Virus record (IMG/VR): IMGVR_UViG_3300044841_000066
Coordinates: 4,395-68,394 of that record
DNA: 64,000 nucleotides
Direction: 5' to 3' (one strand)
DNA from: a virus
Positions within the stretch are counted from its first letter, which is position 1. Every line of letters starts with the position of its first letter. The position numbers were made by a program, and so were the translations under genes. Positions 1 to 64,000 of the stretch are shown here, piece after piece. Under the pieces are notes generated by a model. The model was given only the letters and a program-made list of their open reading frames with translations. It did no database searches and was not told where the DNA came from.

Positions 1-122
1 AGCGTGTGCTGGGTATTTCCAGCGTCGGCTTGCACTATTTCGTTCAAGGCGATCTCAGCGATACCCGGTAGAACCAGGGCACCGATTGCCAGGATGACCA
101 GCGGCTTGACTGACTTAGCCAT
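1..122 (-). CDS. 5' part of a leftward gene running off the window (MAKSVKPLVILAIGALVLPGIAE...)
   Basis: ATG at 122 with AAAGGAA RBS upstream on the - strand; open to the window edge; not in the ORF track. Confidence 0.55.
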   Translation of the reverse strand, partial: MAKSVKPLVILAIGALVLPGIAEIALNEIVQADAGNTQHT

Positions 123-349
123 GAAGTTGCATTCCTTTGGTTGGCAAGGCGTGGATTGGCTTGATGCAATCATATACCCTGCCGTCCCTGGTGCGAAGCG
201 CCGGGACGCTTGAGCGGAGCGAAAGCCAAGGTAACCGTCATGCGCTGGAAAAACAGTAGTTATACCCCAACTCATTCCTCTTACGAATGAATAGTGTAGC
301 TATTCATGTTAAGTAAGAGGTGTGCGCGCATGACGCCCGCATGACGTGC

Positions 350-417
350 GCAGCCACGCCCGCGTTTAGCGCAACCGTGCGTCGCAGCCACGGGCGCGTT
401 TAGCGCAACCGTGCGTC
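350..417. repeat. Tandem 34-bp direct repeat, 2 copies, 32/34 identical
   Basis: GCAGCCACG(CC/GG)CGCGTTTAGCGCAACCGTGCGTC at 350-383 and 384-417. Confidence 0.9.
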
Positions 418-444
418 ATGCGCGAGCGCGCGCGAGGTTAGGGG

Positions 445-472
445 TTGCATCTGTGGAATGATAGGCCTAGTG
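445..472 (+). promoter_or_regulatory. Putative sigma70-type early promoter
   Basis: TTGCAT-N16-CTAGTG, same spacing as the other TTGC-N-GTATAT/CTATCT sites. Confidence 0.4.
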
Positions 473-498
473 ATCGCTCTGGAAAAGGAGATACTCGG

Positions 499-705
499 AT
501 GGTTAGAACCTGCAAAAAGATCGGTTATGCTCGCGGCACCTACAGCGTCCAGCTCATCGAGGATGGGGCAGTTGTCGATGTAAAGCGCTTTCCGGTTGAC
601 TATGCCAAGGCCGCCGAACTCACAGGTAAAGAGCATGAGGCCATTTACGCCGCGGTTCGTAAAACCCGCGACGCCTGGATAAAAAACTGGATTGCGGCCG
701 CCTAA
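499..705 (+). CDS. Small hypothetical early protein (68 aa)
   Basis: AAGGAG RBS before ATG 499; followed by a terminator. Confidence 0.75.
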   Translation: MVRTCKKIGYARGTYSVQLIEDGAVVDVKRFPVDYAKAAELTGKEHEAIYAAVRKTRDAWIKNWIAAA

Positions 706-714
706 CCATTCACC

Positions 715-742
715 AAGCCGGGCCTGGATACGCCCGGCTTTT
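715..742 (+). terminator. Rho-independent terminator
   Basis: AAGCCGGGC/GCCCGGCTT stem followed by a T run. Confidence 0.7.
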
Positions 743-808
743 GCTTGTTCGCATCTGATCGCGTTTTTTTGCTTTGCTTTTCGATCCGATTGCGGTATAT
801 CCAGGTAT

Positions 809-1267
809 ATGACGATCGATCTCGCATCGCTGAGCTTGGACGAACGCCGCGAATTGCACGCGCAACTCGCCTATGAGTTCCGTGGGTCCAAGAGCGGGGC
901 GGCCGAGCTGCCCAATGAACTCTGGGATGCGATCTGTGAGGCGATCAAGACAACCGGCCGCTCGCGTCAACCCCTCGGGCGCTTCCTTGAGAGCTTCGGC
1001 AAGTCAGAGTATCAGCGCTGCTCCGAGCAGATGGACGCATTGATTGCCAGGGCGGTCCCCAAGGGCACGCGTAAACCCGTTGTAATGGCTGTCCGCCGGG
1101 TGATGATCGATACCCTGATCGCCCACCTGGATAACCGGAATATCCCGGTCAGCCCGCGCTCGATCCTGAACAGTTTCGGGATGCTGAAGTATGCCGTCGA
1201 TCAGGCGTACCCGGGTTATATCGAGGCGCAGCTCTTGCACATGGTTGCAATGGCCATCGCGGCCTAG
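809..1267 (+). CDS. Hypothetical protein (152 aa)
   Basis: ORF from MTIDLASL; GGTATAT motif just upstream; phage-like codon usage. Confidence 0.7.
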   Translation: MTIDLASLSLDERRELHAQLAYEFRGSKSGAAELPNELWDAICEAIKTTGRSRQPLGRFLESFGKSEYQRCSEQMDALIARAVPKGTRKPVVMAVRRVMIDTLIAHLDNRNIPVSPRSILNSFGMLKYAVDQAYPGYIEAQLLHMVAMAIAA

Positions 1268-1572
1268 CCGTTTCCACAAAATGCCCAGATAGGCCCGCGC
1301 TCGATCCCTGACCTCAGGGATTGCCGCATAATAGCGATTATGAAAACTCGGCTCATGCGCAATAATCAATAATTTCGACAACAATTAGGTCGCTGTAGGC
1401 GACGAACATCCTGGGTTTTATGCGGGTAAATCTGGATGCTCAGCCGGCATGGCACGCTATTTGCCGAGGCCCCGCGTGCCATGCCGCTCATGCGTGATTA
1501 TCAATTATTGCAATTGACATCATAAATCTCAACATTTCACTTGCAATTCCGATTTACTCTTTGCGATAAGGC

Positions 1573-1606
1573 AAAAGCCGGCGCCCTCCTGGCCGGCTTT
1601 TTCTTT
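1573..1606 (+). terminator. Rho-independent terminator, possibly bidirectional
   Basis: AAAAGCCGGC...GCCGGCTTTTTTCTTT. Confidence 0.75.
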
Positions 1607-1619
1607 GTAAAAAGCGGGG

Positions 1620-1919
1620 TTGGTATATCGCATGCACATGGACATGACCATTCTTTTGATCGAGGGGACCGATTTGACCATTCGCCTGCATACTCACGGT
1701 TATGAATTGTGCCAGGAGGGGACGGTCCGTTTGCGCGTGCGCAACTCCAATGCCGGCTATCAGATGCTGTATATCGGTGAGGATTTCCAGCGCCTCCTGA
1801 CCAGTCGAGATGAAGCATGGCGATTGGTCATGGCACTGGCCGAGATGCTTAGTAACGAGGAAGGATATCCAAATGCCGAACCGGGATTGGACCGAGACCG
1901 CGGACGCGCTGCGGGTTGA
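1620..1919 (+). CDS. Hypothetical protein (start uncertain)
   Basis: ORF following a GGTATAT motif. Confidence 0.55.
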   Translation: MVYRMHMDMTILLIEGTDLTIRLHTHGYELCQEGTVRLRVRNSNAGYQMLYIGEDFQRLLTSRDEAWRLVMALAEMLSNEEGYPNAEPGLDRDRGRAAG

Positions 1920-2256
1920 GCCGAACGAGGAATGGATCGACCAGCATTGCCTCGACCTTTGGGTCTGGCGCAATTGCCGAGAGATCGGGTTAGAATTTCA
2001 TCTACTCCTGATGCCCTGGCAATGGCGGCTTATGCGCGAAAAGAGCGAATACAACAACTCGGCATGCTGGCAGGGCTGCGCACAGTTCGGGCCTTTCTTC
2101 TTCGCCTTCGATGCGACTAGCGGCGCTGCTTTTACTGATGGTTATGGCAACGCAACTAATGACTGGCGCGCTCGCTTTGTCCTCAGCGATCAGAAAGCCT
2201 TGCGGAACTCCCATAAAGCCCAATGGCGACGCTGGCAGCGACGTCTAGGCCGCTGA
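1873..2256 (+). CDS. Hypothetical Trp-rich protein
   Basis: GAGGAAGG RBS before ATG 1873; ends 3 nt before the primase start. Confidence 0.6.
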   Translation: MPNRDWTETADALRVEPNEEWIDQHCLDLWVWRNCREIGLEFHLLLMPWQWRLMREKSEYNNSACWQGCAQFGPFFFAFDATSGAAFTDGYGNATNDWRARFVLSDQKALRNSHKAQWRRWQRRLGR

Positions 2257-2259
2257 GCG

Positions 2260-3231
2260 ATGCAGCTCGACTGGCGTGGGCTTCTCAGCTCGATCCATGT
2301 GGATTGGCGCGATCGTGGAGCTAATTGTAGATCAGGAAACGTGAATATTTCTTGTCCTTTCTGTGGCAACGATCCCTCCTATCATCTGGCCATCGCTGAG
2401 CAACGCGAGGCTTTCTACTGCTACCGCGACGATCGGCATAGTGGCCGGCAATTCGTCTACCTGCTCGTCAAGCTGGGGATTGCGCGACCCGAGGCAATCC
2501 GCTTAATTAACAGCTTCATGATGCATTCCCAACCGATTGTCAGAGAGGCCGTCAAGCAAGCGCCCGGCCATCTGGCGCCGGCTTGGGATCGCTTCGCTAG
2601 TGCTGTCGATAACAGGCATGCTGTAGCCTATCTGACGCGCCGGGGCATCGCCCGCCCTGAGCAGATCATCGCGCGCTATGACTTGCGTGTGGCGCTCGCC
2701 GGGACCTGGGGTCGACGCTTGCTGATCCCCTTCCTATCGCCTCGGGGCGATGTGCTGACCTGGACCGGGCGCGGCCTGATCGACGATATGGTGCCCAAAT
2801 ACCTCACCCAGACATCGAGCGACCCCGGCCTGATCTTTGTGCCCGACTATGATAAGCGCGGCAAAGGCTGTCTTGTCATCACCGAGGGGCCATTCGATGC
2901 TTTGAAACTCGCGATTATTTCGCAAGACTCTCCATTTATCGTTGCGGCGCTGACGGGCAAGCAGCTCAATCCATCGCGGTTGCTCAAGCTGCGCGAGCTG
3001 GCTGACGGCTGCGATAGCGTGCTCGTGGCGCTGGACTCAGATGTGAATACGTCGTCGCATTTTGCAATAATTTCGGATATTGCGGGTTTCTTGCCAATCC
3101 GATATATTGGCCGAGCGCGGTTGCCGTCGGGTTACAAAGACCCGGCCGATCTGCCATCGGAAGGGGCACTAGAATGGCTCATGAGTCAGCGAACCGCGCT
3201 GAAAACGAAAGACCGGCAAAAAGCCATGTGA
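2260..3231 (+). CDS. DNA primase (Zn finger + TOPRIM)
   Basis: CPFC...H...CYR Zn-binding region; ITEGPFD and LDSD TOPRIM motifs; C-terminal KDPAD. Confidence 0.85.
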   Translation: MQLDWRGLLSSIHVDWRDRGANCRSGNVNISCPFCGNDPSYHLAIAEQREAFYCYRDDRHSGRQFVYLLVKLGIARPEAIRLINSFMMHSQPIVREAVKQAPGHLAPAWDRFASAVDNRHAVAYLTRRGIARPEQIIARYDLRVALAGTWGRRLLIPFLSPRGDVLTWTGRGLIDDMVPKYLTQTSSDPGLIFVPDYDKRGKGCLVITEGPFDALKLAIISQDSPFIVAALTGKQLNPSRLLKLRELADGCDSVLVALDSDVNTSSHFAIISDIAGFLPIRYIGRARLPSGYKDPADLPSEGALEWLMSQRTALKTKDRQKAM

Positions 3232-3785
3232 CTTTCGTACGACCCATCATTCGCTTTGAGTGGGGTGGGGCTTTCGAGGGGTGGGCGCGGGGCTGGGTAT
3301 CGCGCAATTTCTGGCGCGTGCGTGAACTGCTTGGCTCGGAGGAGGATGCGCTACAGGAGTGCGCGCTGATCTTTGTCAAGTGCAAGCGCTCCTATGAGGG
3401 GCGGGTGACCAATCCGGCCTGGATGATGGCGCTGTTCAAGCAGGCAGTCGTCAACGACTGGAACACGATGTCGCAGAAGGATAGCCGGCTGCGCGCGCTC
3501 CCGCTCCCCGATGCTGAGGAAGGCATTGATCACAATCCCGGCTTTCTGATGGCGGCGGTTAGCAGTGGATCGGCCGAGCTACAAGAGGTCGTCCGCGTGA
3601 TCGCCAACGCGCCCTCGGAGTTCCTTGGGATGCTGTTCAACAAGGCCGAGGATGTGAATTCGGACAATGCCGAGGTCGCCGCGCAGGCGATCCAGAGCCT
3701 CAATCGCCGGGTAAAGCGGCTCTGCGGTATAAGGGGTACAGCTACGGATGTCATATCCGAGTTGCGCGCAATCCTGATGGGGTAG
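3228..3785 (+). CDS. Sigma70 region-2-like transcription factor
   Basis: EEDALQECALIF...Y...LFKQAVVN resembles sigma region 2; GTG overlaps the primase stop. Confidence 0.5.
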   Translation: MTFVRPIIRFEWGGAFEGWARGWVSRNFWRVRELLGSEEDALQECALIFVKCKRSYEGRVTNPAWMMALFKQAVVNDWNTMSQKDSRLRALPLPDAEEGIDHNPGFLMAAVSSGSAELQEVVRVIANAPSEFLGMLFNKAEDVNSDNAEVAAQAIQSLNRRVKRLCGIRGTATDVISELRAILMG

Positions 3786-3813
3786 CGCGCTCCTCTTATC
3801 AGGAGTACACACC

Positions 3814-4563
3814 TTGCCCGATCGCAGCTCAATTACCAACCATGTCGTTGTATTCAGCGGCGGCATGGACTCGTTCACCCTCTTGCATAGTGTCCTCCGG
3901 CAAGAAGTTACCATTCCGCTTGACAATATCTACGCGCTGTCTTTTAACTACGGCCAGCGTCATAAGCGCGAGTTGAGCGCGGCAAAGATTGTATGCGATC
4001 GGCATGGCGTTTCGCAGCACTTCATCTCCCTGGCATTCCTGAATGATCTGTCGCCGATCTCAGCGCTGACCAGCGATACCCCGGTCCCGCATGGTCACTA
4101 TGCGGCGCCATCCATGAAGCAGACGGTTGTACCGGGGCGCAATACGATCATGCTGGCGGCGGCATTGGCGTTTGCCGAGGGCCTCGATCCGGATCGTCCT
4201 GGCATCATCTATTATGGCGCACATTCCGGCGATCATGACATCTACCCGGATTGCCGGCCAGCCTATATCGAGGCGATGCAGGCGGTTGTCTATACAGCCA
4301 CCGAAGGCCGCGTCATCCTCCGCGCGCCTTTCATGGACATGACCAAGGGCGACATCCTCAAGCATGGGTTGAACATCGGCCTGCTGGCGGAGAATTATCG
4401 GAATACCTGGACCTGCTATGCCGGCGGCGCAGTGTCATGTGGCAAATGCGGTTCATGCACCGAACGCCTGCTTGCGTTTGACGAGGCGGGCATGATCGAT
4501 CCCTTGGAATATCAGGATCGCGATAGCTACAAAGCGCAGGCCAAAGACGATCCAACCGCGTAA
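3814..4563 (+). CDS. queC: 7-cyano-7-deazaguanine (preQ0) synthase
   Basis: FSGGMDS PP-loop, YGQRH, VPGRN, YPDCRP, TWTCY..CGKCGSC Zn motif. Confidence 0.95.
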   Translation: MPDRSSITNHVVVFSGGMDSFTLLHSVLRQEVTIPLDNIYALSFNYGQRHKRELSAAKIVCDRHGVSQHFISLAFLNDLSPISALTSDTPVPHGHYAAPSMKQTVVPGRNTIMLAAALAFAEGLDPDRPGIIYYGAHSGDHDIYPDCRPAYIEAMQAVVYTATEGRVILRAPFMDMTKGDILKHGLNIGLLAENYRNTWTCYAGGAVSCGKCGSCTERLLAFDEAGMIDPLEYQDRDSYKAQAKDDPTA

Positions 4564-4603
4564 CGGGTTGATAATAAACCGAAATTTTAGTTGAAAAAAT
4601 CGC

Positions 4604-4638
4604 TTGCAACAGATAGACCAACCCGCTATCTGTTGCAA
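4604..4638 (+). promoter_or_regulatory. Promoter embedded in a perfect 13-bp inverted repeat (operator candidate)
   Basis: TTGCAACAGATAG-N9-CTATCTGTTGCAA, which contains TTGCAA-N16-CTATCT. Confidence 0.65.
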
Positions 4639-4699
4639 CGCAGTAAGGAAATCCCATCTGCGCGGAATTGCCCGCTCCCAGCATAAGGAACTCGATCCC

Positions 4700-5380
4700 A
4701 TGGCCAAGAAACCCGCCGCCTCCAAGGCGACCCATGACAAGCTCAAGGCCGCCGCGCCGGCCGCTGAGACGGCAACGACCACTCACGAGGCCGCCGTCGA
4801 GGCATCGACTGAGCGCATGGTCGATGAGGCGCTGAACGCGCAGAAGAATTCCGACCCGATCCTGGTCCACGATGAGCTGCTCGACATGGCGCGCGGTATC
4901 AAGGCCGATTTCGCTGATCAGGGCACCAAGGAAGACGACAAGACCTATCTCTGCCGGTTGATGGAAGTCATCTCTGATCTCGACGACCCCACTTTCGACA
5001 CCATGCAGCAGAAGACCCAGGATTGGTACAACGACACAGCGCGTGCCGAGTCCACGAGCAAGCCCTGGCCGCATGGCAACCCCGAGGGCTTCAGCTCCAA
5101 GTTCGGTGGCAAGGCCGACGCCAAGGCGCCCAAGGCACCCAAGGCCGCCGCTGAGAAGGCGCCCAAGGCCGCCAAGGCACCGCCGCCGGCCAAGGGACCG
5201 AGCATCACCCTCAAGGTGCGCGAACTCGTCTGCGCCAATCCCGGCATGAAGCTCGAAGAGCTGGAAAAGCAGCTTGCCGCTGTCGGCCATGTCGTCAAGA
5301 AATCGACGACCTCGACGATCCGCTCCGATGTTCTCGCGACAATCCAGGCCGCCAAGAATGTCGGGGTCTGGAAAAGCTAA
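4700..5380 (+). CDS. Ala/Lys-rich putative DNA-binding protein
   Basis: TAAGGA RBS; KAPKA repeats; helical C-terminal domain; strong codon bias. Confidence 0.7.
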   Translation: MAKKPAASKATHDKLKAAAPAAETATTTHEAAVEASTERMVDEALNAQKNSDPILVHDELLDMARGIKADFADQGTKEDDKTYLCRLMEVISDLDDPTFDTMQQKTQDWYNDTARAESTSKPWPHGNPEGFSSKFGGKADAKAPKAPKAAAEKAPKAAKAPPPAKGPSITLKVRELVCANPGMKLEELEKQLAAVGHVVKKSTTSTIRSDVLATIQAAKNVGVWKS

Positions 5381-5402
5381 GCCTTCCCGTCCTGACTGAT
5401 CC

Positions 5403-5440
5403 CATTACCGCCGCCCGGCACCAGCTAGGCGGCGGTAATG
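5403..5440 (+). terminator. 13-bp stem hairpin (terminator or RNA-processing site)
   Basis: CATTACCGCCGCC...GGCGGCGGTAATG; only a weak T tail. Confidence 0.55.
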
Positions 5441-5481
5441 TTGTCTGGGGTATATATCCAGGCAAGAGAGGATACGCCCGC

Positions 5482-6126
5482 ATGCAGCCGACCCACGACA
5501 AGCTCAAAGCCGCCGTCAGCCTACCGTCACCAACGCGTGCCGAGGCGCTGACAGCGGTCAGGACGTTGATCGCCTATATCGGGGACGATCCCCAACGCGA
5601 AGGCCTGCTGGATACGCCAGAGCGCGTGTTAAAGGCATGGGGCAAGGATTGGGGGCGCGGCTATCAGGAGATCGCGCCGGCCGATCTGATCCGCACCTTC
5701 GAGGGGCAACATAACCCCGCTTACCTGCATCCGGCGCCGCGCCGCTATGACCAGATGGTCGTTGTCAAGAACATCGACATCTTCAGTTGCTGCGAGCACC
5801 ACATGGCGCCGTTCTTTGGCCGCGCGCATATCGCCTATGTGCCGGGGAGCAAGGGGTTGGTCGGCCTATCCAAGCTGGCGCGGGTGGCGGATCATTTCTC
5901 GCGCCGGCTTCAGGTGCAAGAGCGGTTGACCGAGCAGGTGGCCGGCTTCTTGGCTGAGCACCTATCCCCGCATATCGCTGTCATGCTCGCCTGCACCCAT
6001 CTATGCATGGTCAGCCGGGGCGTGCAGCAGGCGCATTCGATTACTCAGACAACCGCATTGCGGGGAGACTTTTACAATGATCCGACCACGAGGGCGGAGT
6101 TCCTCCGCGCCTGCCCCGTCGCCTAA
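5482..6126 (+). CDS. folE: GTP cyclohydrolase I
   Basis: REGLLDTPERV, CEHHMAPFFG, GLSKLAR, RRLQVQERLT, HLCMVSRG. Confidence 0.95.
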   Translation: MQPTHDKLKAAVSLPSPTRAEALTAVRTLIAYIGDDPQREGLLDTPERVLKAWGKDWGRGYQEIAPADLIRTFEGQHNPAYLHPAPRRYDQMVVVKNIDIFSCCEHHMAPFFGRAHIAYVPGSKGLVGLSKLARVADHFSRRLQVQERLTEQVAGFLAEHLSPHIAVMLACTHLCMVSRGVQQAHSITQTTALRGDFYNDPTTRAEFLRACPVA

Positions 6127-7162
6127 ATGCAACATAATTTTGGATAGTGGGGCGTATAGCGCGTGGCGGTCCGGCAAGCCGATCGATCTGGATAAGTACT
6201 GCGACTACCTGCTGGCCAACACGGATTGGATCGGGAGCTATGTCGCGCTCGATGTGATCAATCCCGGCAATCCTGAGGCGGCGGCCAAGGCCAGCTTTGA
6301 TAACTACGAGCATATGCGAGCGCGCGGCCTCGATCCGATCCCTGTCTACCATGTCGGCGAGGACATCTCCTGGCTCTACCGCATGCTGGATGCCGGCGCC
6401 TCCTATATCGGGTTGTCGGCCAGCTCACTGGTCAGCCGCAACAAGGTGGATGATTGGTATGCGCTGGCATGGTCGCATTTGGTTAACTCCGAAGGCTTGC
6501 CGATCATCAAGGCGCATGCCTTCGGGGAGGGGCGCCCGGCCAGCCTCAAGCAATTCCCTTGGTACTCGGCGGATACCACAAGCTGGATTTACACTGCACA
6601 AAGAACGGGTCAGGTGACCTTGCCGGATGGCCAGAGCCTGTCGATGCGGAACGATGGCGGCGGGTCGAAGTCGGCACCGGCCGCCGACGGCTTGCCCGAG
6701 ATCGAGCGCGCCATATTCGACGAGCTGCTCAAAGATGCCAAGATCAACCCGGCGGCATTCCAGGCCGAGGGGATCACCGCCAAGCTGATCCGCACCTACC
6801 TGACAGCGATCTACTACCTACGCTGCCAGGATGCGGTGCGCGCCATGCATCCGATCCGCCATCAACCTGTCGGGTTCTTTCACAATGGCTTCTCGGCCGC
6901 GCCCAAGATCAGCTTTAAGGAATTCAACTTTCACTTGGTGATCGGCACCAACGACACAGCATACGCGGTGATTGCCAAGCTCTTGCATCCGAATGTGTTG
7001 ATTTCCTACTTCATGCTGGCCGGGGTCGATCCGATCCGCCAAGCAACGAACGGGCATCTCGTCAAGCTCCTCAGTCAATTCGCCGCTGATCCGGTGGCGG
7101 CGGTCAAGGCTGAGGACCGCTGGAACCGCTATTGGGTTATTTTGGAGGAATATGTGAAATGA
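6077..7162 (+). CDS. dpdA: DpdA-like 7-deazaguanine DNA transglycosylase (TGT fold), copy 1
   Basis: LDSGAYS, LDVI, PVYH, YIGL, HAFG, YSADTTSW motifs; directly after folE. Confidence 0.8.
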   Translation: MIRPRGRSSSAPAPSPKCNIILDSGAYSAWRSGKPIDLDKYCDYLLANTDWIGSYVALDVINPGNPEAAAKASFDNYEHMRARGLDPIPVYHVGEDISWLYRMLDAGASYIGLSASSLVSRNKVDDWYALAWSHLVNSEGLPIIKAHAFGEGRPASLKQFPWYSADTTSWIYTAQRTGQVTLPDGQSLSMRNDGGGSKSAPAADGLPEIERAIFDELLKDAKINPAAFQAEGITAKLIRTYLTAIYYLRCQDAVRAMHPIRHQPVGFFHNGFSAAPKISFKEFNFHLVIGTNDTAYAVIAKLLHPNVLISYFMLAGVDPIRQATNGHLVKLLSQFAADPVAAVKAEDRWNRYWVILEEYVK

Positions 7163-8229
7163 TTGCCGCCCATCTTGCCGCCTGCCTTGCACCGTTCGCC
7201 CAGCTCGCGAACAAGCACGCCCTATCGGATGTCTACAAGTGCATCGAGGTGCAGCCGCAGCTCGTGCGCGGCTGCTCACAATACGGCGTGCTTGAGGCCT
7301 CGCTGTCGATCGGCATTCCGGAAACGATCTGGATCGACGCGCTGATCTTTACCTCCGTCCTCAAGTCGTTGCCCGACAAAGAGGAAGTCGTCTTCGTGTT
7401 GAAATCCGGCGCGCTCGAGTGGGAGTGCGGCATGGCCACGGGCAAATTGGCGATCATGGCGGCGCAAAAGATACCGCTCATCGATCCGGCGTCGTTGCCC
7501 AAAGACGCACCATGGACGCCCACCGAGAGCTTTATCGACGCGCTGGAATTGGGCGCCCTGGCCTGCGGCTCGGTCGGCATGGCCAGCGCTGGGGTCTATG
7601 GCGTTGTACTGGATAATCGCGCCGACTTCCGCATCGTGTCCTCGGACAATGTGACGGTGGCCTCGTGCCGGGTCTCCGATCGGGTCGCTACCTTCCCCGA
7701 ACGCATCACGCTGTCGCCCGATGCCGCCGCCATGCTGGATACGATACTGAACAATGACGCCAAGGAAGCCAAGCTCAGCATCGGCGAGAACATCGTTTAC
7801 TGCGTCAACAAGGCGTTCCGGCTGCTGCTCCGGCCCATCCCAGCGGTCAAGCATGATCTCCGTGCCCTGACCGATAACTACGCGTCTGCTGACAGCGTGG
7901 CGGAAATCCCGCGCGAGCGTCTCGTCGCCTTTATCAAGCGATCGGCCGCGCTGAGTGAAAACAAGGGACAGACCTATGTTACGCTTGCGGCGGCCGAGGG
8001 CGCGCTGTCGCTGTCGTTTGCCGAGGGCGCGGCATCCTCGGACGAATACTATCTGGTCAAGGACTTGGCGGTGCCGACCTTGCCCGAGATCAAGCTGGAC
8101 GCGGGCCGGGTGGCGCGGGTATTGTCGCATGCTAATGAGATCGTGCTCGACCATATCGAGCGCAAGGTATTGATCTTTCGCGGCATGAACCCGCCTTTCC
8201 TCTATATGGTGGCCGGACGCTCGGAGTAA
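7159..8229 (+). CDS. Putative sliding clamp (DNA pol III beta-like)
   Basis: About 356 aa with an alternating beta/alpha pattern and an SSDN motif; genome also encodes a clamp loader; ATGA overlap with dpdA. Confidence 0.55.
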   Translation: MIAAHLAACLAPFAQLANKHALSDVYKCIEVQPQLVRGCSQYGVLEASLSIGIPETIWIDALIFTSVLKSLPDKEEVVFVLKSGALEWECGMATGKLAIMAAQKIPLIDPASLPKDAPWTPTESFIDALELGALACGSVGMASAGVYGVVLDNRADFRIVSSDNVTVASCRVSDRVATFPERITLSPDAAAMLDTILNNDAKEAKLSIGENIVYCVNKAFRLLLRPIPAVKHDLRALTDNYASADSVAEIPRERLVAFIKRSAALSENKGQTYVTLAAAEGALSLSFAEGAASSDEYYLVKDLAVPTLPEIKLDAGRVARVLSHANEIVLDHIERKVLIFRGMNPPFLYMVAGRSE

Positions 8230-8234
8230 CAGAC

Positions 8235-8438
8235 ATGGTTCGGGGTAATTTCGAAACGCTAAAGCAACTCGATACGCTGCTCATGATGCCCTACCTTGAG
8301 GTAGTAGCAAGACAGATCGCTGCGGATACAATGCGATTGGTTGCGGATAAGCATGGTCTGCGCTTACCCGATGATCTTTGGCAACAAGCGATCGGCAAAG
8401 CCCAAGAGAAAATTGCCAATGATTTCGGGTTGAAGTAG
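8235..8438 (+). CDS. Small hypothetical protein
   Basis: GGAG RBS; fills the gap between clamp and methyltransferase. Confidence 0.6.
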   Translation: MVRGNFETLKQLDTLLMMPYLEVVARQIAADTMRLVADKHGLRLPDDLWQQAIGKAQEKIANDFGLK

Positions 8439-8442
8439 GCGA

Positions 8443-9384
8443 ATGGGCTTTTTTGACATACCAGTAGAGACAACAATCGAGCATCCCGACTGCTCGATTG
8501 TTGTGGGCAATTGCCTGGATATCCTACCCACGCTGGCCGCAAGTTCGGCGCAAAGCTGCGTCACCTCGCCACCCTATTTCGGTCTGCGCGACTACGGCGT
8601 TGATGGGCAGATCGGGCTTGAGCCATCGCCGGACGAATATGTCGCTGAGCTGGTCAAGGTGTTTCGCGGGGTCTGGCGCGTCTTGCGCGATGACGGGACA
8701 CTATGGCTCAACCTGGGTGATAGTTATTGCACCACCGCGCCTGGAAGTATAGTCGATCCTGCAAAAATGACAGGCATACATGTGCATAAGGGTGCCTATA
8801 GAAGACCTGAAACACCGCCGGGTCTAAAACCAAAAGACCTGATCGGCATTCCCTGGCGCGTCGCCTTCGCCTTGCAAGCGGACGGTTGGTATCTGCGCAG
8901 CGGCATTGTCTGGAACAAACTTAACCCCATGCCCGAAAGTGCCACAGATCGGCCAACATCATCGTATGAAATGGTCTTTCTCATGAGCAAGGCGGTGCAG
9001 TATTACTATGATGCCGCCGCAATTGCTGAGCTTTCTGTGGACGAAGGGCGCCCGAGCGGACCAAAAAGCGATCCAAGTCGCAATGACGGCAATCGTACAG
9101 GGATAATCAAAGGAAATGGCGCTACGCGTAACGCACGCAATGTCTGGACTATTTCCACATTACCATATGATGGCGCCCATTTCGCCGTCATGCCGCCGGC
9201 ACTCGCTGGACGCTGCATCAAGGCGGGCAGCAGGCCGGGCGATCTGATCCTCGATCCATTCGGCGGTGCGGCAACAACGGGATTGGCGGCGGCGCAGCTT
9301 GGTCGCAAGGCCATGCTGATCGAACTCAATCCGGCGTCGGCCAAGCTCGGGCGCGAGCGCGTCGCCAGAGAGCTGTATCGCTGA
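8443..9384 (+). CDS. Beta-class amino DNA methyltransferase (N4-C/N6-A)
   Basis: TSPPY catalytic motif, WLNLGD, HFAVMP, LDPFGG SAM-binding motif. Confidence 0.9.
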   Translation: MGFFDIPVETTIEHPDCSIVVGNCLDILPTLAASSAQSCVTSPPYFGLRDYGVDGQIGLEPSPDEYVAELVKVFRGVWRVLRDDGTLWLNLGDSYCTTAPGSIVDPAKMTGIHVHKGAYRRPETPPGLKPKDLIGIPWRVAFALQADGWYLRSGIVWNKLNPMPESATDRPTSSYEMVFLMSKAVQYYYDAAAIAELSVDEGRPSGPKSDPSRNDGNRTGIIKGNGATRNARNVWTISTLPYDGAHFAVMPPALAGRCIKAGSRPGDLILDPFGGAATTGLAAAQLGRKAMLIELNPASAKLGRERVARELYR

Positions 9385-12300
9385 TGGGCTTCTTTGCGCC
9401 GGATGTTGTCGAGAAGCCGGCTGAGCAGAAACGCCCGGTCGGTCGCGCCCCGAAAGCCGCCAAGGGCTTTGACAATAACGCAAGAGGCTGCGACAATTGC
9501 GCGCTGAAGGCGAACTGGAGTTGGGTGACAACATCGCGTATGCCACTATCCGGCAACACGCGGAACCCGGATATCCTCATACTCGGTGAGAACCCGGATG
9601 AGGAAGACGACAAGAAAGGGATAACCTTCATTGGTGCCGCCGGCAATCGGCTCCGCCGGGCCATTCCAGGGCGTGAACTGGAACGCTGCGCATTCGTCCA
9701 CATGACGCGCTGCCGTGTGCGCAATGACGCCCGCCCCTCAGCACATGATGTGCATTCCTGCTCGACCCATCTTGAGGACGACATCGCGCGCTTACCGATC
9801 AAGGCGATCATCGGGATAGGGCCGGTACCGCTGGCGCGGTTCTTCCCCGGCGCGCAGATAACCCGCATGCATGGCCTGCGTTTCCCCGTTCAGATCGGCG
9901 GCAAGATACTATGGTATTACCCGATCTTTGCGCCGTCCTATATCGAGGGAACGGGAGGCGATCGATCCGCCGCCCTCCCCCAGCTCAAGGCCGATGTAAA
10001 GCGGTTCTTCGCGGAGGTCGATCGCTGGGGTGCGCCGCGCATCTGGAAGCCTGATCCGGACGATGTCTTACTGCCCAAGACGCTTGAGGATGCGCAGGAA
10101 ATCCTCGATGCCATGCAAGGCCGACTGGGGATCGACATCGAGACAACAGGATTACGCTTTGCCGTCAAGGATGCGCAGATACTGACCGCCGCGATCAGCG
10201 ACGGCGAGATCACGATGTCTTTCGCTTGCGCGCATCCCGAGGCACCGACCGATTGGGGCCTCGATTTCCTCTTGCATGTTTTGGAGCACTATAAGTGGGT
10301 ACCGCATAATGCGGTCTTTGAACTTGTGTGGTTATTGCATGCGCGCAATCAGAAAGGTTTAACCTTCGAGCCGGCGCATTACGAGGACTCGATGGCGATC
10401 GGGCGCATCCTCCATGAGCGTGCCGGAATGCTCGGCCTGGACGATATGTCGCGGATGCATCTCGGTGCCGACTTCAAGGCAGCGGTTAAGGTCAATCGCA
10501 ACAATATCATCAACGAACCATTAGAGCGCGTCCTGCCCTATAACGGCCTGGATGCCCAAGCATGCGTGTTATTGTGCAAGCATCTACGCAAACGCCTACG
10601 CGGCAAGGATGAAAGCAACTATATCCGGCTCTTGAATTCCACGCGTTCATTTGCCGAGATGGAGCTGCGCGGTCTGGACATCGATATTCAGGCCGCCAAG
10701 GACTTGAAAGAGCATTGGGGCGGCTTGCTCAAGGAGGCATCGGAGAACGCGCGAACGATTTACGAAGTGCGCGAGTTCGAGCGCGTCAAGCAGATCGAGT
10801 TCAACATAGGCTCGAATGAGCATATCGGCGAAGCGCTCGTTGAGTTCGGCCGCCTTGTGTTGCCGAAGACCAATAAGGGACAGGGCAAAACCTGGAGCAC
10901 CGACGACCAGGAGTTGCAGAAATACGAGGATAACCCGCTCGTTAAGGCGGTGCTGGCCTATCGCGAGGCGCAGCGGATCGAGAGCACCTATATTGATCCG
11001 GTCATGGCCGCCTATGAGAACAATTTCGATCAGCGCTTGCACCCGTCTTACACATGCATGCACACCGAGACCGGGCGGCCATCCAGTGAGGCGCCGAATA
11101 TCCAGAACTTCCCTAAGCGCAAGCATCGCGAAGTCAGGTTGATGGTTGTCGCCCCGTCTGGCCACATCATTGTATCGTTTGATTACGGGCAGATCGAGGC
11201 GCGCGGTTTCTGCTTTGCAACAAAGGATCGCCAGCTCTGCGAGGATACAATTAAAGGCCAGGATATTCATTCGCGCTGGCGCGATCGTTCGCTCGAACTC
11301 CATCCTGACTATATTATCCGGTTGGCCGAGAAGACCAATGAAACCGAAGAAAAGCTGATCCTTAAAGGTGGCCGCGACATCATCAAGACAGATTTTGTAT
11401 TTGCCTCGTTCTTTGGCTCGACCGCGCGCTCTGTGGCTGAGCGGACAGGCCTACCGTTGAATGTTGCCGAGAAGATGTTGGCCGAGTTCTGGAAGCGCTA
11501 TCCCGGCGTGCTGGCCTGGGTCAAGGCCAAGCGCAAGGAATACCAGGATACCGGATCAGCACGCACCTTGACGGGCATGGTCCGGCATCAGACGCTGTGG
11601 GGGAACGAGCCGCTCAATTGTGTGGATTATGAGACAGAGGCATTAACACAGCGCGGATGGGTGAATGGTGCTGACTTAAGAGCCGGCGATGTTCTTTTAA
11701 CAATGAGCGCTGAGCGTCAAATGCTTGAGTGGCAATCCGCCACCGATGTAAAGCAATATCCAGAATACGAAGGTGTTGTGCATAGGTTGGACGGCAAGAG
11801 TTTTAGCGTAGCGACAACCCCAAATCATCGTTGGGCGTATCAGAAAGACTCTTCTACTGACTTTTCATTCTATGAGGCCACAACGGAGACATTGCCGAAA
11901 TGGGGATCGATCCCACGAATTCGCCCATACAATGCGCCGAGCAAGGCGGCGTATTCCGATGACTGGATAAGACTTGTTGGTTGGGTATTGACAGATGGTT
12001 GCTATACGAACAAGACAAGCGATGCGCCGAGCTGGGATTATAGGCGAACAAAGGCTAACGGCTATTCAGGCAGTCAAGTAGCTGTATGTCAGAAGAAGAG
12101 CGGCAATATTGCTGAGCTGGACGCGTTGTTCAAGCGTTTGCCTTTTCCGTCTAGAACAAAGCTCGCGCACAATAGAGCCGAAGATGAGGAACTATTCTGG
12201 ACTTTCAGTGGTTTGCCAGGACAATGGTTTTATGGTAATTTTCCGGATCGTGTTCTAAGGCCTGAATTCTTACTTCAGCTCCCCAAGGAACAGCTCATCA

Positions 12301-12968
12301 TTCTTTACGATACGATGATCAAGGGTGATGGCTGGATAGACAATGGTCGTGAGGCGCTTTGCGCCGGCACAGCGCGCAAGGATCAGGTCGATGCCTTTCA
12401 AATGCTGGGAGTGCTGTGTGGACGCCTGACTTCAGTCTATTACGATGATCTGACCAAATATGCGAGCGACAAGCTATATCCAAGCATGGACAATATCCCA
12501 AAAGCAACGGGCGGTTGGGTAGCTAAGCGTACGGTTCGCGAAAATGTAAGCCTCGGTTGGCTCAAGAGATCGAGCGCTGTAGAGAAACTAGGCATGTGGT
12601 GCCCTATGGTGCCCAATACTTTCTTTGTGGCTCGTCGCAAAGGTAAAGTATTCATAACCGGTAATACCCCTATCCAGGGCACGACAACCGGGCATATGGT
12701 GCTAGAGGCGCAGAACGCCTTGGCCGCGCTATCCCGTGAGAAGAATGATCCATACTTACACCCTCGGATCAATATACATGACGACCTTTCCTTCATCCTT
12801 CCTGACGACCCCGATTTGCTTGAGGCCTACATTAAGCTGATCGCTGCTGAGCTAGTCAAAATTCGTTTTGATTTCCAAATAGTACCGCTCATGGTAGAAG
12901 CAAAAGTAGGGTATACATGGGCTGAGCTGATAGAGTGCGGTGAGTTTATCGGAGATTATATAAGGTAA
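9384..12968 (+). CDS. polA: Family A DNA polymerase with N-terminal UDG-like domain, 3'-5' exonuclease and an intein
   Basis: DIETTG/HNAVFE/YNGLD exo motifs; TGRPSS..PNIQN, DYGQIEAR, N|TPIQG, IHDDL polymerase motifs; family-4-UDG-like GENP and Cys pattern at the N-terminus. Confidence 0.92.
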   Translation: MGFFAPDVVEKPAEQKRPVGRAPKAAKGFDNNARGCDNCALKANWSWVTTSRMPLSGNTRNPDILILGENPDEEDDKKGITFIGAAGNRLRRAIPGRELERCAFVHMTRCRVRNDARPSAHDVHSCSTHLEDDIARLPIKAIIGIGPVPLARFFPGAQITRMHGLRFPVQIGGKILWYYPIFAPSYIEGTGGDRSAALPQLKADVKRFFAEVDRWGAPRIWKPDPDDVLLPKTLEDAQEILDAMQGRLGIDIETTGLRFAVKDAQILTAAISDGEITMSFACAHPEAPTDWGLDFLLHVLEHYKWVPHNAVFELVWLLHARNQKGLTFEPAHYEDSMAIGRILHERAGMLGLDDMSRMHLGADFKAAVKVNRNNIINEPLERVLPYNGLDAQACVLLCKHLRKRLRGKDESNYIRLLNSTRSFAEMELRGLDIDIQAAKDLKEHWGGLLKEASENARTIYEVREFERVKQIEFNIGSNEHIGEALVEFGRLVLPKTNKGQGKTWSTDDQELQKYEDNPLVKAVLAYREAQRIESTYIDPVMAAYENNFDQRLHPSYTCMHTETGRPSSEAPNIQNFPKRKHREVRLMVVAPSGHIIVSFDYGQIEARGFCFATKDRQLCEDTIKGQDIHSRWRDRSLELHPDYIIRLAEKTNETEEKLILKGGRDIIKTDFVFASFFGSTARSVAERTGLPLNVAEKMLAEFWKRYPGVLAWVKAKRKEYQDTGSARTLTGMVRHQTLWGNEPLNCVDYETEALTQRGWVNGADLRAGDVLLTMSAERQMLEWQSATDVKQYPEYEGVVHRLDGKSFSVATTPNHRWAYQKDSSTDFSFYEATTETLPKWGSIPRIRPYNAPSKAAYSDDWIRLVGWVLTDGCYTNKTSDAPSWDYRRTKANGYSGSQVAVCQKKSGNIAELDALFKRLPFPSRTKLAHNRAEDEELFWTFSGLPGQWFYGNFPDRVLRPEFLLQLPKEQLIILYDTMIKGDGWIDNGREALCAGTARKDQVDAFQMLGVLCGRLTSVYYDDLTKYASDKLYPSMDNIPKATGGWVAKRTVRENVSLGWLKRSSAVEKLGMWCPMVPNTFFVARRKGKVFITGNTPIQGTTTGHMVLEAQNALAALSREKNDPYLHPRINIHDDLSFILPDDPDLLEAYIKLIAAELVKIRFDFQIVPLMVEAKVGYTWAELIECGEFIGDYIR
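11619..12665 (+). mobile_element. Intein (349 aa) with LAGLIDADG-type homing endonuclease in PolA
   Basis: Starts CVDYETEALTQRGW, ends FVARRKGKVFITGN followed by Thr; splits the N-TPIQG motif; GWVLTDG and MIKGDG motifs; lower GC. Confidence 0.9.
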
Positions 12969-12973
12969 AATCT

Positions 12974-13483
12974 ATGCCAATAGGAATTCCACTACAGTTA
13001 GTGGGACAACGCTTTTCCAGGCTTTTAGTTGAAGAAAAGGCGCTTAGTAGAGGCAAAAAGGGAAGCTTAATGGCTTACTGGCGATGTCGCTGCGATTGTG
13101 GCAATGTCTCTGAGTTCCAAGGCGATGTTCTTATTAGGGGCGTTGTGCATTCTTGTGGTTGTTATAAGCGTGAACGAGCCAAAGAAGTGCACACAAAGCA
13201 TGGTATGTCGGGGACTCCAATCTATGCGGCATGGCATGAAATGCTAGAGCGTTGTAAAAATCCCAAACATGAGTCCTACGCTAATTATGGCGGGCGAGGT
13301 ATAAAGGTCTGCGAACGTTGGCATAAGTTCACAAACTTTTTCTTGGATATGGGAAATAGGCCTGAAGGTATGTGGATAGAGAGAAAAAATAACGACTTGG
13401 GCTACTCTCCTGACAATTGCATATGGGCCACTCCTACACAAAATCTAAACAATCGTAGACCAAGAAAAAGGAAGTCACAGTAA
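12974..13483 (+). CDS. Free-standing HNH-type homing endonuclease-like protein
   Basis: CRCDCG, SCGC, YGGRGIKVCERW, IERKNNDLGYSPDNCIWAT; AT-rich. Confidence 0.8.
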   Translation: MPIGIPLQLVGQRFSRLLVEEKALSRGKKGSLMAYWRCRCDCGNVSEFQGDVLIRGVVHSCGCYKRERAKEVHTKHGMSGTPIYAAWHEMLERCKNPKHESYANYGGRGIKVCERWHKFTNFFLDMGNRPEGMWIERKNNDLGYSPDNCIWATPTQNLNNRRPRKRKSQ

Positions 13484-13668
13484 TGCCGGCCAAGGGCAAA
13501 GAGATCGTCGATATCGAAGTCGTTGTTGAAGCGGAGACCGACAAGGCATGGTTGGTCGTCAGCGCCAATACCGGGCGTAAATCCTGGGTGCCGAAATCGC
13601 AAGGCGAGCTGGACGGCACAGAGCTGACCTTGCCGCGCTGGATGGCCGAAGACAAGGAGTTGATCTGA
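13483..13668 (+). CDS. Small conserved phage protein
   Basis: ETDKAWLV...WVPKSQ...LPRW pattern; translational coupling. Confidence 0.7.
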   Translation: MPAKGKEIVDIEVVVEAETDKAWLVVSANTGRKSWVPKSQGELDGTELTLPRWMAEDKELI

Positions 13669-13847
13669 TGGCGGACACAGATGACGGGTTGCCTTGGGGT
13701 TGGATCGATAGTCAGGGCGACTGGCGCGTTCTACCGAAAGGGCCGATGGTCGGCGCCGGGCTTGGTCCGCCGCCATTCGATGTCACGCTGTCGAATGGCG
13801 AGGTGCGCCGCGTGATCCACCAACCGAAGGCTCCGCCCCATGGATAA
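13668..13847 (+). CDS. Small hypothetical protein (59 aa, MADTDDGLPWGW...)
   Basis: Read by eye; AGGAG RBS; start overlaps the upstream stop. Confidence 0.55.
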   Translation: MADTDDGLPWGWIDSQGDWRVLPKGPMVGAGLGPPPFDVTLSNGEVRRVIHQPKAPPHG

Positions 13848-14781
13848 TTCCGCCCCGCTCATCACAAAATACAGGCCGGAAAATTGGGACGAATTCGTTG
13901 GCAATGAAGAGGCTATCCACGCGCTCAAGCGCGTCCTGGCGACCGCCTCCGCCCGTCCGCATGCCTATTTGTTTACAGGACCCAGCGGGATCGGCAAGAC
14001 AACGGCGGCGCGTATTGTCGCCAAGCATTTCCAGGCCGATGTCCAGGAGATCGATGCCGCCTCGAATAGTGGCGTCGATGCCATGCGTTCCCTTGTCGAG
14101 TTCTCACAATACATGGGGATGGGTGGAACCGGCGAACGCCTGCTGATCATCGACGAGGCGCATGCTTTGTCTAAGCCGGCATGGCAGGCCATCCTCAAGC
14201 TACTTGAAGAGCCACCTGTCCACCTCTATCTGGCGCTATGCACAACCGAACTCGTCAAGGTGCCGGAAACGATCCAGACGCGGTGCTACCATACCGTTCT
14301 GCGGCCGATCAAGGCGCCGGAAATGGAGGACCTCCTCGAAGCCATCTGCGGCGCTGAGGGTTGGGTCGTCAACAAGGATGTCTTCGCGCTCGCCATCCAG
14401 GCGGCCACAGGTCAGCCGCGCAAGGCGCTTTCGATCCTACAGAGTATCCATGACGCGCCATCGCGGGATGAGGCCAAGCGCATCATCTCACTGCAAGAGG
14501 CATCGGACCCGATGATTGAGCTGTTACAGCATCTGATCAGCGGCAAACGCTCATGGACGATCGTCAGCGGATGCCTGCGCAAGATCGAGGCCGACTCGTT
14601 CGAGGAGGCGTCGATCATCGCCGGACGGTATATTGCTGGCGCGCTGCTCAATTGCGACGACGAGAAACGGGCGTCGCGCATCTGGCAATTGTTAGAGGCG
14701 CTATTCTTTCCGGCCGAGACCTGGGACAAACGCACAGCTTTTACCGCGGCTATCGGCCGCATGATCTGGGGTGGACAATGA
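13840..14781 (+). CDS. Clamp loader AAA+ subunit (DnaX/RFC-like)
   Basis: KYRP, GPSGIGKTT, EIDAAS, IIDEAH, LKLLEEPP, TIQTRC. Confidence 0.9.
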   Translation: MDNSAPLITKYRPENWDEFVGNEEAIHALKRVLATASARPHAYLFTGPSGIGKTTAARIVAKHFQADVQEIDAASNSGVDAMRSLVEFSQYMGMGGTGERLLIIDEAHALSKPAWQAILKLLEEPPVHLYLALCTTELVKVPETIQTRCYHTVLRPIKAPEMEDLLEAICGAEGWVVNKDVFALAIQAATGQPRKALSILQSIHDAPSRDEAKRIISLQEASDPMIELLQHLISGKRSWTIVSGCLRKIEADSFEEASIIAGRYIAGALLNCDDEKRASRIWQLLEALFFPAETWDKRTAFTAAIGRMIWGGQ

Positions 14782-15248
14782 TATTCAACGAGCCTTTGTA
14801 CCTACAACTTCGGGCGCGACTGCAAACCGATATGCTTCGGCTATCGGAGGAGCTGATCGAACAGCCGCCGCTCATGCAATCCGCGATCGAGGCGGCGTCA
14901 GACTGCATCCAGATCAGGGATGCGTGCAAGAACACGCTAACCTATGCGACCGCGTCAGCCACGGCGCGTCTGAGCCTTGTGACTGACGAGAACGGCAAGT
15001 TCCCGTCTGTCGATAAGCTGAAGAACATCGTCCAGCTCGACGCCGAGGTGATCGCGGCGACCGAAGAGCTTGAGGAGGCCAAGCATAGCGCCGCCTATTG
15101 GCAAGGACTCGTTGACTCTTTTGGTGAGAAGGGATCATCATTACGCCGGGTCGCTGAGCTGACGACTTCGGGATATCTTACCCCTAATGCCGCCTATACT
15201 GAGCGGCGCGAAGAAATGAGCCGCGCGCGCTTCAAGCCGCGAGGTTAG
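14778..15248 (+). CDS. UvsY-like helical recombination mediator (putative)
   Basis: About 156-aa coiled coil in the usual position before SSB and RecA. Confidence 0.45.
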   Translation: MIFNEPLYLQLRARLQTDMLRLSEELIEQPPLMQSAIEAASDCIQIRDACKNTLTYATASATARLSLVTDENGKFPSVDKLKNIVQLDAEVIAATEELEEAKHSAAYWQGLVDSFGEKGSSLRRVAELTTSGYLTPNAAYTERREEMSRARFKPRG

Positions 15249-15262
15249 GGGATTACTCTCAA

Positions 15263-15463
15263 ATGGGCAGGTGGCTTATGTATCAGGCAATTGCGCCAAT
15301 AGTGAACTTTATTGGGCAGGGGACACTTTACATCCTCCTGGCATTTGCCGTGCTCATTGCCCTGTACACAGGCGCGCGTGTTGTTTCCATGGCTGTGTAT
15401 AACAGCAAGCGCGTATATGATAAGCAGCGACACACCAAAGGAGAAAAAGTAGATGGCCTTTAA
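15263..15463 (+). CDS. Small membrane protein
   Basis: One hydrophobic segment and a basic C-terminus. Confidence 0.55.
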   Translation: MGRWLMYQAIAPIVNFIGQGTLYILLAFAVLIALYTGARVVSMAVYNSKRVYDKQRHTKGEKVDGL

Positions 15464-16565
15464 GTATCAGCGGCGGGATACAGCCGACTGGGAAAAGCGC
15501 GCCTCGCAGCAGGGCGGCGATTACCAGGGCTTCATCAAGGATGACTACAAGACATTCACCCCGGCCAAGGGCGACAATTTCCTGCGCATCCTCCCACCGA
15601 CCTGGGAAAATGCCGCCCATTATGGCCTCGACATCTACGTCCACTACGGTGTGGGTCCCGAGCGCGCAACCGTACTCTGCCTGAGCAAGATGAAGCAGCA
15701 GCGCTGTCCGATCTGCGAGGCCGCGCTGAAGGCGCAGAAGGCCGGCGACGACGAACTCCACGATGAGCTGAAGGCCGGTAAACGGGTTCTCGTGTGGATG
15801 TTCGACCGCAAGGAAGAAGCCAAGGGGCCAATGCTGTGGTCGATGCCCTGGACGCTCGATCGGGACTTCTGCAAGTTGGCGCGCGATCCACGATCTGGTG
15901 AGGTCTACACGCTGGATGATCCGGATGACGGTTACGACATCTCGTTCGAGAAGACCGGCGAAAAGCAGCAGACCAAATATGTCGGTAATCAGCTTGCCCG
16001 CCGCCCGTCCTCGGTGCCGCAGGATTTCGTCGACTATGTCGTTGAATTCCCCATACCGGAAACGCTGATCTGGCGTGACGCCGCCGAGCTGCAAAAGCTC
16101 TACGAGGGTAGCGCCGCCTATTCGGCGGATGATGCCGGGCCAAGCGCGCGTGAACGGGAGCCAGCGCCGCGTGAACGGGAACGGGCACGCGATCCCGAGC
16201 CGGAGCGCGAGCGCCGTCCTGATGCGCGTGACGCCCGCGATGAGGCGCCCAAGGAGCGGGAGCGCTTCCGTCCCCGCGGTTCGGATCGCGATCCGCCGCC
16301 CGAAACCCGTCGGGATGATCCGCCGCGCGAGCCGGCCGGCGCCAAGCATGGCATCGACGATGACATCCCCTGGACGCGCGACCGGGACGAGGCGGCGGGA
16401 CACACCAATGGACGCGATCCGGCACCGCGCGAACGGGAACGGGCACGCGATCCCGAGCCGGAAGCCCGTCGGGAACCGGAACCCCGGCGCGATGATCCGC
16501 CGCCGGCCAGCCCGAGCGGCAAGAGCCGGGCGCAAGAGCTGCGCGAGCGTTTCGGGCGGAGATAA
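15453..16565 (+). CDS. gp32-like single-stranded DNA-binding protein with long charged tail
   Basis: GDNFLRILPP, VHY, C...CPIC Zn site, DPDDGYDI, KTG...TKY; R/E/D/P low-complexity tail. Confidence 0.75.
   Translation: MAFKYQRRDTADWEKRASQQGGDYQGFIKDDYKTFTPAKGDNFLRILPPTWENAAHYGLDIYVHYGVGPERATVLCLSKMKQQRCPICEAALKAQKAGDDELHDELKAGKRVLVWMFDRKEEAKGPMLWSMPWTLDRDFCKLARDPRSGEVYTLDDPDDGYDISFEKTGEKQQTKYVGNQLARRPSSVPQDFVDYVVEFPIPETLIWRDAAELQKLYEGSAAYSADDAGPSAREREPAPRERERARDPEPERERRPDARDARDEAPKERERFRPRGSDRDPPPETRRDDPPREPAGAKHGIDDDIPWTRDRDEAAGHTNGRDPAPRERERARDPEPEARREPEPRRDDPPPASPSGKSRAQELRERFGRR
16161..16463 (+). repeat. Duplicated 45-bp unit encoding PAPRERERARDPEPE in the SSB tail
   Basis: Copies at 16161-16205 and 16419-16463. 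Confidence 0.85.
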
Positions 16566-16573
16566 ACCCAACA

Positions 16574-17065
16574 ATGACCAACAAAGAAACGCCGGTTCTT
16601 GGCCGGCGGGTGGAAATGCCCACCAATCCGCATTCGTTTTTCATCGATACCGTTCTCGCTCCGTTGCCTCCATTACCTGATCCAGGTAGCGGTGTTACAT
16701 TCGTTCGTCGGGCGTCGATGATGGCGCGCTTTTCCTGTCCCGAATTCACCTCTCTCTGTCCTGTAACGGGTCAGCCGGATTACGCCCACATCATCATCGA
16801 CTATGTGCCGAAAGCCCTGCTGATCGAGAGTAAATCGCTGAAACTGTTCCTGACCTCGTTCCGCAATCATGGGGCCTATCACGAGGCGTGCACCTGCCTG
16901 ATCGGGGATCGCCTATGGCAAGCGGCCGAACCCGCCTGGATGCGCGTCAACGCCTACTGGTTCCCGCGTGGCGGCATCCCGATCGATGTGTTCTGGGAAT
17001 GCGGTGAGCGTCCGGAACGCCTTGTCGTGCCGCCGATCGACATCCCCAGCTACCGCGCCCGCTAA
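16574..17065 (+). CDS. queF: NADPH-dependent preQ0 reductase (type I), makes preQ1
   Basis: PEFTSLCPVTGQPD, ESKSLKLF QueF motif, YHE, PRGGI. Confidence 0.93.
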   Translation: MTNKETPVLGRRVEMPTNPHSFFIDTVLAPLPPLPDPGSGVTFVRRASMMARFSCPEFTSLCPVTGQPDYAHIIIDYVPKALLIESKSLKLFLTSFRNHGAYHEACTCLIGDRLWQAAEPAWMRVNAYWFPRGGIPIDVFWECGERPERLVVPPIDIPSYRAR

Positions 17066-17076
17066 GGATCAAGCCA

Positions 17077-18090
17077 ATGCCGAGAGTCCAGTTTAAGGCG
17101 CCGGAGCCGCCGCCCGCGCCACCCGAGCGTTCGGTGAAGTTTGTCAGCTCGGGTTCGACCTTGCTGGACCTCGTGCTCGGTGGCGGATGGGCGCAGGGGC
17201 GGGTTTGCAACATTGTAGGTGATAAATCCGCCGGCAAGACACTCCTGGCAATTGAGGCGATGATTAACTTCGCGCTCTTGCTCAAGGCGATGAATGTTAG
17301 TCTCGATCATATCCACTACGAGGAAGCGGAGTCGGCCTTTGATGAAGATTATGCCACGCTGCTCGGCATGCCTCACGGTATTAGCCGCGGTTCAGATGTC
17401 AGAACGGTGGAGGATTTCGAGCGCGAGCTTGTTAAGTTCCTTGGACGATTATCTGGTCGCGCACCATCCCTCTACATTCTGGACTCGCTGGATGCGCTTT
17501 CAGATGAGGCAGAAATGGGTCGCGATATCGGCGATGCCTCTTACGGCGGCGCAAAAGCGAAAAAACTTAGCGAGCTATTCCGTAAACGCGTCAGCGAACT
17601 ACAGGCCAAGAATTGCACGCTCATGGTCATATCACAAATCCGTGACAATATTGGCGTCACATTCGGCGAAACAAAGAAGAGATCGGGCGGTAAGGCGCTG
17701 GACTTCTACGCATCTCAGGTAATGTGGTTGGCTGAGGTCGGCAAGCTCAAACGAACAGTATCCGGGGTCGAGCGGGTAACAGGCGTTAAGGTCCAGGCGC
17801 GAACCAAGAAGATGAAAGTTGGGCCACCGTTCCGTGAGGCCGAAGTCTCGATCCTATTCAACTACGGGGTCGACGACGAAGAGTCCATGATTAACTGGTT
17901 GGCCAAATATAAGGCCCTGGCCGGCGAGAGCACCGATAAAGAAATCAGGGCCAGTATTGCCAAGGCACGCAAGGAACGAGACCGCCCCGAGCTGACGGCC
18001 ATATCCGATATGCTGCGCGAGATGACGCGCGACAAATGGCAGGCGGTCGAGGCCGCGCTGATGCCGCCGATGTCGAAGTATGGGAGCTAA
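17077..18090 (+). CDS. recA: RecA/UvsX-like recombinase
   Basis: SSGSTLLDLVLGGG, GDKSAGKT, LDSL, ISQIRD, GGKALDFYAS. Confidence 0.92.
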   Translation: MPRVQFKAPEPPPAPPERSVKFVSSGSTLLDLVLGGGWAQGRVCNIVGDKSAGKTLLAIEAMINFALLLKAMNVSLDHIHYEEAESAFDEDYATLLGMPHGISRGSDVRTVEDFERELVKFLGRLSGRAPSLYILDSLDALSDEAEMGRDIGDASYGGAKAKKLSELFRKRVSELQAKNCTLMVISQIRDNIGVTFGETKKRSGGKALDFYASQVMWLAEVGKLKRTVSGVERVTGVKVQARTKKMKVGPPFREAEVSILFNYGVDDEESMINWLAKYKALAGESTDKEIRASIAKARKERDRPELTAISDMLREMTRDKWQAVEAALMPPMSKYGS

Positions 18091-18092
18091 GA

Positions 18093-18305
18093 ATGTCTAG
18101 TCTGGAATTTGATCTGACGCACGCCAAGGCCACCATAAAATGCAATGAGGTGCCGGCCGATACACTGCATCTACACTACAACCCGGATGGCACTATTTGG
18201 TTTGCCGCTAACACCAAATATCCCAGCACACGCATTACGGTGTGCGCGACACAGGCCGATATCGAGGGTCTCTACATTGCATTGAAGACGGCGCTCGGTA
18301 AGTAA
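18093..18305 (+). CDS. Small hypothetical protein
   Basis: GGAG RBS; tight operon packing. Confidence 0.6.
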   Translation: MSSLEFDLTHAKATIKCNEVPADTLHLHYNPDGTIWFAANTKYPSTRITVCATQADIEGLYIALKTALGK

Positions 18306-18306
18306 G

Positions 18307-18687
18307 ATGCGCTTTCTCGTCTGCGGCGGCCAAACCTACGGAACTGAGCGCGACGAGGATCGCTTTCTTTACGCCGCCCTTACGCGTTTGTATGACAAGG
18401 TTGGGATTACTGCTATTATCCACGGTGCCTGTCATACACCCATCAACGCGGATAAGCTCGCAGGTCAGTGGGCGCGCGATTTCGGCATTATTGAGCACGC
18501 CTATCCGGTAGATCACGCACTAGATGGGCCGTGGCCAGCCGCCGGGAATGTGCGCAATCACCGCATGCTTTATGACAAAGATAGTCGGCCGGATGGCGGT
18601 GTCTCTTTTCCCGGTGGCAATGGAACCAAACACATGACCGATCTCATGCGCAAAGCCGGGCTTATCGTATGGGAGCCAAGACGTTGA
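18307..18687 (+). CDS. SLOG/YspA-like (DUF2493-type) protein
   Basis: LVCGG, IIHGA, ADKLA..WA, AGNVRN..ML, FPGGNGT..M. Confidence 0.8.
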   Translation: MRFLVCGGQTYGTERDEDRFLYAALTRLYDKVGITAIIHGACHTPINADKLAGQWARDFGIIEHAYPVDHALDGPWPAAGNVRNHRMLYDKDSRPDGGVSFPGGNGTKHMTDLMRKAGLIVWEPRR

Positions 18688-19244
18688 GGGCCGGGGGAGG
18701 CAAGGAAAAGGGTTCTAGTTGGGAACGCGAAGTCGGCAAGGCGCTGTCCTTGTGGCTGACAGCTGGCGAGCGCCCCGACATCTTCTCACGCAATGTGCTC
18801 TCGGGCGGGTCGTTTACCCAGGCGCAGAGCCGTGGTAATCGATCGAGCCGGATGCCGGGGGACCTGATGGCCGCACATCCGCTGGCCTTCCGCTTCATGG
18901 AGCACTATGCGGTAGAGTGCAAGCATCTGGCGACCCTGGGTCTTGAGGCTTTTCTATTCGACGACAAGAGCGCGTGCGAATTGTCCAAGATCATCATGTA
19001 TGCCAATGGGCAAGCGCAGCAAGCCGGCCTCGAATACATGATCGTCGCCAAGCAGAACCGGCGTGATCCATTCGTAATCACAACAGGTGAGATCGGCGCC
19101 CGTATCCTGGCCGCCGCGCGCGTAGGTCGGGTACGCTTGCAGCCGCCGCATCATTGGTTGCATCGTCGTCGGGTGTTCATGATGAAGTTCGAGTATATGA
19201 CAGGGACGATTGACCCCGATCTACTCTTGAGCGCGACAAAGTGA
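18669..19244 (+). CDS. Holliday junction resolvase (PD-(D/E)xK)
   Basis: KGSSWEREV, GDL, VECK motifs. Confidence 0.8.
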   Translation: MGAKTLRAGGGKEKGSSWEREVGKALSLWLTAGERPDIFSRNVLSGGSFTQAQSRGNRSSRMPGDLMAAHPLAFRFMEHYAVECKHLATLGLEAFLFDDKSACELSKIIMYANGQAQQAGLEYMIVAKQNRRDPFVITTGEIGARILAAARVGRVRLQPPHHWLHRRRVFMMKFEYMTGTIDPDLLLSATK

Positions 19245-19864
19245 TTGCCTACGCATCTGTTACAGGATCGAGCCGGAATAAGCAGGCCATCGAGGCCGCT
19301 GGATGGCATTGGCTGTTCACGCCTGGAGCAGCCAGGGACGGGTATACGCCCTATGCGCTAGATAATGGCGCGTGGCGGGCGTTCAAGGCAAAACAGGCGC
19401 TCGATCTTGTGGCTTTTCAGCGGATGCTGGACAGGTTTGGTCAGAATGCCGAATTCATCATTTTACCGGATATTGTGGGCGAAGGTGAACGATCCTTAGA
19501 ACTAACGCTGGAGTGGCTTCCCAAGTGTCGCGGACACCGCCAATTACTGATTGCTGTTCAGAATGGCATTGAGCCGGCGATGATCGCGCCCTATCTGGCG
19601 CCCGATGTCGGTATATTCCTGGGTGGCGATACTGACTGGAAGTTGGAAACAGGCGCGCAATGGGGCAAACTCGCCGAAAAGCATGACGTCTATTTTCATG
19701 TCGGCCGGGTCAATACCGCACAGCGCATTATTTGGTGTTCGCAGATCGGCGCCGATAGCTTCGACGGCACATCGGCCTCGCGTTATTCGAAGACAGTAAA
19801 GAGCCTATGCAATGCCATGAAGCAACCAAGTATATTAAGATTAGCTTCTGAGGTAATGCTATGA
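19241..19864 (+). CDS. Second, minimal TGT-fold/DpdA-like transglycosylase
   Basis: LDNGAW, LPDIVG, AVQNG, FLGG, HVGRVN and DSFDGT follow the order of TGT motifs DSGG, LD, VQG, IGG, LxG and DxFD. Confidence 0.6.
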   Translation: MIAYASVTGSSRNKQAIEAAGWHWLFTPGAARDGYTPYALDNGAWRAFKAKQALDLVAFQRMLDRFGQNAEFIILPDIVGEGERSLELTLEWLPKCRGHRQLLIAVQNGIEPAMIAPYLAPDVGIFLGGDTDWKLETGAQWGKLAEKHDVYFHVGRVNTAQRIIWCSQIGADSFDGTSASRYSKTVKSLCNAMKQPSILRLASEVML

Positions 19865-20856
19865 TCCTGACCGCGGACTTACACTTGACGGACGCCCCAC
19901 AAGACGAATACCGATGGGCGATCTTTGACCATCTCCTCAGATTGGCCAAAGAGGAAACCGACAGCGAGATCGTAATCCTCGGTGACATCACCGACCGCAA
20001 GGATCGGCACAGCTCGATCCTTGTCAATCGCCTGATGATGGCGCTGCGCAAGCTGCTGGATGCCGGCAATAGCGTCACAATCCTGATGGGCAATCATGAC
20101 AAGCCATTGGCGGGAACCCCGTTCTGGCAATTCCTCGATCTGTTGGAAAGCCGCAAGCTGAGGTTTATCACAAAGCCGCTTTCCTATGGTGGCGATCTCT
20201 ATTTGCCTTATGCCGGCAATCCGGCCGAAGAGTGGAATGGCATCAAGCTGAGCGGACATACGACCATCTTTATGCATCAGACGGTGACCGGCGCCTTGGG
20301 CAATAACGGGATCAGGCTCGAAAACAACAAGATGGTCGAGTTCCCGCGCGGCGCCAAGGTCTACTCAGGGGATATTCATACCCCACAAGTCGTTGGCCGG
20401 GTGACCTATGTCGGTGCCCCGCATCATGTGGCTTTCGGCGACGACTACGAGTGCCGGATACTTGTGCTCGACGCCAAGGCGAACATTCGGCGCGTTGTCC
20501 AGCTATCGCCGCCGGCCAAGCGCATGCTGCGCGTCGGCTCGATCGCGGAACTGGAACGCCGGCCTGTCTGCAAGGGCGATCAGGCGCGCGTCATCTACAA
20601 GCTGACCCTAAACGACATTGATCGCTGGCCGGCTATTCAGGACCAAATCACGATGTGGGCTGAGGAACACGGGATCATCCTGGCTTCCGTTGAGCCGGAT
20701 ATCGAGGGCCTTGTCCGCGATCAGGACGCCGACGCTGAGTTGCCCGACTTCGATATTGATCCCGAGTCGGTGCTCAAGATGTTTGCCGAGGCCGAAGGTA
20801 TAGACGCCTCGATGCTCGATGTCGGGTTGATATTCTTGCGAGAAGGCGTTGGTTGA
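19861..20856 (+). CDS. sbcD: SbcD/Mre11-like metallophosphoesterase nuclease
   Basis: ADLH, LGD, GNHD, FMHQ, SGDIH. Confidence 0.88.
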   Translation: MILTADLHLTDAPQDEYRWAIFDHLLRLAKEETDSEIVILGDITDRKDRHSSILVNRLMMALRKLLDAGNSVTILMGNHDKPLAGTPFWQFLDLLESRKLRFITKPLSYGGDLYLPYAGNPAEEWNGIKLSGHTTIFMHQTVTGALGNNGIRLENNKMVEFPRGAKVYSGDIHTPQVVGRVTYVGAPHHVAFGDDYECRILVLDAKANIRRVVQLSPPAKRMLRVGSIAELERRPVCKGDQARVIYKLTLNDIDRWPAIQDQITMWAEEHGIILASVEPDIEGLVRDQDADAELPDFDIDPESVLKMFAEAEGIDASMLDVGLIFLREGVG

Positions 20857-21281
20857 TGAGCCAGATCGACAATTTCAAGGGTCAATATGCCTTTTTGTCT
20901 AATTTCGGCAAGTATACCATTGCCTGGAAAGGCGCGCGCTTTCCTACCCTGGAACATGCCTACCAATGGGCGAAAGCGACCAACGATGTGGATCGTGCGG
21001 CTATCGCGAGTGCGCAAACCCCCGGCGATGCCAAGCGCGCCGGCCGACGCTGCACAATACGCGCGGATTGGGATCAAGTCAAAAACGACATCATGCTTGA
21101 GCTGTTGCGCATCAAGTTCAAGAACGACTACTTGGCCTATCTGCTGATATGCACCGGCGACGCTGAGCTGATCGAGGGCAACACCTGGGGTGATGTCTAC
21201 TGGGGCGTCTGCAAGGGCGTTGGACAGAATATGCTCGGCAAGCTGCTCATGCAGGTTCGCCGCGAAATAGAAGAGAACTGA
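20853..21281 (+). CDS. NADAR family hydrolase
   Basis: FLSNF, EHAYQ..K, DW...K..IM, KF, TGDAELIE, WGD.YWG, GQNMLGKLLM.VR. Confidence 0.9.
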   Translation: MMSQIDNFKGQYAFLSNFGKYTIAWKGARFPTLEHAYQWAKATNDVDRAAIASAQTPGDAKRAGRRCTIRADWDQVKNDIMLELLRIKFKNDYLAYLLICTGDAELIEGNTWGDVYWGVCKGVGQNMLGKLLMQVRREIEEN

Positions 21282-21284
21282 TCA

Positions 21285-23078
21285 ATGCGCCGGGTAGAGC
21301 TGATCTCGATTACGCTGGAGAACTTCCGGTCCTTTCGCAAGCGCACAACCTTTGAGCTATCGCCGACCTCCGGCCTTAAGTTTATCTCCGGCGACAATCA
21401 GGTGCAGCCGCGGTTAGGGGCCAATGGTGCTGGTAAATCGACACTATGGGATGCCCTGGCCTTCTGCCTCTACAATGCGTCGGTCAAGGGCATCCGTCCC
21501 TCGGATTTGCTAAGCTGGGGTGAGAAACAATCCTATGTCAAAACGGAATGGTTGATCGCTGGCGAGCCGGCAACCATAGAGCGCTATTCCGCACCAAATC
21601 GAATTACAATCAATGGCAAGCCGGTCGAGCAGATCACCGTTGATCGCCTGATCGGTCTATCTCGCTTGCGCTTTCTACAGGGGATTGTCTTCGGCCAAGG
21701 TATGCCGTTGTTTATCGATCTATCGGTGCCCGAGCGCGGGGCGCTGCTGGATGAGGTACTCGATCTCGGCATCTGGCTCAAACTGAGCGAGGACGCTGGA
21801 CGCAAGCATGCAGCACTCAATCAGGAATTGCAGCGCTCGCGTGAGGATATCGCCCGGCTTTCGGGTAAGCTCGAAACCTTGCAGGATACAACCGGGATTG
21901 AGCGCGAGCTGGCGGCATGGGATGCGCAGCAGGGGCGGCGGATCGATCTGGCGATTGCGCAGGTCGAGGAGGCGGAACAAGGCCTTGCCGGGTGCGCAGC
22001 CAAGGTTGTAGCGACCAAGTCGGCGGTCGATGCGCTGGCCGACACCCGCGCTATGCACAACAAGCTCACCAAGATGATCGGCGACAAAAGCACCCTTGAA
22101 AGCGCCTATCGTCAACTATTCAAGGATATGGAAGCGCACACGAAAACGCGTGATTTCTATGCGCACAACAAAACCTGTCCGACCTGCGCACAGGGCATCC
22201 CAATGCTTGTTAGTGAAAAGCGGCGGAATGAGGCCGAGAGCGCAGCGCGCAATATCAAGGCGCGGATACAGGCTAATGGTGGCGCATCCAATCAGTTGAC
22301 TGCACAGATCAACGAGCTGGAAGCGGAGTATTCGTCGCTATCCAGAAAGCGCGAGTTCCTCGTCGCCCAGCATGCCACCGCACAGGCCAATCTAGCAAAC
22401 CAGCAACGGATCATCGAGGGCGCGATCAAGGCGGCCGAGGCGGTCGCCGACGCGCCCAATCCGCATCAAGCCCGGCTCGATGGCCTCCGCGCCGATCGGC
22501 AGGCCGTAGAGGTCGCGTTAAAGGCGGCAAATGGCATTGTACGGCGCGGCCAGGGTGCGGCTATGCGCGCCGAGTTCTGGAAAGCCGCCTTCAAACGCGT
22601 CCGCCTGTTTCTCGTCAAGCGCGTGCTGGCACAGCTTGAGCTGGAAACGGCCACCTCCGCGATTGCCCTGGGTCTTGTCGGTTGGCGGATTTCATTCTCG
22701 ACCGAACTAGAGAACAAATCGGGCACGATCCGGCCGGGCATTTTCATACAAGTCGCATCGCCCGATAGCTCAGCGCCTTGGGAAGCGTGGTCGGGCGGGG
22801 AGGCGCAGCGGATACGCTTGGCGGTGGCGATTGGGTTGGCGTCGATGATCCAACGGCTTGCCGGCATCTCTCTCTCGTTCGAGGTCTGGGATGAGCCGGG
22901 TGCGTGGCTATCCGACAAGGGCATGGACGATCTACTTGACTGCCTCAAGCATCGCGTGGAAACGACCGGTAAATCATTGTGGTTGTGCAGTCATAGCGCG
23001 CTGATCTACTCGGGATTTGACGAAACCTGGCAAGTAACTAAAGACGCCGCTGGTTCGCTCATCAAACAGCTGCGTTAG
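21285..23078 (+). CDS. sbcC: SbcC/Rad50-like ABC ATPase
   Basis: NGAGKST Walker A, CPTC zinc hook, WSGGE signature, VWDEP Walker B, CSH. Confidence 0.9.
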   Translation: MRRVELISITLENFRSFRKRTTFELSPTSGLKFISGDNQVQPRLGANGAGKSTLWDALAFCLYNASVKGIRPSDLLSWGEKQSYVKTEWLIAGEPATIERYSAPNRITINGKPVEQITVDRLIGLSRLRFLQGIVFGQGMPLFIDLSVPERGALLDEVLDLGIWLKLSEDAGRKHAALNQELQRSREDIARLSGKLETLQDTTGIERELAAWDAQQGRRIDLAIAQVEEAEQGLAGCAAKVVATKSAVDALADTRAMHNKLTKMIGDKSTLESAYRQLFKDMEAHTKTRDFYAHNKTCPTCAQGIPMLVSEKRRNEAESAARNIKARIQANGGASNQLTAQINELEAEYSSLSRKREFLVAQHATAQANLANQQRIIEGAIKAAEAVADAPNPHQARLDGLRADRQAVEVALKAANGIVRRGQGAAMRAEFWKAAFKRVRLFLVKRVLAQLELETATSAIALGLVGWRISFSTELENKSGTIRPGIFIQVASPDSSAPWEAWSGGEAQRIRLAVAIGLASMIQRLAGISLSFEVWDEPGAWLSDKGMDDLLDCLKHRVETTGKSLWLCSHSALIYSGFDETWQVTKDAAGSLIKQLR

Positions 23079-23137
23079 TGCCCGGCCTGTCGGTATATCT
23101 ATTCGAGACATCGACAGGATAACAATAGGGGTAGCAC

Positions 23138-23692
23138 ATGCGCGCTTTCGAGCTTATCGAGCGACTGATTAATTCCGACCACGCGACCATCATGGTGCAC
23201 GATCTGACGGGCCACCTCGTCGAGCCAAAGGTGACAGTCACGCCGACCCCGGATGGGATCAGGCTGGTGATCGAGCCAGCGACGAACTCGATCACCAAGC
23301 GCGCCGCCGATCCGCTGTCGCTGAACGCTTATCAGGACTACGCCTATGCCGAGGCGATCTATCCTGAGCGCGGCAAAGGGACAACAGCGAGCATCTCGCT
23401 TGTCCTGGCCGGCTTGCTTGGCGAGAGCGGCAAAGCCATGCACTCCTGGTTTGATACGATGCGCGGCGGCAAGCCGCTGACCCAGGATACCAAGGACGAG
23501 CTAGTCACTGCATTGGCGCACTCGTTTTGGTATGTGGCGGCGCTGGCGCAAGAGCTTGGGGTGCCACTATCCCAAATCGGCGCGCAGAGCATCCGGCAAG
23601 CGCGGGCGTGGCGGCGGGCGACCGAGCTGGCCGAGCGTCAGGGCGATCTACGTCCCCAGAGCACGCGCATGGCGGCGGCGGGTGATAGCTGA
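23138..23692 (+). CDS. MazG-like NTP-pyrophosphatase fold, catalytic acids missing
   Basis: LNAYQ..A...AIYP, GLLGESG, WYVAALAQELGVPL. Confidence 0.65.
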   Translation: MRAFELIERLINSDHATIMVHDLTGHLVEPKVTVTPTPDGIRLVIEPATNSITKRAADPLSLNAYQDYAYAEAIYPERGKGTTASISLVLAGLLGESGKAMHSWFDTMRGGKPLTQDTKDELVTALAHSFWYVAALAQELGVPLSQIGAQSIRQARAWRRATELAERQGDLRPQSTRMAAAGDS

Positions 23693-23713
23693 TCCAATAG
23701 GGAGGGATCGCGC

Positions 23714-23947
23714 ATGATTAAAGCAAAAGGCACCGATGCCGATGGAAGGAAGACCCTAGTTCTCGGGCTTTCTTTCCAGAACCTTAAACGTCTACAGGCC
23801 GGCGATCCTATCGTTTTCGCAGCAGACGAATACGGTTACGCCGGAACCATCATGCTTTTCGCCGGCAAAGACGAAGCCACTATGGCGAAAATGCTGACAG
23901 AGGGTAACCCCGGCATTAAGACTCATTTTGAGAAAGGGGATAGCTGA
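23714..23947 (+). CDS. Small hypothetical protein
   Basis: GGAGG RBS; coupled to the next gene. Confidence 0.65.
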   Translation: MIKAKGTDADGRKTLVLGLSFQNLKRLQAGDPIVFAADEYGYAGTIMLFAGKDEATMAKMLTEGNPGIKTHFEKGDS

Positions 23948-24249
23948 TGCCCTACATTGGCCGCATGGCATCGGTGTCGCTAGAGATCGCCCATCTCGGT
24001 GAGGATGGCGTCATGCATGGGCACAGCCTGATCGCTGAGGTCTGGACGCATGCGGATACCTGCCTGGATGCTTGGCGGGCCAAGATCGTTGCCACAACCG
24101 CGCACATCAATCTGGGACAGCTCGAAACGACGATCTTCGCGCGGACTTTCGAGGATGTGGCCATCTGGATACTGGATGCCATGCCGGAGGCCTACCGCGT
24201 TGTCATCCGTCTGCCGACCTATGGCCACGCGATCGAGGTATATCGCTAG
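23947..24249 (+). CDS. queD: Miniature QueD/PTPS-like protein
   Basis: AH...HGHS Zn ligands and TFEDVAIWI (cf. TxENxAxWI); immediately upstream of queE. Confidence 0.6.
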   Translation: MPYIGRMASVSLEIAHLGEDGVMHGHSLIAEVWTHADTCLDAWRAKIVATTAHINLGQLETTIFARTFEDVAIWILDAMPEAYRVVIRLPTYGHAIEVYR

Positions 24250-24273
24250 GCCTAATCACAAAGGGATACGCCT

Positions 24274-25020
24274 ATGTACGGAAAAAATAGCGTCGCCAAA
24301 GCGCGCACCGCGGATGACGGCTTTCTGGTCCACTCAATCTTCTATACCTTGCAGGGAGAGGGGCCTTTCGCGGGCTTGCCGGCGATCTTCCTGCGGCTCG
24401 CCAACTGCAATCTGCGCTGTTTTTTCTGTGACACAGAATTTGAGAAGGTTAGCGCGTTAGCCGGCGGCGGCCACTATAGCGCGGATGTTTTGGGACAGAA
24501 ATTGGTCGCGCTTATGCTAAAGCACCGCTGTGAGCTGATCGTGATCACGGGTGGCGAACCGATGTTACAGCCGCTGCCTTCGCTTTTCGACTCTTTCGCG
24601 GATATGGAGGTGCGCTTTCAGATCGAGACAGCCGGCACCTGCTGGCCCGAGGGCTTGGAAAGCTGGTTCGGTGACGATAATTTCCTCACGATCGTGACCT
24701 CGCCAAAGACGGGCAGGGTGCTTGCTGAGATCGAGAAGTATACCAACGCCTGGAAATACATCATTCGGGCCGGCGAGACGGATGACGAGGATGGTCTGCC
24801 AAATGGTTCGACCCAGCTCATCGGCTCGAAGACTAGGCTTTACCGGCCGGATGGGTTAGGCTCTTTCGCTGACTTCGATCGGCGCTGCATCTTTGTCCAA
24901 CCCTGCGATGAAGCCGGCATCCATAAGGGCCGGGCCAATGTCGAGGAGGCCGCGCGGATCGCCATGAAATACGGCTATCGGCTTAGCCTACAGCTGCACA
25001 AGATCGCAGGCTTGGACTAA
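24274..25020 (+). CDS. queE: 7-carboxy-7-deazaguanine synthase (radical SAM)
   Basis: IFYTLQGEG, CNLRCFFCDT, ITGGEP, IETAG, SPK, LSLQLHK. Confidence 0.95.
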   Translation: MYGKNSVAKARTADDGFLVHSIFYTLQGEGPFAGLPAIFLRLANCNLRCFFCDTEFEKVSALAGGGHYSADVLGQKLVALMLKHRCELIVITGGEPMLQPLPSLFDSFADMEVRFQIETAGTCWPEGLESWFGDDNFLTIVTSPKTGRVLAEIEKYTNAWKYIIRAGETDDEDGLPNGSTQLIGSKTRLYRPDGLGSFADFDRRCIFVQPCDEAGIHKGRANVEEAARIAMKYGYRLSLQLHKIAGLD

Positions 25021-25026
25021 TCCCCT

Positions 25027-26430
25027 ATGGAACTAAAGGGTAGTTTGGAAGATAATGTGCTGACGCTTGTCTGCACAAACGATCAGCACGCACCCGGCCT
25101 GCTGATCACGCTGACCCCGCAACTCTTCTCAACGCGTCACTACCGCAAGATCGCCGAACTCGCCTTCGTCCACATCGAGAAGTTCGGTAAGGCGCCGGGC
25201 GCGCATTTGCGGGATGCGCTTGAGGCCGATTTACGGCGTGGCGAAGAGGGTCTGCTGATCAAGCGCATCCTGGATGACATCGATGCGCTGGCGCCGTCCT
25301 TGCAGCCTGACTATGTGCTGGGACATCTGTCACGCTTCATCGCCCTGCGCAAGATCGCAATGGCGGTCGAGGCGGCGGCGGATGCGGTCGCCGCTGGCGA
25401 TGTCGAGGCGGCCGAGGCGGCACTCTATGCCCGGAACTCAACCCCCATCGGTTCGCCTGGAATATGGCTGACCGATCCCGAACAGATGTTGCGCTTTCTG
25501 AATAGGCGTGAAGAGGATTTGTTTACATCCGGCATCGAGGCGCTCGATGTGCGCGGGGTCAGGCCGGCGCGGAAAGAGGTGTTTCTGTTTCTCGGTTCGA
25601 AATCGGTGGGCAAGAGTTGGGCGCTGATCCAATGCGGCAAACAGAATATTCTGAACCGGCGATCAGTCCTCCACATCACGCTGGAAATGTCCGATGACCA
25701 TACAGCCCAGCGCTATGTGCAATCACTCTTTGCGATGACCCAGGACGGCGAAGCGACGGTCCGCATTCCGATGTTCAAGAAAGACCAACTCGGGCGCTTC
25801 ACCTCCTTGGACTATGATGTGCTGGAACCCGAGCATCTCCGCCCGGCGATCCGCGCCCAGGTCAGCAAAAAGCTCCTGGCATTCAAGAGCAAACCGCCGC
25901 TCAAGATCAAGGAGTTCCCGACAAGCTCACTCACAATTCCCATGTTCAATGCCTATCTGGATATGTTGGAGCGCCTAGAGGGCTTTAAGCCGGACATGGT
26001 TGTTGTCGACTACGCCAAGCTGTTCGCGCTCGATATCAAGCAGCTCCGTCTCTCGATCGGCCACATGATGGAGCAGCTTCGCGGGATTGCGGTGACGCGG
26101 AATATCGCTATTGTAACTGCATGGCAGGGCAATCGCGAGACCGACAGCGCGCGCACCGTAACATCCGGCATGATCTCTGAGGATTGGTCGCTGGCAGGTA
26201 CCGTCGACACGCTTGTCACAATATCCAAGACCCCGGCCGAGAGTAAGCAAGGGCTTTGTCGCTTGCTTGTTGATAAGGCGCGATCGGCCAAGGATAAATA
26301 TGTCGTTCTGTTGACTCAATCCTATGCGACCGGGCAATTCTGCATTGACAGCGTATTTATGAACCATTTCGTGCAAGAGGAAGTCAAGCGCTCGATCGGC
26401 GAAGGCGACGACTCCGAGAGCAGCAGCTAG
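25027..26430 (+). CDS. DnaB-like replicative helicase
   Basis: GSKSVGKS Walker A, ITLEM, VVDY Walker B, TAWQGNR, DKAR. Confidence 0.82.
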   Translation: MELKGSLEDNVLTLVCTNDQHAPGLLITLTPQLFSTRHYRKIAELAFVHIEKFGKAPGAHLRDALEADLRRGEEGLLIKRILDDIDALAPSLQPDYVLGHLSRFIALRKIAMAVEAAADAVAAGDVEAAEAALYARNSTPIGSPGIWLTDPEQMLRFLNRREEDLFTSGIEALDVRGVRPARKEVFLFLGSKSVGKSWALIQCGKQNILNRRSVLHITLEMSDDHTAQRYVQSLFAMTQDGEATVRIPMFKKDQLGRFTSLDYDVLEPEHLRPAIRAQVSKKLLAFKSKPPLKIKEFPTSSLTIPMFNAYLDMLERLEGFKPDMVVVDYAKLFALDIKQLRLSIGHMMEQLRGIAVTRNIAIVTAWQGNRETDSARTVTSGMISEDWSLAGTVDTLVTISKTPAESKQGLCRLLVDKARSAKDKYVVLLTQSYATGQFCIDSVFMNHFVQEEVKRSIGEGDDSESSS

Positions 26431-27998
26431 TGCCCATAGCGCCCGAGGCCATCGAGCGCTTCCTGACCGCGCCCTTGCCCTGGGTGCCGGCATGCAAGGG
26501 CATGACGCCCGAGGATCTGCAAAAGCTGATCACAACAGCGTCTGGCGCCGCGCTCGATCCGAAGACCCAGCCCCGCCCGCACCAGCTTGAAGGTGCGGCG
26601 TGGGCCATCTACAGGCGGCGCACGCTCCTGTTCTTTTGGATGCGCCTGGGTAAGACCAAGATTGCGCTGGATTGGGCCAGTCACCTCAAGCGCTGCGGCC
26701 TGACCCACAAGAAAGGTCTCGTCATCGCGCACGCGCCGATCGGCGCCGATGTCTGGCAGTCCGAGGTGCCGAAACATTCCGATCTCAAGGCCACTGTTGT
26801 ATCCTCGGGCAATGGCTCGACTGATGCCCTGATCGACGCGCTCGAAAGTGATTGCGATCTGATCGTGATTGCGCACTCCACCTTACAGCAGCTATTCTCG
26901 ATCAAGAAACTGAACCGCAAGGGCGTTCCCAAGCTCTACCCGGATGTTGAAGCCCTGGCCATCGCGGCGGAATGCTTCTCGTTCTGCATCATCGACGAAA
27001 CCCATCTCTGTGCTAATCACACAAGCCTGCGCTTTGACATCGTTAGCGGCCTTGTGGCCAAATGCCGACAACGCCTCGGGCTTTCGGGCACCCCTGTCGG
27101 CCGCGATCCCCTGGCCATGTGGGCACAGGCGTTCTTGATCGATGAAGGGCAGGCGCTCAGCTCGAACTTCTACTTTTTCGAGGCGGCGTTTTGCAAGGTG
27201 CGCAAGGCGCGGTTCGGCAAGCGCCAAAATGAGCTGGTATTCGACAAGCTGAAGCTGCCCGCGCTCAAGCAAAAGATGGACACAATCGCCCTGGCCTACG
27301 GCAAAAACGAGATCAAGGGCGCTGATGTCTACGCTGGGGTTGTCGACCTCAAGATGGGGCCGAAGCAGCGCGACGCGTATAATGAGCTTGTAACGCGCTT
27401 GGCAGAGATCGAGGAGGACGACGAACGTGCCAAAGAAGCCGCCTTTATCCGCCTGCGCCAGATTGCCAGCGGATACCTACCGTTCAATGATGATGAGGGT
27501 GACCGGCGTATTGTGCATTTCGCTGATAGTGCTAAGTTGGCTTGGTTTCGTGAATTCCTGGCCGACCCGCCCGATGCGCAATGCGTCTTTTTTCACCACT
27601 TCATCCATTCCGGCGAACTACTCTGCGCTGAGCTGGCCAAGGCCAAGGTCTCCCATGTTTCGTTACGCGGGGAGGCCGGCGCAAGACGCGAGGCGCTGGC
27701 CAGCTTTCAGTCGGGTAAATCCCAGGTACTCGTTGCTAATGCCGTAACCGGCGGCACCGCGATCGACCTACCGATGGCGGACTATCTATGCTTTTTCGAG
27801 TCGCCTGTTTCCCCGCGTTTACGCGAGCAGGCCGAGGCCCGGCCGATGGCGCGGGGGGATCGGCCGCTGCTGCTGGACGATCTCGTCTGCGCCCCTGTTG
27901 AGCGCCGCATCCTGGGATTTATCAAGGAGGGGCGCGATCTCGCCAGCGTCTTGGTGCATAGCTCGCGCAAACTCGCTGAGAGCCTGTTCGCAAAGTAG
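26430..27998 (+). CDS. SNF2-like SF2 helicase
   Basis: RPHQ, LGKT, IIDETH, LSGTP, LRQIASG; motif VI divergent. Confidence 0.8.
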   Translation: MPIAPEAIERFLTAPLPWVPACKGMTPEDLQKLITTASGAALDPKTQPRPHQLEGAAWAIYRRRTLLFFWMRLGKTKIALDWASHLKRCGLTHKKGLVIAHAPIGADVWQSEVPKHSDLKATVVSSGNGSTDALIDALESDCDLIVIAHSTLQQLFSIKKLNRKGVPKLYPDVEALAIAAECFSFCIIDETHLCANHTSLRFDIVSGLVAKCRQRLGLSGTPVGRDPLAMWAQAFLIDEGQALSSNFYFFEAAFCKVRKARFGKRQNELVFDKLKLPALKQKMDTIALAYGKNEIKGADVYAGVVDLKMGPKQRDAYNELVTRLAEIEEDDERAKEAAFIRLRQIASGYLPFNDDEGDRRIVHFADSAKLAWFREFLADPPDAQCVFFHHFIHSGELLCAELAKAKVSHVSLRGEAGARREALASFQSGKSQVLVANAVTGGTAIDLPMADYLCFFESPVSPRLREQAEARPMARGDRPLLLDDLVCAPVERRILGFIKEGRDLASVLVHSSRKLAESLFAK

Positions 27999-28026
27999 TT
28001 GCGTTCGCGTTTCCACACCGGTATAT
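27999..28026 (+). promoter_or_regulatory. Putative sigma70-type promoter
   Basis: TTGCGT-N16-GTATAT. Confidence 0.65.
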
Positions 28027-28072
28027 CTTTTGCAGTGGCGCGATTGCCGCTGGGAAAGGAACTCAAATCACG

Positions 28073-28234
28073 ATGAAATGGACCGTCACCAACGGAACGG
28101 AAACCGCCGACGCGCTTGCCCTGACCCATGCGCAAGCCAAGCAGGCCGCGATCGAGATGGGTCAAGGCTGGATGCCTATGCTATTGGCACTCGCCTTGTT
28201 CCCGCTCGCGCTGCCCATGCAGGAGGCCGCATAG
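28073..28234 (+). CDS. Small hypothetical protein (53 aa, MKWTVTNG...)
   Basis: Read by eye; GGAAAGGAA RBS after the promoter; abuts the next ATG. Confidence 0.65.
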   Translation: MKWTVTNGTETADALALTHAQAKQAAIEMGQGWMPMLLALALFPLALPMQEAA

Positions 28235-28438
28235 ATGGTCAAAGATTTTAAGATAATGGATCGGGTGCGCTTAACGAACATGGGTGTTGTCGAGATCGGA
28301 GAACGCAGCGGGGATGATGAGGTTCCCACAGGCATCGGTGATGTGACCGCGGTCAGTGAGAGCAAAATCACGGTCGAATTCGATGATGCAGTGATCGAGT
28401 GCTATCCGGAATGGTTACAACTCGTCAGGGTGAGCTAG
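28235..28438 (+). CDS. Small hypothetical beta-rich protein
   Basis: AGGAGG RBS. Confidence 0.7.
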   Translation: MVKDFKIMDRVRLTNMGVVEIGERSGDDEVPTGIGDVTAVSESKITVEFDDAVIECYPEWLQLVRVS

Positions 28439-28774
28439 ATGGCCACGACTGTCAACCGCAAGACCGAGCACGATTTCGTCACCCTGGCCATCACCTGGGA
28501 AATCACAACCAAGCTCAATCTGACCTGGAACCGCAATGGGGAAAAGATCAGCTACGCGCAAGCGATCGATCCTGAGCTAGCGGCCAAGCTGCTCGAAGCG
28601 GCCAGGGTGCCGAATGGCGAACCGACTATCGGGCAATGGATCGAAAAGGTCTGGGAATGCGCGGCCAGGACGCGAGACCCGCTTGAGCTGCTCGCGCTCT
28701 TGCGAGCCTTGCCACGGCCGGGCGAGCCTAAGCCCAAGATACTTCCGCGCTATCGGCCGCCCGCCGACCGATAA
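28439..28774 (+). CDS. Hypothetical protein
   Basis: Abuts the upstream stop. Confidence 0.65.
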   Translation: MATTVNRKTEHDFVTLAITWEITTKLNLTWNRNGEKISYAQAIDPELAAKLLEAARVPNGEPTIGQWIEKVWECAARTRDPLELLALLRALPRPGEPKPKILPRYRPPADR

Positions 28775-28779
28775 TCTGG

Positions 28780-28807
28780 TTGCGTTAATATTTCTGGGTC
28801 AGTATAT
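28780..28807 (+). promoter_or_regulatory. Putative sigma70-type promoter
   Basis: TTGCGT-N16-GTATAT followed by CTAACTG. Confidence 0.65.
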
Positions 28808-28857
28808 CTAACTGACTACCGGGCGCCTCGCCGGATTTCAGGGGCAGGAGAAGAACA

Positions 28858-29088
28858 ATGGTTAATCATCCCAGGCGGCAAGTCGGCAGCTCAACCGTCA
28901 AAAAACTGCGCAATATGTATCGGGAAGCCTGGAACCAGCGCAAATGGCCGCATTCTGATGACTACATCCGTGAGCTTTGGTTGGAAGAGCGTGGCGAGGT
29001 CCGGAATGGCCAGAACAAAGTTCCGCCGGCTGAGGTGTGGGAACGCTGCCTCTTGCGGATGCGCGAGAACCATTCTTTTGAGAACTGA
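28858..29088 (+). CDS. Small hypothetical protein
   Basis: AGGAG RBS after the promoter. Confidence 0.65.
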   Translation: MVNHPRRQVGSSTVKKLRNMYREAWNQRKWPHSDDYIRELWLEERGEVRNGQNKVPPAEVWERCLLRMRENHSFEN

Positions 29089-29188
29089 CTAGGCGAAACG
29101 CCGGCGGGTATATAAGCTCGCCAGCGTCCACAGGATGCCGCCCCGCCCTGTGCTGATGAGCCAGGGGCAAATGCAAAGGGAGAACCCG

Positions 29189-30943
29189 ATGTCAGATGAA
29201 CCAAAACCCCGCTTCCGCATACGCGGCGCCGCTGCCCAGCTCGCGCCCGCGATCATCCTACCCGCCGCGCCCAAGCTGATCCTGCCGGCCGCGCTGAGCG
29301 AGCGCTACTCCAAACCCAAGGAAAAGGGTTTCAAGGCCTCTCCCCAGCAGCTCGCCTATTTCGACTGGATCGAAAAGGGATCGGGCAATCTGATCATGGA
29401 GGCGGTTGCTGGCGCCGGCAAGTCGACGACCTTGGTCCAGGGCTTTCGCTACATGCAAGGGCAGGTGTTCTGCGGCGCTTACAACAAGGCGGCGGGCGCC
29501 GATCTCAGGGATAAGGCGACCAAGCTCGACGCGCTGCGCCCTGGCCTGCATATCTCGACCATGCACGCATCCGGCCTCTACGACTGGAAGCGCACGCATA
29601 AGCAGGTTGAGATCGACGATACCAAGCCGCGCCGGCTGATCGAGCGCTTTGTCGATGATTTCCCGGCGCATCGGGACGCCAAGACCTACAGCGCGTTCAT
29701 CAACAAGATGATCAGCTTCGGTAAGCAATTCCTGATCGGCTGTGCCGGCAAGCCGGGTGCCGACAATATGGCGGTCTGGCTCAAGCTGATGGACCATTTC
29801 AGCGTCGACCAGGACCTACCCGAGAATGTCCACCCCGAAGCGATCATGGAATGGGTGATGGAGATATTCGGCCGCTCGCACGCCGAATGCCCGACCCGGA
29901 TCGACTTCGACGACATGATCTACGCGCCGATCGCTTACGACATCCGGATGTTCGCCAATGACTGGGTGCTCGTCGACGAATGCCAGGACATCAACCCAGC
30001 GCGCCGGGAAATGGCCAAGCGGCTGCTGAAGCGCGCGGGCCGGGCGGTATTTGTCGGCGATAGCCGACAAGCGATCTACGGCTTCACGGGAGCTGGTGGG
30101 GATAGCATCGACCGCATCGTTGAAGAATTCAAGTGCGAGCGCTTGCCGCTGACCGTCACCTATCGCTGCCCCAAGGCGGTCGTGAATTATGTCCACCAAT
30201 GGGTCAGCCACATCGAGGCGCATCCCGACGCGCCCGAGGGCGTTGTCCGGCCAATCACTTATGTGCCAGAGCGGGTGTGCGCTGGGTGCCAGGGCATGGG
30301 CAATGACCCCAAGATGCCGCGTACGCTCTGCGATGTATGTGGCGGTAAAAAGCGCATCCCGGCCCTGCCCTGGTTCCAGCAGGATGCGCCCGCAAACACA
30401 GATGTGATCCTCTGCCGCTACACCCGCCCGCTGATCCAGACCGCCTACTCGATGATCAAGCGTGGCATCGCCTGCAAGGTCGAGGGGCGCGACATCGGGC
30501 GCGGCCTGATCACGATCTGCCGGATGTGGAAGATCAAGAGCATCGATCGCTTGGTAGAGCGGGTCGCCAAATGGGCCGAGCACGAGATTGCCAAGGCGAT
30601 CAAGGCCGAGTCGGAGAAGCGGCAACAGGAGATTGAGGATAAGCGCGACACCCTGTTGATCTTCATGGCGCGCTGCAAGGATCAGGGCAAGCACCTGATC
30701 GACGACCTTGTGGCCGAGATCGAGAGCATGTTTGCCGACGATGTCAAGGGCGTCATAACCTTATGCACCGGGCACAAGAGCAAGGGCCGGGAATGGCCTC
30801 GGGTATTCTGGATACAGACGACCGGTGGGCGGATCAGCAAGCCCTGGGAAGCGGTCGAAGAGATCAATGTTAAGTACGTCATCGGAACGCGGGCGATGGC
30901 GGAACTGATACTCGTCCCCGAAACGCTTGGAAAGGCCGCCTGA
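29189..30943 (+). CDS. UvrD/Rep-like SF1 helicase
   Basis: AVAGAGKST, VDECQD, VGDSRQAIYGF, TYRCP, HKSKGREW, GTRA. Confidence 0.9.
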   Translation: MSDEPKPRFRIRGAAAQLAPAIILPAAPKLILPAALSERYSKPKEKGFKASPQQLAYFDWIEKGSGNLIMEAVAGAGKSTTLVQGFRYMQGQVFCGAYNKAAGADLRDKATKLDALRPGLHISTMHASGLYDWKRTHKQVEIDDTKPRRLIERFVDDFPAHRDAKTYSAFINKMISFGKQFLIGCAGKPGADNMAVWLKLMDHFSVDQDLPENVHPEAIMEWVMEIFGRSHAECPTRIDFDDMIYAPIAYDIRMFANDWVLVDECQDINPARREMAKRLLKRAGRAVFVGDSRQAIYGFTGAGGDSIDRIVEEFKCERLPLTVTYRCPKAVVNYVHQWVSHIEAHPDAPEGVVRPITYVPERVCAGCQGMGNDPKMPRTLCDVCGGKKRIPALPWFQQDAPANTDVILCRYTRPLIQTAYSMIKRGIACKVEGRDIGRGLITICRMWKIKSIDRLVERVAKWAEHEIAKAIKAESEKRQQEIEDKRDTLLIFMARCKDQGKHLIDDLVAEIESMFADDVKGVITLCTGHKSKGREWPRVFWIQTTGGRISKPWEAVEEINVKYVIGTRAMAELILVPETLGKAA

Positions 30944-30944
30944 T

Positions 30945-31061
30945 ATGATCGTATTACTTTTGTTTTTGATCTTCATCGCCCTGCTGTTTCCCGGTGCCAT
31001 GCGCGCCGGGATCGGGCTGCTCGTCATCATCGGCCTGCTCGCTGCTGCCCAACATATGTAA
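30945..31061 (+). CDS. Very small hydrophobic membrane protein (38 aa)
   Basis: MIVLLLFLIFIALLFPGAMRAGIGLLVIIGLLAAAQHM, read by eye. Confidence 0.55.
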   Translation: MIVLLLFLIFIALLFPGAMRAGIGLLVIIGLLAAAQHM

Positions 31062-31089
31062 TTGCAAACTTGCAATGATTATCGACAAC

Positions 31090-31128
31090 AAAAGAAAGCC
31101 GGCGCGAGCAGCGATGCCCGGCCGGCTG
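31090..31128 (-). terminator. Terminator where the two genome arms converge
   Basis: AGCCGGC...GCCGGCT stem preceded on + by an A-rich run. Confidence 0.55.
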
Positions 31129-31155
31129 AAAGGTTAAGGGAGGAAACTCCGTCCG

Positions 31156-31890
31156 CTATTGGGTCAGCGCGCCAGCGTCGAGTAAGCCGTCAACGGTAAC
31201 CCCATTATAGAAGCCGGCGGCATTCCCGAGTTGGCGCCAGACAACGCCATGCGCCTCATCGAGCCGCGTCATCAACCATTCCCAGGTGACCGATTGCCAG
31301 CGACCCCAGGTGCCGATTTGGACGATATCGCTGTCGGCCAACCCACCATAGCACCAAGCCGGAATGCCATGCCCACCAATGACAACGCCGTCATCCCGCC
31401 CGGCCTGGACATCCCAAAGCCCCATCGTCTCCATCTCGCGTTCGCGCAGCGTCACACCTAGGTAGAGCGGGCCTAAGCGCTCCATGGCGATGGCCAGGGC
31501 GGAACGCGCCTTGGGATCGATTGTACCCCATTGACCGTAGAGCGTTTGCGGACCGATGTCGAACCCATGCGCCTGTCGATTGAGCACATCGCGCATGATC
31601 GCGCCCTCGGTCGCGGCGAGGTCGGGCGGATTGCCCACGCATGACCCGTAGAAGGCGAGCGGCTTGCCGGGATCGACGATCAGATCGTAACCGTTCAGAT
31701 AGGCGACCCCACGCGCGCAATTGGCCAGCGCCGCCGCGGTGCAATCTGAATAGTGGTCGTTGTCATACATCTCTGGCCCGAAGTCCGCCAACGAACGGTC
31801 CAGCTTGGCCGGCGGCGGGACGGCACCGAACCGATGAGCCGGCGCGGCGGCCAGCTCGATCGGATCATGCGCCAAGCGGCCGAGGCGCAT
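31156..31890 (-). CDS. Papain-like cysteine peptidase (putative)
   Basis: NDHYSDCTAAA (Cys), GGHGI (His), TWG. Confidence 0.55.
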   Translation of the reverse strand: MRLGRLAHDPIELAAAPAHRFGAVPPPAKLDRSLADFGPEMYDNDHYSDCTAAALANCARGVAYLNGYDLIVDPGKPLAFYGSCVGNPPDLAATEGAIMRDVLNRQAHGFDIGPQTLYGQWGTIDPKARSALAIAMERLGPLYLGVTLREREMETMGLWDVQAGRDDGVVIGGHGIPAWCYGGLADSDIVQIGTWGRWQSVTWEWLMTRLDEAHGVVWRQLGNAAGFYNGVTVDGLLDAGALTQ

Positions 31891-32387
31891 TAGCCTTTGG
31901 TCGCCAGCAGCGCGCGGGCCTGCGCCGGCGTGTAGGATGGCGCCACGCTACCCATGCTGGCAGCGCTCAAGCCGACGGCGGCCAGCAGCGCCGGCAAGAG
32001 CGAGACGGCGGCGTTAACGATTGGTATGAGCGCAGATCCGCCGGGGATGAGCGAGAGCGCGATCGGCGCGATGGCGTTGACAGCCTGCGTGATCTCAACG
32101 ACAACGGATGTCGCCGGCATAAGCGTTGCCGCCGCGACGATCTTGGCGTCGGCTACGATCGTGGCGAGATCGCTTTGCAGTGTGGCAAGCAGCGTCTGCG
32201 ATACACCGGGAATGGCCGCGATCGAGGAAATCGTCGCAGACAGGCCAGATGCGATCAACGAGGCATCGGTCGCGAGCTGATTTGGCGTCGTGGCCGGATT
32301 GACGGGCGTGCCCACGCAGGCGGCGAGCAGGCTGGCGGGAACGATAGCGGACGCGCCGATGAGCGCGCGACGGCGTGACATATGCAT
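31890..32387 (-). CDS. Lipoprotein with twin-arginine-like signal
   Basis: MHMSRRRALIG...LLAAC lipobox; GAAGGA RBS. Confidence 0.65.
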   Translation of the reverse strand: MHMSRRRALIGASAIVPASLLAACVGTPVNPATTPNQLATDASLIASGLSATISSIAAIPGVSQTLLATLQSDLATIVADAKIVAAATLMPATSVVVEITQAVNAIAPIALSLIPGGSALIPIVNAAVSLLPALLAAVGLSAASMGSVAPSYTPAQARALLATKG

Positions 32388-32401
32388 TCGGTAAGCTTCC
32401 T

Positions 32402-32554
32402 TCAGATACGGCCGAGTATGGCCAGGACGATGAGGACGATGAGGATCAACCCGAGCGGACCGTAAGCGTAGGGTGTCCCGAGATAGCCGCCGCGATACCC
32501 GAAGCCTCCACCAAGCACCAGGAGGACGATCAGGATCAGGAGTAGCGGGTTCAT
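32402..32554 (-). CDS. Small 2-TM Gly-rich membrane protein (DUF3309-like)
   Basis: MNPLLLILIVLLVLGGGFGYRGGY...GLILIVLIVLAILGRI; ATGA overlap with the upstream gene. Confidence 0.7.
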   Translation of the reverse strand: MNPLLLILIVLLVLGGGFGYRGGYLGTPYAYGPLGLILIVLIVLAILGRI

Positions 32555-32958
32555 GCGGCGGGGATTGCGGCGGGTGGCGTCCGCGATCCGGTATCGACCG
32601 CGCCGACAATCGCCTTGGCGATATCGTCTTGGCTGACGCCAAGGTTGGCCAGGGCGGGGCCGGCGACGGCTAGGACCGCTTGCGCCTCGGCCAAGACAAC
32701 GGGGTTGCTGATGTTGATGTGGGCGACCTTGACGATGCCCTGATCGATCTTGGTCTCAAGCGCACCGGCTGAGGTCTGGATCAACGCGGCGACCTTGGTT
32801 TCCTGCTGGGTCGTCAGCATGATCCCGCTGCGCTGCTCGAATGCCTTGATGGCGATAGGGAAGTAGCGCGCGAACCACGCCCCGATGACGAGCGCGCCGA
32901 TCTGCACAATGGGCGTTGTGATCACGGAAAGATCGAGCGCTGAGCTGGTAACGGTCAT
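32551..32958 (-). CDS. Putative holin (LL-H-like, N-terminal TM)
   Basis: One N-terminal TM plus an amphipathic helical domain; lysis-type context. Confidence 0.45.
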   Translation of the reverse strand: MTVTSSALDLSVITTPIVQIGALVIGAWFARYFPIAIKAFEQRSGIMLTTQQETKVAALIQTSAGALETKIDQGIVKVAHINISNPVVLAEAQAVLAVAGPALANLGVSQDDIAKAIVGAVDTGSRTPPAAIPAA

Positions 32959-33200
32959 TTTGGTTTCCTTTGTTGTTTTATCAATTCATCCGAACAGGCC
33001 ACAAGCCGCGCATCGACTTGGAGCAATGCCTTGGTCGTCAGGTTTCCCCAAGCGCCGACGACCTCAACCGCACGGTTGCCTTTGGCGGGCGGCACAGGCG
33101 GGATAATGGGTTTGCCGCAGACATAGGGCGGCTCTGGTGGGATAGGCACCGGGACGGATGAGCAGGCGCCCAAAGTCAGGACCAACCAGAGCGCCCGCAT
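32955..33200 (-). CDS. Pro-rich lipoprotein, o-spanin-like
   Basis: LTLGAC lipobox; Pro-rich; additional Cys residues. Confidence 0.55.
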   Translation of the reverse strand: MRALWLVLTLGACSSVPVPIPPEPPYVCGKPIIPPVPPAKGNRAVEVVGAWGNLTTKALLQVDARLVACSDELIKQQRKPK

Positions 33201-33610
33201 TATCGATGTCCAGGCAGGATGCCGAGCGGCACTTTGCTTTCGCGGTCGAGCCGATCAACAATGGGCGCAATCCGTTCGACCGTACCATTCAGGCTTGCCA
33301 GGAGATCGCCGGCCCGATCAGTAGCGCGCTGGATACCGCCGATCATGACATTCGCCTGATCCTGGCGCTTATCGGCCTGATCCTGGCGCTTTTCCATTTG
33401 GAGCTGCGAGGCTTGGACATTTGGAAGCGCAGCAATAGACTTATCCAGCTTGTCAAAACTGGTCTCCATGCGCTGCTGGATTTCAGTCACTTTATCGGAG
33501 ACAGATACAATTGAGCCATGATCGAGCGAGACCGAGCGCACCGAGGCGACCAGCATGGATACGGCAACGAGTATGTGACCGAAGTTGATTTCCGGCTTTA
33601 ACCAAGCCAT
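33200..33610 (-). CDS. Membrane-anchored coiled-coil protein (i-spanin- or holin-like)
   Basis: N-terminal hydrophobic segment then a coiled coil; coupled to the lipoprotein gene. Confidence 0.45.
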   Translation of the reverse strand: MAWLKPEINFGHILVAVSMLVASVRSVSLDHGSIVSVSDKVTEIQQRMETSFDKLDKSIAALPNVQASQLQMEKRQDQADKRQDQANVMIGGIQRATDRAGDLLASLNGTVERIAPIVDRLDRESKVPLGILPGHR

Positions 33611-33653
33611 TGGCGCGGACTCCTAAGCGATTGGCGTACGCTTTCCTCGCGCC

Positions 33654-34691
33654 TTAGTTAATAATGATCAGTGCCGCTCCTGAAGTCGAAAGGCCCGCCG
33701 ATCCCGCCAGGAACCCAGCCAATGTAGCGCCGCCAGCTCCGCCCGAAGTCCCGAAGCCGGAAGCGTTGCCGCCGTTGCCGCCATTAGATGCCGGGCAGCT
33801 CGCGCCACCGCCTCCGCCGCCGCCTGTTAATTCCGATCCGGAACCGCCGGGTGAGCCGGCATTGCTGCCATTCTGGCTCGTTCCAGTGCAGGTCGCCAAA
33901 CCGCCAGTCGCGCCCTGAGTAGCGGTAAGATATGGACCAATCCGACCACCATTTCCTCCTGCCAATGCAACGGGCGTTGTCGCAAGTCCACCGCCAGGAC
34001 CGCCAGGACCCGGACCAAGGATTTGGGTATAGGTGCCACCGGCCACGCCTAAGCCGCCGCCGATCCCACCCAAGCCAAACCAGGGAATAGTCGGGACTAT
34101 GCCGTTACCGCCAGCGCCGCCCGCAACCCCGCCGCCCGCGCCAAGCGCACCCGCCGTCGATCCAACCCCATTGCCGCCGATCCCACCGAGGCCCGCGCTG
34201 CCGCCACCGGCCGAAACTGCGCTGCTTTGCCCAGCGGAGCCGAACCCCGAACCCCAAGCGGTCATACTTCCGGTGCCAACTGTTAGAACAGTATTCCCAC
34301 CGGCCGTGGGCGCCGATCCCGTGCTGCCCGCCGTTGTGCCACTGGCGGTGCAGGGCGTTCCGGCCGCGCCTATAACCACGTTCAAGGTCGAGGCTGGCCC
34401 GGTTACAGATGATAGGAACCGACCCTCAATCCGAGGCGACGTGCCGCCCGAGGCGCCGCCGCTCGCGGCTGTGCCAGAAGCGACAACGACACCGCAGTTG
34501 CTCCCCCCTCCCGCGCCTATCGCCTGATAGGAGATAGTGTGCCAGCCGATTGGTAGTGCAATCGTCTGTGTCGTTGTGATGAGATATGTGGTGACTGGGA
34601 CTGATACGGGCTGCGGCTGTGCAAGCGCAGCGCTAATGCTGTCAAAAAATACTGTAGAAAGTAACGCCGCGCGCAGCAAATTACGGGACAT
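33654..34691 (-). CDS. Glycine-rich virion/fibre-associated protein
   Basis: IGAGGG...GG repeats; signal-peptide-like N-terminus. Confidence 0.65.
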   Translation of the reverse strand: MSRNLLRAALLSTVFFDSISAALAQPQPVSVPVTTYLITTTQTIALPIGWHTISYQAIGAGGGSNCGVVVASGTAASGGASGGTSPRIEGRFLSSVTGPASTLNVVIGAAGTPCTASGTTAGSTGSAPTAGGNTVLTVGTGSMTAWGSGFGSAGQSSAVSAGGGSAGLGGIGGNGVGSTAGALGAGGGVAGGAGGNGIVPTIPWFGLGGIGGGLGVAGGTYTQILGPGPGGPGGGLATTPVALAGGNGGRIGPYLTATQGATGGLATCTGTSQNGSNAGSPGGSGSELTGGGGGGGASCPASNGGNGGNASGFGTSGGAGGATLAGFLAGSAGLSTSGAALIIIN

Positions 34692-34703
34692 AACAGATTG
34701 CTC

Positions 34704-36215
34704 CTAAAGAGTGAAAGCGCTTGGCGTGAAGCCGTTATTAGCGAATAGTTGATTGTATCCGCGCACCGTCGGATGCAGTCCATCAGCGGTCCACGGACCG
34801 GTTATGTTGATCATCGGCGGATAGGAGTAACCTGATCCAGGCGTTGTGATGATCTGAGTGATCACATTGCCCGAACTATTGGTTGTGCAGGTACCAGCGC
34901 CGCCCGATCCAGTCTCTCCTGGATATGGCACAGCCACCCAGGGAAGCGTGACAGTACTTGGGTATCCAGCGCCCGACGTTGATCCGCTTTGCAGTATATT
35001 GCGATTGATCGCTGAGATCACGCCGCCGGTGAGTGTAGCCACCAATGCCGCTTGCTGGGATGCCACCCCAGAGGCCGAAGCGCCTACATCAGCGCCCCAT
35101 TTGCCGCTATCAGTTGGATCAACCGCGCGGGCATCATCGAAAATACCAGAGAGGCCGAGCGTGCGCCAATTTGCGCGCAGCCAAGTATTATATCCCTGAC
35201 GAATGGCCTCCGTTCCAAGTAGCGTTTGGTTGGTTGTCGTGATCCAACCGTCAGTACTTGTTGTATGCGGCATCAATGTCAGCGCGTATACTTTTACGCC
35301 GCGTGCCAGGAACGGCGAGGTCAGGGTGATGAAGTTAGCCTGAAGTTGCGCCAGCGTTTGGCCGATGCTGATGTCGTTTACCCCCAGCTCGAATAGGAGA
35401 TGGGTGATGCTGTCAAGATAAAGCTGCGCGGTCCCGTTTAGGCGGGCAAGCCACGAAACCATGGTGCTGCCGCCAATGCTTTGATTGAGGAAGCCGATTT
35501 TGTTTTTTAGCGCGCGTCCCCAAGCAGGAACCCAGGCAACGCTATCAGCATAGTCGCCTGCGCCAACGCCGATGCTGTCGCCCATGATACCAAGAACGGG
35601 AACGCGAATGAGCGGGGTGCCGAAGACAACCGGCGCATAGCCGAGACCGGCGGTGGTCGATGCGAATACCGTCAAATCGAGGGTGTGATCGGCAAGCCCG
35701 GTTCCGCGGTTGGTCCACTCTACAGTGGGTTGGGTCGAGGAAAGTCCGCCGCTGAATACAAATGACCCCGGCGTCCAAATCGCGAACGTCTTATCGGCGA
35801 GAGAGGCGCCCGCCGGAAGGAACATCGGCAATGGATCAGTTTCAAGGTAGAACGGGCCTGGGTTTACCGTTCCAGAAGTAAGGCCCTTGAAGTAAAACGG
35901 CTGCGGCGTTGTGCCGATCGGATATTCAAGCGAGGCCGTAACCGTAAATGCGGTCGGGATATTGGCTTCAGGGACGGCTCCGGAATGCTGCATGAACCCA
36001 GGAAACCGTAGCACGATATCGGTCATGCCGCCACAGTTCGCTGGAACAACCTGGACCGATCTGGAATTGAATGAATTGCTTACCGTATCGGCCGCATTGC
36101 TCGCGTTGGCCAGCACCGAGCCGCCGGCCGATAGGTTCGTCAGCGCCATCCGCGCATTGCGCTTATAGGCGAGAGGCCCGGTGTAGCTGATCGGCGGCGG
36201 AAAGGAAGCGCCCAT
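34704..36215 (-). CDS. SGNH/GDSL hydrolase, putative tail-associated esterase
   Basis: GDSI, SIGG, LGVND and DGLHP blocks. Confidence 0.85.
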   Translation of the reverse strand: MGASFPPPISYTGPLAYKRNARMALTNLSAGGSVLANASNAADTVSNSFNSRSVQVVPANCGGMTDIVLRFPGFMQHSGAVPEANIPTAFTVTASLEYPIGTTPQPFYFKGLTSGTVNPGPFYLETDPLPMFLPAGASLADKTFAIWTPGSFVFSGGLSSTQPTVEWTNRGTGLADHTLDLTVFASTTAGLGYAPVVFGTPLIRVPVLGIMGDSIGVGAGDYADSVAWVPAWGRALKNKIGFLNQSIGGSTMVSWLARLNGTAQLYLDSITHLLFELGVNDISIGQTLAQLQANFITLTSPFLARGVKVYALTLMPHTTSTDGWITTTNQTLLGTEAIRQGYNTWLRANWRTLGLSGIFDDARAVDPTDSGKWGADVGASASGVASQQAALVATLTGGVISAINRNILQSGSTSGAGYPSTVTLPWVAVPYPGETGSGGAGTCTTNSSGNVITQIITTPGSGYSYPPMINITGPWTADGLHPTVRGYNQLFANNGFTPSAFTL

Positions 36216-36218
36216 CGA

Positions 36219-36821
36219 TCAGGTCTCCCGCGCGTAGCAGAAGGCGCCGGCAAGGCCGAATATCCGCACCCGGCCAAGTTCACGCGTCGGCGTAAAATCA
36301 GCACCCTGGACAAACGGTCCTGTGCCCGGAACCAAAGGAAACAGCGAGACCGTACCGACGCCATTCGCGCCATCATCGAGCACAACAACTGCCAGCGCGC
36401 CGGTTGTATTGTTGACTTGAATAGCGTGGCGGCTTGGGTTGGCTACAATTGTTTCCAGCAAGGTCAGTAGAACCCCGTTGAATGTCCAGGTTGTTGCTGC
36501 GCCCGGCCCGGCCGGCGCATTGGCGCTTCGATCTATGCCGATTGTGCCGGACAGCGCTGTATTGATACTCCCGAGTTGGGCGATTTCGGTTGTCTGATTG
36601 GCGCTAATTGTCGCCAGCTCAGTGATAACCGTTCCCAGATTGAGAATGGCTGAGTTATCGAATACAGGTACCGCATTGGACGCGCCGACGACATCTGATC
36701 CCAACCATAGACCCACCAAGGGGACAACGGCCGATGTGCCCTGAATAACAACGTCCAGCGCGCCCGTCGGAATTACCGTTCCGACGGCGTCGATGACGTC
36801 CAGAAAGCCCGTTGTGGTCAT
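36219..36821 (-). CDS. Putative virion structural protein
   Basis: Thr/Gly/Ala-rich; beta-sandwich-like C-terminus; tail region. Confidence 0.6.
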   Translation of the reverse strand: MTTTGFLDVIDAVGTVIPTGALDVVIQGTSAVVPLVGLWLGSDVVGASNAVPVFDNSAILNLGTVITELATISANQTTEIAQLGSINTALSGTIGIDRSANAPAGPGAATTWTFNGVLLTLLETIVANPSRHAIQVNNTTGALAVVVLDDGANGVGTVSLFPLVPGTGPFVQGADFTPTRELGRVRIFGLAGAFCYARET

Positions 36822-36845
36822 AGCGCGACTCCTCCGCTCGCCGTT

Positions 36846-37646
36846 TTAAGTCGCGCCGTTACCCACAAGGGTAACCGTTGCGGTATTGCTGATGAATGAG
36901 ACAGCAGCACTGGAACGCCGAAGCAGATAGGTTTGCCCTGCGCCCACCGGAATATCGCTGCTCGCGACGCCTGTGTTCGCGTTGGTAATCTGATTGATCC
37001 ACCCCGCACTTGCCGGGATGACAAACCCGCCATTGATCGCATGTCCCGCCGTCAGGATGTTCACAGCTGCGCCAGCCGCAGCCGTCACAGTGACATCGAG
37101 TGCCACAGCATTCTCAACGATGCGCACGGGTTGGGTGTTGATCGCGGCATTGTAGATGCCCGATAACCAACCCGATATCCCGATGCCGCCGGTCGGCTGC
37201 GCAATGCCGTTAGCCGGTGTGCCGCCATCGTTTGAGGTGACCGTTCCGCTGATCGTTAACGTGCTGATGATCTTAGCGTAAATGCCCGAGAGGAAGCCCA
37301 GTACGCCGAGGCCGCCGGCCGGCTGCGCGACGCCTGTAGCCGCATTGCCTTGTGCGGTGGCGATTGTCGCCAGCGCAGCGTTCCCGGTTGTCTGCCCGGC
37401 CAGAGTGGCGACCCCATTCGTATTCCCGGCGATGGTTGTCAACGCCGTTTCGGCATTGGCGTCGGCGACCGGGAACGGATGCGTCTGGGATACCGTTGTG
37501 CCGTCCGAGCGGATGCCGTTGATTGAGGCAAAGATCGGATTGCCGACCGCCGGACCGGTCGAGGCCACACCCGTTTGAAACGCCAGGGTGCCGACCAATT
37601 GGGTCGCACCATTCGTGATTACATTCCAGCCTTCGGTATCTGCCAC
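36846..37646 (-). CDS. Putative virion fibre protein with internal repeat
   Basis: G(V/I)AQPxGGxGxxGxLSGIY occurs twice. Confidence 0.6.
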   Translation of the reverse strand: MADTEGWNVITNGATQLVGTLAFQTGVASTGPAVGNPIFASINGIRSDGTTVSQTHPFPVADANAETALTTIAGNTNGVATLAGQTTGNAALATIATAQGNAATGVAQPAGGLGVLGFLSGIYAKIISTLTISGTVTSNDGGTPANGIAQPTGGIGISGWLSGIYNAAINTQPVRIVENAVALDVTVTAAAGAAVNILTAGHAINGGFVIPASAGWINQITNANTGVASSDIPVGAGQTYLLRRSSAAVSFISNTATVTLVGNGAT

Positions 37647-37663
37647 AGACTTAAACTCCTTGA

Positions 37664-38491
37664 TTAAGGGGACGGTGCGAAAGCGAAACCAGCAAGCTCG
37701 CCGTCATAGTAGAACACCGATGAATTCGCAGCGGTCGTGTAGTTCTGCGAAGGCACTGGCGCGCTCGGTGAGGGCGCATAGAATATGCCGGACGGTTGAC
37801 CGCGAAAGACGCGCAGCCCCGAGTTTCTGGCATCGCTGAAGTTAAGCGAGGGGACGATCGCGGAGGCCGGGAATACAGCGAAAGGATAGCCGGCCAATTC
37901 ACCGTCATAGTAGAAAACTGATGAATTCTCAGCGGCCGTATAGTCCTGCGAGGGCACAAGCGGCTGCGGCGGGAAGGCTGTGAACGGATAGCCGCTGAGC
38001 ATGCCATCGAAGTAGAACACTGATGAATTCTCAGCGGCTGTGTAATTTTGCGAGGGCACACGCGGCGGTGAAAGCATCCACTCGATTATCGGACCGAAAC
38101 CCGAATTCGGCGGATCGGGCAGGGGTTGGATGGCCAGGAGGTCGTCAATCGGAAGGCCGATCAGGAACGACAAGGTCTCTGGCAATGCGGTGCGGATATT
38201 GATCTTGACAATGTAGTTCCGCCCCGCGATCCCGCCGGCACCATGCCAAGTCAGTAGACCACCAACAACGCGTAGGTTCGTTGCTTGCAGCTCGCCGCTT
38301 CCGGACGGTTGGACACTCAAGCTGGCCTCAAGCGGCACATCGAGCGGTTGGAGTGCTATTGAATAGTTCAGCGCATAGTCGCGCGAGGTGTCAGGTTCCG
38401 TGACGGGCCATTGGTAGGCCGGGCCGGGCGGCATCGACAGAAAGCCGCCCCAACGCGCAACCGAACCAATCGTTATCAGCTCGTAGCTCAT
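37664..38491 (-). CDS. Fibre adaptor-like protein with C-terminal ~34-aa repeats
   Basis: RDYALNY adaptor-like N-domain; VPSQ(N/D)YTxAxNSSVFY(Y/F)DG three times plus one degenerate copy. Confidence 0.6.
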   Translation of the reverse strand: MSYELITIGSVARWGGFLSMPPGPAYQWPVTEPDTSRDYALNYSIALQPLDVPLEASLSVQPSGSGELQATNLRVVGGLLTWHGAGGIAGRNYIVKINIRTALPETLSFLIGLPIDDLLAIQPLPDPPNSGFGPIIEWMLSPPRVPSQNYTAAENSSVFYFDGMLSGYPFTAFPPQPLVPSQDYTAAENSSVFYYDGELAGYPFAVFPASAIVPSLNFSDARNSGLRVFRGQPSGIFYAPSPSAPVPSQNYTTAANSSVFYYDGELAGFAFAPSP

Positions 38492-38513
38492 GTGTCGGCC
38501 TTTTTATTCTGTC

Positions 38514-39101
38514 TTAATTTCCCCGAACGCGTACGTTCATGGCGACGACTCCAGAAACACCAAAGCCGGTTGAGTTCGTCGTAAGCTGGCAGGTAAATCT
38601 ATCGATCGGCTCTGCGGAAACCGTCACGCCCCCAAGCGGCGGGGTGGTTCCAGAGTACGAGGTCATGATATCAAAGGTGTTGTGGGGGAAGGCGACGGGG
38701 TACGTAACGGTGTTCCCAAAATAGCCGGCGCCGCTGAAGTTGATCAGGGTCGTAAAGGAAAGATCGATAATCCCGTCTGGGAAAGTATGGATTAGTCCAC
38801 CAGATACGATACTGTGCGAGAAGGCGTTGTCAAAAAGGACGCGCAATGCCGCCTTAAAATTCGCCAGGAGCGTTGTGATGACACCGGTGTCGATGACATC
38901 TGCATTGATCTCGTCGATAATGAACTGTGCCAGCATATTCGCCATGAGCGAGGCTTGCCGCGCGCTTTTGTTATAGAGCGTAGGATCGGCCAAGCCGGTG
39001 ACAACACCATTTGCCAGGAACGCCGAGGCCGCATATCCCGCCTGCGAGATAACATTACCACCCGAGGGCGCCCAAATCAGGAAGTCGTTTTCAGCGGGCA
39101 T
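38514..39101 (-). CDS. Short tail fibre / baseplate-anchored fibre base
   Basis: NDF...NVISQA.Y...NKSARQAS.MA...AQFI anchor domain; YPVAFP C-domain. Confidence 0.7.
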   Translation of the reverse strand: MPAENDFLIWAPSGGNVISQAGYAASAFLANGVVTGLADPTLYNKSARQASLMANMLAQFIIDEINADVIDTGVITTLLANFKAALRVLFDNAFSHSIVSGGLIHTFPDGIIDLSFTTLINFSGAGYFGNTVTYPVAFPHNTFDIMTSYSGTTPPLGGVTVSAEPIDRFTCQLTTNSTGFGVSGVVAMNVRVRGN

Positions 39102-39196
39102 CGTTTTATCCTGTGATTGGTGCTATCAATTATTGTTCGCGGACACAAGCTGGGTGTGCGTTGTTGGCAGAAGCAAGGCGTCGGATTAGCCATCTG

Positions 39197-39397
39197 TCAC
39201 TCGCCAGAAAGCGCGGCAATGCCGGCGCGGAACGATTGCAGATCAGGTCGGTGCTCGCGACTTTCGATCACAACCACAGAGCCGGCAACAATGGCGTTAA
39301 GCGCATTGCTTACGGCCACGAATGCCGGCATCTCAGCGCCAGTCAGGTTCAGGCGTTGAAGAAATTGCAGTGCTATAGCAGCGGTTTGCTTGTCCAT
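39197..39397 (-). CDS. Small fibre chaperone-like protein
   Basis: GGAG RBS; FLQRLNLTGAE pattern; follows a fibre gene. Confidence 0.5.
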   Translation of the reverse strand: MDKQTAAIALQFLQRLNLTGAEMPAFVAVSNALNAIVAGSVVVIESREHRPDLQSFRAGIAALSGE

Positions 39398-39436
39398 TAT
39401 TGCTCCGGGGATTGAGGTCGAGCGTGGCGGGGCAGA

Positions 39437-40870
39437 TCAGTTTGCGACCGTCAACATACGAAACCCCGTCCCCCCGCTATCCGCAGCCCCGCAGACAATT
39501 TTCCGAAGCCCCACACCTGGAATGAAGACATTGACGCAAGGCGTTCCGCTATCTGACGTGTCAACGCTGAATGCGGGAGTGGTGTTGGCGGCATTGGATA
39601 CTTGAATAGAACCGTTACCGAATTCCAGCACCGGCCCATTAACCGTTGTTGCGGTGAGTATCGTTCCAGCGAGGCCCAGATTGCCACTCGCGCCACCCGC
39701 GAAGGCGATTGAGCTACCGACCGGCAAATCAATCGCAGGCAAGCTGAATAGTCCAGCGCGGAAGTCGATCCCGCGCTGTAGGCTGACGCTGTTCGACGTG
39801 CCTGCCAGCAGGATTAAGTCGGTTGAGGTCGGTGCCGTCGTTGCTGGCGACACGAAATCGCCAAACTGAATGGCTGACTGCCAACCAACGCCGCCGGTTT
39901 GCGCTGCAATGTAAAGGCCCGCCGAGCGTGATGTCCCGTCATGTATGCTCGTGTTGACATCAACGATTTGCACGCCGGTTTTGGTAGCTACAGGCGTACG
40001 CACATCAGTGTTGAATTCAGCACCGGTCACACCAGCCGAAGAGGCCACGCCACTCAATGCTTGCGCAGACCCATTCATCCCGAACGCCGAACCTGATCCG
40101 GCCGTAAGGAATGTGAAGCCGCTAACACCGCACACGAACTCATTTACGTTCGTCCCGCTAGACGTGTATTGCGCAGTGAACGCCTGTCGATGGCCCGTTC
40201 CTCCGGTTCGTGTCCCTACCACGGTGACGGCATCGTAGAACGCCGATCCCATCGCGAAGGACTCGGAAAAAGCCAACTGAAACAGCGGCGCCGATGAGTT
40301 TGTCAGGTTTCCAAGACTACCTAGCGCACCAAATGCCGTCTGCTCGATTGCATTCGTGGACGTCAACGCAGCGGTCACATCTGGCCCGCTCAATGTGACC
40401 GCACCCGCGCGGGCGTTGAACGAGGCGACGCCCGCGACGCCACCGCCCCCTGAGGCGGAAATGACGCCGCCACTGATCGTTACCGTTGAACCATCTACCT
40501 TGACGCCGCCGAGAACCGTGGTTGATGCGGTCGGGAGAGTGTAGCCGCCGCTCGATCCATTCGCCGCCGCCACTAGTCGACCCTTGGCATCTACCGTAAT
40601 GTTGGCGTTTGTGTAAGCGCCAGCCGCAACGCCTGTTGTTGCCAAACTTGGGTTGGGATAGGCGCCGCCCAAATCGCCGCCCGCCACGCCCGTCGGCGCG
40701 CCGCCCGCAATCCACGCGGTTCCGTTCCAGGTCTCGGTCGACCCGAGGGTCGTGTTGAACCCCATCGCGCCCGCCGCAGGTGTGGCTGGACGCGTCGCCG
40801 TTGTCCACGCATCGAGGTTGAGAGGCCCTTGCAACGTGACTGTGACGTAGGTAGGAGAGGGATTGGCCAC
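39437..40870 (-). CDS. Tail fibre / receptor-binding protein
   Basis: GGDLGG.YPNP, ITVDAKGR, YTLPTAS...LGGVKV and VASFNARAGAVTL fibre motifs. Confidence 0.8.
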   Translation of the reverse strand: MANPSPTYVTVTLQGPLNLDAWTTATRPATPAAGAMGFNTTLGSTETWNGTAWIAGGAPTGVAGGDLGGAYPNPSLATTGVAAGAYTNANITVDAKGRLVAAANGSSGGYTLPTASTTVLGGVKVDGSTVTISGGVISASGGGGVAGVASFNARAGAVTLSGPDVTAALTSTNAIEQTAFGALGSLGNLTNSSAPLFQLAFSESFAMGSAFYDAVTVVGTRTGGTGHRQAFTAQYTSSGTNVNEFVCGVSGFTFLTAGSGSAFGMNGSAQALSGVASSAGVTGAEFNTDVRTPVATKTGVQIVDVNTSIHDGTSRSAGLYIAAQTGGVGWQSAIQFGDFVSPATTAPTSTDLILLAGTSNSVSLQRGIDFRAGLFSLPAIDLPVGSSIAFAGGASGNLGLAGTILTATTVNGPVLEFGNGSIQVSNAANTTPAFSVDTSDSGTPCVNVFIPGVGLRKIVCGAADSGGTGFRMLTVAN

Positions 40871-40886
40871 TTCTATTCACCCATAT

Positions 40887-41750
40887 TCATGCAATCCAGA
40901 CCTCGCCGCCTGAATTCCAAAGTCGATTGCTAAAAGGCGCCGGACTTGTCAGCGGTAGGTTGCCGCCGCCCATGGCCAACAATTCGGATGCCAACACAGC
41001 GCCAAATACAACTGGCGGTGCGGCAGGGTCGGGTGTAATACCCGGAACAACTGTTACAACGCCGCCGTTGCTCCAAAACGCGCCAGCAGCAAGCCCAGAG
41101 GGACTTGCTGGCCAAGAGGAAGGATCGACGAGCGCCAGCACCCCGCCGTCATCATTTAAATTAGTTGATGCATTGACATAATTAACGCGGACCGCTACCG
41201 GCTTTAATCCCAGCTCGCCGGCCTCGATCAATGCGGTAAACAAAGCGCCGGGCGGTTGGCCGCCGATCGTCAGCGTCATTGTCATGTTCATATTATCGAC
41301 AATCGTCAGCACCGTGCCGGGCGTGGACGATCCGCTGAAAAGCACAGCCAACGCCGGATAGGCGCCAGCAATGGTACCGTCCCAGTTATTCGAGATGATG
41401 CGCGCCTTGATCAGCAAGCGGTATGTGGCATCATCCAGTCTATGCAGATCGGTGACAGGTGTGAGTGGTTGATGCCAGATCGCTTCGCCCCAACCAAGAC
41501 CAACGATGCCCCAAGAAAAGAAGGCAGCAAGCGGTACCGCTACATAGCGCGATACACCAACCCAAAGCCCGACGCTATCGAGCTGAACACCAATCGCCTG
41601 ATCAACATCATACAGCGCCGGGATGCCCAGCAAGAGGTTCTGCATGTCAACAAGCGGTTGGAGCGACGCCGCGACCGAAGCCAAGAACTTCGATTTGTTT
41701 GCGTGCTGGGATGTGATAAGATTTTGATAGTCGGCGAGCGTTACCGTCAC
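40887..41750 (-). CDS. Baseplate protein (DUF2612-like)
   Basis: YQNLITSQH, AIGVQLD.VG.WVG, LDDATYR.LIKARI..N.WDG. Confidence 0.85.
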   Translation of the reverse strand: MTVTLADYQNLITSQHANKSKFLASVAASLQPLVDMQNLLLGIPALYDVDQAIGVQLDSVGLWVGVSRYVAVPLAAFFSWGIVGLGWGEAIWHQPLTPVTDLHRLDDATYRLLIKARIISNNWDGTIAGAYPALAVLFSGSSTPGTVLTIVDNMNMTMTLTIGGQPPGALFTALIEAGELGLKPVAVRVNYVNASTNLNDDGGVLALVDPSSWPASPSGLAAGAFWSNGGVVTVVPGITPDPAAPPVVFGAVLASELLAMGGGNLPLTSPAPFSNRLWNSGGEVWIA

Positions 41751-42973
41751 GAAATGATCGTCCAATCGGCCGCGGTCGTAAATGCAATCTGATTGAACGC
41801 GATGGTCACATCGGCGGCGGCGGGCGTAGCCGGGGAGATGGCGATCAATACTGATGTCAACTCGTAGGTCTGGCCGTCCGTGGGGGTCGCTGGCGCGGCA
41901 TAGGGACCGACGAGCAGGGCAGGTGAGTAAAGCCGGGTAAATTGCACCGATTTGCCGATGCCCAGACCGTTGATGGCGGCGGCAACCGCAATACCGGCTT
42001 CCAGACCAATAGCGGTTATATACCCCACCCCTGGCGTAAGCGTGATCGATCCGGCGACATGGATTTCGGTCGGAATATTAAAATTGATCGTGGAGGCGTT
42101 GCCTGTGGTTGGGTCCGTATAGGTGCCGGACACCGCACCCGTTCCGCCGCCCCAGGTATTGGCGCCGATCGTCTTTTTAAGACCGATAATGTTAACAATT
42201 GATTGCAAGTCACCGCCGAGTACAGAAAAGCAAAACGAATGCGGCGGCGCACCGATACTATCAGCAACATCGGTATCATTTTCGTGCACGCTGATCGCTG
42301 TTACCCCAGGCAAATTAGAGATCAGACCGAACATGCCGCCTACAGGCGTTGTCGAGCCAAGCTGGGTCGAATTCGTCTGTCGTAAGCGAAGCGTGGCGTC
42401 GCGCTCAACAGGCGCACCCGGCGCTGCATTGGCGGGATTGTTCGCGGACTGCCAGCCTGCCGTCGGTGTCAACATGACACTCAGCGTATTGGCGGCGGCC
42501 TGAATGGCGCCTTGGGTTGTGCAGGTCGCGGTAACGGTAGTCGAGCCGCCGCTCGGAATGGTCACCGAAGCCGGCAAAGCCCATTGCGTACCAAGGGATT
42601 GGTTATCGCCGACAAGGCCATTGGTGATCGTCCGCCCGGCCTGACCGACAACCAGGATAGCCGCCTGACTATTGCTTGGCACCAAGCGCTTTATGTTGTT
42701 GATCTTGACGACTGATGAAAGCCCGGCGCCGATCGCTGTGGCCGGCGAGAATTGATTGTAGACGAATACGCACGCCTGCCCCATATCGGCGAAGCCCTTG
42801 GCGATGATTGCCAACCATTGCCCGTCCTGGGTATCCGGATCGAGATCGACATCGGTGCCGTAGATCGAGGTATAGCTGGCTTGGAGCGAGAGCAGCGTAT
42901 CGTTGAACGAAACGACCGTGATGCCGTTCGCGTCGATGGTTGGCGCCAGCGTGGGTAGGGGATAGGTCGTCAC
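41747..42973 (-). CDS. Baseplate J-like wedge protein
   Basis: IYG.D..LDPDTQDGQ, ERDATLR.R, VHENDT, PPHS. Confidence 0.88.
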   Translation of the reverse strand: MTTYPLPTLAPTIDANGITVVSFNDTLLSLQASYTSIYGTDVDLDPDTQDGQWLAIIAKGFADMGQACVFVYNQFSPATAIGAGLSSVVKINNIKRLVPSNSQAAILVVGQAGRTITNGLVGDNQSLGTQWALPASVTIPSGGSTTVTATCTTQGAIQAAANTLSVMLTPTAGWQSANNPANAAPGAPVERDATLRLRQTNSTQLGSTTPVGGMFGLISNLPGVTAISVHENDTDVADSIGAPPHSFCFSVLGGDLQSIVNIIGLKKTIGANTWGGGTGAVSGTYTDPTTGNASTINFNIPTEIHVAGSITLTPGVGYITAIGLEAGIAVAAAINGLGIGKSVQFTRLYSPALLVGPYAAPATPTDGQTYELTSVLIAISPATPAAADVTIAFNQIAFTTAADWTIIS

Positions 42974-42976
42974 AGA

Positions 42977-43345
42977 TCACCCCGGAAAGGCAAGAGGGAT
43001 AGTTAGGAGCGCGGTCGTCCCGTATTGGGTTACACCAATCACAGAAACCGTTAACTGGCGCGTCGTGCCATCAAAGGAACTGGAATAGGCCTCAAGCCCG
43101 ATCATGCCAGGGGTACCCAGGATGCGCTCTTGTATCGCGGCATCGTAGAGCGCCTGCGTCCCGGTTCCCAACACATCCGTCATGTATGGCGTTCCCGCGG
43201 TCAGATCGAGGAACCACTCCTTGGTCCAGAGACCGAGGCGGGTCGTGCACGCCTGCGCAACGGCCGCTGGCGTATTCACCAGGAAATTGGCCGAACTCTG
43301 ACCAAAGGTCATGTCGCCGTTTGCATCCATTTGCCTGATGCGCAT
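42977..43345 (-). CDS. Baseplate wedge / sheath initiator
   Basis: R..D.NGD.TFG, AVAQ...TRL.L...EWFLD...GTPY. Confidence 0.8.
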   Translation of the reverse strand: MRIRQMDANGDMTFGQSSANFLVNTPAAVAQACTTRLGLWTKEWFLDLTAGTPYMTDVLGTGTQALYDAAIQERILGTPGMIGLEAYSSSFDGTTRQLTVSVIGVTQYGTTALLTIPLAFPG

Positions 43346-43348
43346 GTT

Positions 43349-44035
43349 CTAGGTTCCCGGTGTCGGAACAGAGGTGCCGGCCGCCGCGGTTCCGGTGCCG
43401 TGCTTATGCTGGGTTACCGTAGCCGATGCGCCGCCCAGTTTGGCTGTGATTTCTTGCGTCGCTGTGATCGTCCCCGTTACGGCAAGTGGTCCCGTGATAT
43501 TGATCCCGCCCGGCGCCAGGATGTTGATGATATGTCCAGGCGCCATCTCGATATGACAGGCGCCGTCGTCAGAGCGGAGCTGAGCGGATGTTGCACTGAT
43601 CGATCCGGGCACGCGTGGAACCGATCTGAGGCCCGGTATCGCCATACCATCCGAAAGGTCATGGGTGCGCTGCTCGATCTGTCCCTGCACCCCGCCGGAT
43701 TGCCACCATGCGTCGATGCAGCGGGCCGAAAACACAACCAGTACTTCATCGCCCGCCGCGATCGGAAAGGTCGCGCAAAAGCCGCCGCCGCCGGGAAACA
43801 CCACCGGCACCTTGACGAGCAGGGTAATCTCGGTATCCACCTGAGTCTGGATGCCCGACTTGGGGTCTTGCTGAAGGACGACCGCATTGATCGCCGGACG
43901 AACGGATACGGTATTGTCACTCGCGTTGTAAGCCGTCACGATGCCGGGGAGGGCGGTCCATATGGCCCTTTGCCAGCCAGCCAGGGCAACGCCCATGGCT
44001 GCGGTGTGATCGGCGCTGCGCTCTTTCTGATCCAT
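43349..44035 (-). CDS. Baseplate central spike (gp138/gpV-like)
   Basis: TALPGIV, VPVVFP.GGG, GDEV, RCID.W, HDLSD, C-terminal HKH metal tip. Confidence 0.85.
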   Translation of the reverse strand: MDQKERSADHTAAMGVALAGWQRAIWTALPGIVTAYNASDNTVSVRPAINAVVLQQDPKSGIQTQVDTEITLLVKVPVVFPGGGGFCATFPIAAGDEVLVVFSARCIDAWWQSGGVQGQIEQRTHDLSDGMAIPGLRSVPRVPGSISATSAQLRSDDGACHIEMAPGHIINILAPGGINITGPLAVTGTITATQEITAKLGGASATVTQHKHGTGTAAAGTSVPTPGT

Positions 44036-45015
44036 CAGGGATACGCCGGAACAGAGGCGGCGGGCGCGGCCGAGGGATCGATCGCAAGGCAGGTCAGCTT
44101 GGCATACCATTCGGTGCCGCGACTATCACCGCCGAACTCCTGGACGATCACGCGATAGAAGCCGTCGTCGGTGACCGAGGCGAACGCGCCCGCGAAAGGA
44201 TTGTCGTAACTAGGGACGATGTTCTTGTCGTTACTGATCGTCTGGTTGATCAGCGTATTGTTGATTTGAATGCGCGTTCCCACCCTGATCTTGGGATTGA
44301 TCAGGCACAGCGCCTGGATACCCTCTTGCGTCGACTCGGGTTGACCGATCAAGCCGGTCTGCGAATTCAGCACAACTGCCTCACCGGGGAGGTATCCCGT
44401 CAGCGGGATCATGCTGATTTTGCCGCCCTGGCCGATCACCCAGGTACTGCCCGTCGATTGCGCCAGCACCCCGAGATAGGAGAGCGCCATGCCGAAAGCC
44501 ACCTTACCGCGGGGAAGGGTGCCGCCGATCAGATTGGCACCCGATCCGTCGACCTGATAACCGTACTGATCCAGCGCCTTATTAATCAGATCGAGCTGGT
44601 CCTGCTGCGAGGCGCCGGGCGCCAGCGTGCCGTTGACAACCGCAAACGTGTAAGGTAGATCGCCTTCCGACGCCAGGATGTCCAAGAAGTTATCGGTATT
44701 GCGCTCACGCCCGGATCGCGTCTGCTTAATTGTGCCGTCGAAGATGATGCCGGATTGTTGACCCTGATAGCCGGTCTGCAAGACAACGCGGGTGAATTCC
44801 TTTTGGATCTTCTGGCGCGTCGCATCGCTGAGATTGTAGACACGTATCGTCGCTTCATTGGGCGACTGCGCGTCCTGCTGGCGGATGTTGAACACGAACT
44901 TCAGCTCGGAGAGATCGAGCGCGGGTTGGGTTGCCGTATCGCCGGAAAGTGACGGCGAAGCAACGATCAGCTTGCCTTGCCTGATCCATTGCGCGCCCTG
45001 GGTTGTCGCGCTCAT
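44035..45015 (-). CDS. Baseplate hub protein
   Basis: PN.A.IRVYNLS, GY...G.IF.G, TGLIG.P, GDSRG..WY. Confidence 0.8.
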   Translation of the reverse strand: MSATTQGAQWIRQGKLIVASPSLSGDTATQPALDLSELKFVFNIRQQDAQSPNEATIRVYNLSDATRQKIQKEFTRVVLQTGYQGQQSGIIFDGTIKQTRSGRERNTDNFLDILASEGDLPYTFAVVNGTLAPGASQQDQLDLINKALDQYGYQVDGSGANLIGGTLPRGKVAFGMALSYLGVLAQSTGSTWVIGQGGKISMIPLTGYLPGEAVVLNSQTGLIGQPESTQEGIQALCLINPKIRVGTRIQINNTLINQTISNDKNIVPSYDNPFAGAFASVTDDGFYRVIVQEFGGDSRGTEWYAKLTCLAIDPSAAPAASVPAYP

Positions 45016-45323
45016 GGCGTTGTCACGAAGTATAGGTTACCCTGATCGCCCAGATTGGCAAAGGTCGGCAGCGCCAATGTGTCGTTTGCGGTCTGCACAA
45101 TCAGCGCGCCGGCAAATCCCAGGTAGGCATATTGCGCCAGCAGATCGGCCGAGGTAACAAGCGGGATGCCGCCAAGGATCGGGTTGCTGTTCACATCAGC
45201 GATGTCCAACATCCAGAGCTGGCCGATCCGACACCAATAGACATTCAGATTGTAGGTCGTGCCACCGAGCGCGATCGACAGCGTCTGCGGCTTGTTGATG
45301 AGCGGAACGAGGTAGGCCGTCAT
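45012..45323 (-). CDS. Small baseplate (plug-like) protein
   Basis: W..DI.D....PIL.GIPLV...DLL.QY.YLG. Confidence 0.75.
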   Translation of the reverse strand: MTAYLVPLINKPQTLSIALGGTTYNLNVYWCRIGQLWMLDIADVNSNPILGGIPLVTSADLLAQYAYLGFAGALIVQTANDTLALPTFANLGDQGNLYFVTTP

Positions 45324-46042
45324 GCCGACACCGTTGGTTGGCTGAACGCCGGCGCCGGTTGGAGCGACTGGCCGCCCTGCGGTTGGGTTGGCGTTGTATC
45401 CTGCGGCGCCGCCTGCGCGTTGGTGTTCGTCGGCACCTGAAGCGTCACAACATTGGCGATCAGGATTTCGGAAAAGCCAACGGTCACAATCAACGCGTTC
45501 TCGGTGTCTGTCGTTGTGCGCTCGGACAGCGTATGGATCAGCATATTCCTGTAGACACGCTTGCCGGTGTAGACGGACACAAGCGTCCGCTGCGCCTTGA
45601 TTGTGTAGAGCTTGGCGAACAGCGTCTTGATCAGATTGTTATTACCGGCACCCGTGAACCCGGCCAGGGAGGGGATCGGCAAGAGACCCAGCAGGTTCGG
45701 GAGGCCGGAATTCGCCGCGCTGGATGGCGTCCAACCAATTTCCATGATCAATTCGAGCGGCAAGTTAAAGGCATGATCAGAGATTGTGGCGCCCTGCTCG
45801 ACAGGGTGCTTTGTGATCTCGACTTCCGCCCGGTGCTCTTCCATGATGGCGACATAGCCGCCAAGCGACTCGGTGATCGGATCGCCGGATTGCGTTGGCC
45901 CCTGAAGCTGATTGCCCGCCTGATCGGTCGCCGGCCAGATGATCTTGCGCGTACTCTGCGCCATGATCGAGGTGACGATCGATTTGGCAAAGCCGGCGGC
46001 CGAAAATGCCGTGATCGCGCCGGATACAAGCGCGCCGCTCAT
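45320..46042 (-). CDS. Tail tube initiator / Dit-like protein
   Basis: E.H....IT.HPVEQGA.ISDHA; TGKR.Y.NMLI. Confidence 0.8.
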   Translation of the reverse strand: MSGALVSGAITAFSAAGFAKSIVTSIMAQSTRKIIWPATDQAGNQLQGPTQSGDPITESLGGYVAIMEEHRAEVEITKHPVEQGATISDHAFNLPLELIMEIGWTPSSAANSGLPNLLGLLPIPSLAGFTGAGNNNLIKTLFAKLYTIKAQRTLVSVYTGKRVYRNMLIHTLSERTTTDTENALIVTVGFSEILIANVVTLQVPTNTNAQAAPQDTTPTQPQGGQSLQPAPAFSQPTVSA

Positions 46043-47892
46043 GCGATCACCGCTGTCCGAAAGCGCCGCACCAGATTGGCGTTGACCGCTTCCTGCTGAT
46101 TGCTCGTCGCCTTGGCCGTTGGATGCGGATCGGAACCGTGCACGTGGATGTCCGTGTTCTGATGGATCGTCACATTGCCGCCGCGCCCGGCGTCAGCGCC
46201 GCCCAAAGAAGCCGATGCCGCTCGATTGACTGTGGCCGCTGAATAGGGATTGAAGCCGTTCTCGATGCGCGTGATCCCGTTCATCAGCGCCGCCAATACA
46301 CGCGGGTCGCGCATGTTCAGGTGCTCACCCGCACCAACGCCCATCATGCGCGCCAGATTGGCGATATACGCGGCTGTGTTGTTCTCGCTGGACGGCGCCC
46401 AATGCTGGATGATGCTGGCGATTGTGTCCCGGCCCTTGGCGGCGTAGGCGAGCAAGTTATCGCGCATAGCGGTAAGGCCCTGCATGGCATCGCGGAACAC
46501 AGCAAAGCCGCCCGAACTGCCAGCGCCCGCCCATTGGCGTAGATTACCTGGATTGTTCTGGCGAATGCCGATCGGATCGCTACCTGAGGTGGGGCGAAAG
46601 GCTGTACGCTCAAACCCAGGCAATGCCTGTTGGGTTCCGCTCGACGGTGCGCTTTCCGGTAACTGTCGACCTCCCCAGGGCATTGGGCGGTCCATGCCAT
46701 CTAACGGCTTTGTCAGCGGCGGACTAGGCGGGGCCGGCGCATTGGGATCGTAAGGCGTCCCCATGCCACCATCGCCGTAGTCGTGCAGCAGCGGCGGGTA
46801 TAGATGCTTACCCAACCACTGCTTGAGGGTCTCGATCATCGAGTGATTGTCGTCGAAGAACCGCTTGGTCGCTGGCGCGGCAGGATCAAGCGTGCCATCC
46901 GGCGCCCGCTTCGGACCGGGATGGTTCTTTTCCGCCTCCTGTTCTTTCCCGTAGAGCTGGTAGAGCAGCGAAGCGATGAACCCAAGCGGGCCGAATATCC
47001 GATAAGCGATGATATCCGCCACCGCTTGCAGCACATCTTTCCAACCGATCGTCGCCTTGATCAGTTTGTCGATCTCGGGCAGCATTTTAACGATGTCGTC
47101 GCTGACGCCGAGGATCGAGTTACCGACCTCAATCGCGAAGTTCGTGATTTCCTTATTATGGTCCAGCAGGAACTTGCGGAAGGCCTCGATCTCGGGGCGG
47201 AGGCGCTGGATCAAAACGGTGGACACCTTGATCCACATCAACTCGATCACCTCGCCCACCGCGCGAAGCTCGTTCATGAAGGCGTGGGATTTCTTGCCCG
47301 AGTCCTCTAGATCGACGCCGACCGCACGCGCCAGATTGCGGAACTCTTCCTCTTTTAACCGCAGCTCGCCGTAATTCGCCAGCAACATCTTCAGCGTGCG
47401 CGCGTTGATCCCGAAGGTCTCAGCGTACTGTGCCGCAATGTAGAATGGCATCTTACCCAGGCGCGCGATGAAGTCGCCCATCACCTGGGAACTGTCGCGC
47501 ATCGCCCCGCCGACAGAACGCGTCTGCACACCGAGATAGCGCAGCAGCGACTCGTTGCCGGGGTTGAGCTGCATCGACATCGCCAAGCCTTCGAGCGCTT
47601 GGTTCGCGTCGCCGGCCGAGAGGCCGATCTGCTGCATCCCGTATTGGAGGGCCTTCAACGAGTCGACGGTCGTGCCGGCGCGCTGTGCGGTGAAATAGAG
47701 GTTTTCTAGGGCCGAGGCGGTGGCGATCAGCGCGCCCTTGAGAGCGGTGATCATGCCAGAGAGGCCGAGCGAGAACTTCGCCACAGCCTTGCTCATGTTG
47801 TCGATGCCCGAATAGAATTCCTTTACATCGACCTTGGCGCCAAGGCTGACGAGGAATTCCTCAATGACACTGCCGCCGCCGCTACCAGACAT
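46039..47892 (-). CDS. Tape measure protein with C-terminal lysozyme-like domain
   Basis: IEEFLVSLG start; helical body; GIRQNNPGNL...WAP..ENNT.AY domain. Confidence 0.85.
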   Translation of the reverse strand: MSGSGGGSVIEEFLVSLGAKVDVKEFYSGIDNMSKAVAKFSLGLSGMITALKGALIATASALENLYFTAQRAGTTVDSLKALQYGMQQIGLSAGDANQALEGLAMSMQLNPGNESLLRYLGVQTRSVGGAMRDSSQVMGDFIARLGKMPFYIAAQYAETFGINARTLKMLLANYGELRLKEEEFRNLARAVGVDLEDSGKKSHAFMNELRAVGEVIELMWIKVSTVLIQRLRPEIEAFRKFLLDHNKEITNFAIEVGNSILGVSDDIVKMLPEIDKLIKATIGWKDVLQAVADIIAYRIFGPLGFIASLLYQLYGKEQEAEKNHPGPKRAPDGTLDPAAPATKRFFDDNHSMIETLKQWLGKHLYPPLLHDYGDGGMGTPYDPNAPAPPSPPLTKPLDGMDRPMPWGGRQLPESAPSSGTQQALPGFERTAFRPTSGSDPIGIRQNNPGNLRQWAGAGSSGGFAVFRDAMQGLTAMRDNLLAYAAKGRDTIASIIQHWAPSSENNTAAYIANLARMMGVGAGEHLNMRDPRVLAALMNGITRIENGFNPYSAATVNRAASASLGGADAGRGGNVTIHQNTDIHVHGSDPHPTAKATSNQQEAVNANLVRRFRTAVIA

Positions 47893-48129
47893 CTATTCCC
47901 TCGCGTTATCGAGGCGCCGCTTGTTCTCATCGGCGAGATCGATAATGTCGTTCATGATCGCGATATCGGTCAGTGTGATCGGACCGTACTCGATATCGGT
48001 GTAGGAACACAGGCCGCGTTCCACCGGACGATAGAACCAGTCGTCGCCATCCGGCGCGACGGCCATCTCGACATCTACCCCGCGAGAGGGGCGGCGCTCG
48101 ATGGTCCAGGGAACGCGAGCGAAAAATCC
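47893..48129 (-). CDS. -1 frame extension of the tail assembly chaperone (gpT-like)
   Basis: Open -1 frame from the slippery site to a stop next to the TMP start; DW..RPV..G.C.Y motif. Confidence 0.65.
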   Translation of the reverse strand, partial: GFFARVPWTIERRPSRGVDVEMAVAPDGDDWFYRPVERGLCSYTDIEYGPITLTDIAIMNDIIDLADENKRRLDNARE

Positions 48130-48524
48130 GCGAAGTTTTCCTTCAACACATAGAACACAAGGCGGAATTGCGCCGGCAAGGTGATGTCCTGATAGCGCAG
48201 CTCGGTGCCGGCGATGATGCTCTGCCAACCGCTTGTATCCACGCGACGCTTGACGGCCGCGAAGCAGGTGTCGAAGATGAAATCCATATCCGCGTCAGAC
48301 ATATCGCTGAGCGCTTTCGTCAGCGGGCCGAGAGCGGCACCTAGGTCCCGATCCGATGCCTTGAATTCAGCAGAGATCGCCGAAGCCGCCGCCTGCAATG
48401 AGGCGATCCCGAGCGAGGCCTGCGCGGCGAGCACAAGCGGCATCAAGCGCTTGAGGATGTGCCGCTGCTGGCGCGAGCGTAGCTTATCGATGTGATAGGT
48501 GTGACCGTCAATGTCGACTTCCAT
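48075..48524 (-). CDS. Tail assembly chaperone
   Basis: Between tube and TMP; IDG..Y.I.KL...QQ.HI..RL pattern. Confidence 0.8.
   Translation of the reverse strand: MEVDIDGHTYHIDKLRSRQQRHILKRLMPLVLAAQASLGIASLQAAASAISAEFKASDRDLGAALGPLTKALSDMSDADMDFIFDTCFAAVKRRVDTSGWQSIIAGTELRYQDITLPAQFRLVFYVLKENFADFSLAFPGPSSAAPLAG
48123..48129 (-). other. Putative -1 ribosomal slippery site G GAT TTT
   Basis: In-frame GCG GAT TTT TCG near the TAC end; -1 frame open for about 76 codons. Confidence 0.6.
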
Positions 48525-48623
48525 CTTTTTTTACTCCGGACGGGTATTTAACCGATTTACTGGTTGCAAGGCCGACTCAGTTGGCGCATTTTCGCGTTAT
48601 CGAAACGGAAAGGAACCCACGAC

Positions 48624-48818
48624 ATGACACAGATTAAACTGATCACTCTCTACGAAGTTCGCCGCGACAACGTTGGGCATTGCTCTTCCTCGATCGGAAG
48701 CAAACTCTACACCTACAAGACGGCTCGCCGCTACGCTAAGCTGCTCAAGGAGCACATGGGCGTCCGCACGATCCTGGCACCCTTCCAAGTGAACCCAACC
48801 GGTCTTAAAATTCACTAA
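48624..48818 (+). CDS. Small basic protein, antisense to the tail operon
   Basis: GGAAAGGAA RBS; TTGCAA-N16-GCATTT upstream; terminator downstream. Confidence 0.7.
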   Translation: MTQIKLITLYEVRRDNVGHCSSSIGSKLYTYKTARRYAKLLKEHMGVRTILAPFQVNPTGLKIH

Positions 48819-48833
48819 GGCCGCGCCTAACCT

Positions 48834-48869
48834 AAAAGGCCGATCGCTCGCAAGGGGGATCGGCCTTTT
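48834..48869. terminator. Bidirectional Rho-independent terminator
   Basis: AAAAGGCCGATC...GATCGGCCTTTT between convergent genes. Confidence 0.8.
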
Positions 48870-48875
48870 CCTTGT

Positions 48876-49328
48876 CTAGATGCCGTCGCCCAGCATGATG
48901 TCGAGGCGGCCGACATCGAAGATCCACTCAAGCATCGGGCCGTCCTTGCTGTAGACGACATTGGGATGCTTTTTGAACGCGCATCCCGCGCCTGAGCAGA
49001 CATCCAGCGCCCCGAGATCGGTCACAGCAATCACATTCTGCCCATGGCTGGCCGGATTGCTCGTGTCGGCGTTGTACATGGCGCTCAGCAAGGCGTTGGT
49101 CGGGCTGTTCTTGAGAAACCGCACCGACACCTGACCCACCTTACTCGCGTGTAGCGAGTGCATCCAGGCGCCGTCGGCGCCAGCGGTCAATGTGTTTTTC
49201 TGATCGGTGTACTCGGCGGTGATCCCCTCATCGACAACACCCGCATCCGATCCGAGGATGACCGCACCATTCGGGCCGATGATGGTGGCCTTGACGTTCA
49301 GAAATGAGTATGTACGCGGGCCGGACAT
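48876..49328 (-). CDS. Tail tube protein (DUF3277-like)
   Basis: TYSF..V.A.I.GP, GADG..MHSL, SPTN..LS. Confidence 0.85.
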   Translation of the reverse strand: MSGPRTYSFLNVKATIIGPNGAVILGSDAGVVDEGITAEYTDQKNTLTAGADGAWMHSLHASKVGQVSVRFLKNSPTNALLSAMYNADTSNPASHGQNVIAVTDLGALDVCSGAGCAFKKHPNVVYSKDGPMLEWIFDVGRLDIMLGDGI

Positions 49329-49340
49329 GGCGCCTATCCC

Positions 49341-51161
49341 TTACTGGTTAATGATCACAGAAATGTCGGCGCCATGCACCGCACCTGCCGTCTTCGCCGC
49401 GATCTGGAACGGCACCGAGATGCGCGTGGCGCGGGCGGCGGGCGATTGCGTCGCGATGAGCGGCTGGTAGATGTAGTAACCTTTCGGCAGGAACGAGCCA
49501 TTCGAGATTGCACCGAACCCTGTCGACTGCCAGACGCCGGGCGCCAGGAAGCCGTTATTGACGGCCGCGATGCAATCCGCCTCGATCGTTGTCGCGATGA
49601 TATGCATCCCGGCGTCGGTCTGCGGTATCTTGGTCGGCGAGGTCAGAAACAGATTGTAGACATCGGTCTGAAGCTGGATGGCGAACCAATCCGCCGCGAT
49701 GATTGTGTCGGTCCAGTCGCCCGAGCAGGATTTGCCCGGCTCGATGATCGTCGTCCCGTTATTGTAGTTGATGAATACATTGCAGTTGTTGGCAAGCAGG
49801 GCCTTGCGCTGGGTCGTCGACATATTCTCGCCGACGACCAACGGCTCATTCTTGAACATCTCGGTGATGACGGTGTTATTGCCCTGCCAGTTGGTCGTCA
49901 GGATACGCGCCAGATAGCTAACGGCGGCATAGGGCATCGTGCTCGAATACTGGCAGGCCGTCTTCTTGAGATTGAGCTGCTTGAGCTGGTAGGCCAGATT
50001 GGAGGTGTCGACGCCCACGATCGTGCCGGCCTCTTGGGTTGTCACCCCGAAGTAATGCAAAACAGTTGACGACTCGATGAACTCGGCAATGGCGATCTGA
50101 TCCGCGTCGGCCGCTGTGATCGCCGATAGGCCATACCACTGGTTCGAGAACATCTGATCGAGCAGGATGACCGCATTCAGCGCGCTTTCCGCCGCCGCGC
50201 CATTCGCCACATAAGCGCCCGAGGATGCCGCCTGCATCGCCAGCAAGGCCGAGATATCGGCGCCCGTTCCGCCGGCCAGCGTGGCGCCGGACAGCGTGAT
50301 CGCGGTCGACACCTTGGCCAGGGTGTAGGCATTGCCCGGCGTACCGGTGATCTTGGATGCGAAGTAAAGCCCGGTCGCAGAGCTGAAGTAGTTGAACTTC
50401 GTAAGCTGGACATCGGGTGAAGCGTTCAGGAAGACGAGCGCATTCGCCAGCGTATTCGCCAGGGTCGTGCCGATCAGGATTTGGTTCCCGGTCGTCAGCG
50501 CAGCCACAAAGGTCACCGCTGTGCCGTTCAGGGTCAGCGTATCGGCCGCCGCCGGATTGGCCGAGAACAGCGCCGAACCAATGGCGGTCGGCAAGTTCAG
50601 GAAACCAATGGTCGAGGATGGCCCGGTTGTTCCCAGCAGGATCACGAATTGTTGCTGGTTCGCATTCCAGACAATCGTTGTTCCGGCCGGAGCACCAGCT
50701 GTCAGCATAGCCGCCTGGATGAGCGAGGCCACGCCGTTCAGGTTGGTCGCGCCGGCAAAGCTGATGCCGGTGACAGCGATCGGCACGCCAGCGATGATGG
50801 TCTCGAACGCACCGTTTGTGATCGCGGTCCAGGCCGATAGGAGCTGGCTTGCGGGCGGCACCGGCGCACCGACAAGCGTGCCCGGCGTGGCCGTCTGCGC
50901 CCAGCGCCCGATGTTCAAGGACGGCGGCTGCGGCGACTGACCAAACCACAGCGTCGAGGCGATATATTCGGGCGAAGTCGTCGGGAAATCGCCGGCTACA
51001 GCCGCGCTCCCTGAATAGGTCCGCATGCGCTGGACAACATCGATGACAGGCGAGCTGCCCATGATCAGCATGCTGTCGATGTTCTCGCCTTGCGCCGGTG
51101 TGGCCGTGAGTGATACCAGCACCTTGACGAGATTGGAAAGCGGTTGTCCCTGAACTGCCAT
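49341..51161 (-). CDS. Tail sheath protein (DUF3383-like)
   Basis: R.R.Y....V..DF...SPEY, F.Q.PQP....IGRW, KIPQTD.G, GAVH. Confidence 0.9.
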   Translation of the reverse strand: MAVQGQPLSNLVKVLVSLTATPAQGENIDSMLIMGSSPVIDVVQRMRTYSGSAAVAGDFPTTSPEYIASTLWFGQSPQPPSLNIGRWAQTATPGTLVGAPVPPASQLLSAWTAITNGAFETIIAGVPIAVTGISFAGATNLNGVASLIQAAMLTAGAPAGTTIVWNANQQQFVILLGTTGPSSTIGFLNLPTAIGSALFSANPAAADTLTLNGTAVTFVAALTTGNQILIGTTLANTLANALVFLNASPDVQLTKFNYFSSATGLYFASKITGTPGNAYTLAKVSTAITLSGATLAGGTGADISALLAMQAASSGAYVANGAAAESALNAVILLDQMFSNQWYGLSAITAADADQIAIAEFIESSTVLHYFGVTTQEAGTIVGVDTSNLAYQLKQLNLKKTACQYSSTMPYAAVSYLARILTTNWQGNNTVITEMFKNEPLVVGENMSTTQRKALLANNCNVFINYNNGTTIIEPGKSCSGDWTDTIIAADWFAIQLQTDVYNLFLTSPTKIPQTDAGMHIIATTIEADCIAAVNNGFLAPGVWQSTGFGAISNGSFLPKGYYIYQPLIATQSPAARATRISVPFQIAAKTAGAVHGADISVIINQ

Positions 51162-51261
51162 GTGATACCCCTGAATAACTGTTTACTTGGCACAGGACGG
51201 GCGCCCCGGCCTGGGTGGGCGGATGATGCGCCCGTGATCGAATACGCCGTCCTGCCCGCTG

Positions 51262-51882
51262 TTAGCGCGCGGGAACGACCTTCTGAATGTTTGTCGTCGT
51301 GCCGTCGCTTGTCTTGAGCGTGGCGCGAAAGCCGAGCAGGTTGCGGACGGGATACTGCCGCCGCGTCTGCCGCCGCATCACCAAAGCCAGATCGACGCGA
51401 TACTGCCAGCGCTCTTTGAACAGCACGGGCACCGCAATCGGTTCGGATGCCTCGACCAAGCCATAGCCGTTGAGCTGCAACAGCTCTAGGTTCTGCGCCA
51501 CCTGGAAGCCATCCTTGAGCAAGGATACATAGTAGTCAGCCAAGCCGGAAACCCCGAGATCGTAAAAACTGACCAGGATATCGAGCGTTTCATGCCGCTG
51601 CTGCTGATCCGCCCCGAGGCCGCCGTCGGCGTCGCCCAAATGCTTTACGAAAACATAGGTGTCGTTGGGACGCTTGCGCACGCCAAACGCCGCCCAGCAG
51701 GTGCCTTCGGTTGGGATATTGGCCGGCTCGGGTTGCCAGCTCGGGCGAAACAGCGTTCCGTCCAGGCCGCATATGCCGACCATCCAACCTTGTAGGAAGT
51801 CGTTGAGTGCCTGACCCTCAAGCGGCGGGGTGATCGCGGGGTCGGGTAAGAGCGGACCGCCCGTCGAGCTGTCATTTACCAT
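51262..51882 (-). CDS. Tail terminator / neck protein
   Basis: NDSSTGG.L.P; RP.WQ..P; position before the sheath. Confidence 0.7.
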   Translation of the reverse strand: MVNDSSTGGPLLPDPAITPPLEGQALNDFLQGWMVGICGLDGTLFRPSWQPEPANIPTEGTCWAAFGVRKRPNDTYVFVKHLGDADGGLGADQQQRHETLDILVSFYDLGVSGLADYYVSLLKDGFQVAQNLELLQLNGYGLVEASEPIAVPVLFKERWQYRVDLALVMRRQTRRQYPVRNLLGFRATLKTSDGTTTNIQKVVPAR

Positions 51883-52291
51883 AGGCGAACTCCGCCGCCG
51901 GCTGCGGGTTGTAGTTGATCGCGATGCACTCCGCCAGCATGAACCCGCCACCGAACTTCGAATAGTCATTCAGCGTGCGCACGAGGTAGATGTTCCCGGC
52001 ATAGCCGATCAGATCGGGTTGCCAATTGGCGTTCTTGGCGTCCTTGCTGGCCGCGCGGATGCGGAAAGGCGTGATCACCTGGATACTATCCGCTTGGCTC
52101 TCGAATGCCTCTTGCCGGACCAGCGAGTTGCTTCCCGTCGGTGCCACAATTCCGATCACATCCCGGTAACGCGCGGTGGTCTTGATCGATGGGGTACCAT
52201 TGCTTTGCATGATCTGCAAGCGCCGATAGACATCGAAAGTGGACGCGAGAAAGGGATCGAGCAGGACATCGGTCAGATCAAGCCAGGGCAT
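51872..52291 (-). CDS. Head closure / neck protein
   Basis: MP.LD.TDVL.DP pattern; gene order. Confidence 0.7.
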   Translation of the reverse strand: MPWLDLTDVLLDPFLASTFDVYRRLQIMQSNGTPSIKTTARYRDVIGIVAPTGSNSLVRQEAFESQADSIQVITPFRIRAASKDAKNANWQPDLIGYAGNIYLVRTLNDYSKFGGGFMLAECIAINYNPQPAAEFAYGK

Positions 52292-52938
52292 TACTTACGT
52301 CCAGGTGTGGGACCGAGGATCAGATCGTTCGTTGCCTTGGGTTTGCGGATCACATAGGTGATCGAATTCAGCATGGCCGCGGTATCGATCAATGGCGTGA
52401 ATATGCCAGCGCCCGGCGCCTTGCCGGCGGCCACATTGGCGTCGACCATGATCTGCCTTTGCCGGCGCCATTTCTTGCTCTTACGTCGGGCGATGCGCGC
52501 GGCCACCGTTGCTGCGGCTAACTCAGGCGAAAGGCCGGCGCGGATTGTCTGCTTGATCGAGGCCTGAAGGCGAAGGCCGATCCGATGCAGATATTTGTCC
52601 AGCTCGGCAAATGAGGCGCCCGACATCACAACCGACTCATTGCGACAGGCCGCTTTCGCCGCACTCTTGTAGAGGTCGATGACCTCGGAAAGCACGGCTT
52701 GGAACCCCGGACGCATGAACTCGCGTTGCGGAATATGCGCCTCGGGTGCGCCGTAGTTATGGATGTATCCCAGCTCGGCATTGTTGATCGGCTCGTTACC
52801 TTCGCGCTTATTTGTGGCGCGCGGAAAGCCGACGAGCACGCGCCGATCGGCCAGGGCCTTGAGCGAGGCCTGGAGGGCTTTCAAGCGTTCCGGCGATTTG
52901 ACCGTTACACTGACGCTGGCGTGACCGACAACCTTCAT
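52291..52938 (-). CDS. Neck / tail completion protein
   Basis: VLVG.P, NAELGYIH.YG.P...IP.R.F, PLIDT....NSITY. Confidence 0.75.
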   Translation of the reverse strand: MKVVGHASVSVTVKSPERLKALQASLKALADRRVLVGFPRATNKREGNEPINNAELGYIHNYGAPEAHIPQREFMRPGFQAVLSEVIDLYKSAAKAACRNESVVMSGASFAELDKYLHRIGLRLQASIKQTIRAGLSPELAAATVAARIARRKSKKWRRQRQIMVDANVAAGKAPGAGIFTPLIDTAAMLNSITYVIRKPKATNDLILGPTPGRK

Positions 52939-53405
52939 GACGAGAACCACCCAGGCCATGTCGGCGGACCCGTCCAGGCCGGTCCGGACAGCGGCGGAAA
53001 GGTGCCAATACCCAATTGCAGGCCGCCCGCACCCATCAGACGCGCCATACGGATATAGCGCTGACCGTAGGTTGTATAGTTCCAATGGCCAGCGTTGGGT
53101 TCGGCGGCCGATCCGGTATCCCAGGAGATGCTCAGCGGTCCGCCGCCCTTGCTTCCGATCGGACCGCCCGCCAATCCAGGTGGGGCGCCGGCCGAGGCGG
53201 CGGTCTGCGCCTGATATTCCAGCACGAGATTGTGCGCTGTAAATAGCTGGCGCCCATAGGCATACATGCCGGACCAACGCGAAGCGCTGAGCGCCATGTA
53301 TGATATAGCCAAGTAAAACGAAATGACGCCGTTCGGGTATTGGCGTTCAGAAGAGAACGCCGGAAAGTTAACCCGAAAGATGGCCGGCGTCAGATCGTCA
53401 CTCAT
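52935..53405 (-). CDS. Head-tail adaptor (DUF4054-like)
   Basis: FR..FP.F, LFTAH.L, WN.T.YGQ. Confidence 0.85.
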   Translation of the reverse strand: MSDDLTPAIFRVNFPAFSSERQYPNGVISFYLAISYMALSASRWSGMYAYGRQLFTAHNLVLEYQAQTAASAGAPPGLAGGPIGSKGGGPLSISWDTGSAAEPNAGHWNYTTYGQRYIRMARLMGAGGLQLGIGTFPPLSGPAWTGPPTWPGWFSS

Positions 53406-53710
53406 TGCTTGGTGGCCTGCATGGACTCGAAGGAAAGATACTCCGTGCTGTCAAGCGAGATGAGCACGAACTTGGCGCGTGAGAAATCGGGTTCGGCCCG
53501 GCCGAGGGCGCGCAGCGATCCCGTCAATACGCTCTTGGTGTCGGCTGTGAGAAGCTCGCCATCCACCTTGTGCGCATGCGGGCAGCAGAGCTTGATGCCG
53601 ATGACGACATTCAGCGTATTCGTGGGGGTCGTTGGATGACCGCGGGGCGGGATTTCCGCGCGGATGGCATGCGTTGCTTCAGCCGTGCAACGCAATTTGG
53701 CGCACTTCAC
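53402..53710 (-). CDS. Hypothetical Cys/His protein
   Basis: C...RC...C..H; overlaps both neighbours. Confidence 0.6.
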   Translation of the reverse strand: MKCAKLRCTAEATHAIRAEIPPRGHPTTPTNTLNVVIGIKLCCPHAHKVDGELLTADTKSVLTGSLRALGRAEPDFSRAKFVLISLDSTEYLSFESMQATKQ

Positions 53711-54018
53711 TTGCGCTTATACTCGGGTGTCGCATCAATCCCCTTGCCTTGACCGGCAAACAGCGAACGATCGCCCCTGAATGCTGTGTGAACAAGCGCA
53801 GCGTCGCGCGTATCGGCGGCGTATTTGTATTCGCTAGCGTCGAGCGATCCCGAGGCTGGCGAAGGTACCGTTTCCGCGTCCGGTAGGTCAGGCATATCCT
53901 TGGTCTGCGTCAGACCCTCGACCGCCACATCCCGCGCTTTTTGCGCGTAGTTCTTGATCATTGGGTTATTACCCATTGCCCGATACCTCATGCCTAATCC
54001 TACATAGAAAGGGACCAA
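53707..54018 (-). CDS. Hypothetical head-region protein (start uncertain)
   Basis: Operon position; carries TKD and TRD motifs. Confidence 0.55.
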   Translation of the reverse strand: MVPFYVGLGMRYRAMGNNPMIKNYAQKARDVAVEGLTQTKDMPDLPDAETVPSPASGSLDASEYKYAADTRDAALVHTAFRGDRSLFAGQGKGIDATPEYKRK

Positions 54019-54063
54019 CCTCTTGCAAGATTGATCCCTTATCTATACCCAGGCTTGGCTTTA

Positions 54064-54411
54064 CTATTCGGGGTCTTGGGCCTGTTCTTCGCCCGCCTTG
54101 CGCACCCCATTGGCGGCCAGGAACCAATGGTCCGCCAGATGCGCCGGCACATTGACAAGGCCGATCGGAAAGCGGATGCGCTTGTGCTGATCGTCCGTCA
54201 AGACGACCTCTTTCTGGAACACCATGGCAACCGTTGCCTCGTTCGGCAGGGTCGCCTGTGCCACCGAGATCGGCGCCGCCGGCTCATTGCCGGGACCAAC
54301 CGGGTTCGCTTTCGGCTTGATACCGCGCGGGCGGATACCCGGCGGCTTCTGGTTGGGATCGATCGACGGGGTCTGATCGGGTTCGAGGGCGGCCTCGTTT
54401 TCGTCTGCCAT
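54064..54411 (-). CDS. Small head-associated protein
   Basis: Follows the MCP; F..G...VP..LA.HW motif. Confidence 0.65.
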   Translation of the reverse strand: MADENEAALEPDQTPSIDPNQKPPGIRPRGIKPKANPVGPGNEPAAPISVAQATLPNEATVAMVFQKEVVLTDDQHKRIRFPIGLVNVPAHLADHWFLAANGVRKAGEEQAQDPE

Positions 54412-54470
54412 TGTTTAACCTTTCTCTCGTATGAAGCCTTATCCAATATAGCTATACTGGGGCCTCATGC

Positions 54471-54515
54471 AATCAATAGCTCAGCAAGCCAGGAAAAGCC
54501 GCTAAGCTATTGATT
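54471..54515 (-). other. Long hairpin just after the MCP stop
   Basis: AATCAATAGCT/AGCTATTGATT arms, extended by G-U pairing in the - strand RNA. Confidence 0.6.
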
Positions 54516-54521
54516 TTGTTG

Positions 54522-55676
54522 TCAAATTCCGTCGAAGTAACCGCCTGTTTCAGGATATACCCACTCGACGACACCAAGCCGGCAGAAGTACGTAGTCTTA
54601 TGCCATATCGCATCATACTGGATGGGCGTCCGCTGTAGCATCGTCATGGGAAAGCGCACGCGTTTCTTGTCGTTGGTGTAGACGACCATCCGATCGACCG
54701 TACCCGTTGTGCCGATCGTGCCGCCCTGGCCCGAGCCGATCGACCACTTGAGCGGTTGAATGTTCAGCTTGCCGCGCCCGGCGGCCGTCAGGATGTTGTT
54801 TTCCTCGACATACTTCAGGATCGAGAGCAAGCCGTTCTGCGTCGCCACCTTCTGCATGGCGAGCTGGCCGAACTGCGCGGGCGGGATGCGGATTTCCGCC
54901 GGGATAACAGCCCACGCCGAGGCCGCCCAGACGAGCGTCAGCGCGTTGTTGAAGTCCAGCAGGATTTCGTCTGCTGTTTTGGTCGACCACTGCGGAAAGC
55001 CGCCCGCGCCATTGGGCACATTGGTCGTCGTCACGCCGGTGTTGTTGATCAGGCCGGTGACGCCCATCGATGTATCACCGATGTACACCTGCTCGTCGAT
55101 GTCCATCTGGTGCTTGAGCTTGAGGCCCTCGTGCTTCTGATCGTCGACCGGACGCCCGACCTTGGCGGCACTTTCCAGCTCGAAGATCGTCCAGGCGACC
55201 TCCTGTCCCCAAGGATTGAGGGGATGCGGGATTTTGGCGATATCGAGGTTGACACGCGCGATCTGGGTGGTGCTGCGACCAATCCAGCTCTTGCCGTTGC
55301 CGATCGAGTTGCCGGTCCCCAGGCCGCCCGCCGCCGCGATTGTCGACAAGGTGAAAGAGGTCACATCGTCGGCGATCGTCACATCTTCGCGCAGCTCGAT
55401 ATCCCGCAGATAGGATACCTCCGCCAGCGGCATGTGCAGCTCTTGATCCAGGCGTTCCAGCTCGCCGAGCAGGAAGGCGCCGGACGAGTCGACAGTGCGC
55501 CCATCATGGGTGCGCACCGGGGCGTCAAAGCGCTTGCCCAGATGGTTGCCGTCCGCGTCATGGGTGCGGTGCGCGGATGCGCTGTCGAAAGTCATGAAAC
55601 TATCACGCGTCCGCTGACGGCCGACAAAGCGACCGCCCCGGATTGCTTCCAGGCCGTCAAAAGGCGCCACAGGCAA
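54522..55676 (-). CDS. Major capsid protein (DUF2184-like, HK97 fold)
   Basis: GAFL.GELERLD, RDI.LREDV, QMDIDEQVY.GD, RMV.Y, Y.DGI terminus. Confidence 0.9.
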   Translation of the reverse strand: MPVAPFDGLEAIRGGRFVGRQRTRDSFMTFDSASAHRTHDADGNHLGKRFDAPVRTHDGRTVDSSGAFLLGELERLDQELHMPLAEVSYLRDIELREDVTIADDVTSFTLSTIAAAGGLGTGNSIGNGKSWIGRSTTQIARVNLDIAKIPHPLNPWGQEVAWTIFELESAAKVGRPVDDQKHEGLKLKHQMDIDEQVYIGDTSMGVTGLINNTGVTTTNVPNGAGGFPQWSTKTADEILLDFNNALTLVWAASAWAVIPAEIRIPPAQFGQLAMQKVATQNGLLSILKYVEENNILTAAGRGKLNIQPLKWSIGSGQGGTIGTTGTVDRMVVYTNDKKRVRFPMTMLQRTPIQYDAIWHKTTYFCRLGVVEWVYPETGGYFDGI

Positions 55677-55732
55677 ATCCTCCAGTAGAAAATGATTGAA
55701 ACGAATGCGGCAAGGGATTTCGCCGCTCAGGA

Positions 55733-56338
55733 TCAGACGTTGATGGACAGCTCGACATTGCCCAGCGCGTCGGCCGGACCATTGAACTGATAACGGTTGG
55801 GGTCGAGGGCTGCCGTACTCCCGCCGACAGCCGCCGCCTCAATGCCGCCCTGGATATGCGCACCCGAGGATGCGGCGCACCAGACGAAGACCGGCGACCC
55901 CTTGGAGACAATCGCCGATCCGGCCGGCAAAGCGGTGCTCATGATGTAGCCAGAGCGGAGCACATCGAGCGCGCCGGAAGTCGGCGGGGTGGCCGCACCG
56001 AAGGCCGCGCCGCCGTAAGCGGTGCCCGTCGACGCCTGCATCGGGAACGGGCGTACCGTTACCCCCCAGATGGAGGTGATGGCCGTGTCGGTCGTTGTGA
56101 ACGGCCGCACGCCATCAGTTGTCGGGTCGACGAGGACGGGTTGGCCGTAAGCCGTTGGCGGCGCGGCGGCATCGATCAAGACGGGTTCGATCGATGCCGG
56201 ATGCCCGCGGTTCACATCACCCGGGAAGCCGGCACCCATGCGGAATGCGAACGCCACATCGCGGGTACGCTGACGCCCCACGAATACGCCCTTCGGAGCA
56301 CTCATGCCCGCGAAGAGATCAACCAACCATTTGAACAC
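55733..56338 (-). CDS. Capsid decoration/cement protein
   Basis: RM..G.PG.V.R, VRP.P, LR.GY, G.VE; upstream of the MCP. Confidence 0.75.
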   Translation of the reverse strand: MFKWLVDLFAGMSAPKGVFVGRQRTRDVAFAFRMGAGFPGDVNRGHPASIEPVLIDAAAPPTAYGQPVLVDPTTDGVRPFTTTDTAITSIWGVTVRPFPMQASTGTAYGGAAFGAATPPTSGALDVLRSGYIMSTALPAGSAIVSKGSPVFVWCAASSGAHIQGGIEAAAVGGSTAALDPNRYQFNGPADALGNVELSINV

Positions 56339-56398
56339 TGCTGTAGCCTCCTGAATTGAAAGTCGTTGAAAGCGCCAGAGCGCCCGAATAGATCGGCC

Positions 56399-57880
56399 TT
56401 AGGTGACTTTGTACAGCTCCTTGGCCATCTTGTTGAGATCGGCCGGCGAGGTGATCTTGCCGCGTACCCCGCCGCCGCCCAGCGTACCGCGCAGAGCGGC
56501 ATCCCGACCGAAGCCATGCACCGCGGCGCCGCTGCCCTCACCCTTGTTGTTCAAGGCGCCGGCATGACTGGCAACGCTGGCCAGCATGATCTTGGCCGCG
56601 TCGCAGGTCATGCGTTTGTAGTCGGGCGCGCGACCCCCGTTCAGGCCTTCGATGACGCTGGCCAACTCGGGGCGCTTGCTGGCTTGCAGCAAGGTCTCGG
56701 TCCGCATGCCGCACATCTTGGAATAGGTGACAGCCGGACGGGCGGCGGTGTCGAAGGTCGGGTAGCGGGCGCCAGGGGTGATGATCTCGATCTGCGAGAC
56801 GAGCACCTGATAGGCATCACCGAGATACGCCGAGTCCTTGGCCTTGCGCGCCTTGTCATCGGTGCCCGGCGGGGCCTCCATGGCAAGCTTGCCCTCGATC
56901 GTCTCGTCATCCTTGGTTTCTTCGCGCTTCTTGCGCTCTTCCTCGGTCTCACCATCCCGCGCCCGATCTTCGCCTTCACCTGGGTCGCCAGCACCGCTAC
57001 CCGCGCCAGCGCCGGCACCCTGGACGAGCACGAGGATTTGCTTGACCGCGGCCTCAAGCGCACTCAAACGCGTGCCGACATCGCCGCCTGCGCCAGCGCC
57101 GGCCGCTGCGGGAGGCGGCGTACCCGCGCCTGCGCCCTCTTTGGGCGGGAACTCGTCGTTGCTTTCGGCCTTGGGTGCCGCGCCGCCACCGGGCAGATGC
57201 ACATGCACGTGATGCTCGCCACCGCCGCCCGCTTCCGGGTCCAGCTCGTTAGCCAGCGCCGCCACCTCATCCGCGGTCTTCGCCTTGAACGCCTGCATCA
57301 GCGCGTCTGTAAACCTGCTCATCCGTTTGCCCTTTCCTGGCTTTGGTAGTGAGTCACCGATACTGCAACGCGGTCCGCATCGTCCATCGACGACCCAGGC
57401 AGTATGGTTGACAATGATGTTGTTCTGGTAGCCTTCGCCCGGCCCGATCTCTTGATAGTCGGCATCGTAACCGACGCTGACTTCCACCTTCTCGTTGTCC
57501 CGAATGCCCTTGATCGTCTCGGGATCGGTGACCAGGATATCGCCGAGTACGCAGTCGTCGTCATCGCCGGTACCGCGGCGCGGGTTAAGGATGATCCCCT
57601 TCGCGAGCTTGGCCCATGTATCGGGCGTCACATCATCCTCGGGGTGATCGTCCGTAAATGGCTTGCCCTGATAGCTGGCCAGCGTCGAGGGCGCGAACAC
57701 CTCTTCCGGGCGCCGGTGAATGAGCACAATCTTGCTCCCCGACTTGGGCTTGATCGGGGTCTCGCCAGGGCCGTAGGTCATGACGCCTGTCCGCGCCAAG
57801 GGCACGTTCTCGCAGAGCAGATAGCCTTCGGGTGTCAACGAGCGATTGGCGCTCAGTCGCTCGGTTGTATAAAAGCGCAT
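56399..57880 (-). CDS. Prohead protease/scaffold (DUF2213-like)
   Basis: TPEGYLLC..VP.ARTG, GKP.T..HP, EVS.GY, NH.A.V..GRCG..C.IGD. Confidence 0.88.
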   Translation of the reverse strand: MRFYTTERLSANRSLTPEGYLLCENVPLARTGVMTYGPGETPIKPKSGSKIVLIHRRPEEVFAPSTLASYQGKPFTDDHPEDDVTPDTWAKLAKGIILNPRRGTGDDDDCVLGDILVTDPETIKGIRDNEKVEVSVGYDADYQEIGPGEGYQNNIIVNHTAWVVDGRCGPRCSIGDSLPKPGKGKRMSRFTDALMQAFKAKTADEVAALANELDPEAGGGGEHHVHVHLPGGGAAPKAESNDEFPPKEGAGAGTPPPAAAGAGAGGDVGTRLSALEAAVKQILVLVQGAGAGAGSGAGDPGEGEDRARDGETEEERKKREETKDDETIEGKLAMEAPPGTDDKARKAKDSAYLGDAYQVLVSQIEIITPGARYPTFDTAARPAVTYSKMCGMRTETLLQASKRPELASVIEGLNGGRAPDYKRMTCDAAKIMLASVASHAGALNNKGEGSGAAVHGFGRDAALRGTLGGGGVRGKITSPADLNKMAKELYKVT

Positions 57881-57887
57881 TACTCGG

Positions 57888-57915
57888 TTGCACCCGCGTT
57901 ATGAGTTGGGTATAT
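57888..57915 (+). promoter_or_regulatory. Putative sigma70-type promoter of the antisense islet
   Basis: TTGCAC-N16-GTATAT followed by CTAACTG. Confidence 0.7.
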
Positions 57916-57957
57916 CTAACTGGCGCGGCAATCTGCCGCACAGGAAAGGAATTCGAG

Positions 57958-58152
57958 ATGGGTAAGATCAAGATCACCATCGACCAAATCGGCGAAACCG
58001 CGTGGATTTGGGAGGTCAGATCGCGTTCCCAGGCGCGGGTGTATGCCTGCTCAGGATCGGATGGTGAATTCGGCTGCTTCGCCTCGATGGATAGCGCCTA
58101 CAATGACGCCAAGCGCTGGCTTGCGCTGGCAACCACAAAGGAATTGGTTTAA
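57958..58152 (+). CDS. Small hypothetical protein, antisense to the head operon
   Basis: GGAAAGGAA RBS. Confidence 0.7.
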   Translation: MGKIKITIDQIGETAWIWEVRSRSQARVYACSGSDGEFGCFASMDSAYNDAKRWLALATTKELV

Positions 58153-58439
58153 TGGCGATCCGCTACTTCAAGGGCACCGACGGCAGGATCACGGCCTTTC
58201 GCGCAAGCGAGTCGATGGCTTACACCGGGGTAATGACCAAGTCACCAAACCTCGCGCATCGCATCAGCTTTACAACCAGCTTCGCCAAGCCGCTTCCGGC
58301 CGGCTACTATCCCGTCGAGGAAATCACCGAGAGCGAATACCGCGCCCTACAGATGCTCAAGCTCGCCGAGGATGCCAAACGCTCGGCCAATCGTTCCAAG
58401 GGTCCACAGGATAGCTGGATACCCAACAAACGTGCCTGA
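58152..58439 (+). CDS. Small hypothetical protein, antisense to the head operon
   Basis: TAATG coupling; AAGGA RBS. Confidence 0.7.
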   Translation: MAIRYFKGTDGRITAFRASESMAYTGVMTKSPNLAHRISFTTSFAKPLPAGYYPVEEITESEYRALQMLKLAEDAKRSANRSKGPQDSWIPNKRA

Positions 58440-58442
58440 ACT

Positions 58443-58790
58443 CTAATTCGGCTTGAAGCTGGGGAAGGCGCGATGAATGCCTTCTGCCAGCTCTCGCGTG
58501 TCCAGCTCGGGATACTGCGTCATCGTGTTAACGATGAACTGCTCGATCCCCTTGCGCTCCATATCCGCCCTGAGCAGAAACACATCCCGCGATGAGGGGA
58601 TGATGATCGCCGTCATCACCGGGAAATCGATGTTCTGGTGCCGACAGCGGACGCGCGTCGAGATCAGGAGGTCGTTGATCTTGTGGAGCAGGCTGTAACC
58701 AAAAGCCTCGCTCTGGCGAATGGCCTCCATCCGCTCTTGTAACTCGCGCATGATGGTCGGGCCGAGTTCGGATTGCTCGATGTCGATCAT
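58443..58790 (-). CDS. Hypothetical protein
   Basis: ORF with phage-like codon usage. Confidence 0.6.
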   Translation of the reverse strand: MIDIEQSELGPTIMRELQERMEAIRQSEAFGYSLLHKINDLLISTRVRCRHQNIDFPVMTAIIIPSSRDVFLLRADMERKGIEQFIVNTMTQYPELDTRELAEGIHRAFPSFKPN

Positions 58791-58968
58791 TTGGTTCTGT
58801 CCGCTATTGGATGGCTATCTATACCATCCCAGGATGCCCGCATGGGCTGAGGTAGGACCATGCGGGCATCGCGCGGGGAAGGAACCAAGGCGAGGCGGGG
58901 CCGTGCGCCGCGAGCCTACCTTTCAAGCGGTAGCTGCATGGCCTCGATCAGATATACCCAGGCCGGAT

Positions 58969-59637
58969 TTACTGCTCGATCCAGACGATGGTGCAGGAGA
59001 GGATCGATCCCGCCGCCAACGCGGTCCCCAGGCCGGACAGCGCGAGCTGCTGTGCCGCCCCGCGAAGCACCACCGACTTGGCATTGTCGCGGGCGAACTC
59101 CCAATTGAGTTCCGCCACCGCCGCGCCCGCCGCGACGCTTGTACCCAGGATGCCGGAGCGCACGATGCCAACGAGTGTCCCCGTCGTCGGATTGGCCGAG
59201 TAAGCCGCCGCTACCGCTGTTGCCGCGACATCGCCGGCATCCATCGCCACAAGCTGCCCGCCGGCTGTGGCGGATGGTGTGATGACGGTTCCGGCGGTGT
59301 CCGCGGTGCTCCGCTTGACAAGCGCGATGGTGCCCGAGGCGGCGGCGGTCGAGACGCCTGAACAATTGACCCGGCGCAGATAGATCGTTTTCGTGGCCGA
59401 TCCCTTGAGCGTCATGAAATCGGTCAGCGCGGCGGCGGTTGTGATCGCCGGATAGGACACCGAATAGGTCACAAAGCGCACCGGCGCCTCGTAGTTCGCT
59501 GCGCCCGGCGCCGGCAGGACCTGGGACTGCGCCGACATAAGCGGGAAGAGGATCAGCGTCAGGACAGCGGCGAACACATAGGTGCTAATGTAGAGGCCAC
59601 GACCAACGAGCGCCCGAAGGCGGTGTACTTTCTTCAT
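58969..59637 (-). CDS. Ala/Thr-rich beta protein with long signal-peptide-like N-terminus
   Basis: AGGAG RBS; basic N-region, hydrophobic stretch, AQS cleavage-like site. Confidence 0.65.
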   Translation of the reverse strand: MKKVHRLRALVGRGLYISTYVFAAVLTLILFPLMSAQSQVLPAPGAANYEAPVRFVTYSVSYPAITTAAALTDFMTLKGSATKTIYLRRVNCSGVSTAAASGTIALVKRSTADTAGTVITPSATAGGQLVAMDAGDVAATAVAAAYSANPTTGTLVGIVRSGILGTSVAAGAAVAELNWEFARDNAKSVVLRGAAQQLALSGLGTALAAGSILSCTIVWIEQ

Positions 59638-59671
59638 TTCACTTGTCTCCTGTTTGGATTAAGCCGCCGCC

Positions 59672-59938
59672 TTACACATGCCGCGTTATGCGGCCATCGG
59701 GTGCGGTTTCTTCGTGCCGGATCACGCGAAACCCCGTAGAAGCGCCCGGCCCTAGCTTGTCCACGTGCTGCTTGCGCGCCATCTGCTGCGCTTCATTCTT
59801 GCTACCGGCCTCAACAGAATATTCGTGCTCTTTGCGCCGCGAGCTAAGCCCCGGTTGTGCCAAGGTAACTTTATGGACGCCTTTCTTCATGCCGGGAACA
59901 CCCGAGTCCGCTACATGAATGTGAATGTGGGTGATCAT
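59672..59938 (-). CDS. Small basic protein with HIHIH leader, paralogue 1
   Basis: MITHIHIHVADSGVPGMKKGVHK; ATGA overlap with the upstream gene. Confidence 0.7.
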   Translation of the reverse strand: MITHIHIHVADSGVPGMKKGVHKVTLAQPGLSSRRKEHEYSVEAGSKNEAQQMARKQHVDKLGPGASTGFRVIRHEETAPDGRITRHV

Positions 59939-60768
59939 GCGGCGCGCTCTCTCGGAATGACGACTTCAGCATAGCAGCGACAATTATAGATGCACCCAGG
60001 GTGCATCCGCTTACCGTTCTCGCTGGCGATCGGCGGGCTGTCCCAGCGCTGGAAGGTGCCTTCGAGCTTGCGATGCGATCCCAGCTTGAGCGTGTTTAAC
60101 CGGGCAAAGCCCTTGATGCCGATATGCGGCCGGACATCGGCATCGCCCACGTTGCGCCAGATGTAGCCGTCCGAGCCGATCCATTCGGCGCGGGCCTGGG
60201 TCAAGACGCTGGCGGTGCGCGCAGTTTCGGTTCTGGCGATCAGGGTGGCGCGGGATTTCGCGACCTCACCCGAGGCCATGATCATCTGATAGATGTCACC
60301 GCCCCTGGAACCCTCAGTTATGCCTCTCAAGGCAAGCTCATGCACGCGCTGAGCGGCTTCGAGCGGCAGGCTTGTAATTAGCGTCACTTGCTCGTCCAGC
60401 AAGCGTTGCATGATCTGCCCGGTCGGCGCCTCGGCAATCTCTTCGCGTAGGTTGCGGCCGATCTCGGCAGACTGCTCGAACCACATCTTTTCGTCGCGCT
60501 TGGCGACATCGGCCAGCATGCGGTTGGCTGTATTCCTGGCCCATGGCGCGATGATGCGGGAATACTCTTTCAACATCTGCTCGATGCCGGCGGCGGAGGC
60601 CGGGTCCTCGGGATTGAACGCGGAGGCCAGGAGGCCGATCTGGTCAGCGATCCGGCGTATCTGCGCGCCGTATTGGATTTCCGCATTGCGAGCGCGGGTA
60701 AAGCGTTCGCGCTGCGCACGCCGGGCTTTCTGCGCCGCTGCCCAGGCCTCTTGCGCGATCGTCGGCAT
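59935..60768 (-). CDS. Head morphogenesis protein (Mu gpF/SPP1 gp7-like)
   Basis: RA.LIARTET, Y.W..VGD..VR, HPG..YNCRC. Confidence 0.9.
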   Translation of the reverse strand: MPTIAQEAWAAAQKARRAQRERFTRARNAEIQYGAQIRRIADQIGLLASAFNPEDPASAAGIEQMLKEYSRIIAPWARNTANRMLADVAKRDEKMWFEQSAEIGRNLREEIAEAPTGQIMQRLLDEQVTLITSLPLEAAQRVHELALRGITEGSRGGDIYQMIMASGEVAKSRATLIARTETARTASVLTQARAEWIGSDGYIWRNVGDADVRPHIGIKGFARLNTLKLGSHRKLEGTFQRWDSPPIASENGKRMHPGCIYNCRCYAEVVIPRERAA

Positions 60769-60787
60769 TGTTTACTGCTGCTACGCC

Positions 60788-61099
60788 TTACTTCGCCCAG
60801 ACGCGCGGATTGGGGACATGCGCCTCGATGTTAACCTGATGATTGGTGGTGGGATGCGCATAATTGTGAACACCGCCATTCCTTGACGGCGCACGACCCG
60901 CTGTATACCCAGCGCTTTGTAGGCCGGCGCGAATAGCGGTCGATCCTGCTGCTGTTGTCACATGCGAATGTTCTTTGCCGCTCACAGGCGTCGCGTGCTG
61001 AGCAAGCAGGCCTTGTGCAGTCGGAACCGCTTTGTGAATGCCCCTCTTCATGCCGACAACACCGGCGTCGCTTGTATGGATGTGGATGTGCGTGATCAT
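60788..61099 (-). CDS. Small basic protein with HIHIH leader, paralogue 2
   Basis: MITHIHIHTSDAGVVGMKRGIHK; ATGA overlap with the portal gene. Confidence 0.7.
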   Translation of the reverse strand: MITHIHIHTSDAGVVGMKRGIHKAVPTAQGLLAQHATPVSGKEHSHVTTAAGSTAIRAGLQSAGYTAGRAPSRNGGVHNYAHPTTNHQVNIEAHVPNPRVWAK

Positions 61100-62595
61100 G
61101 CTGCCTGTCCCAATATTGGTTGCGTCTCACCGGGTAGCGGTTGGCCTTCGCCGACCTGCGGCAATCCCGATCCCATCATATTCGGACCCATCGCCAACCC
61201 CAACCCACCCAGGCCCGGCGGCGGGACGGCTTCGGCCTGCTCGATCATCTCGTCGGTGATGTTGGTGAACGTGCCCGTATCGCGGCCGATCTGGCGCAGC
61301 TCTTTCAGTGCGGTGGCCACATCGATGACGCCGGCGGCCTGCGCCTGTAGTACTGCAGCCGAGCGCACCGAAGCGATGTTGCCCTTTTGCTCAGGCGTCA
61401 TCTCCCACAGCGATTTGAACTTGAAATTGAAGTTCTCGGGGAGATTGATCCGCTCGCTCCTGGCAATCACCCGGAACAGCCAATCGAACGGCACGCGTAG
61501 CGAGCGCTCTTGCTGCTGCATGATGCCGTCGTAGTAGGTCCGTAGATCGCTTTCCCCTGACGAATTCATCCCGCCGGGCGATTGCCCGAACAGGCGCACG
61601 AGTGGGATTTGCAAGGCGCCGCTGAGCTGCTGGCCGAACTGTTGCAAGGCCTCGGACAAGCCGCTGAATGCCGAATGCGTCTGCGCGCCGAAATCGTCTT
61701 CGGCATCGATGACCGTTAGGCCCTCAATCCCTTGGAACCGCCGCATCATCTCCAAATACTTGATGATGCCGCCCGTTGCCTCGGGACCGCCCGCGACAGC
61801 TTCGCGGAAATCCTTGATCTTGATGTAGCGCAGGTAGGATTTGTAGACGAGCTGACTGGCGCCCTGGGTCGCGCTGTCGAATGCAATCATACGATCGTAG
61901 AGGCGTTCGAGCACCGACAGGCCCCACATATTCTCCTGCACGCGTTGCCAGTAGGGGAGGCGGATGCCCTCCATGCGAATGCAGCGCGAATGATGGATGA
62001 CAGCACCATTCAGGGCCGGGGCGCCGGTGGCCACCTTGTAAAACTTCGGGAGGCCGAGCGACGGACCGAAGGCTGTGATCAGATTACCCAGCGATGGTTC
62101 GACCATCCAGCGATCGAGCACAAGCAATCCCTTGAACTGTCCAGGCCGCACGCTCTGGATATTCAGTGGGGTGGCCGTATCCTGGCCATCGATCAACGCG
62201 ACCGCGATGCACCCACCATATAGCCGGGACCATTTGACTTCATCGCAGACGCCTTCCATAACGCCCAGGCGGACGATGGCGCCCTGTAGCTGCTCGGCGT
62301 CGTCAGGGGCCATTGTGGACAGGAAGTCGATGCCGCCGCGCGTCATGTCATCGGCGACGATGTCGACTGCTAGGCCGCCCAGCCAGGAACCCCGATGTAT
62401 CCACTCCAGCAGCGTATGCACGCGACTGATCGGATTGAAGCCGTAGGTCGAGGAACTTGTCGGGTTATCCGTCCCGACGCCCATGTTATGGAGAAAGTTC
62501 TGAAAGCTGTCCGAGGTCTTGGCGGCGTTCAGCGCGGCCTTCTCATCCCGGCGCGAGGTTTGCGCCGCGCCCTTGGCGGATACGCGCTTAACCAT
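61096..62595 (-). CDS. Portal protein (DUF1073-like)
   Basis: VD..ADDMTR, W.RLYGG, IP..RLFGQSP.G, GESD...YYD, F..LW. Confidence 0.9.
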   Translation of the reverse strand: MVKRVSAKGAAQTSRRDEKAALNAAKTSDSFQNFLHNMGVGTDNPTSSSTYGFNPISRVHTLLEWIHRGSWLGGLAVDIVADDMTRGGIDFLSTMAPDDAEQLQGAIVRLGVMEGVCDEVKWSRLYGGCIAVALIDGQDTATPLNIQSVRPGQFKGLLVLDRWMVEPSLGNLITAFGPSLGLPKFYKVATGAPALNGAVIHHSRCIRMEGIRLPYWQRVQENMWGLSVLERLYDRMIAFDSATQGASQLVYKSYLRYIKIKDFREAVAGGPEATGGIIKYLEMMRRFQGIEGLTVIDAEDDFGAQTHSAFSGLSEALQQFGQQLSGALQIPLVRLFGQSPGGMNSSGESDLRTYYDGIMQQQERSLRVPFDWLFRVIARSERINLPENFNFKFKSLWEMTPEQKGNIASVRSAAVLQAQAAGVIDVATALKELRQIGRDTGTFTNITDEMIEQAEAVPPPGLGGLGLAMGPNMMGSGLPQVGEGQPLPGETQPILGQAA

Positions 62596-62604
62596 TACTT
62601 CGGA

Positions 62605-62697
62605 TTACCCCAGAAACCAGTCAACCAGCGCAACAAGGACAGCGATGTCGGCGAGACAGAAAGCGAGCATGGCAGTAACGAACTGCCGATCACTCAC
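62605..62697 (-). CDS. 30-aa single-TM peptide
   Basis: MSDRQFVTAMLAFCLADIAVLVALVDWFLG; GTGA overlap with the upstream stop. Confidence 0.5.
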   Translation of the reverse strand: MSDRQFVTAMLAFCLADIAVLVALVDWFLG

Positions 62698-63131
62698 GGC
62701 GCCAAGGCCAGGGCGGCGGCCTGCGCGATCAGCGCGTCGGGAAATGGATTGTGACCATTCTCTTGGACAACGATCGCATGGATGATCGGCGCCAGCGTCG
62801 CAACATCGACCAGTTTATAGCTGTCATCGGGCGTCACATCACAGGCATGGCAGACATTCGTCACATACGACATCGTGTCGTTCTCGATGCGCGGCGCCCA
62901 GCGATAGATGAGTTCGCGGATCGACAGACAGCCATCCTTGCGCTGGTAGGTGAGCAGGGTCTTGCCGATCGCGCGCAGACCATGCAGATCGTCGACGAAT
63001 TGCTCAAACCGCGGATCGGTGAGCTTATCGTCGGGGAGGGCGCCCTGCCAGCCGGCGCGCGGATGCGAGCGATCGATGTTGCCGGGATTGTGATTGCGCA
63101 GGCCGCGCGGTATCTGGATCGAGGCGTTCAT
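62694..63131 (-). CDS. Lysozyme-like protein (RNxNPGNI family), endolysin candidate
   Basis: RGLRNHNPGNI, F.....G.RA, WAP..ENDT..Y, ENG; GGAG RBS. Confidence 0.75.
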   Translation of the reverse strand: MNASIQIPRGLRNHNPGNIDRSHPRAGWQGALPDDKLTDPRFEQFVDDLHGLRAIGKTLLTYQRKDGCLSIRELIYRWAPRIENDTMSYVTNVCHACDVTPDDSYKLVDVATLAPIIHAIVVQENGHNPFPDALIAQAAALALAP

Positions 63132-63132
63132 G

Positions 63133-64000
63133 TTATGGTTGTCTCCCCAACTGCGCCCAAAGTGCCGCGCCACCGCGGAAGATCATGGAAAAAGCCCGCG
63201 CCGATGCGTCGGATTGGTCCATCGTATCCCCAACAGGAGCGCTACTTAGCTCATCGATATACGCAGCATTCCAGGGACCGCGAACTAACTTCACATTGCC
63301 AACATTGACCTGAGAGGCGTAAGGCCCGGCTCTAGTCGCTTTGTCGCCTGTTTCCGGTGAGCTTTCGACAACATAGCCGGCCAGCTTGGTCGTCAGATAC
63401 TTCACTTGAAACTTACCCGCCTGCCCAGGGTCTTGCGGAAGGCCGACCCTGATCGAACGTCCATCCAGCTTGGCTGTATTAACAATAAGCTGCTCGACAT
63501 CTTCCGGATCAAAGCGCTTGCGCTGGACATCGGCCACAATGATCTGGTTGTCTGGCGTGCGCCCCATCTTGACGCCACAGGTATAGGCGGCATCTCTTGT
63601 GCCGATGTCTTTCGTTGCAGCAAGGTCCCAGCCTCGGGCAAAGGTGACGCCAAGCGGGATCGCATCGATGACGTCGAACTTGTGGGTCTTGAACAACGTG
63701 CCATCGCCGGCCCTTGGGTTCTGCTGGTAGAGCGATGACCACTCAAGCGAGGCGCCTTCGGCCAACAGATCGTCACGGATGATCTTGAGGCCTTCGCCAT
63801 ACCCGTAGGCGTCACCCAACCATAATGGTTCGTCGAGCTTGCGGCCGAGCGGATCATTGATCGAGGTTGCCAGGGCTGGGAGGTTGAGGATCTTCAACTT
63901 ATGCCCGTCACGCTTGAGTAGCCGGCCAGCGAGATCGTCCATGTGCCAGCGCGTATGCATCAGGATGATGCGCCCCTCGGGTTTGAGGCGGCGCGCGAGA
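63133..64000 (-). CDS. terL: Terminase large subunit, C-terminal part
   Basis: TRWH.DDL.GR, LYQQ.P, WDLA, QDPGQAGK, DQ.DA; upstream of the portal. Confidence 0.92.
   Translation of the reverse strand, partial: LARRLKPEGRIILMHTRWHMDDLAGRLLKRDGHKLKILNLPALATSINDPLGRKLDEPLWLGDAYGYGEGLKIIRDDLLAEGASLEWSSLYQQNPRAGDGTLFKTHKFDVIDAIPLGVTFARGWDLAATKDIGTRDAAYTCGVKMGRTPDNQIIVADVQRKRFDPEDVEQLIVNTAKLDGRSIRVGLPQDPGQAGKFQVKYLTTKLAGYVVESSPETGDKATRAGPYASQVNVGNVKLVRGPWNAAYIDELSSAPVGDTMDQSDASARAFSMIFRGGAALWAQLGRQP

What the first reader, a model, noticed from the sequence alone, without database searches (positions are those of the whole stretch)
3814..25020. Complete preQ0/preQ1 pathway paired with TWO unrelated TGT-fold DNA transglycosylases
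Seen: queC (3814), folE (5482), queF (16574), a mini-queD (23947) and queE (24274), plus two TGT-barrel proteins with no obvious similarity to each other. One is a 361-aa DpdA type (6077-7162; DSGAYS, PVYH, HAFG, SADTTSW). The other is a 207-aa minimal type (19241-19864; DNGAW, PDIVG, VQNG, FLGG, HVGRVN, DSFDGT). Known: phage DpdA swaps guanine in DNA for 7-deazaguanines, and QueF-encoding phages such as Dp-1 carry dPreQ1. Inference: two transglycosylases could insert two different bases (e.g. preQ0 and preQ1), cover two sequence contexts, or act on different substrates (DNA versus RNA, or foreign DNA). That would be a two-layer guanine-replacement system. The genes are spread over 21 kb among replication genes rather than clustered.
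Basis: partly seen in the sequence, partly recalled or inferred. Interest (0 to 1): 0.85.

Follow-up and report, generated by a model that had tools for sequence, protein, structure and literature searches.

The report
Phage with two deazaguanine DNA transglycosylases
A phage carries the whole pathway for making modified guanine bases plus two very distantly related enzymes that probably swap such bases into DNA, the second being a member of a large, unstudied family of unusually small enzymes.

Summary
The window (64 kb of a 68,394-nt viral record) encodes QueC, FolE, a unimodular QueF, a QueE-like radical-SAM protein and a 100-aa QueD-fold protein. It also encodes a DpdA1-type transglycosylase (6077-7162).

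The 207-aa ORF (19241-19864) models confidently as a TIM barrel. It belongs to a large family (phrog_15826, no Pfam model). Invariant residues sit in register with the DpdA/TGT active site: two Asp, Gln in place of His, a GG loop and a third Asp. The Zn subdomain is absent.

The two proteins are therefore remote homologues, not "unrelated". In 29 of 80 other viral loci the small family lies next to QueC, QueE or FolE with no other TGT-like gene found. It is also found fused to QueC, and three times next to a YhhQ-type preQ0/preQ1 transporter.

The best reading is that it is a minimal DpdA-like base-exchange enzyme. In this phage it is an insertion between two genes that are adjacent in syntenic relatives.

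The DpdA1 plus mini-barrel pair is rare (0 of 50 and 0 of 50 records). It recurs in Vibrio phage R29Z, Arthrobacter phage Sonali and, split, in E. coli phages phiG7 and SHIN8. Those I checked for QueF (R29Z, Sonali, phiG7) lack it, so "one enzyme per base" is not the general explanation. No activity has been tested.

The parts
3814..4563 (+). QueC (7-cyano-7-deazaguanine synthase; CDG to preQ0)
   Evidence: PF06508 E 1.8e-55; TIGR00364 187.5 bits, above the cut-off of 150.3
4604..5380 (+). Unknown 258-aa ORF sitting between QueC and FolE; a conserved member of this module
   Evidence: No Pfam or NCBIfam hit. Homologues found in 13 of 80 DpdA1-type loci; position checked only in L095, where it lies between QueC and FolE, and L097, just upstream of QueC. 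ESM Atlas gave nothing useful
5482..6126 (+). FolE (GTP cyclohydrolase I)
   Evidence: PF01227 E 2.5e-60
6077..7162 (+). DpdA1-type DNA guanine transglycosylase (barrel in residues ~13-215, plus a C-terminal extension of unknown role)
   Evidence: phrog_887 E 1.6e-36. tblastn hits 186 phage records, including CAjan DpdA at 33.5% identity, E 4e-17. Invariant D23, D59, H92, H147, D166 in alignment A2
16574..17065 (+). QueF, unimodular NADPH-dependent preQ0 reductase (preQ0 to preQ1)
   Evidence: TIGR03139 126.8 bits, above the cut-off of 86.9; PF14489 E 3.7e-29. The ESKSLKLF motif is in the sequence
18307..18687 (+). YspA/YAcAr SLOG-family protein; possibly linked to the mini-barrel (weak evidence)
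   Evidence: PF10686 E 1e-7. A SLOG gene also lies directly after the mini-barrel gene in Vibrio phage R29Z. RecA and PDDEXK are directly adjacent in syntenic relative L086. Not found near the family in 80 viral loci
19241..19864 (+). 207-aa minimal TGT/DpdA-like TIM barrel (phrog_15826 family); predicted 7-deazaguanine base-exchange enzyme
   Evidence: Model pLDDT 95. Foldseek to TGT and to phage 'queuine tRNA-ribosyltransferases'. Invariant D41, P76-D77, Q107-x-G109, G128-G129, H153, R156, N158, D175. hhalign to DpdA1. Association with QueC, QueE, FolE and Vut_1, and a QueC fusion
23947..24249 (+). 100-aa QueD/PTPS-fold protein (mini-QueD), with Asp where QueD has the catalytic Cys
   Evidence: Foldseek PDB: all listed hits with E<1e-3 are PTPS/QueD, TMq 0.67-0.81. 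The three Zn-site His are kept (H16, H24, H26), and D20 aligns with the Cys of R29Z QueD. Adjacent to QueE here and in 4 of 4 metagenome relatives
24274..25020 (+). QueE-like radical-SAM enzyme (CPH4 to CDG)
   Evidence: phrog_2076 E 3.4e-37; Radical_SAM E 2.3e-7; below the NCBIfam QueE cut-offs

Best explanation
The phage makes preQ0, and from it preQ1, out of GTP. The steps are FolE, a minimal QueD-fold enzyme, QueE, QueC and QueF.

It carries two base-exchange enzymes of the TGT/DpdA superfamily. The first (6077-7162) is an ordinary phage DpdA1 that belongs to a conserved QueC-(ORF258)-FolE-DpdA-clamp module.

The second (19241-19864) is a roughly 200-aa, Zn-less minimal barrel. It comes from a very large phage and prophage family that elsewhere partners with stand-alone QueC, QueE or a YhhQ-type preQ0/preQ1 importer. 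In this phage it was inserted between a PD-(D/E)XK nuclease gene and sbcD.

I infer the following mechanism. D175 acts as nucleophile, D41 as general acid/base, and D77 with Q107 read the Watson-Crick edge. The G128-G129 loop accommodates the 7-substituent. The result is exchange of guanine in DNA for a 7-deazaguanine, most likely preQ0.

The two enzymes would act in parallel on phage DNA but on different targets (sequence context and/or base). That would raise the density or diversity of modification and so widen protection from restriction.

Shown: the gene content, the fold, the remote homology, the motif conservation and the genomic associations. Inferred: catalysis, DNA as the substrate, the base used, and any division of labour.
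For: Fold:
- AF2 model pLDDT 95.0, pTM 0.90, eight strand/helix units.
- Among PDB hits, TGT has the highest TM-score (0.56-0.62; one chain, 5lpt_A, 0.51).
- In BFVD, after one family member, the best named hits are phage 'queuine tRNA-ribosyltransferases' (Mufasa8 E 8.3e-7, TMq 0.66; Megan; Beppu rod-shaped virus).

Homology:
- hhalign of the family against the DpdA1 alignment gives E 9.8e-5, pairing D41/D23 and D77/D59.
- The extended local alignment puts D41/D23, D77/D59, Q107/H92, H153/H147 and D175/D166 in register.
- Sonali gp87, a DpdA1 (E 3.7e-26 to A2), aligns to the family with the Asp, His/Gln, GG and His positions matched (E 3.5e-4).
- There are reciprocal weak HMM cross-hits.
- These positions match the bacterial DpdA active site as described in PMC10164549 (passages read): D95, D130, H181, the G206-G207 loop after beta-6, and D256.
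- In the model they lie at the C-terminal ends of strands 3, 4, 5, 6 and 8.
- The family is one with the SEA-PHAGES 'DpdA-like tRNA-guanine transglycosylase' proteins. Nineteen positions are invariant across 9 diverse members.

Association:
- QueC lies within 10 kb in 24 of 80 viral loci, QueE in 7 of 80 and FolE in 1 of 80. That makes 29 of 80 loci with at least one, same strand; I checked about 9 of them, where the gene is within about 400 nt.
- QueC is the commonest neighbour family in an unbiased clustering.
- In 50 whole records, QueC is over cut-off in 11. There is no canonical DpdA or TGT in any.
- One 433-aa protein fuses the domain to QueC.
- A Vut_1/COG1738 transporter lies directly next to the gene in Roseobacter phage CRP-701, Rhodococcus phage ReqiPine5 and one IMG/VR record. 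This is the YhhQ preQ0/preQ1 importer family per PMC5372724.

Pairing and insertion:
- The pair with a canonical DpdA recurs in R29Z, Sonali and phiG7/SHIN8.
- In 3 of 3 syntenic relatives that show both genes, PDDEXK and SbcD are adjacent or 210 nt apart, with no mini-barrel.

Basic protein: the median pI of 40 members is 9.34.
Against: - No biochemical or genetic test exists for any member.
- In the PDB Foldseek list, generic TIM barrels have slightly better E-values than TGT (CitE 1.9e-4, MJ1099 2.0e-4, TrpA 3.3e-4, against TGT 5.2e-4). Bacterial DpdA 7UI4 is not among the 50 listed.
- The Pfam TGT and DUF6610 (DpdA4) HMMs find nothing in the record at E<=10.
- The hhalign probabilities are only 37-66%. 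The pairing D175/D166 lies in the low-confidence extension.
- The protein lacks the Zn site and the insertions that bacterial DpdA and TGT use to hold nucleic acid. It has Gln where they have His.
- Most family members have no que gene nearby: 51 of 80 loci; 39 of 50 whole records lack QueC; only 3 of 26 records at least 90% complete have it.
- Members occur in M. smegmatis phages with no que gene annotated within 6 kb. That host lacks the whole pathway according to PMC6884629. So at least some members must use another substrate or none.
- The pair is rare: 0 of 50 mini-barrel records have DpdA1, and 0 of 50 DpdA1 records have the mini-barrel.
Confidence: 0.55

Rival explanations
1. The mini-barrel belongs to 7-deazaguanine metabolism but does not modify phage DNA. 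It might exchange or release the base on another substrate. Candidates are host or phage tRNA, or free nucleotides and nucleosides (for example together with the neighbouring SLOG protein). That would supply or recycle bases for the true DNA enzyme, DpdA1.
For: The protein lacks the Zn subdomain and the insertions that TGT and bacterial DpdA use to hold nucleic acid. A SLOG-family gene lies beside it here (two genes upstream) and directly downstream in R29Z. By recall, the SLOG superfamily includes LOG nucleotide N-glycosidases. Co-occurrence with a full DpdA in four lineages suggests a non-redundant job.
Against: In the 11 of 50 QueC-bearing records, no other TGT-like protein was found (phrog_887 and PF01702 only) to put the base into DNA. 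Its usual neighbours besides QueC are DNA methyltransferases and replication genes. Family members are mostly basic proteins. SLOG was found near the family in 0 of 80 viral loci.
Confidence: 0.17
2. In this phage the mini-barrel has nothing to do with 7-deazaguanine. Either it is a base-exchange or glycosylase enzyme for another base or lesion, as must be true for members in mycobacteriophages whose host makes no preQ0. Or it is a functionless passenger acquired by insertion.
For: 51 of 80 loci have no que gene within 10 kb. Members occur in M. smegmatis phages without nearby que genes, and the host lacks the pathway (PMC6884629). The gene is an insertion absent from syntenic relatives. It lies among recombination and repair genes (PDDEXK, SbcCD, NADAR), not among the que genes. 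One 912-aa relative is fused to a PD-(D/E)XK nuclease domain.
Against: All family-invariant residues are intact in the window protein. The 24 of 80 QueC adjacency, the QueC fusion and the three YhhQ-type transporter adjacencies are hard to explain otherwise. In R29Z and phiG7 the gene sits inside the que/DpdA/replication module.
Confidence: 0.15
3. Strict division by base: DpdA1 inserts preQ1 and the mini-barrel inserts preQ0. The virion DNA would then carry two different 7-deazaguanines.
For: The phage makes both bases, because it has QueC and QueF. The mini-barrel family is never next to QueF (0 of 80 loci) but often next to QueC (24 of 80). Close DpdA1 relatives L085 and L093 carry QueF. 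PMC10516641 reports that DpdA subfamilies have shifted between preQ0 and preQ1, and that VH7D DpdA2 is promiscuous.
Against: The same enzyme pair occurs in R29Z, Sonali and phiG7, which have no QueF over cut-off. The pairing therefore does not need two bases. Nothing in the sequences predicts base preference.
Confidence: 0.2
4. The two proteins form a heterodimer, with the mini-barrel as a partner subunit of DpdA1. By recall, this would resemble the eukaryotic QTRT1/QTRT2 arrangement.
For: Only the recurrence of the pair in four lineages.
Against: The mini-barrel keeps its full set of catalytic-type residues. In most phages it occurs without any DpdA1: 50 of 50 records and 80 of 80 loci.
Confidence: 0.04

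Closest known systems
Phage DpdA1 (Escherichia phage CAjan / Enterobacteria phage 9g type 7-deazaguanine DNA transglycosylase; phrog_887)
   Same: ORF 6077-7162 is a member. phrog_887 scores E 1.6e-36, and it is 33.5% identical to CAjan DpdA over residues 19-185. It sits next to FolE and QueC. The 207-aa ORF shares the barrel and the order of active-site positions.
   Different: ORF 6077-7162 has a C-terminal ~145-residue extension that does not match the isolated phages' DpdA (coverage at most 58%). The 207-aa ORF is not a member: only weak cross-hits, Gln in place of the conserved His, and about 100 residues shorter.
Bacterial DpdA (Salmonella Montevideo, PDB 7UI4) and tRNA-guanine transglycosylases
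   Same: TIM barrel with three aspartates (general acid/base, base recognition, nucleophile). A Gly-Gly loop after strand 6 accommodates the 7-substituent (PMC10164549). The same pattern and spacing is invariant in the 207-aa family.
   Different: No CXCX2CX22H zinc site and no Ins1/2/3/8 insertions. No DpdB-like ATPase partner was looked for or seen. There is no Pfam PF01702 match. Half the size.
SEA-PHAGES 'DpdA-like tRNA-guanine transglycosylase' of actinobacteriophages (StevieRay gp54, Sonali gp81, Aoka gp40)
   Same: Same family as the 207-aa ORF: 26-37% identity in tblastn and alignment, with 19 invariant positions shared. Sonali also pairs it with a DpdA1 and QueC/D/E.
   Different: These are annotation labels only. 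I found no paper that tests or discusses them (listing). Many sit in phages of hosts without a preQ0 pathway. The proteobacterial branch to which the window protein belongs is unannotated.
DpdA3 and DpdA4 (DUF6610), the distant subfamilies named in PMC10516641
   Same: Also very divergent TGT-like proteins, found only by HHpred-type searches next to que genes. The ESM Atlas names a DUF6610 cluster as the nearest Pfam-labelled neighbour (score 0.91, a lead only).
   Different: PF20314 finds nothing in the record at E<=10. tblastn with the window protein and with the R29Z homologue hits no Campylobacter, Cellulophaga or halovirus record. Membership of DpdA3 could not be tested with a profile.
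QueD / 6-pyruvoyl-tetrahydropterin synthase (for ORF 23947-24249)
   Same: T-fold with the three zinc-binding His. The best structural matches are E. coli QueD and PTPS. It is adjacent to QueE.
   Different: 100 aa, lacking a ~50-residue internal segment of R29Z QueD. Asp/Asn stands at the catalytic Cys position. Below the Pfam cut-off.

Membership tests
TGT/DpdA superfamily (207-aa ORF 19241-19864) | (beta/alpha)8 TIM-barrel core most similar to TGT | tested here: met
   Model pLDDT 95. TGT has the highest TMq (0.56-0.62; one chain 0.51) in the PDB. Phage 'queuine tRNA-ribosyltransferases' lead in BFVD. Caveat: generic TIM barrels have similar E-values.
TGT/DpdA superfamily (207-aa ORF) | Three invariant active-site aspartates (acid/base, base recognition, nucleophile), as stated in PMC10164549 | tested here: met
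   D41, D77 and D175 are invariant in 40 and in 9 diverse members. D41 and D77 pair with DpdA1 D23 and D59 in the confident core of hhalign. D175/D166 pair only in the low-confidence extension. All lie at C-terminal strand ends.
TGT/DpdA superfamily (207-aa ORF) | Conserved His that reads the base (H181 of bacterial DpdA) | tested here: not met
   The aligned position is the invariant Gln107. By PMC6884629, DpdA2 also lacks a conserved His.
TGT/DpdA superfamily (207-aa ORF) | Structural zinc site CXCX2CX22H in the beta8/alpha8 insertion | tested here: not met
   No invariant Cys in A1, and only ~32 residues follow D175. DpdA1 alignment A2 has no invariant Cys either.
TGT/DpdA superfamily (207-aa ORF) | Significant match to curated models (Pfam PF01702 TGT; PF20314 DUF6610/DpdA4; phrog_887) | tested here: not met
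   No PF01702 or PF20314 hit at E<=10. phrog_887 gives only weak hits: 5 of 40 members (best E 8.6e-4) and 9 of 50 records.
TGT/DpdA superfamily (207-aa ORF) | Guanine / 7-deazaguanine base-exchange activity on nucleic acid | not testable with these tools
   Inferred only, from residues and from association with QueC, QueE, FolE and Vut_1.
Phage DpdA1 (ORF 6077-7162) | Profile and sequence match to experimentally characterised phage DpdA, and location beside preQ0 genes | tested here: met
   phrog_887 E 1.6e-36. CAjan, 9g-like and iggy-like DpdA genes hit by tblastn. Adjacent to FolE and QueC. D23, D59, H92 and D166 invariant.
QueD/PTPS (ORF 23947-24249) | T-fold with three zinc-binding His | tested here: met
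   All listed Foldseek PDB hits with E<1e-3 are PTPS/QueD, TMq 0.67-0.81. H16, H24 and H26 are invariant and align with the QueD His of R29Z.
QueD/PTPS (ORF 23947-24249) | Catalytic Cys four residues before the HGH motif; score above the Pfam PF01242 cut-off | tested here: not met
   Asp20 (Asp or Asn in 9 members) aligns with the Cys. PF01242 scores 13.6 bits against a cut-off of 22.4. PF01242 finds nothing else in the record.
QueF, unimodular (ORF 16574-17065) | Score above the TIGR03139 cut-off; NADPH motif | tested here: met
   126.8 bits against 86.9. ESKSLKLF fits the motif E(S/L)K(S/A)hK(l/Y)(Y/F/W) quoted in PMC10516641.

The most novel reading that the evidence does not exclude
The 207-aa protein represents a sixth, minimal (~200 aa, zinc-less) subfamily of 7-deazaguanine DNA transglycosylases. 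This subfamily is far more widespread than the named ones (2208 clusters at 50% identity). It would be the missing inserting enzyme for the many phages and prophages that carry only QueC, QueE or a YhhQ-type importer.

In this phage it was grafted onto a DpdA1/QueF backbone. The virion DNA would then be written by two enzymes with different targets: for example preQ1 at DpdA1 motifs and preQ0 at other motifs. That would be a combinatorial guanine-modification system.
Probability: 0.3. Interest if true: 0.8.

Novelty: new variant of a known kind. Interest (0 to 1): 0.62.

Why it matters
PMC10516641 treats 7-deazaguanine DNA modification as the work of one DpdA per virus, and treats DpdA as the signature gene for finding such viruses.

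If the minimal barrel family is active, that signature misses a large share of modifying phages and prophages. Those are the ones whose only other pathway genes are QueC, QueE or a precursor importer. The smallest known catalytic unit of a TGT-type enzyme would also shrink to about 200 residues without zinc.

A phage with two such enzymes offers a direct test of how target-motif or base specificity is set in this superfamily. It would also show whether stacking enzymes broadens escape from restriction. Isolated phages with both enzymes (Sonali, R29Z, phiG7/SHIN8) make the question testable now.

Tried and rejected
- Near-identical DNA in the phage collection: none. The closest isolated phages by DNA polymerase are only ~30% identical. 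Host and taxon remain unknown.
- Sequence searches of the PDB found nothing meaningful. I used the 207-aa protein, its profile, the DpdA1 profile and the mini-QueD profile.
- A Pfam scan of all 40 family members gave only weak DUF3151 hits (17 of 40, best E 0.0041) and scattered noise. I treated this as uninformative and did not follow it.
- ESM Atlas. For the 207-aa protein all 30 nearest clusters are unnamed, and the nearest named one is DUF6610 at 0.91, a lead only. For ORF 4604-5380 nothing useful came back.
- Earlier findings of this scan: none for this sequence.
- Relatives of the mini-QueD: none in viral contigs. Four short metagenome loci tell nothing about the two barrels.
- SLOG, PDDEXK, NADAR, SbcD, MazG or RecA homologues near the family in 80 viral loci: 0 of 80 by phmmer with the window proteins. 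The SLOG link therefore rests on two cases only.
- I asked whether the DpdA1 and mini-barrel proteins bind each other (complex prediction with A2 and A1). The result was no verdict, which is evidence neither for nor against.
I therefore could not fetch the 60,511-nt contig that is listed as longest contig for both a mini-barrel homologue (P0012) and a DpdA1 homologue (P0307). Whether they share that contig is unverified.
Supplementary Data S1 of PMC6884629 and PMC10516641 list every DpdA homologue the authors found and may already include members of the 207-aa family (for example among the 'singleton DpdA' groups). I could not check.
- Literature searches for 'two DpdA', 'second DpdA', 'DpdA paralog', 'two transglycosylases' and 'DpdA homologs' together with DpdA returned only PMC10516641, with none of the first four phrases. 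The search for 'DpdA-like' returned 6 papers. I read passages of one, PMC8306585, which concerns a different DpdA group.
- Papers seen: PMC6884629, PMC10516641, PMC10164549, PMC8306585, PMC5372724 and bioRxiv 10.64898/2026.04.15.718813 as passages, plus section 17 of PMC10516641. All others I saw as search listings or abstracts only.
The first 4,394 nt of the record outside the window were covered only by the whole-record searches.

Full report
**Setting.** The window is bases 4395-68394 of a 68,394-nt linear IMG/VR virus record that CheckV estimates to be 83% complete. There is no near-identical DNA in the phage collection. The closest isolated phages by DNA polymerase are only ~30% identical, for example Edwardsiella phage vB_EpM_ZHS and a group of Vibrio siphophages.

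The first 31 kb are + strand replication and recombination genes:
- a Toprim protein (primase-like by recall) and an N6/N4 DNA methylase;
- a UDG-domain/exonuclease/PolA fusion, sliding clamp and clamp loader;
- a gp32-like SSB and a UvsX/RecA-like recombinase;
- a SLOG protein, a PD-(D/E)XK nuclease, and SbcD / NADAR / SbcC;
- a MazG-like protein, a DnaB-like helicase, and SNF2 and UvrD helicases.

**The observation.** QueC, FolE and QueF pass curated cut-offs. QueF is the unimodular type and carries the NADPH motif that PMC10516641 gives for phage QueF proteins.

QueE is recognised by the PHROG QueE-like family (E 3.4e-37) and as a radical-SAM protein. It falls below every NCBIfam QueE equivalog cut-off.

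**The mini-QueD.** It has no significant family hit (PTPS E 0.067). Only 8 homologues turned up among 5.8 billion clusters.
- Its model (pLDDT 89.7) matches PTPS/QueD structures at every listed Foldseek rank with E<1e-3 (24 such matches in all), with TMq 0.67-0.81.
- The three zinc-site His are invariant.
- The position of the catalytic Cys, judged by alignment with the QueD of Vibrio phage R29Z, is Asp or Asn.
- It lies directly upstream of QueE here. It lies next to a QueE homologue in 4 of 4 metagenome relatives.
- No other PTPS-like gene exists in the record.

So the pathway GTP to preQ1 is complete on paper. The QueD step, however, is carried by an atypical enzyme whose activity is inferred.

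**The first transglycosylase.** ORF 6077-7162 matches phrog_887 over residues 13-213 (E 1.6e-36). Its N-terminal half hits 186 phage records by tblastn. These include CAjan, 9g-like, Pseudomonas (family 'iggy-like' by my label; iggy itself is not among the listed rows), Vid5 and Cellulophaga phi38:2 DpdA genes. CAjan and 9g DpdA are experimentally tied to dPreQ0/dG+ (PMC6884629).

In 80 IMG/VR loci with this DpdA type, the counts within 10 kb were FolE 64, QueC 57, QueE 44 and QueF 8. The twelve closest relatives share the order DpdA-clamp (12 of 12). Most also have FolE or QueC upstream, and five (L087, L088, L089, L091, L095) have a homologue of the unknown ORF 4604-5380.

**The second barrel.** ORF 19241-19864 starts with GTG, overlapping the stop of the upstream nuclease gene by 4 nt. 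Its own stop overlaps the ATG of sbcD.

The family is large. There were 801 proteins at E<=1e-3 in the word-indexed search. In the exhaustive search of 50%-identity representatives there were 2208 clusters, 884 of them at E<=1e-10. It equals phrog_15826 ('unknown function'; 40 of 40 members) and has no Pfam or NCBIfam model.

The AlphaFold model built on 40 homologues is confident (pLDDT 95.0, pTM 0.90) and is an eight-stranded beta/alpha barrel.
- Against the PDB, sixteen matches have E<=1e-3. Generic barrels have marginally better E-values: CitE, MJ1099, TrpA and triosephosphate isomerase at 1.9-3.6e-4.
- The tRNA-guanine transglycosylases (from 5.2e-4) have the highest TM-scores, 0.56-0.62 (one chain 0.51) against 0.45-0.58 for the others.
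- Against viral models, the best hits after one family member are proteins annotated as queuine tRNA-ribosyltransferase. These come from Arthrobacter phage Mufasa8 (E 8.3e-7), Microbacterium phage Megan and a Sulfolobales rod-shaped virus.

By tblastn the protein hits 25 phage records. They include actinophage genes that SEA-PHAGES annotators call 'DpdA-like tRNA-guanine transglycosylase'. An alignment of nine diverse members, these included, keeps 19 invariant positions.

**Relation to DpdA.**
- BLASTP already pairs LDNGAW...PDIV with LDSGAY...LDVI.
- hhalign of the family against a 35-sequence DpdA1 alignment gives E 9.8e-5 (probability 58%) over 45 columns. It pairs D41 with D23 and D77 with D59.
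- With more diverse members and a permissive local alignment, the match (E 5.5e-5, probability 66%) extends over 149 columns. It puts Q107/H92, H153/H147 and D175/D166 in register as well, though with low posterior confidence there.
- An independent DpdA1, Sonali gp87 (E 3.7e-26 to the DpdA1 alignment), aligns to the family at E 3.5e-4. The Asp, His/Gln, Gly-Gly and His positions are again matched.
- Cross-detection by HMMs is reciprocal and always on the same N-terminal motif region. phrog_887 hits the small genes in 9 of 50 records and 5 of 40 members. The family profile hits the DpdA1 genes in 7 of 50 records. Pfam TGT touches one family gene at E 0.009.

PMC10164549 gives the bacterial DpdA active site as follows: D95 (general acid/base), D130 and H181 (Watson-Crick edge), a Gly-rich loop after strand 6 (G206-G207, holding the 7-substituent) and D256 (nucleophile). 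All three Asp are invariant across TGT and DpdA, and there is a CXCX2CX22H zinc site in a large beta8/alpha8 insertion.

The small family has invariant D41, D77, Q107-x-G109, G128-G129 and D175. In the model these lie at the C-terminal ends of strands 3, 4, 5, 6 and 8. Their spacing (0, 36, 66, 87, 134) is close to that of the window's DpdA1 (0, 36, 69, 89, 143). It lacks the zinc site and all the insertions, and it has Gln where DpdA has His. Extra invariant basic or polar residues (K134, R156, N158, R162) and a median pI of 9.34 across 40 members would suit a nucleic-acid substrate. That last point is inference.

**Genomic association.** In 80 viral loci holding a family member, phmmer with the window's proteins found:
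- a QueC homologue in 24, QueE in 7 and FolE in 1;
- so 29 of 80 loci with at least one, on the same strand; in the roughly 9 whose coordinates I checked, the gene lies within about 400 nt of the family gene;
- QueF in 0 of 80, and DpdA1 in 0 of 80 (the single 'DpdA' hit is the family gene itself).

Two of the QueE-only loci (L039, L041) have identical coordinates and may be duplicates.

An unbiased clustering of neighbours within 3 kb ranks them as follows: QueC 24 loci, an N6/N4-type DNA methyltransferase 16, DnaB-like helicase 11, then integrase, terminase, a C5-methyltransferase and QueE with 7 each.

Whole-record searches covered 50 of the 80 records (the longest contigs):
- QueC over cut-off in 11 of 50, and in 3 of the 26 records at least 90% complete;
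- no canonical DpdA;
- no Pfam TGT over cut-off;
- a Vut_1 gene in 1 of 50, lying directly after the family gene.

Further links:
- One 433-aa protein fuses the family domain (residues 7-216) to a QueC domain (E 9e-36).
- In Roseobacter phage CRP-701 and Rhodococcus phage ReqiPine5 the gene next to the family member is a Vut_1/PF02592 protein (E 2.8e-9 and 1.4e-9). PF02592 is COG1738/YhhQ, the preQ0/preQ1 importer family (PMC5372724).
- PAPS-reductase-family PP-loop genes lie close by in ReqiPine5 and Erythrobacter phage R6L.

Together these tie the family to 7-deazaguanine bases. In the QueC-bearing phages it is the only candidate found for using them.

The opposite results must be kept in view:
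- 51 of 80 loci and 39 of 50 whole records show no que gene.
- Members occur in M. smegmatis phages with no que gene annotated within 6 kb.
- That host has none of the pathway, and a singleton-DpdA mycobacteriophage (Orion) showed no modification (PMC6884629).

**How unusual is the pair?** Among 50 records with the small family, none has a DpdA1. Among 50 records with DpdA1, including the twelve closest relatives of the window's enzyme, none has the small family. Many of these records are incomplete.

The relatives L086, L092 and L094 are syntenic with the window (DpdA-clamp-...-RecA-PDDEXK-SbcD). In all three that show both genes, the nuclease gene and sbcD are adjacent or 210 nt apart. The 624-nt gene is therefore an insertion specific to this phage's line.

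The pair is nevertheless recurrent in isolated phages:
- Vibrio phage vB_VpaS_R29Z has the order QueD-FolE-x-x-DpdA (phrog_887 E 8.3e-83)-x-x-mini-barrel-SLOG-DNA polymerase.
- Arthrobacter phage Sonali has gp81 (mini-barrel) and gp87 (DpdA1), followed by QueC, QueD and QueE.
- E. coli Seuratvirus phiG7 carries DpdA; both phiG7 and SHIN8 carry a homologue between the clamp and polymerase genes that is read in two frames. In phiG7, whose translation I read, all motifs are kept.

None of R29Z, Sonali or phiG7 has a QueF over cut-off. The two weak hits fall inside their FolE genes.

**Mechanism and rivals.** The most economical reading is that the small protein is a minimal DpdA-like enzyme using the TGT double-displacement chemistry. 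In this phage it would add a second specificity to that of DpdA1.

Phage DpdAs are motif-specific. CAjan modifies two motifs, and iggy a single GA motif (title and abstract in the listing). They typically modify 0.1-30% of G (PMC10516641). A second enzyme with other targets would therefore raise coverage.

Because the family partners with QueC and never with QueF, preQ0 is its likeliest base. Because this phage also makes preQ1, a split by base is possible here. It cannot be the general reason for the pair.

Rival readings cannot be excluded, and they are scored in the Rival explanations section:
- action on tRNA or on nucleotides;
- a substrate unrelated to 7-deazaguanine;
- a DpdA1 partner subunit.

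**Novelty.** Two-barrel phages are already visible in GenBank annotation. Sonali carries both function labels. Megan has two 'queuine tRNA-ribosyltransferase' entries in BFVD. I found no paper in the searchable library that mentions two DpdA genes in one phage or that characterises the small family.

The named subfamilies are bDpdA and DpdA1-4. The small family matches none of them by the tests I could run. DpdA3 could not be tested with a profile.

I therefore file this as a new variant of a known kind. It is a probable additional, minimal DpdA subfamily, seen here stacked on a DpdA1/QueF system. Interest is moderate to high for specialists, limited by the complete absence of functional data.

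Noticed in passing
window 4604-5380 (+): Unknown 258-aa ORF wedged between QueC and FolE. It has homologues in 13 of 80 DpdA1-type loci; I checked the position in L095 (between QueC and FolE) and L097 (just upstream of QueC). No family hit, and the Atlas model is poor. It may be a further, unrecognised component of the deazaguanine module.
   Followed up: partly
window 18307-18687 (+); L083 5348-5701: A YspA/YAcAr SLOG-family protein lies two genes upstream of the mini-barrel here, and directly downstream of it in Vibrio phage R29Z. In syntenic relative L086 RecA and PDDEXK are directly adjacent, leaving no room for it. Not seen near the family in 80 viral loci.
   Followed up: partly
window 9384-12968 (+): The DNA polymerase is a 1194-aa fusion of three domains: a uracil-DNA-glycosylase-superfamily domain (57-188), a 3'-5' exonuclease and family-A polymerase. 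The nearest isolated-phage polymerases are ~30% identical.
   Followed up: no
window 8443-9384 (+): An N6/N4 DNA methyltransferase (PF01555 E 9.4e-40) lies between the clamp and polymerase genes. The phage therefore has at least one further DNA-modification layer.
   Followed up: no
window 20853-21281 (+): A NADAR-domain protein (PF08719 E 6.2e-24) is inserted between sbcD and sbcC. By recall, NADAR proteins remove ADP-ribose from guanine in DNA. A homologue lies between DpdA and the clamp gene in relative L095.
   Followed up: no
window 23138-23692 (+): A MazG-like pyrophosphatase (phrog_229 E 3.8e-9) lies just upstream of the mini-QueD and QueE genes, separated from them by a 77-aa ORF. Any role in nucleotide-pool control for the modification pathway is speculation.
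   Followed up: no
L178 7001-7593 (Escherichia phage phiG7); also SHIN8: The mini-barrel homologue of these Seuratviruses is annotated as two ORFs and matches in two pieces in both. In phiG7, whose three frames I read, all family motifs are kept. It could be a recent break, a sequencing error or recoding; this was not resolved.
   Followed up: partly
L184 3524-4039 (CRP-701); L182 2273-2806 (ReqiPine5); G044 18440-18655: Phage-encoded Vut_1/YhhQ-type transporters lie directly next to mini-barrel genes in three unrelated phages. In CRP-701 the mini-barrel itself is annotated 'ssDNA-binding protein', and in Erythrobacter phage ZS04 'DarB-like antirestriction protein'. Both labels look wrong.
   Followed up: partly
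L182 3517-4434 (ReqiPine5 gp02); L001 3810-4853 (R6L gp7): PAPS-reductase-family PP-loop proteins lie one to three genes from the mini-barrel in two phages that lack QueC. They may be QueC analogues, or part of another modification.
   Followed up: no
proteins P0142, P0243, P0269, P0170: Longer proteins carry the mini-barrel domain fused to other parts. P0142 (912 aa) has a PD-(D/E)XK nuclease domain. P0243, P0269 and P0170 have N-terminal regions of 210-350 residues with no Pfam hit.
   Followed up: partly
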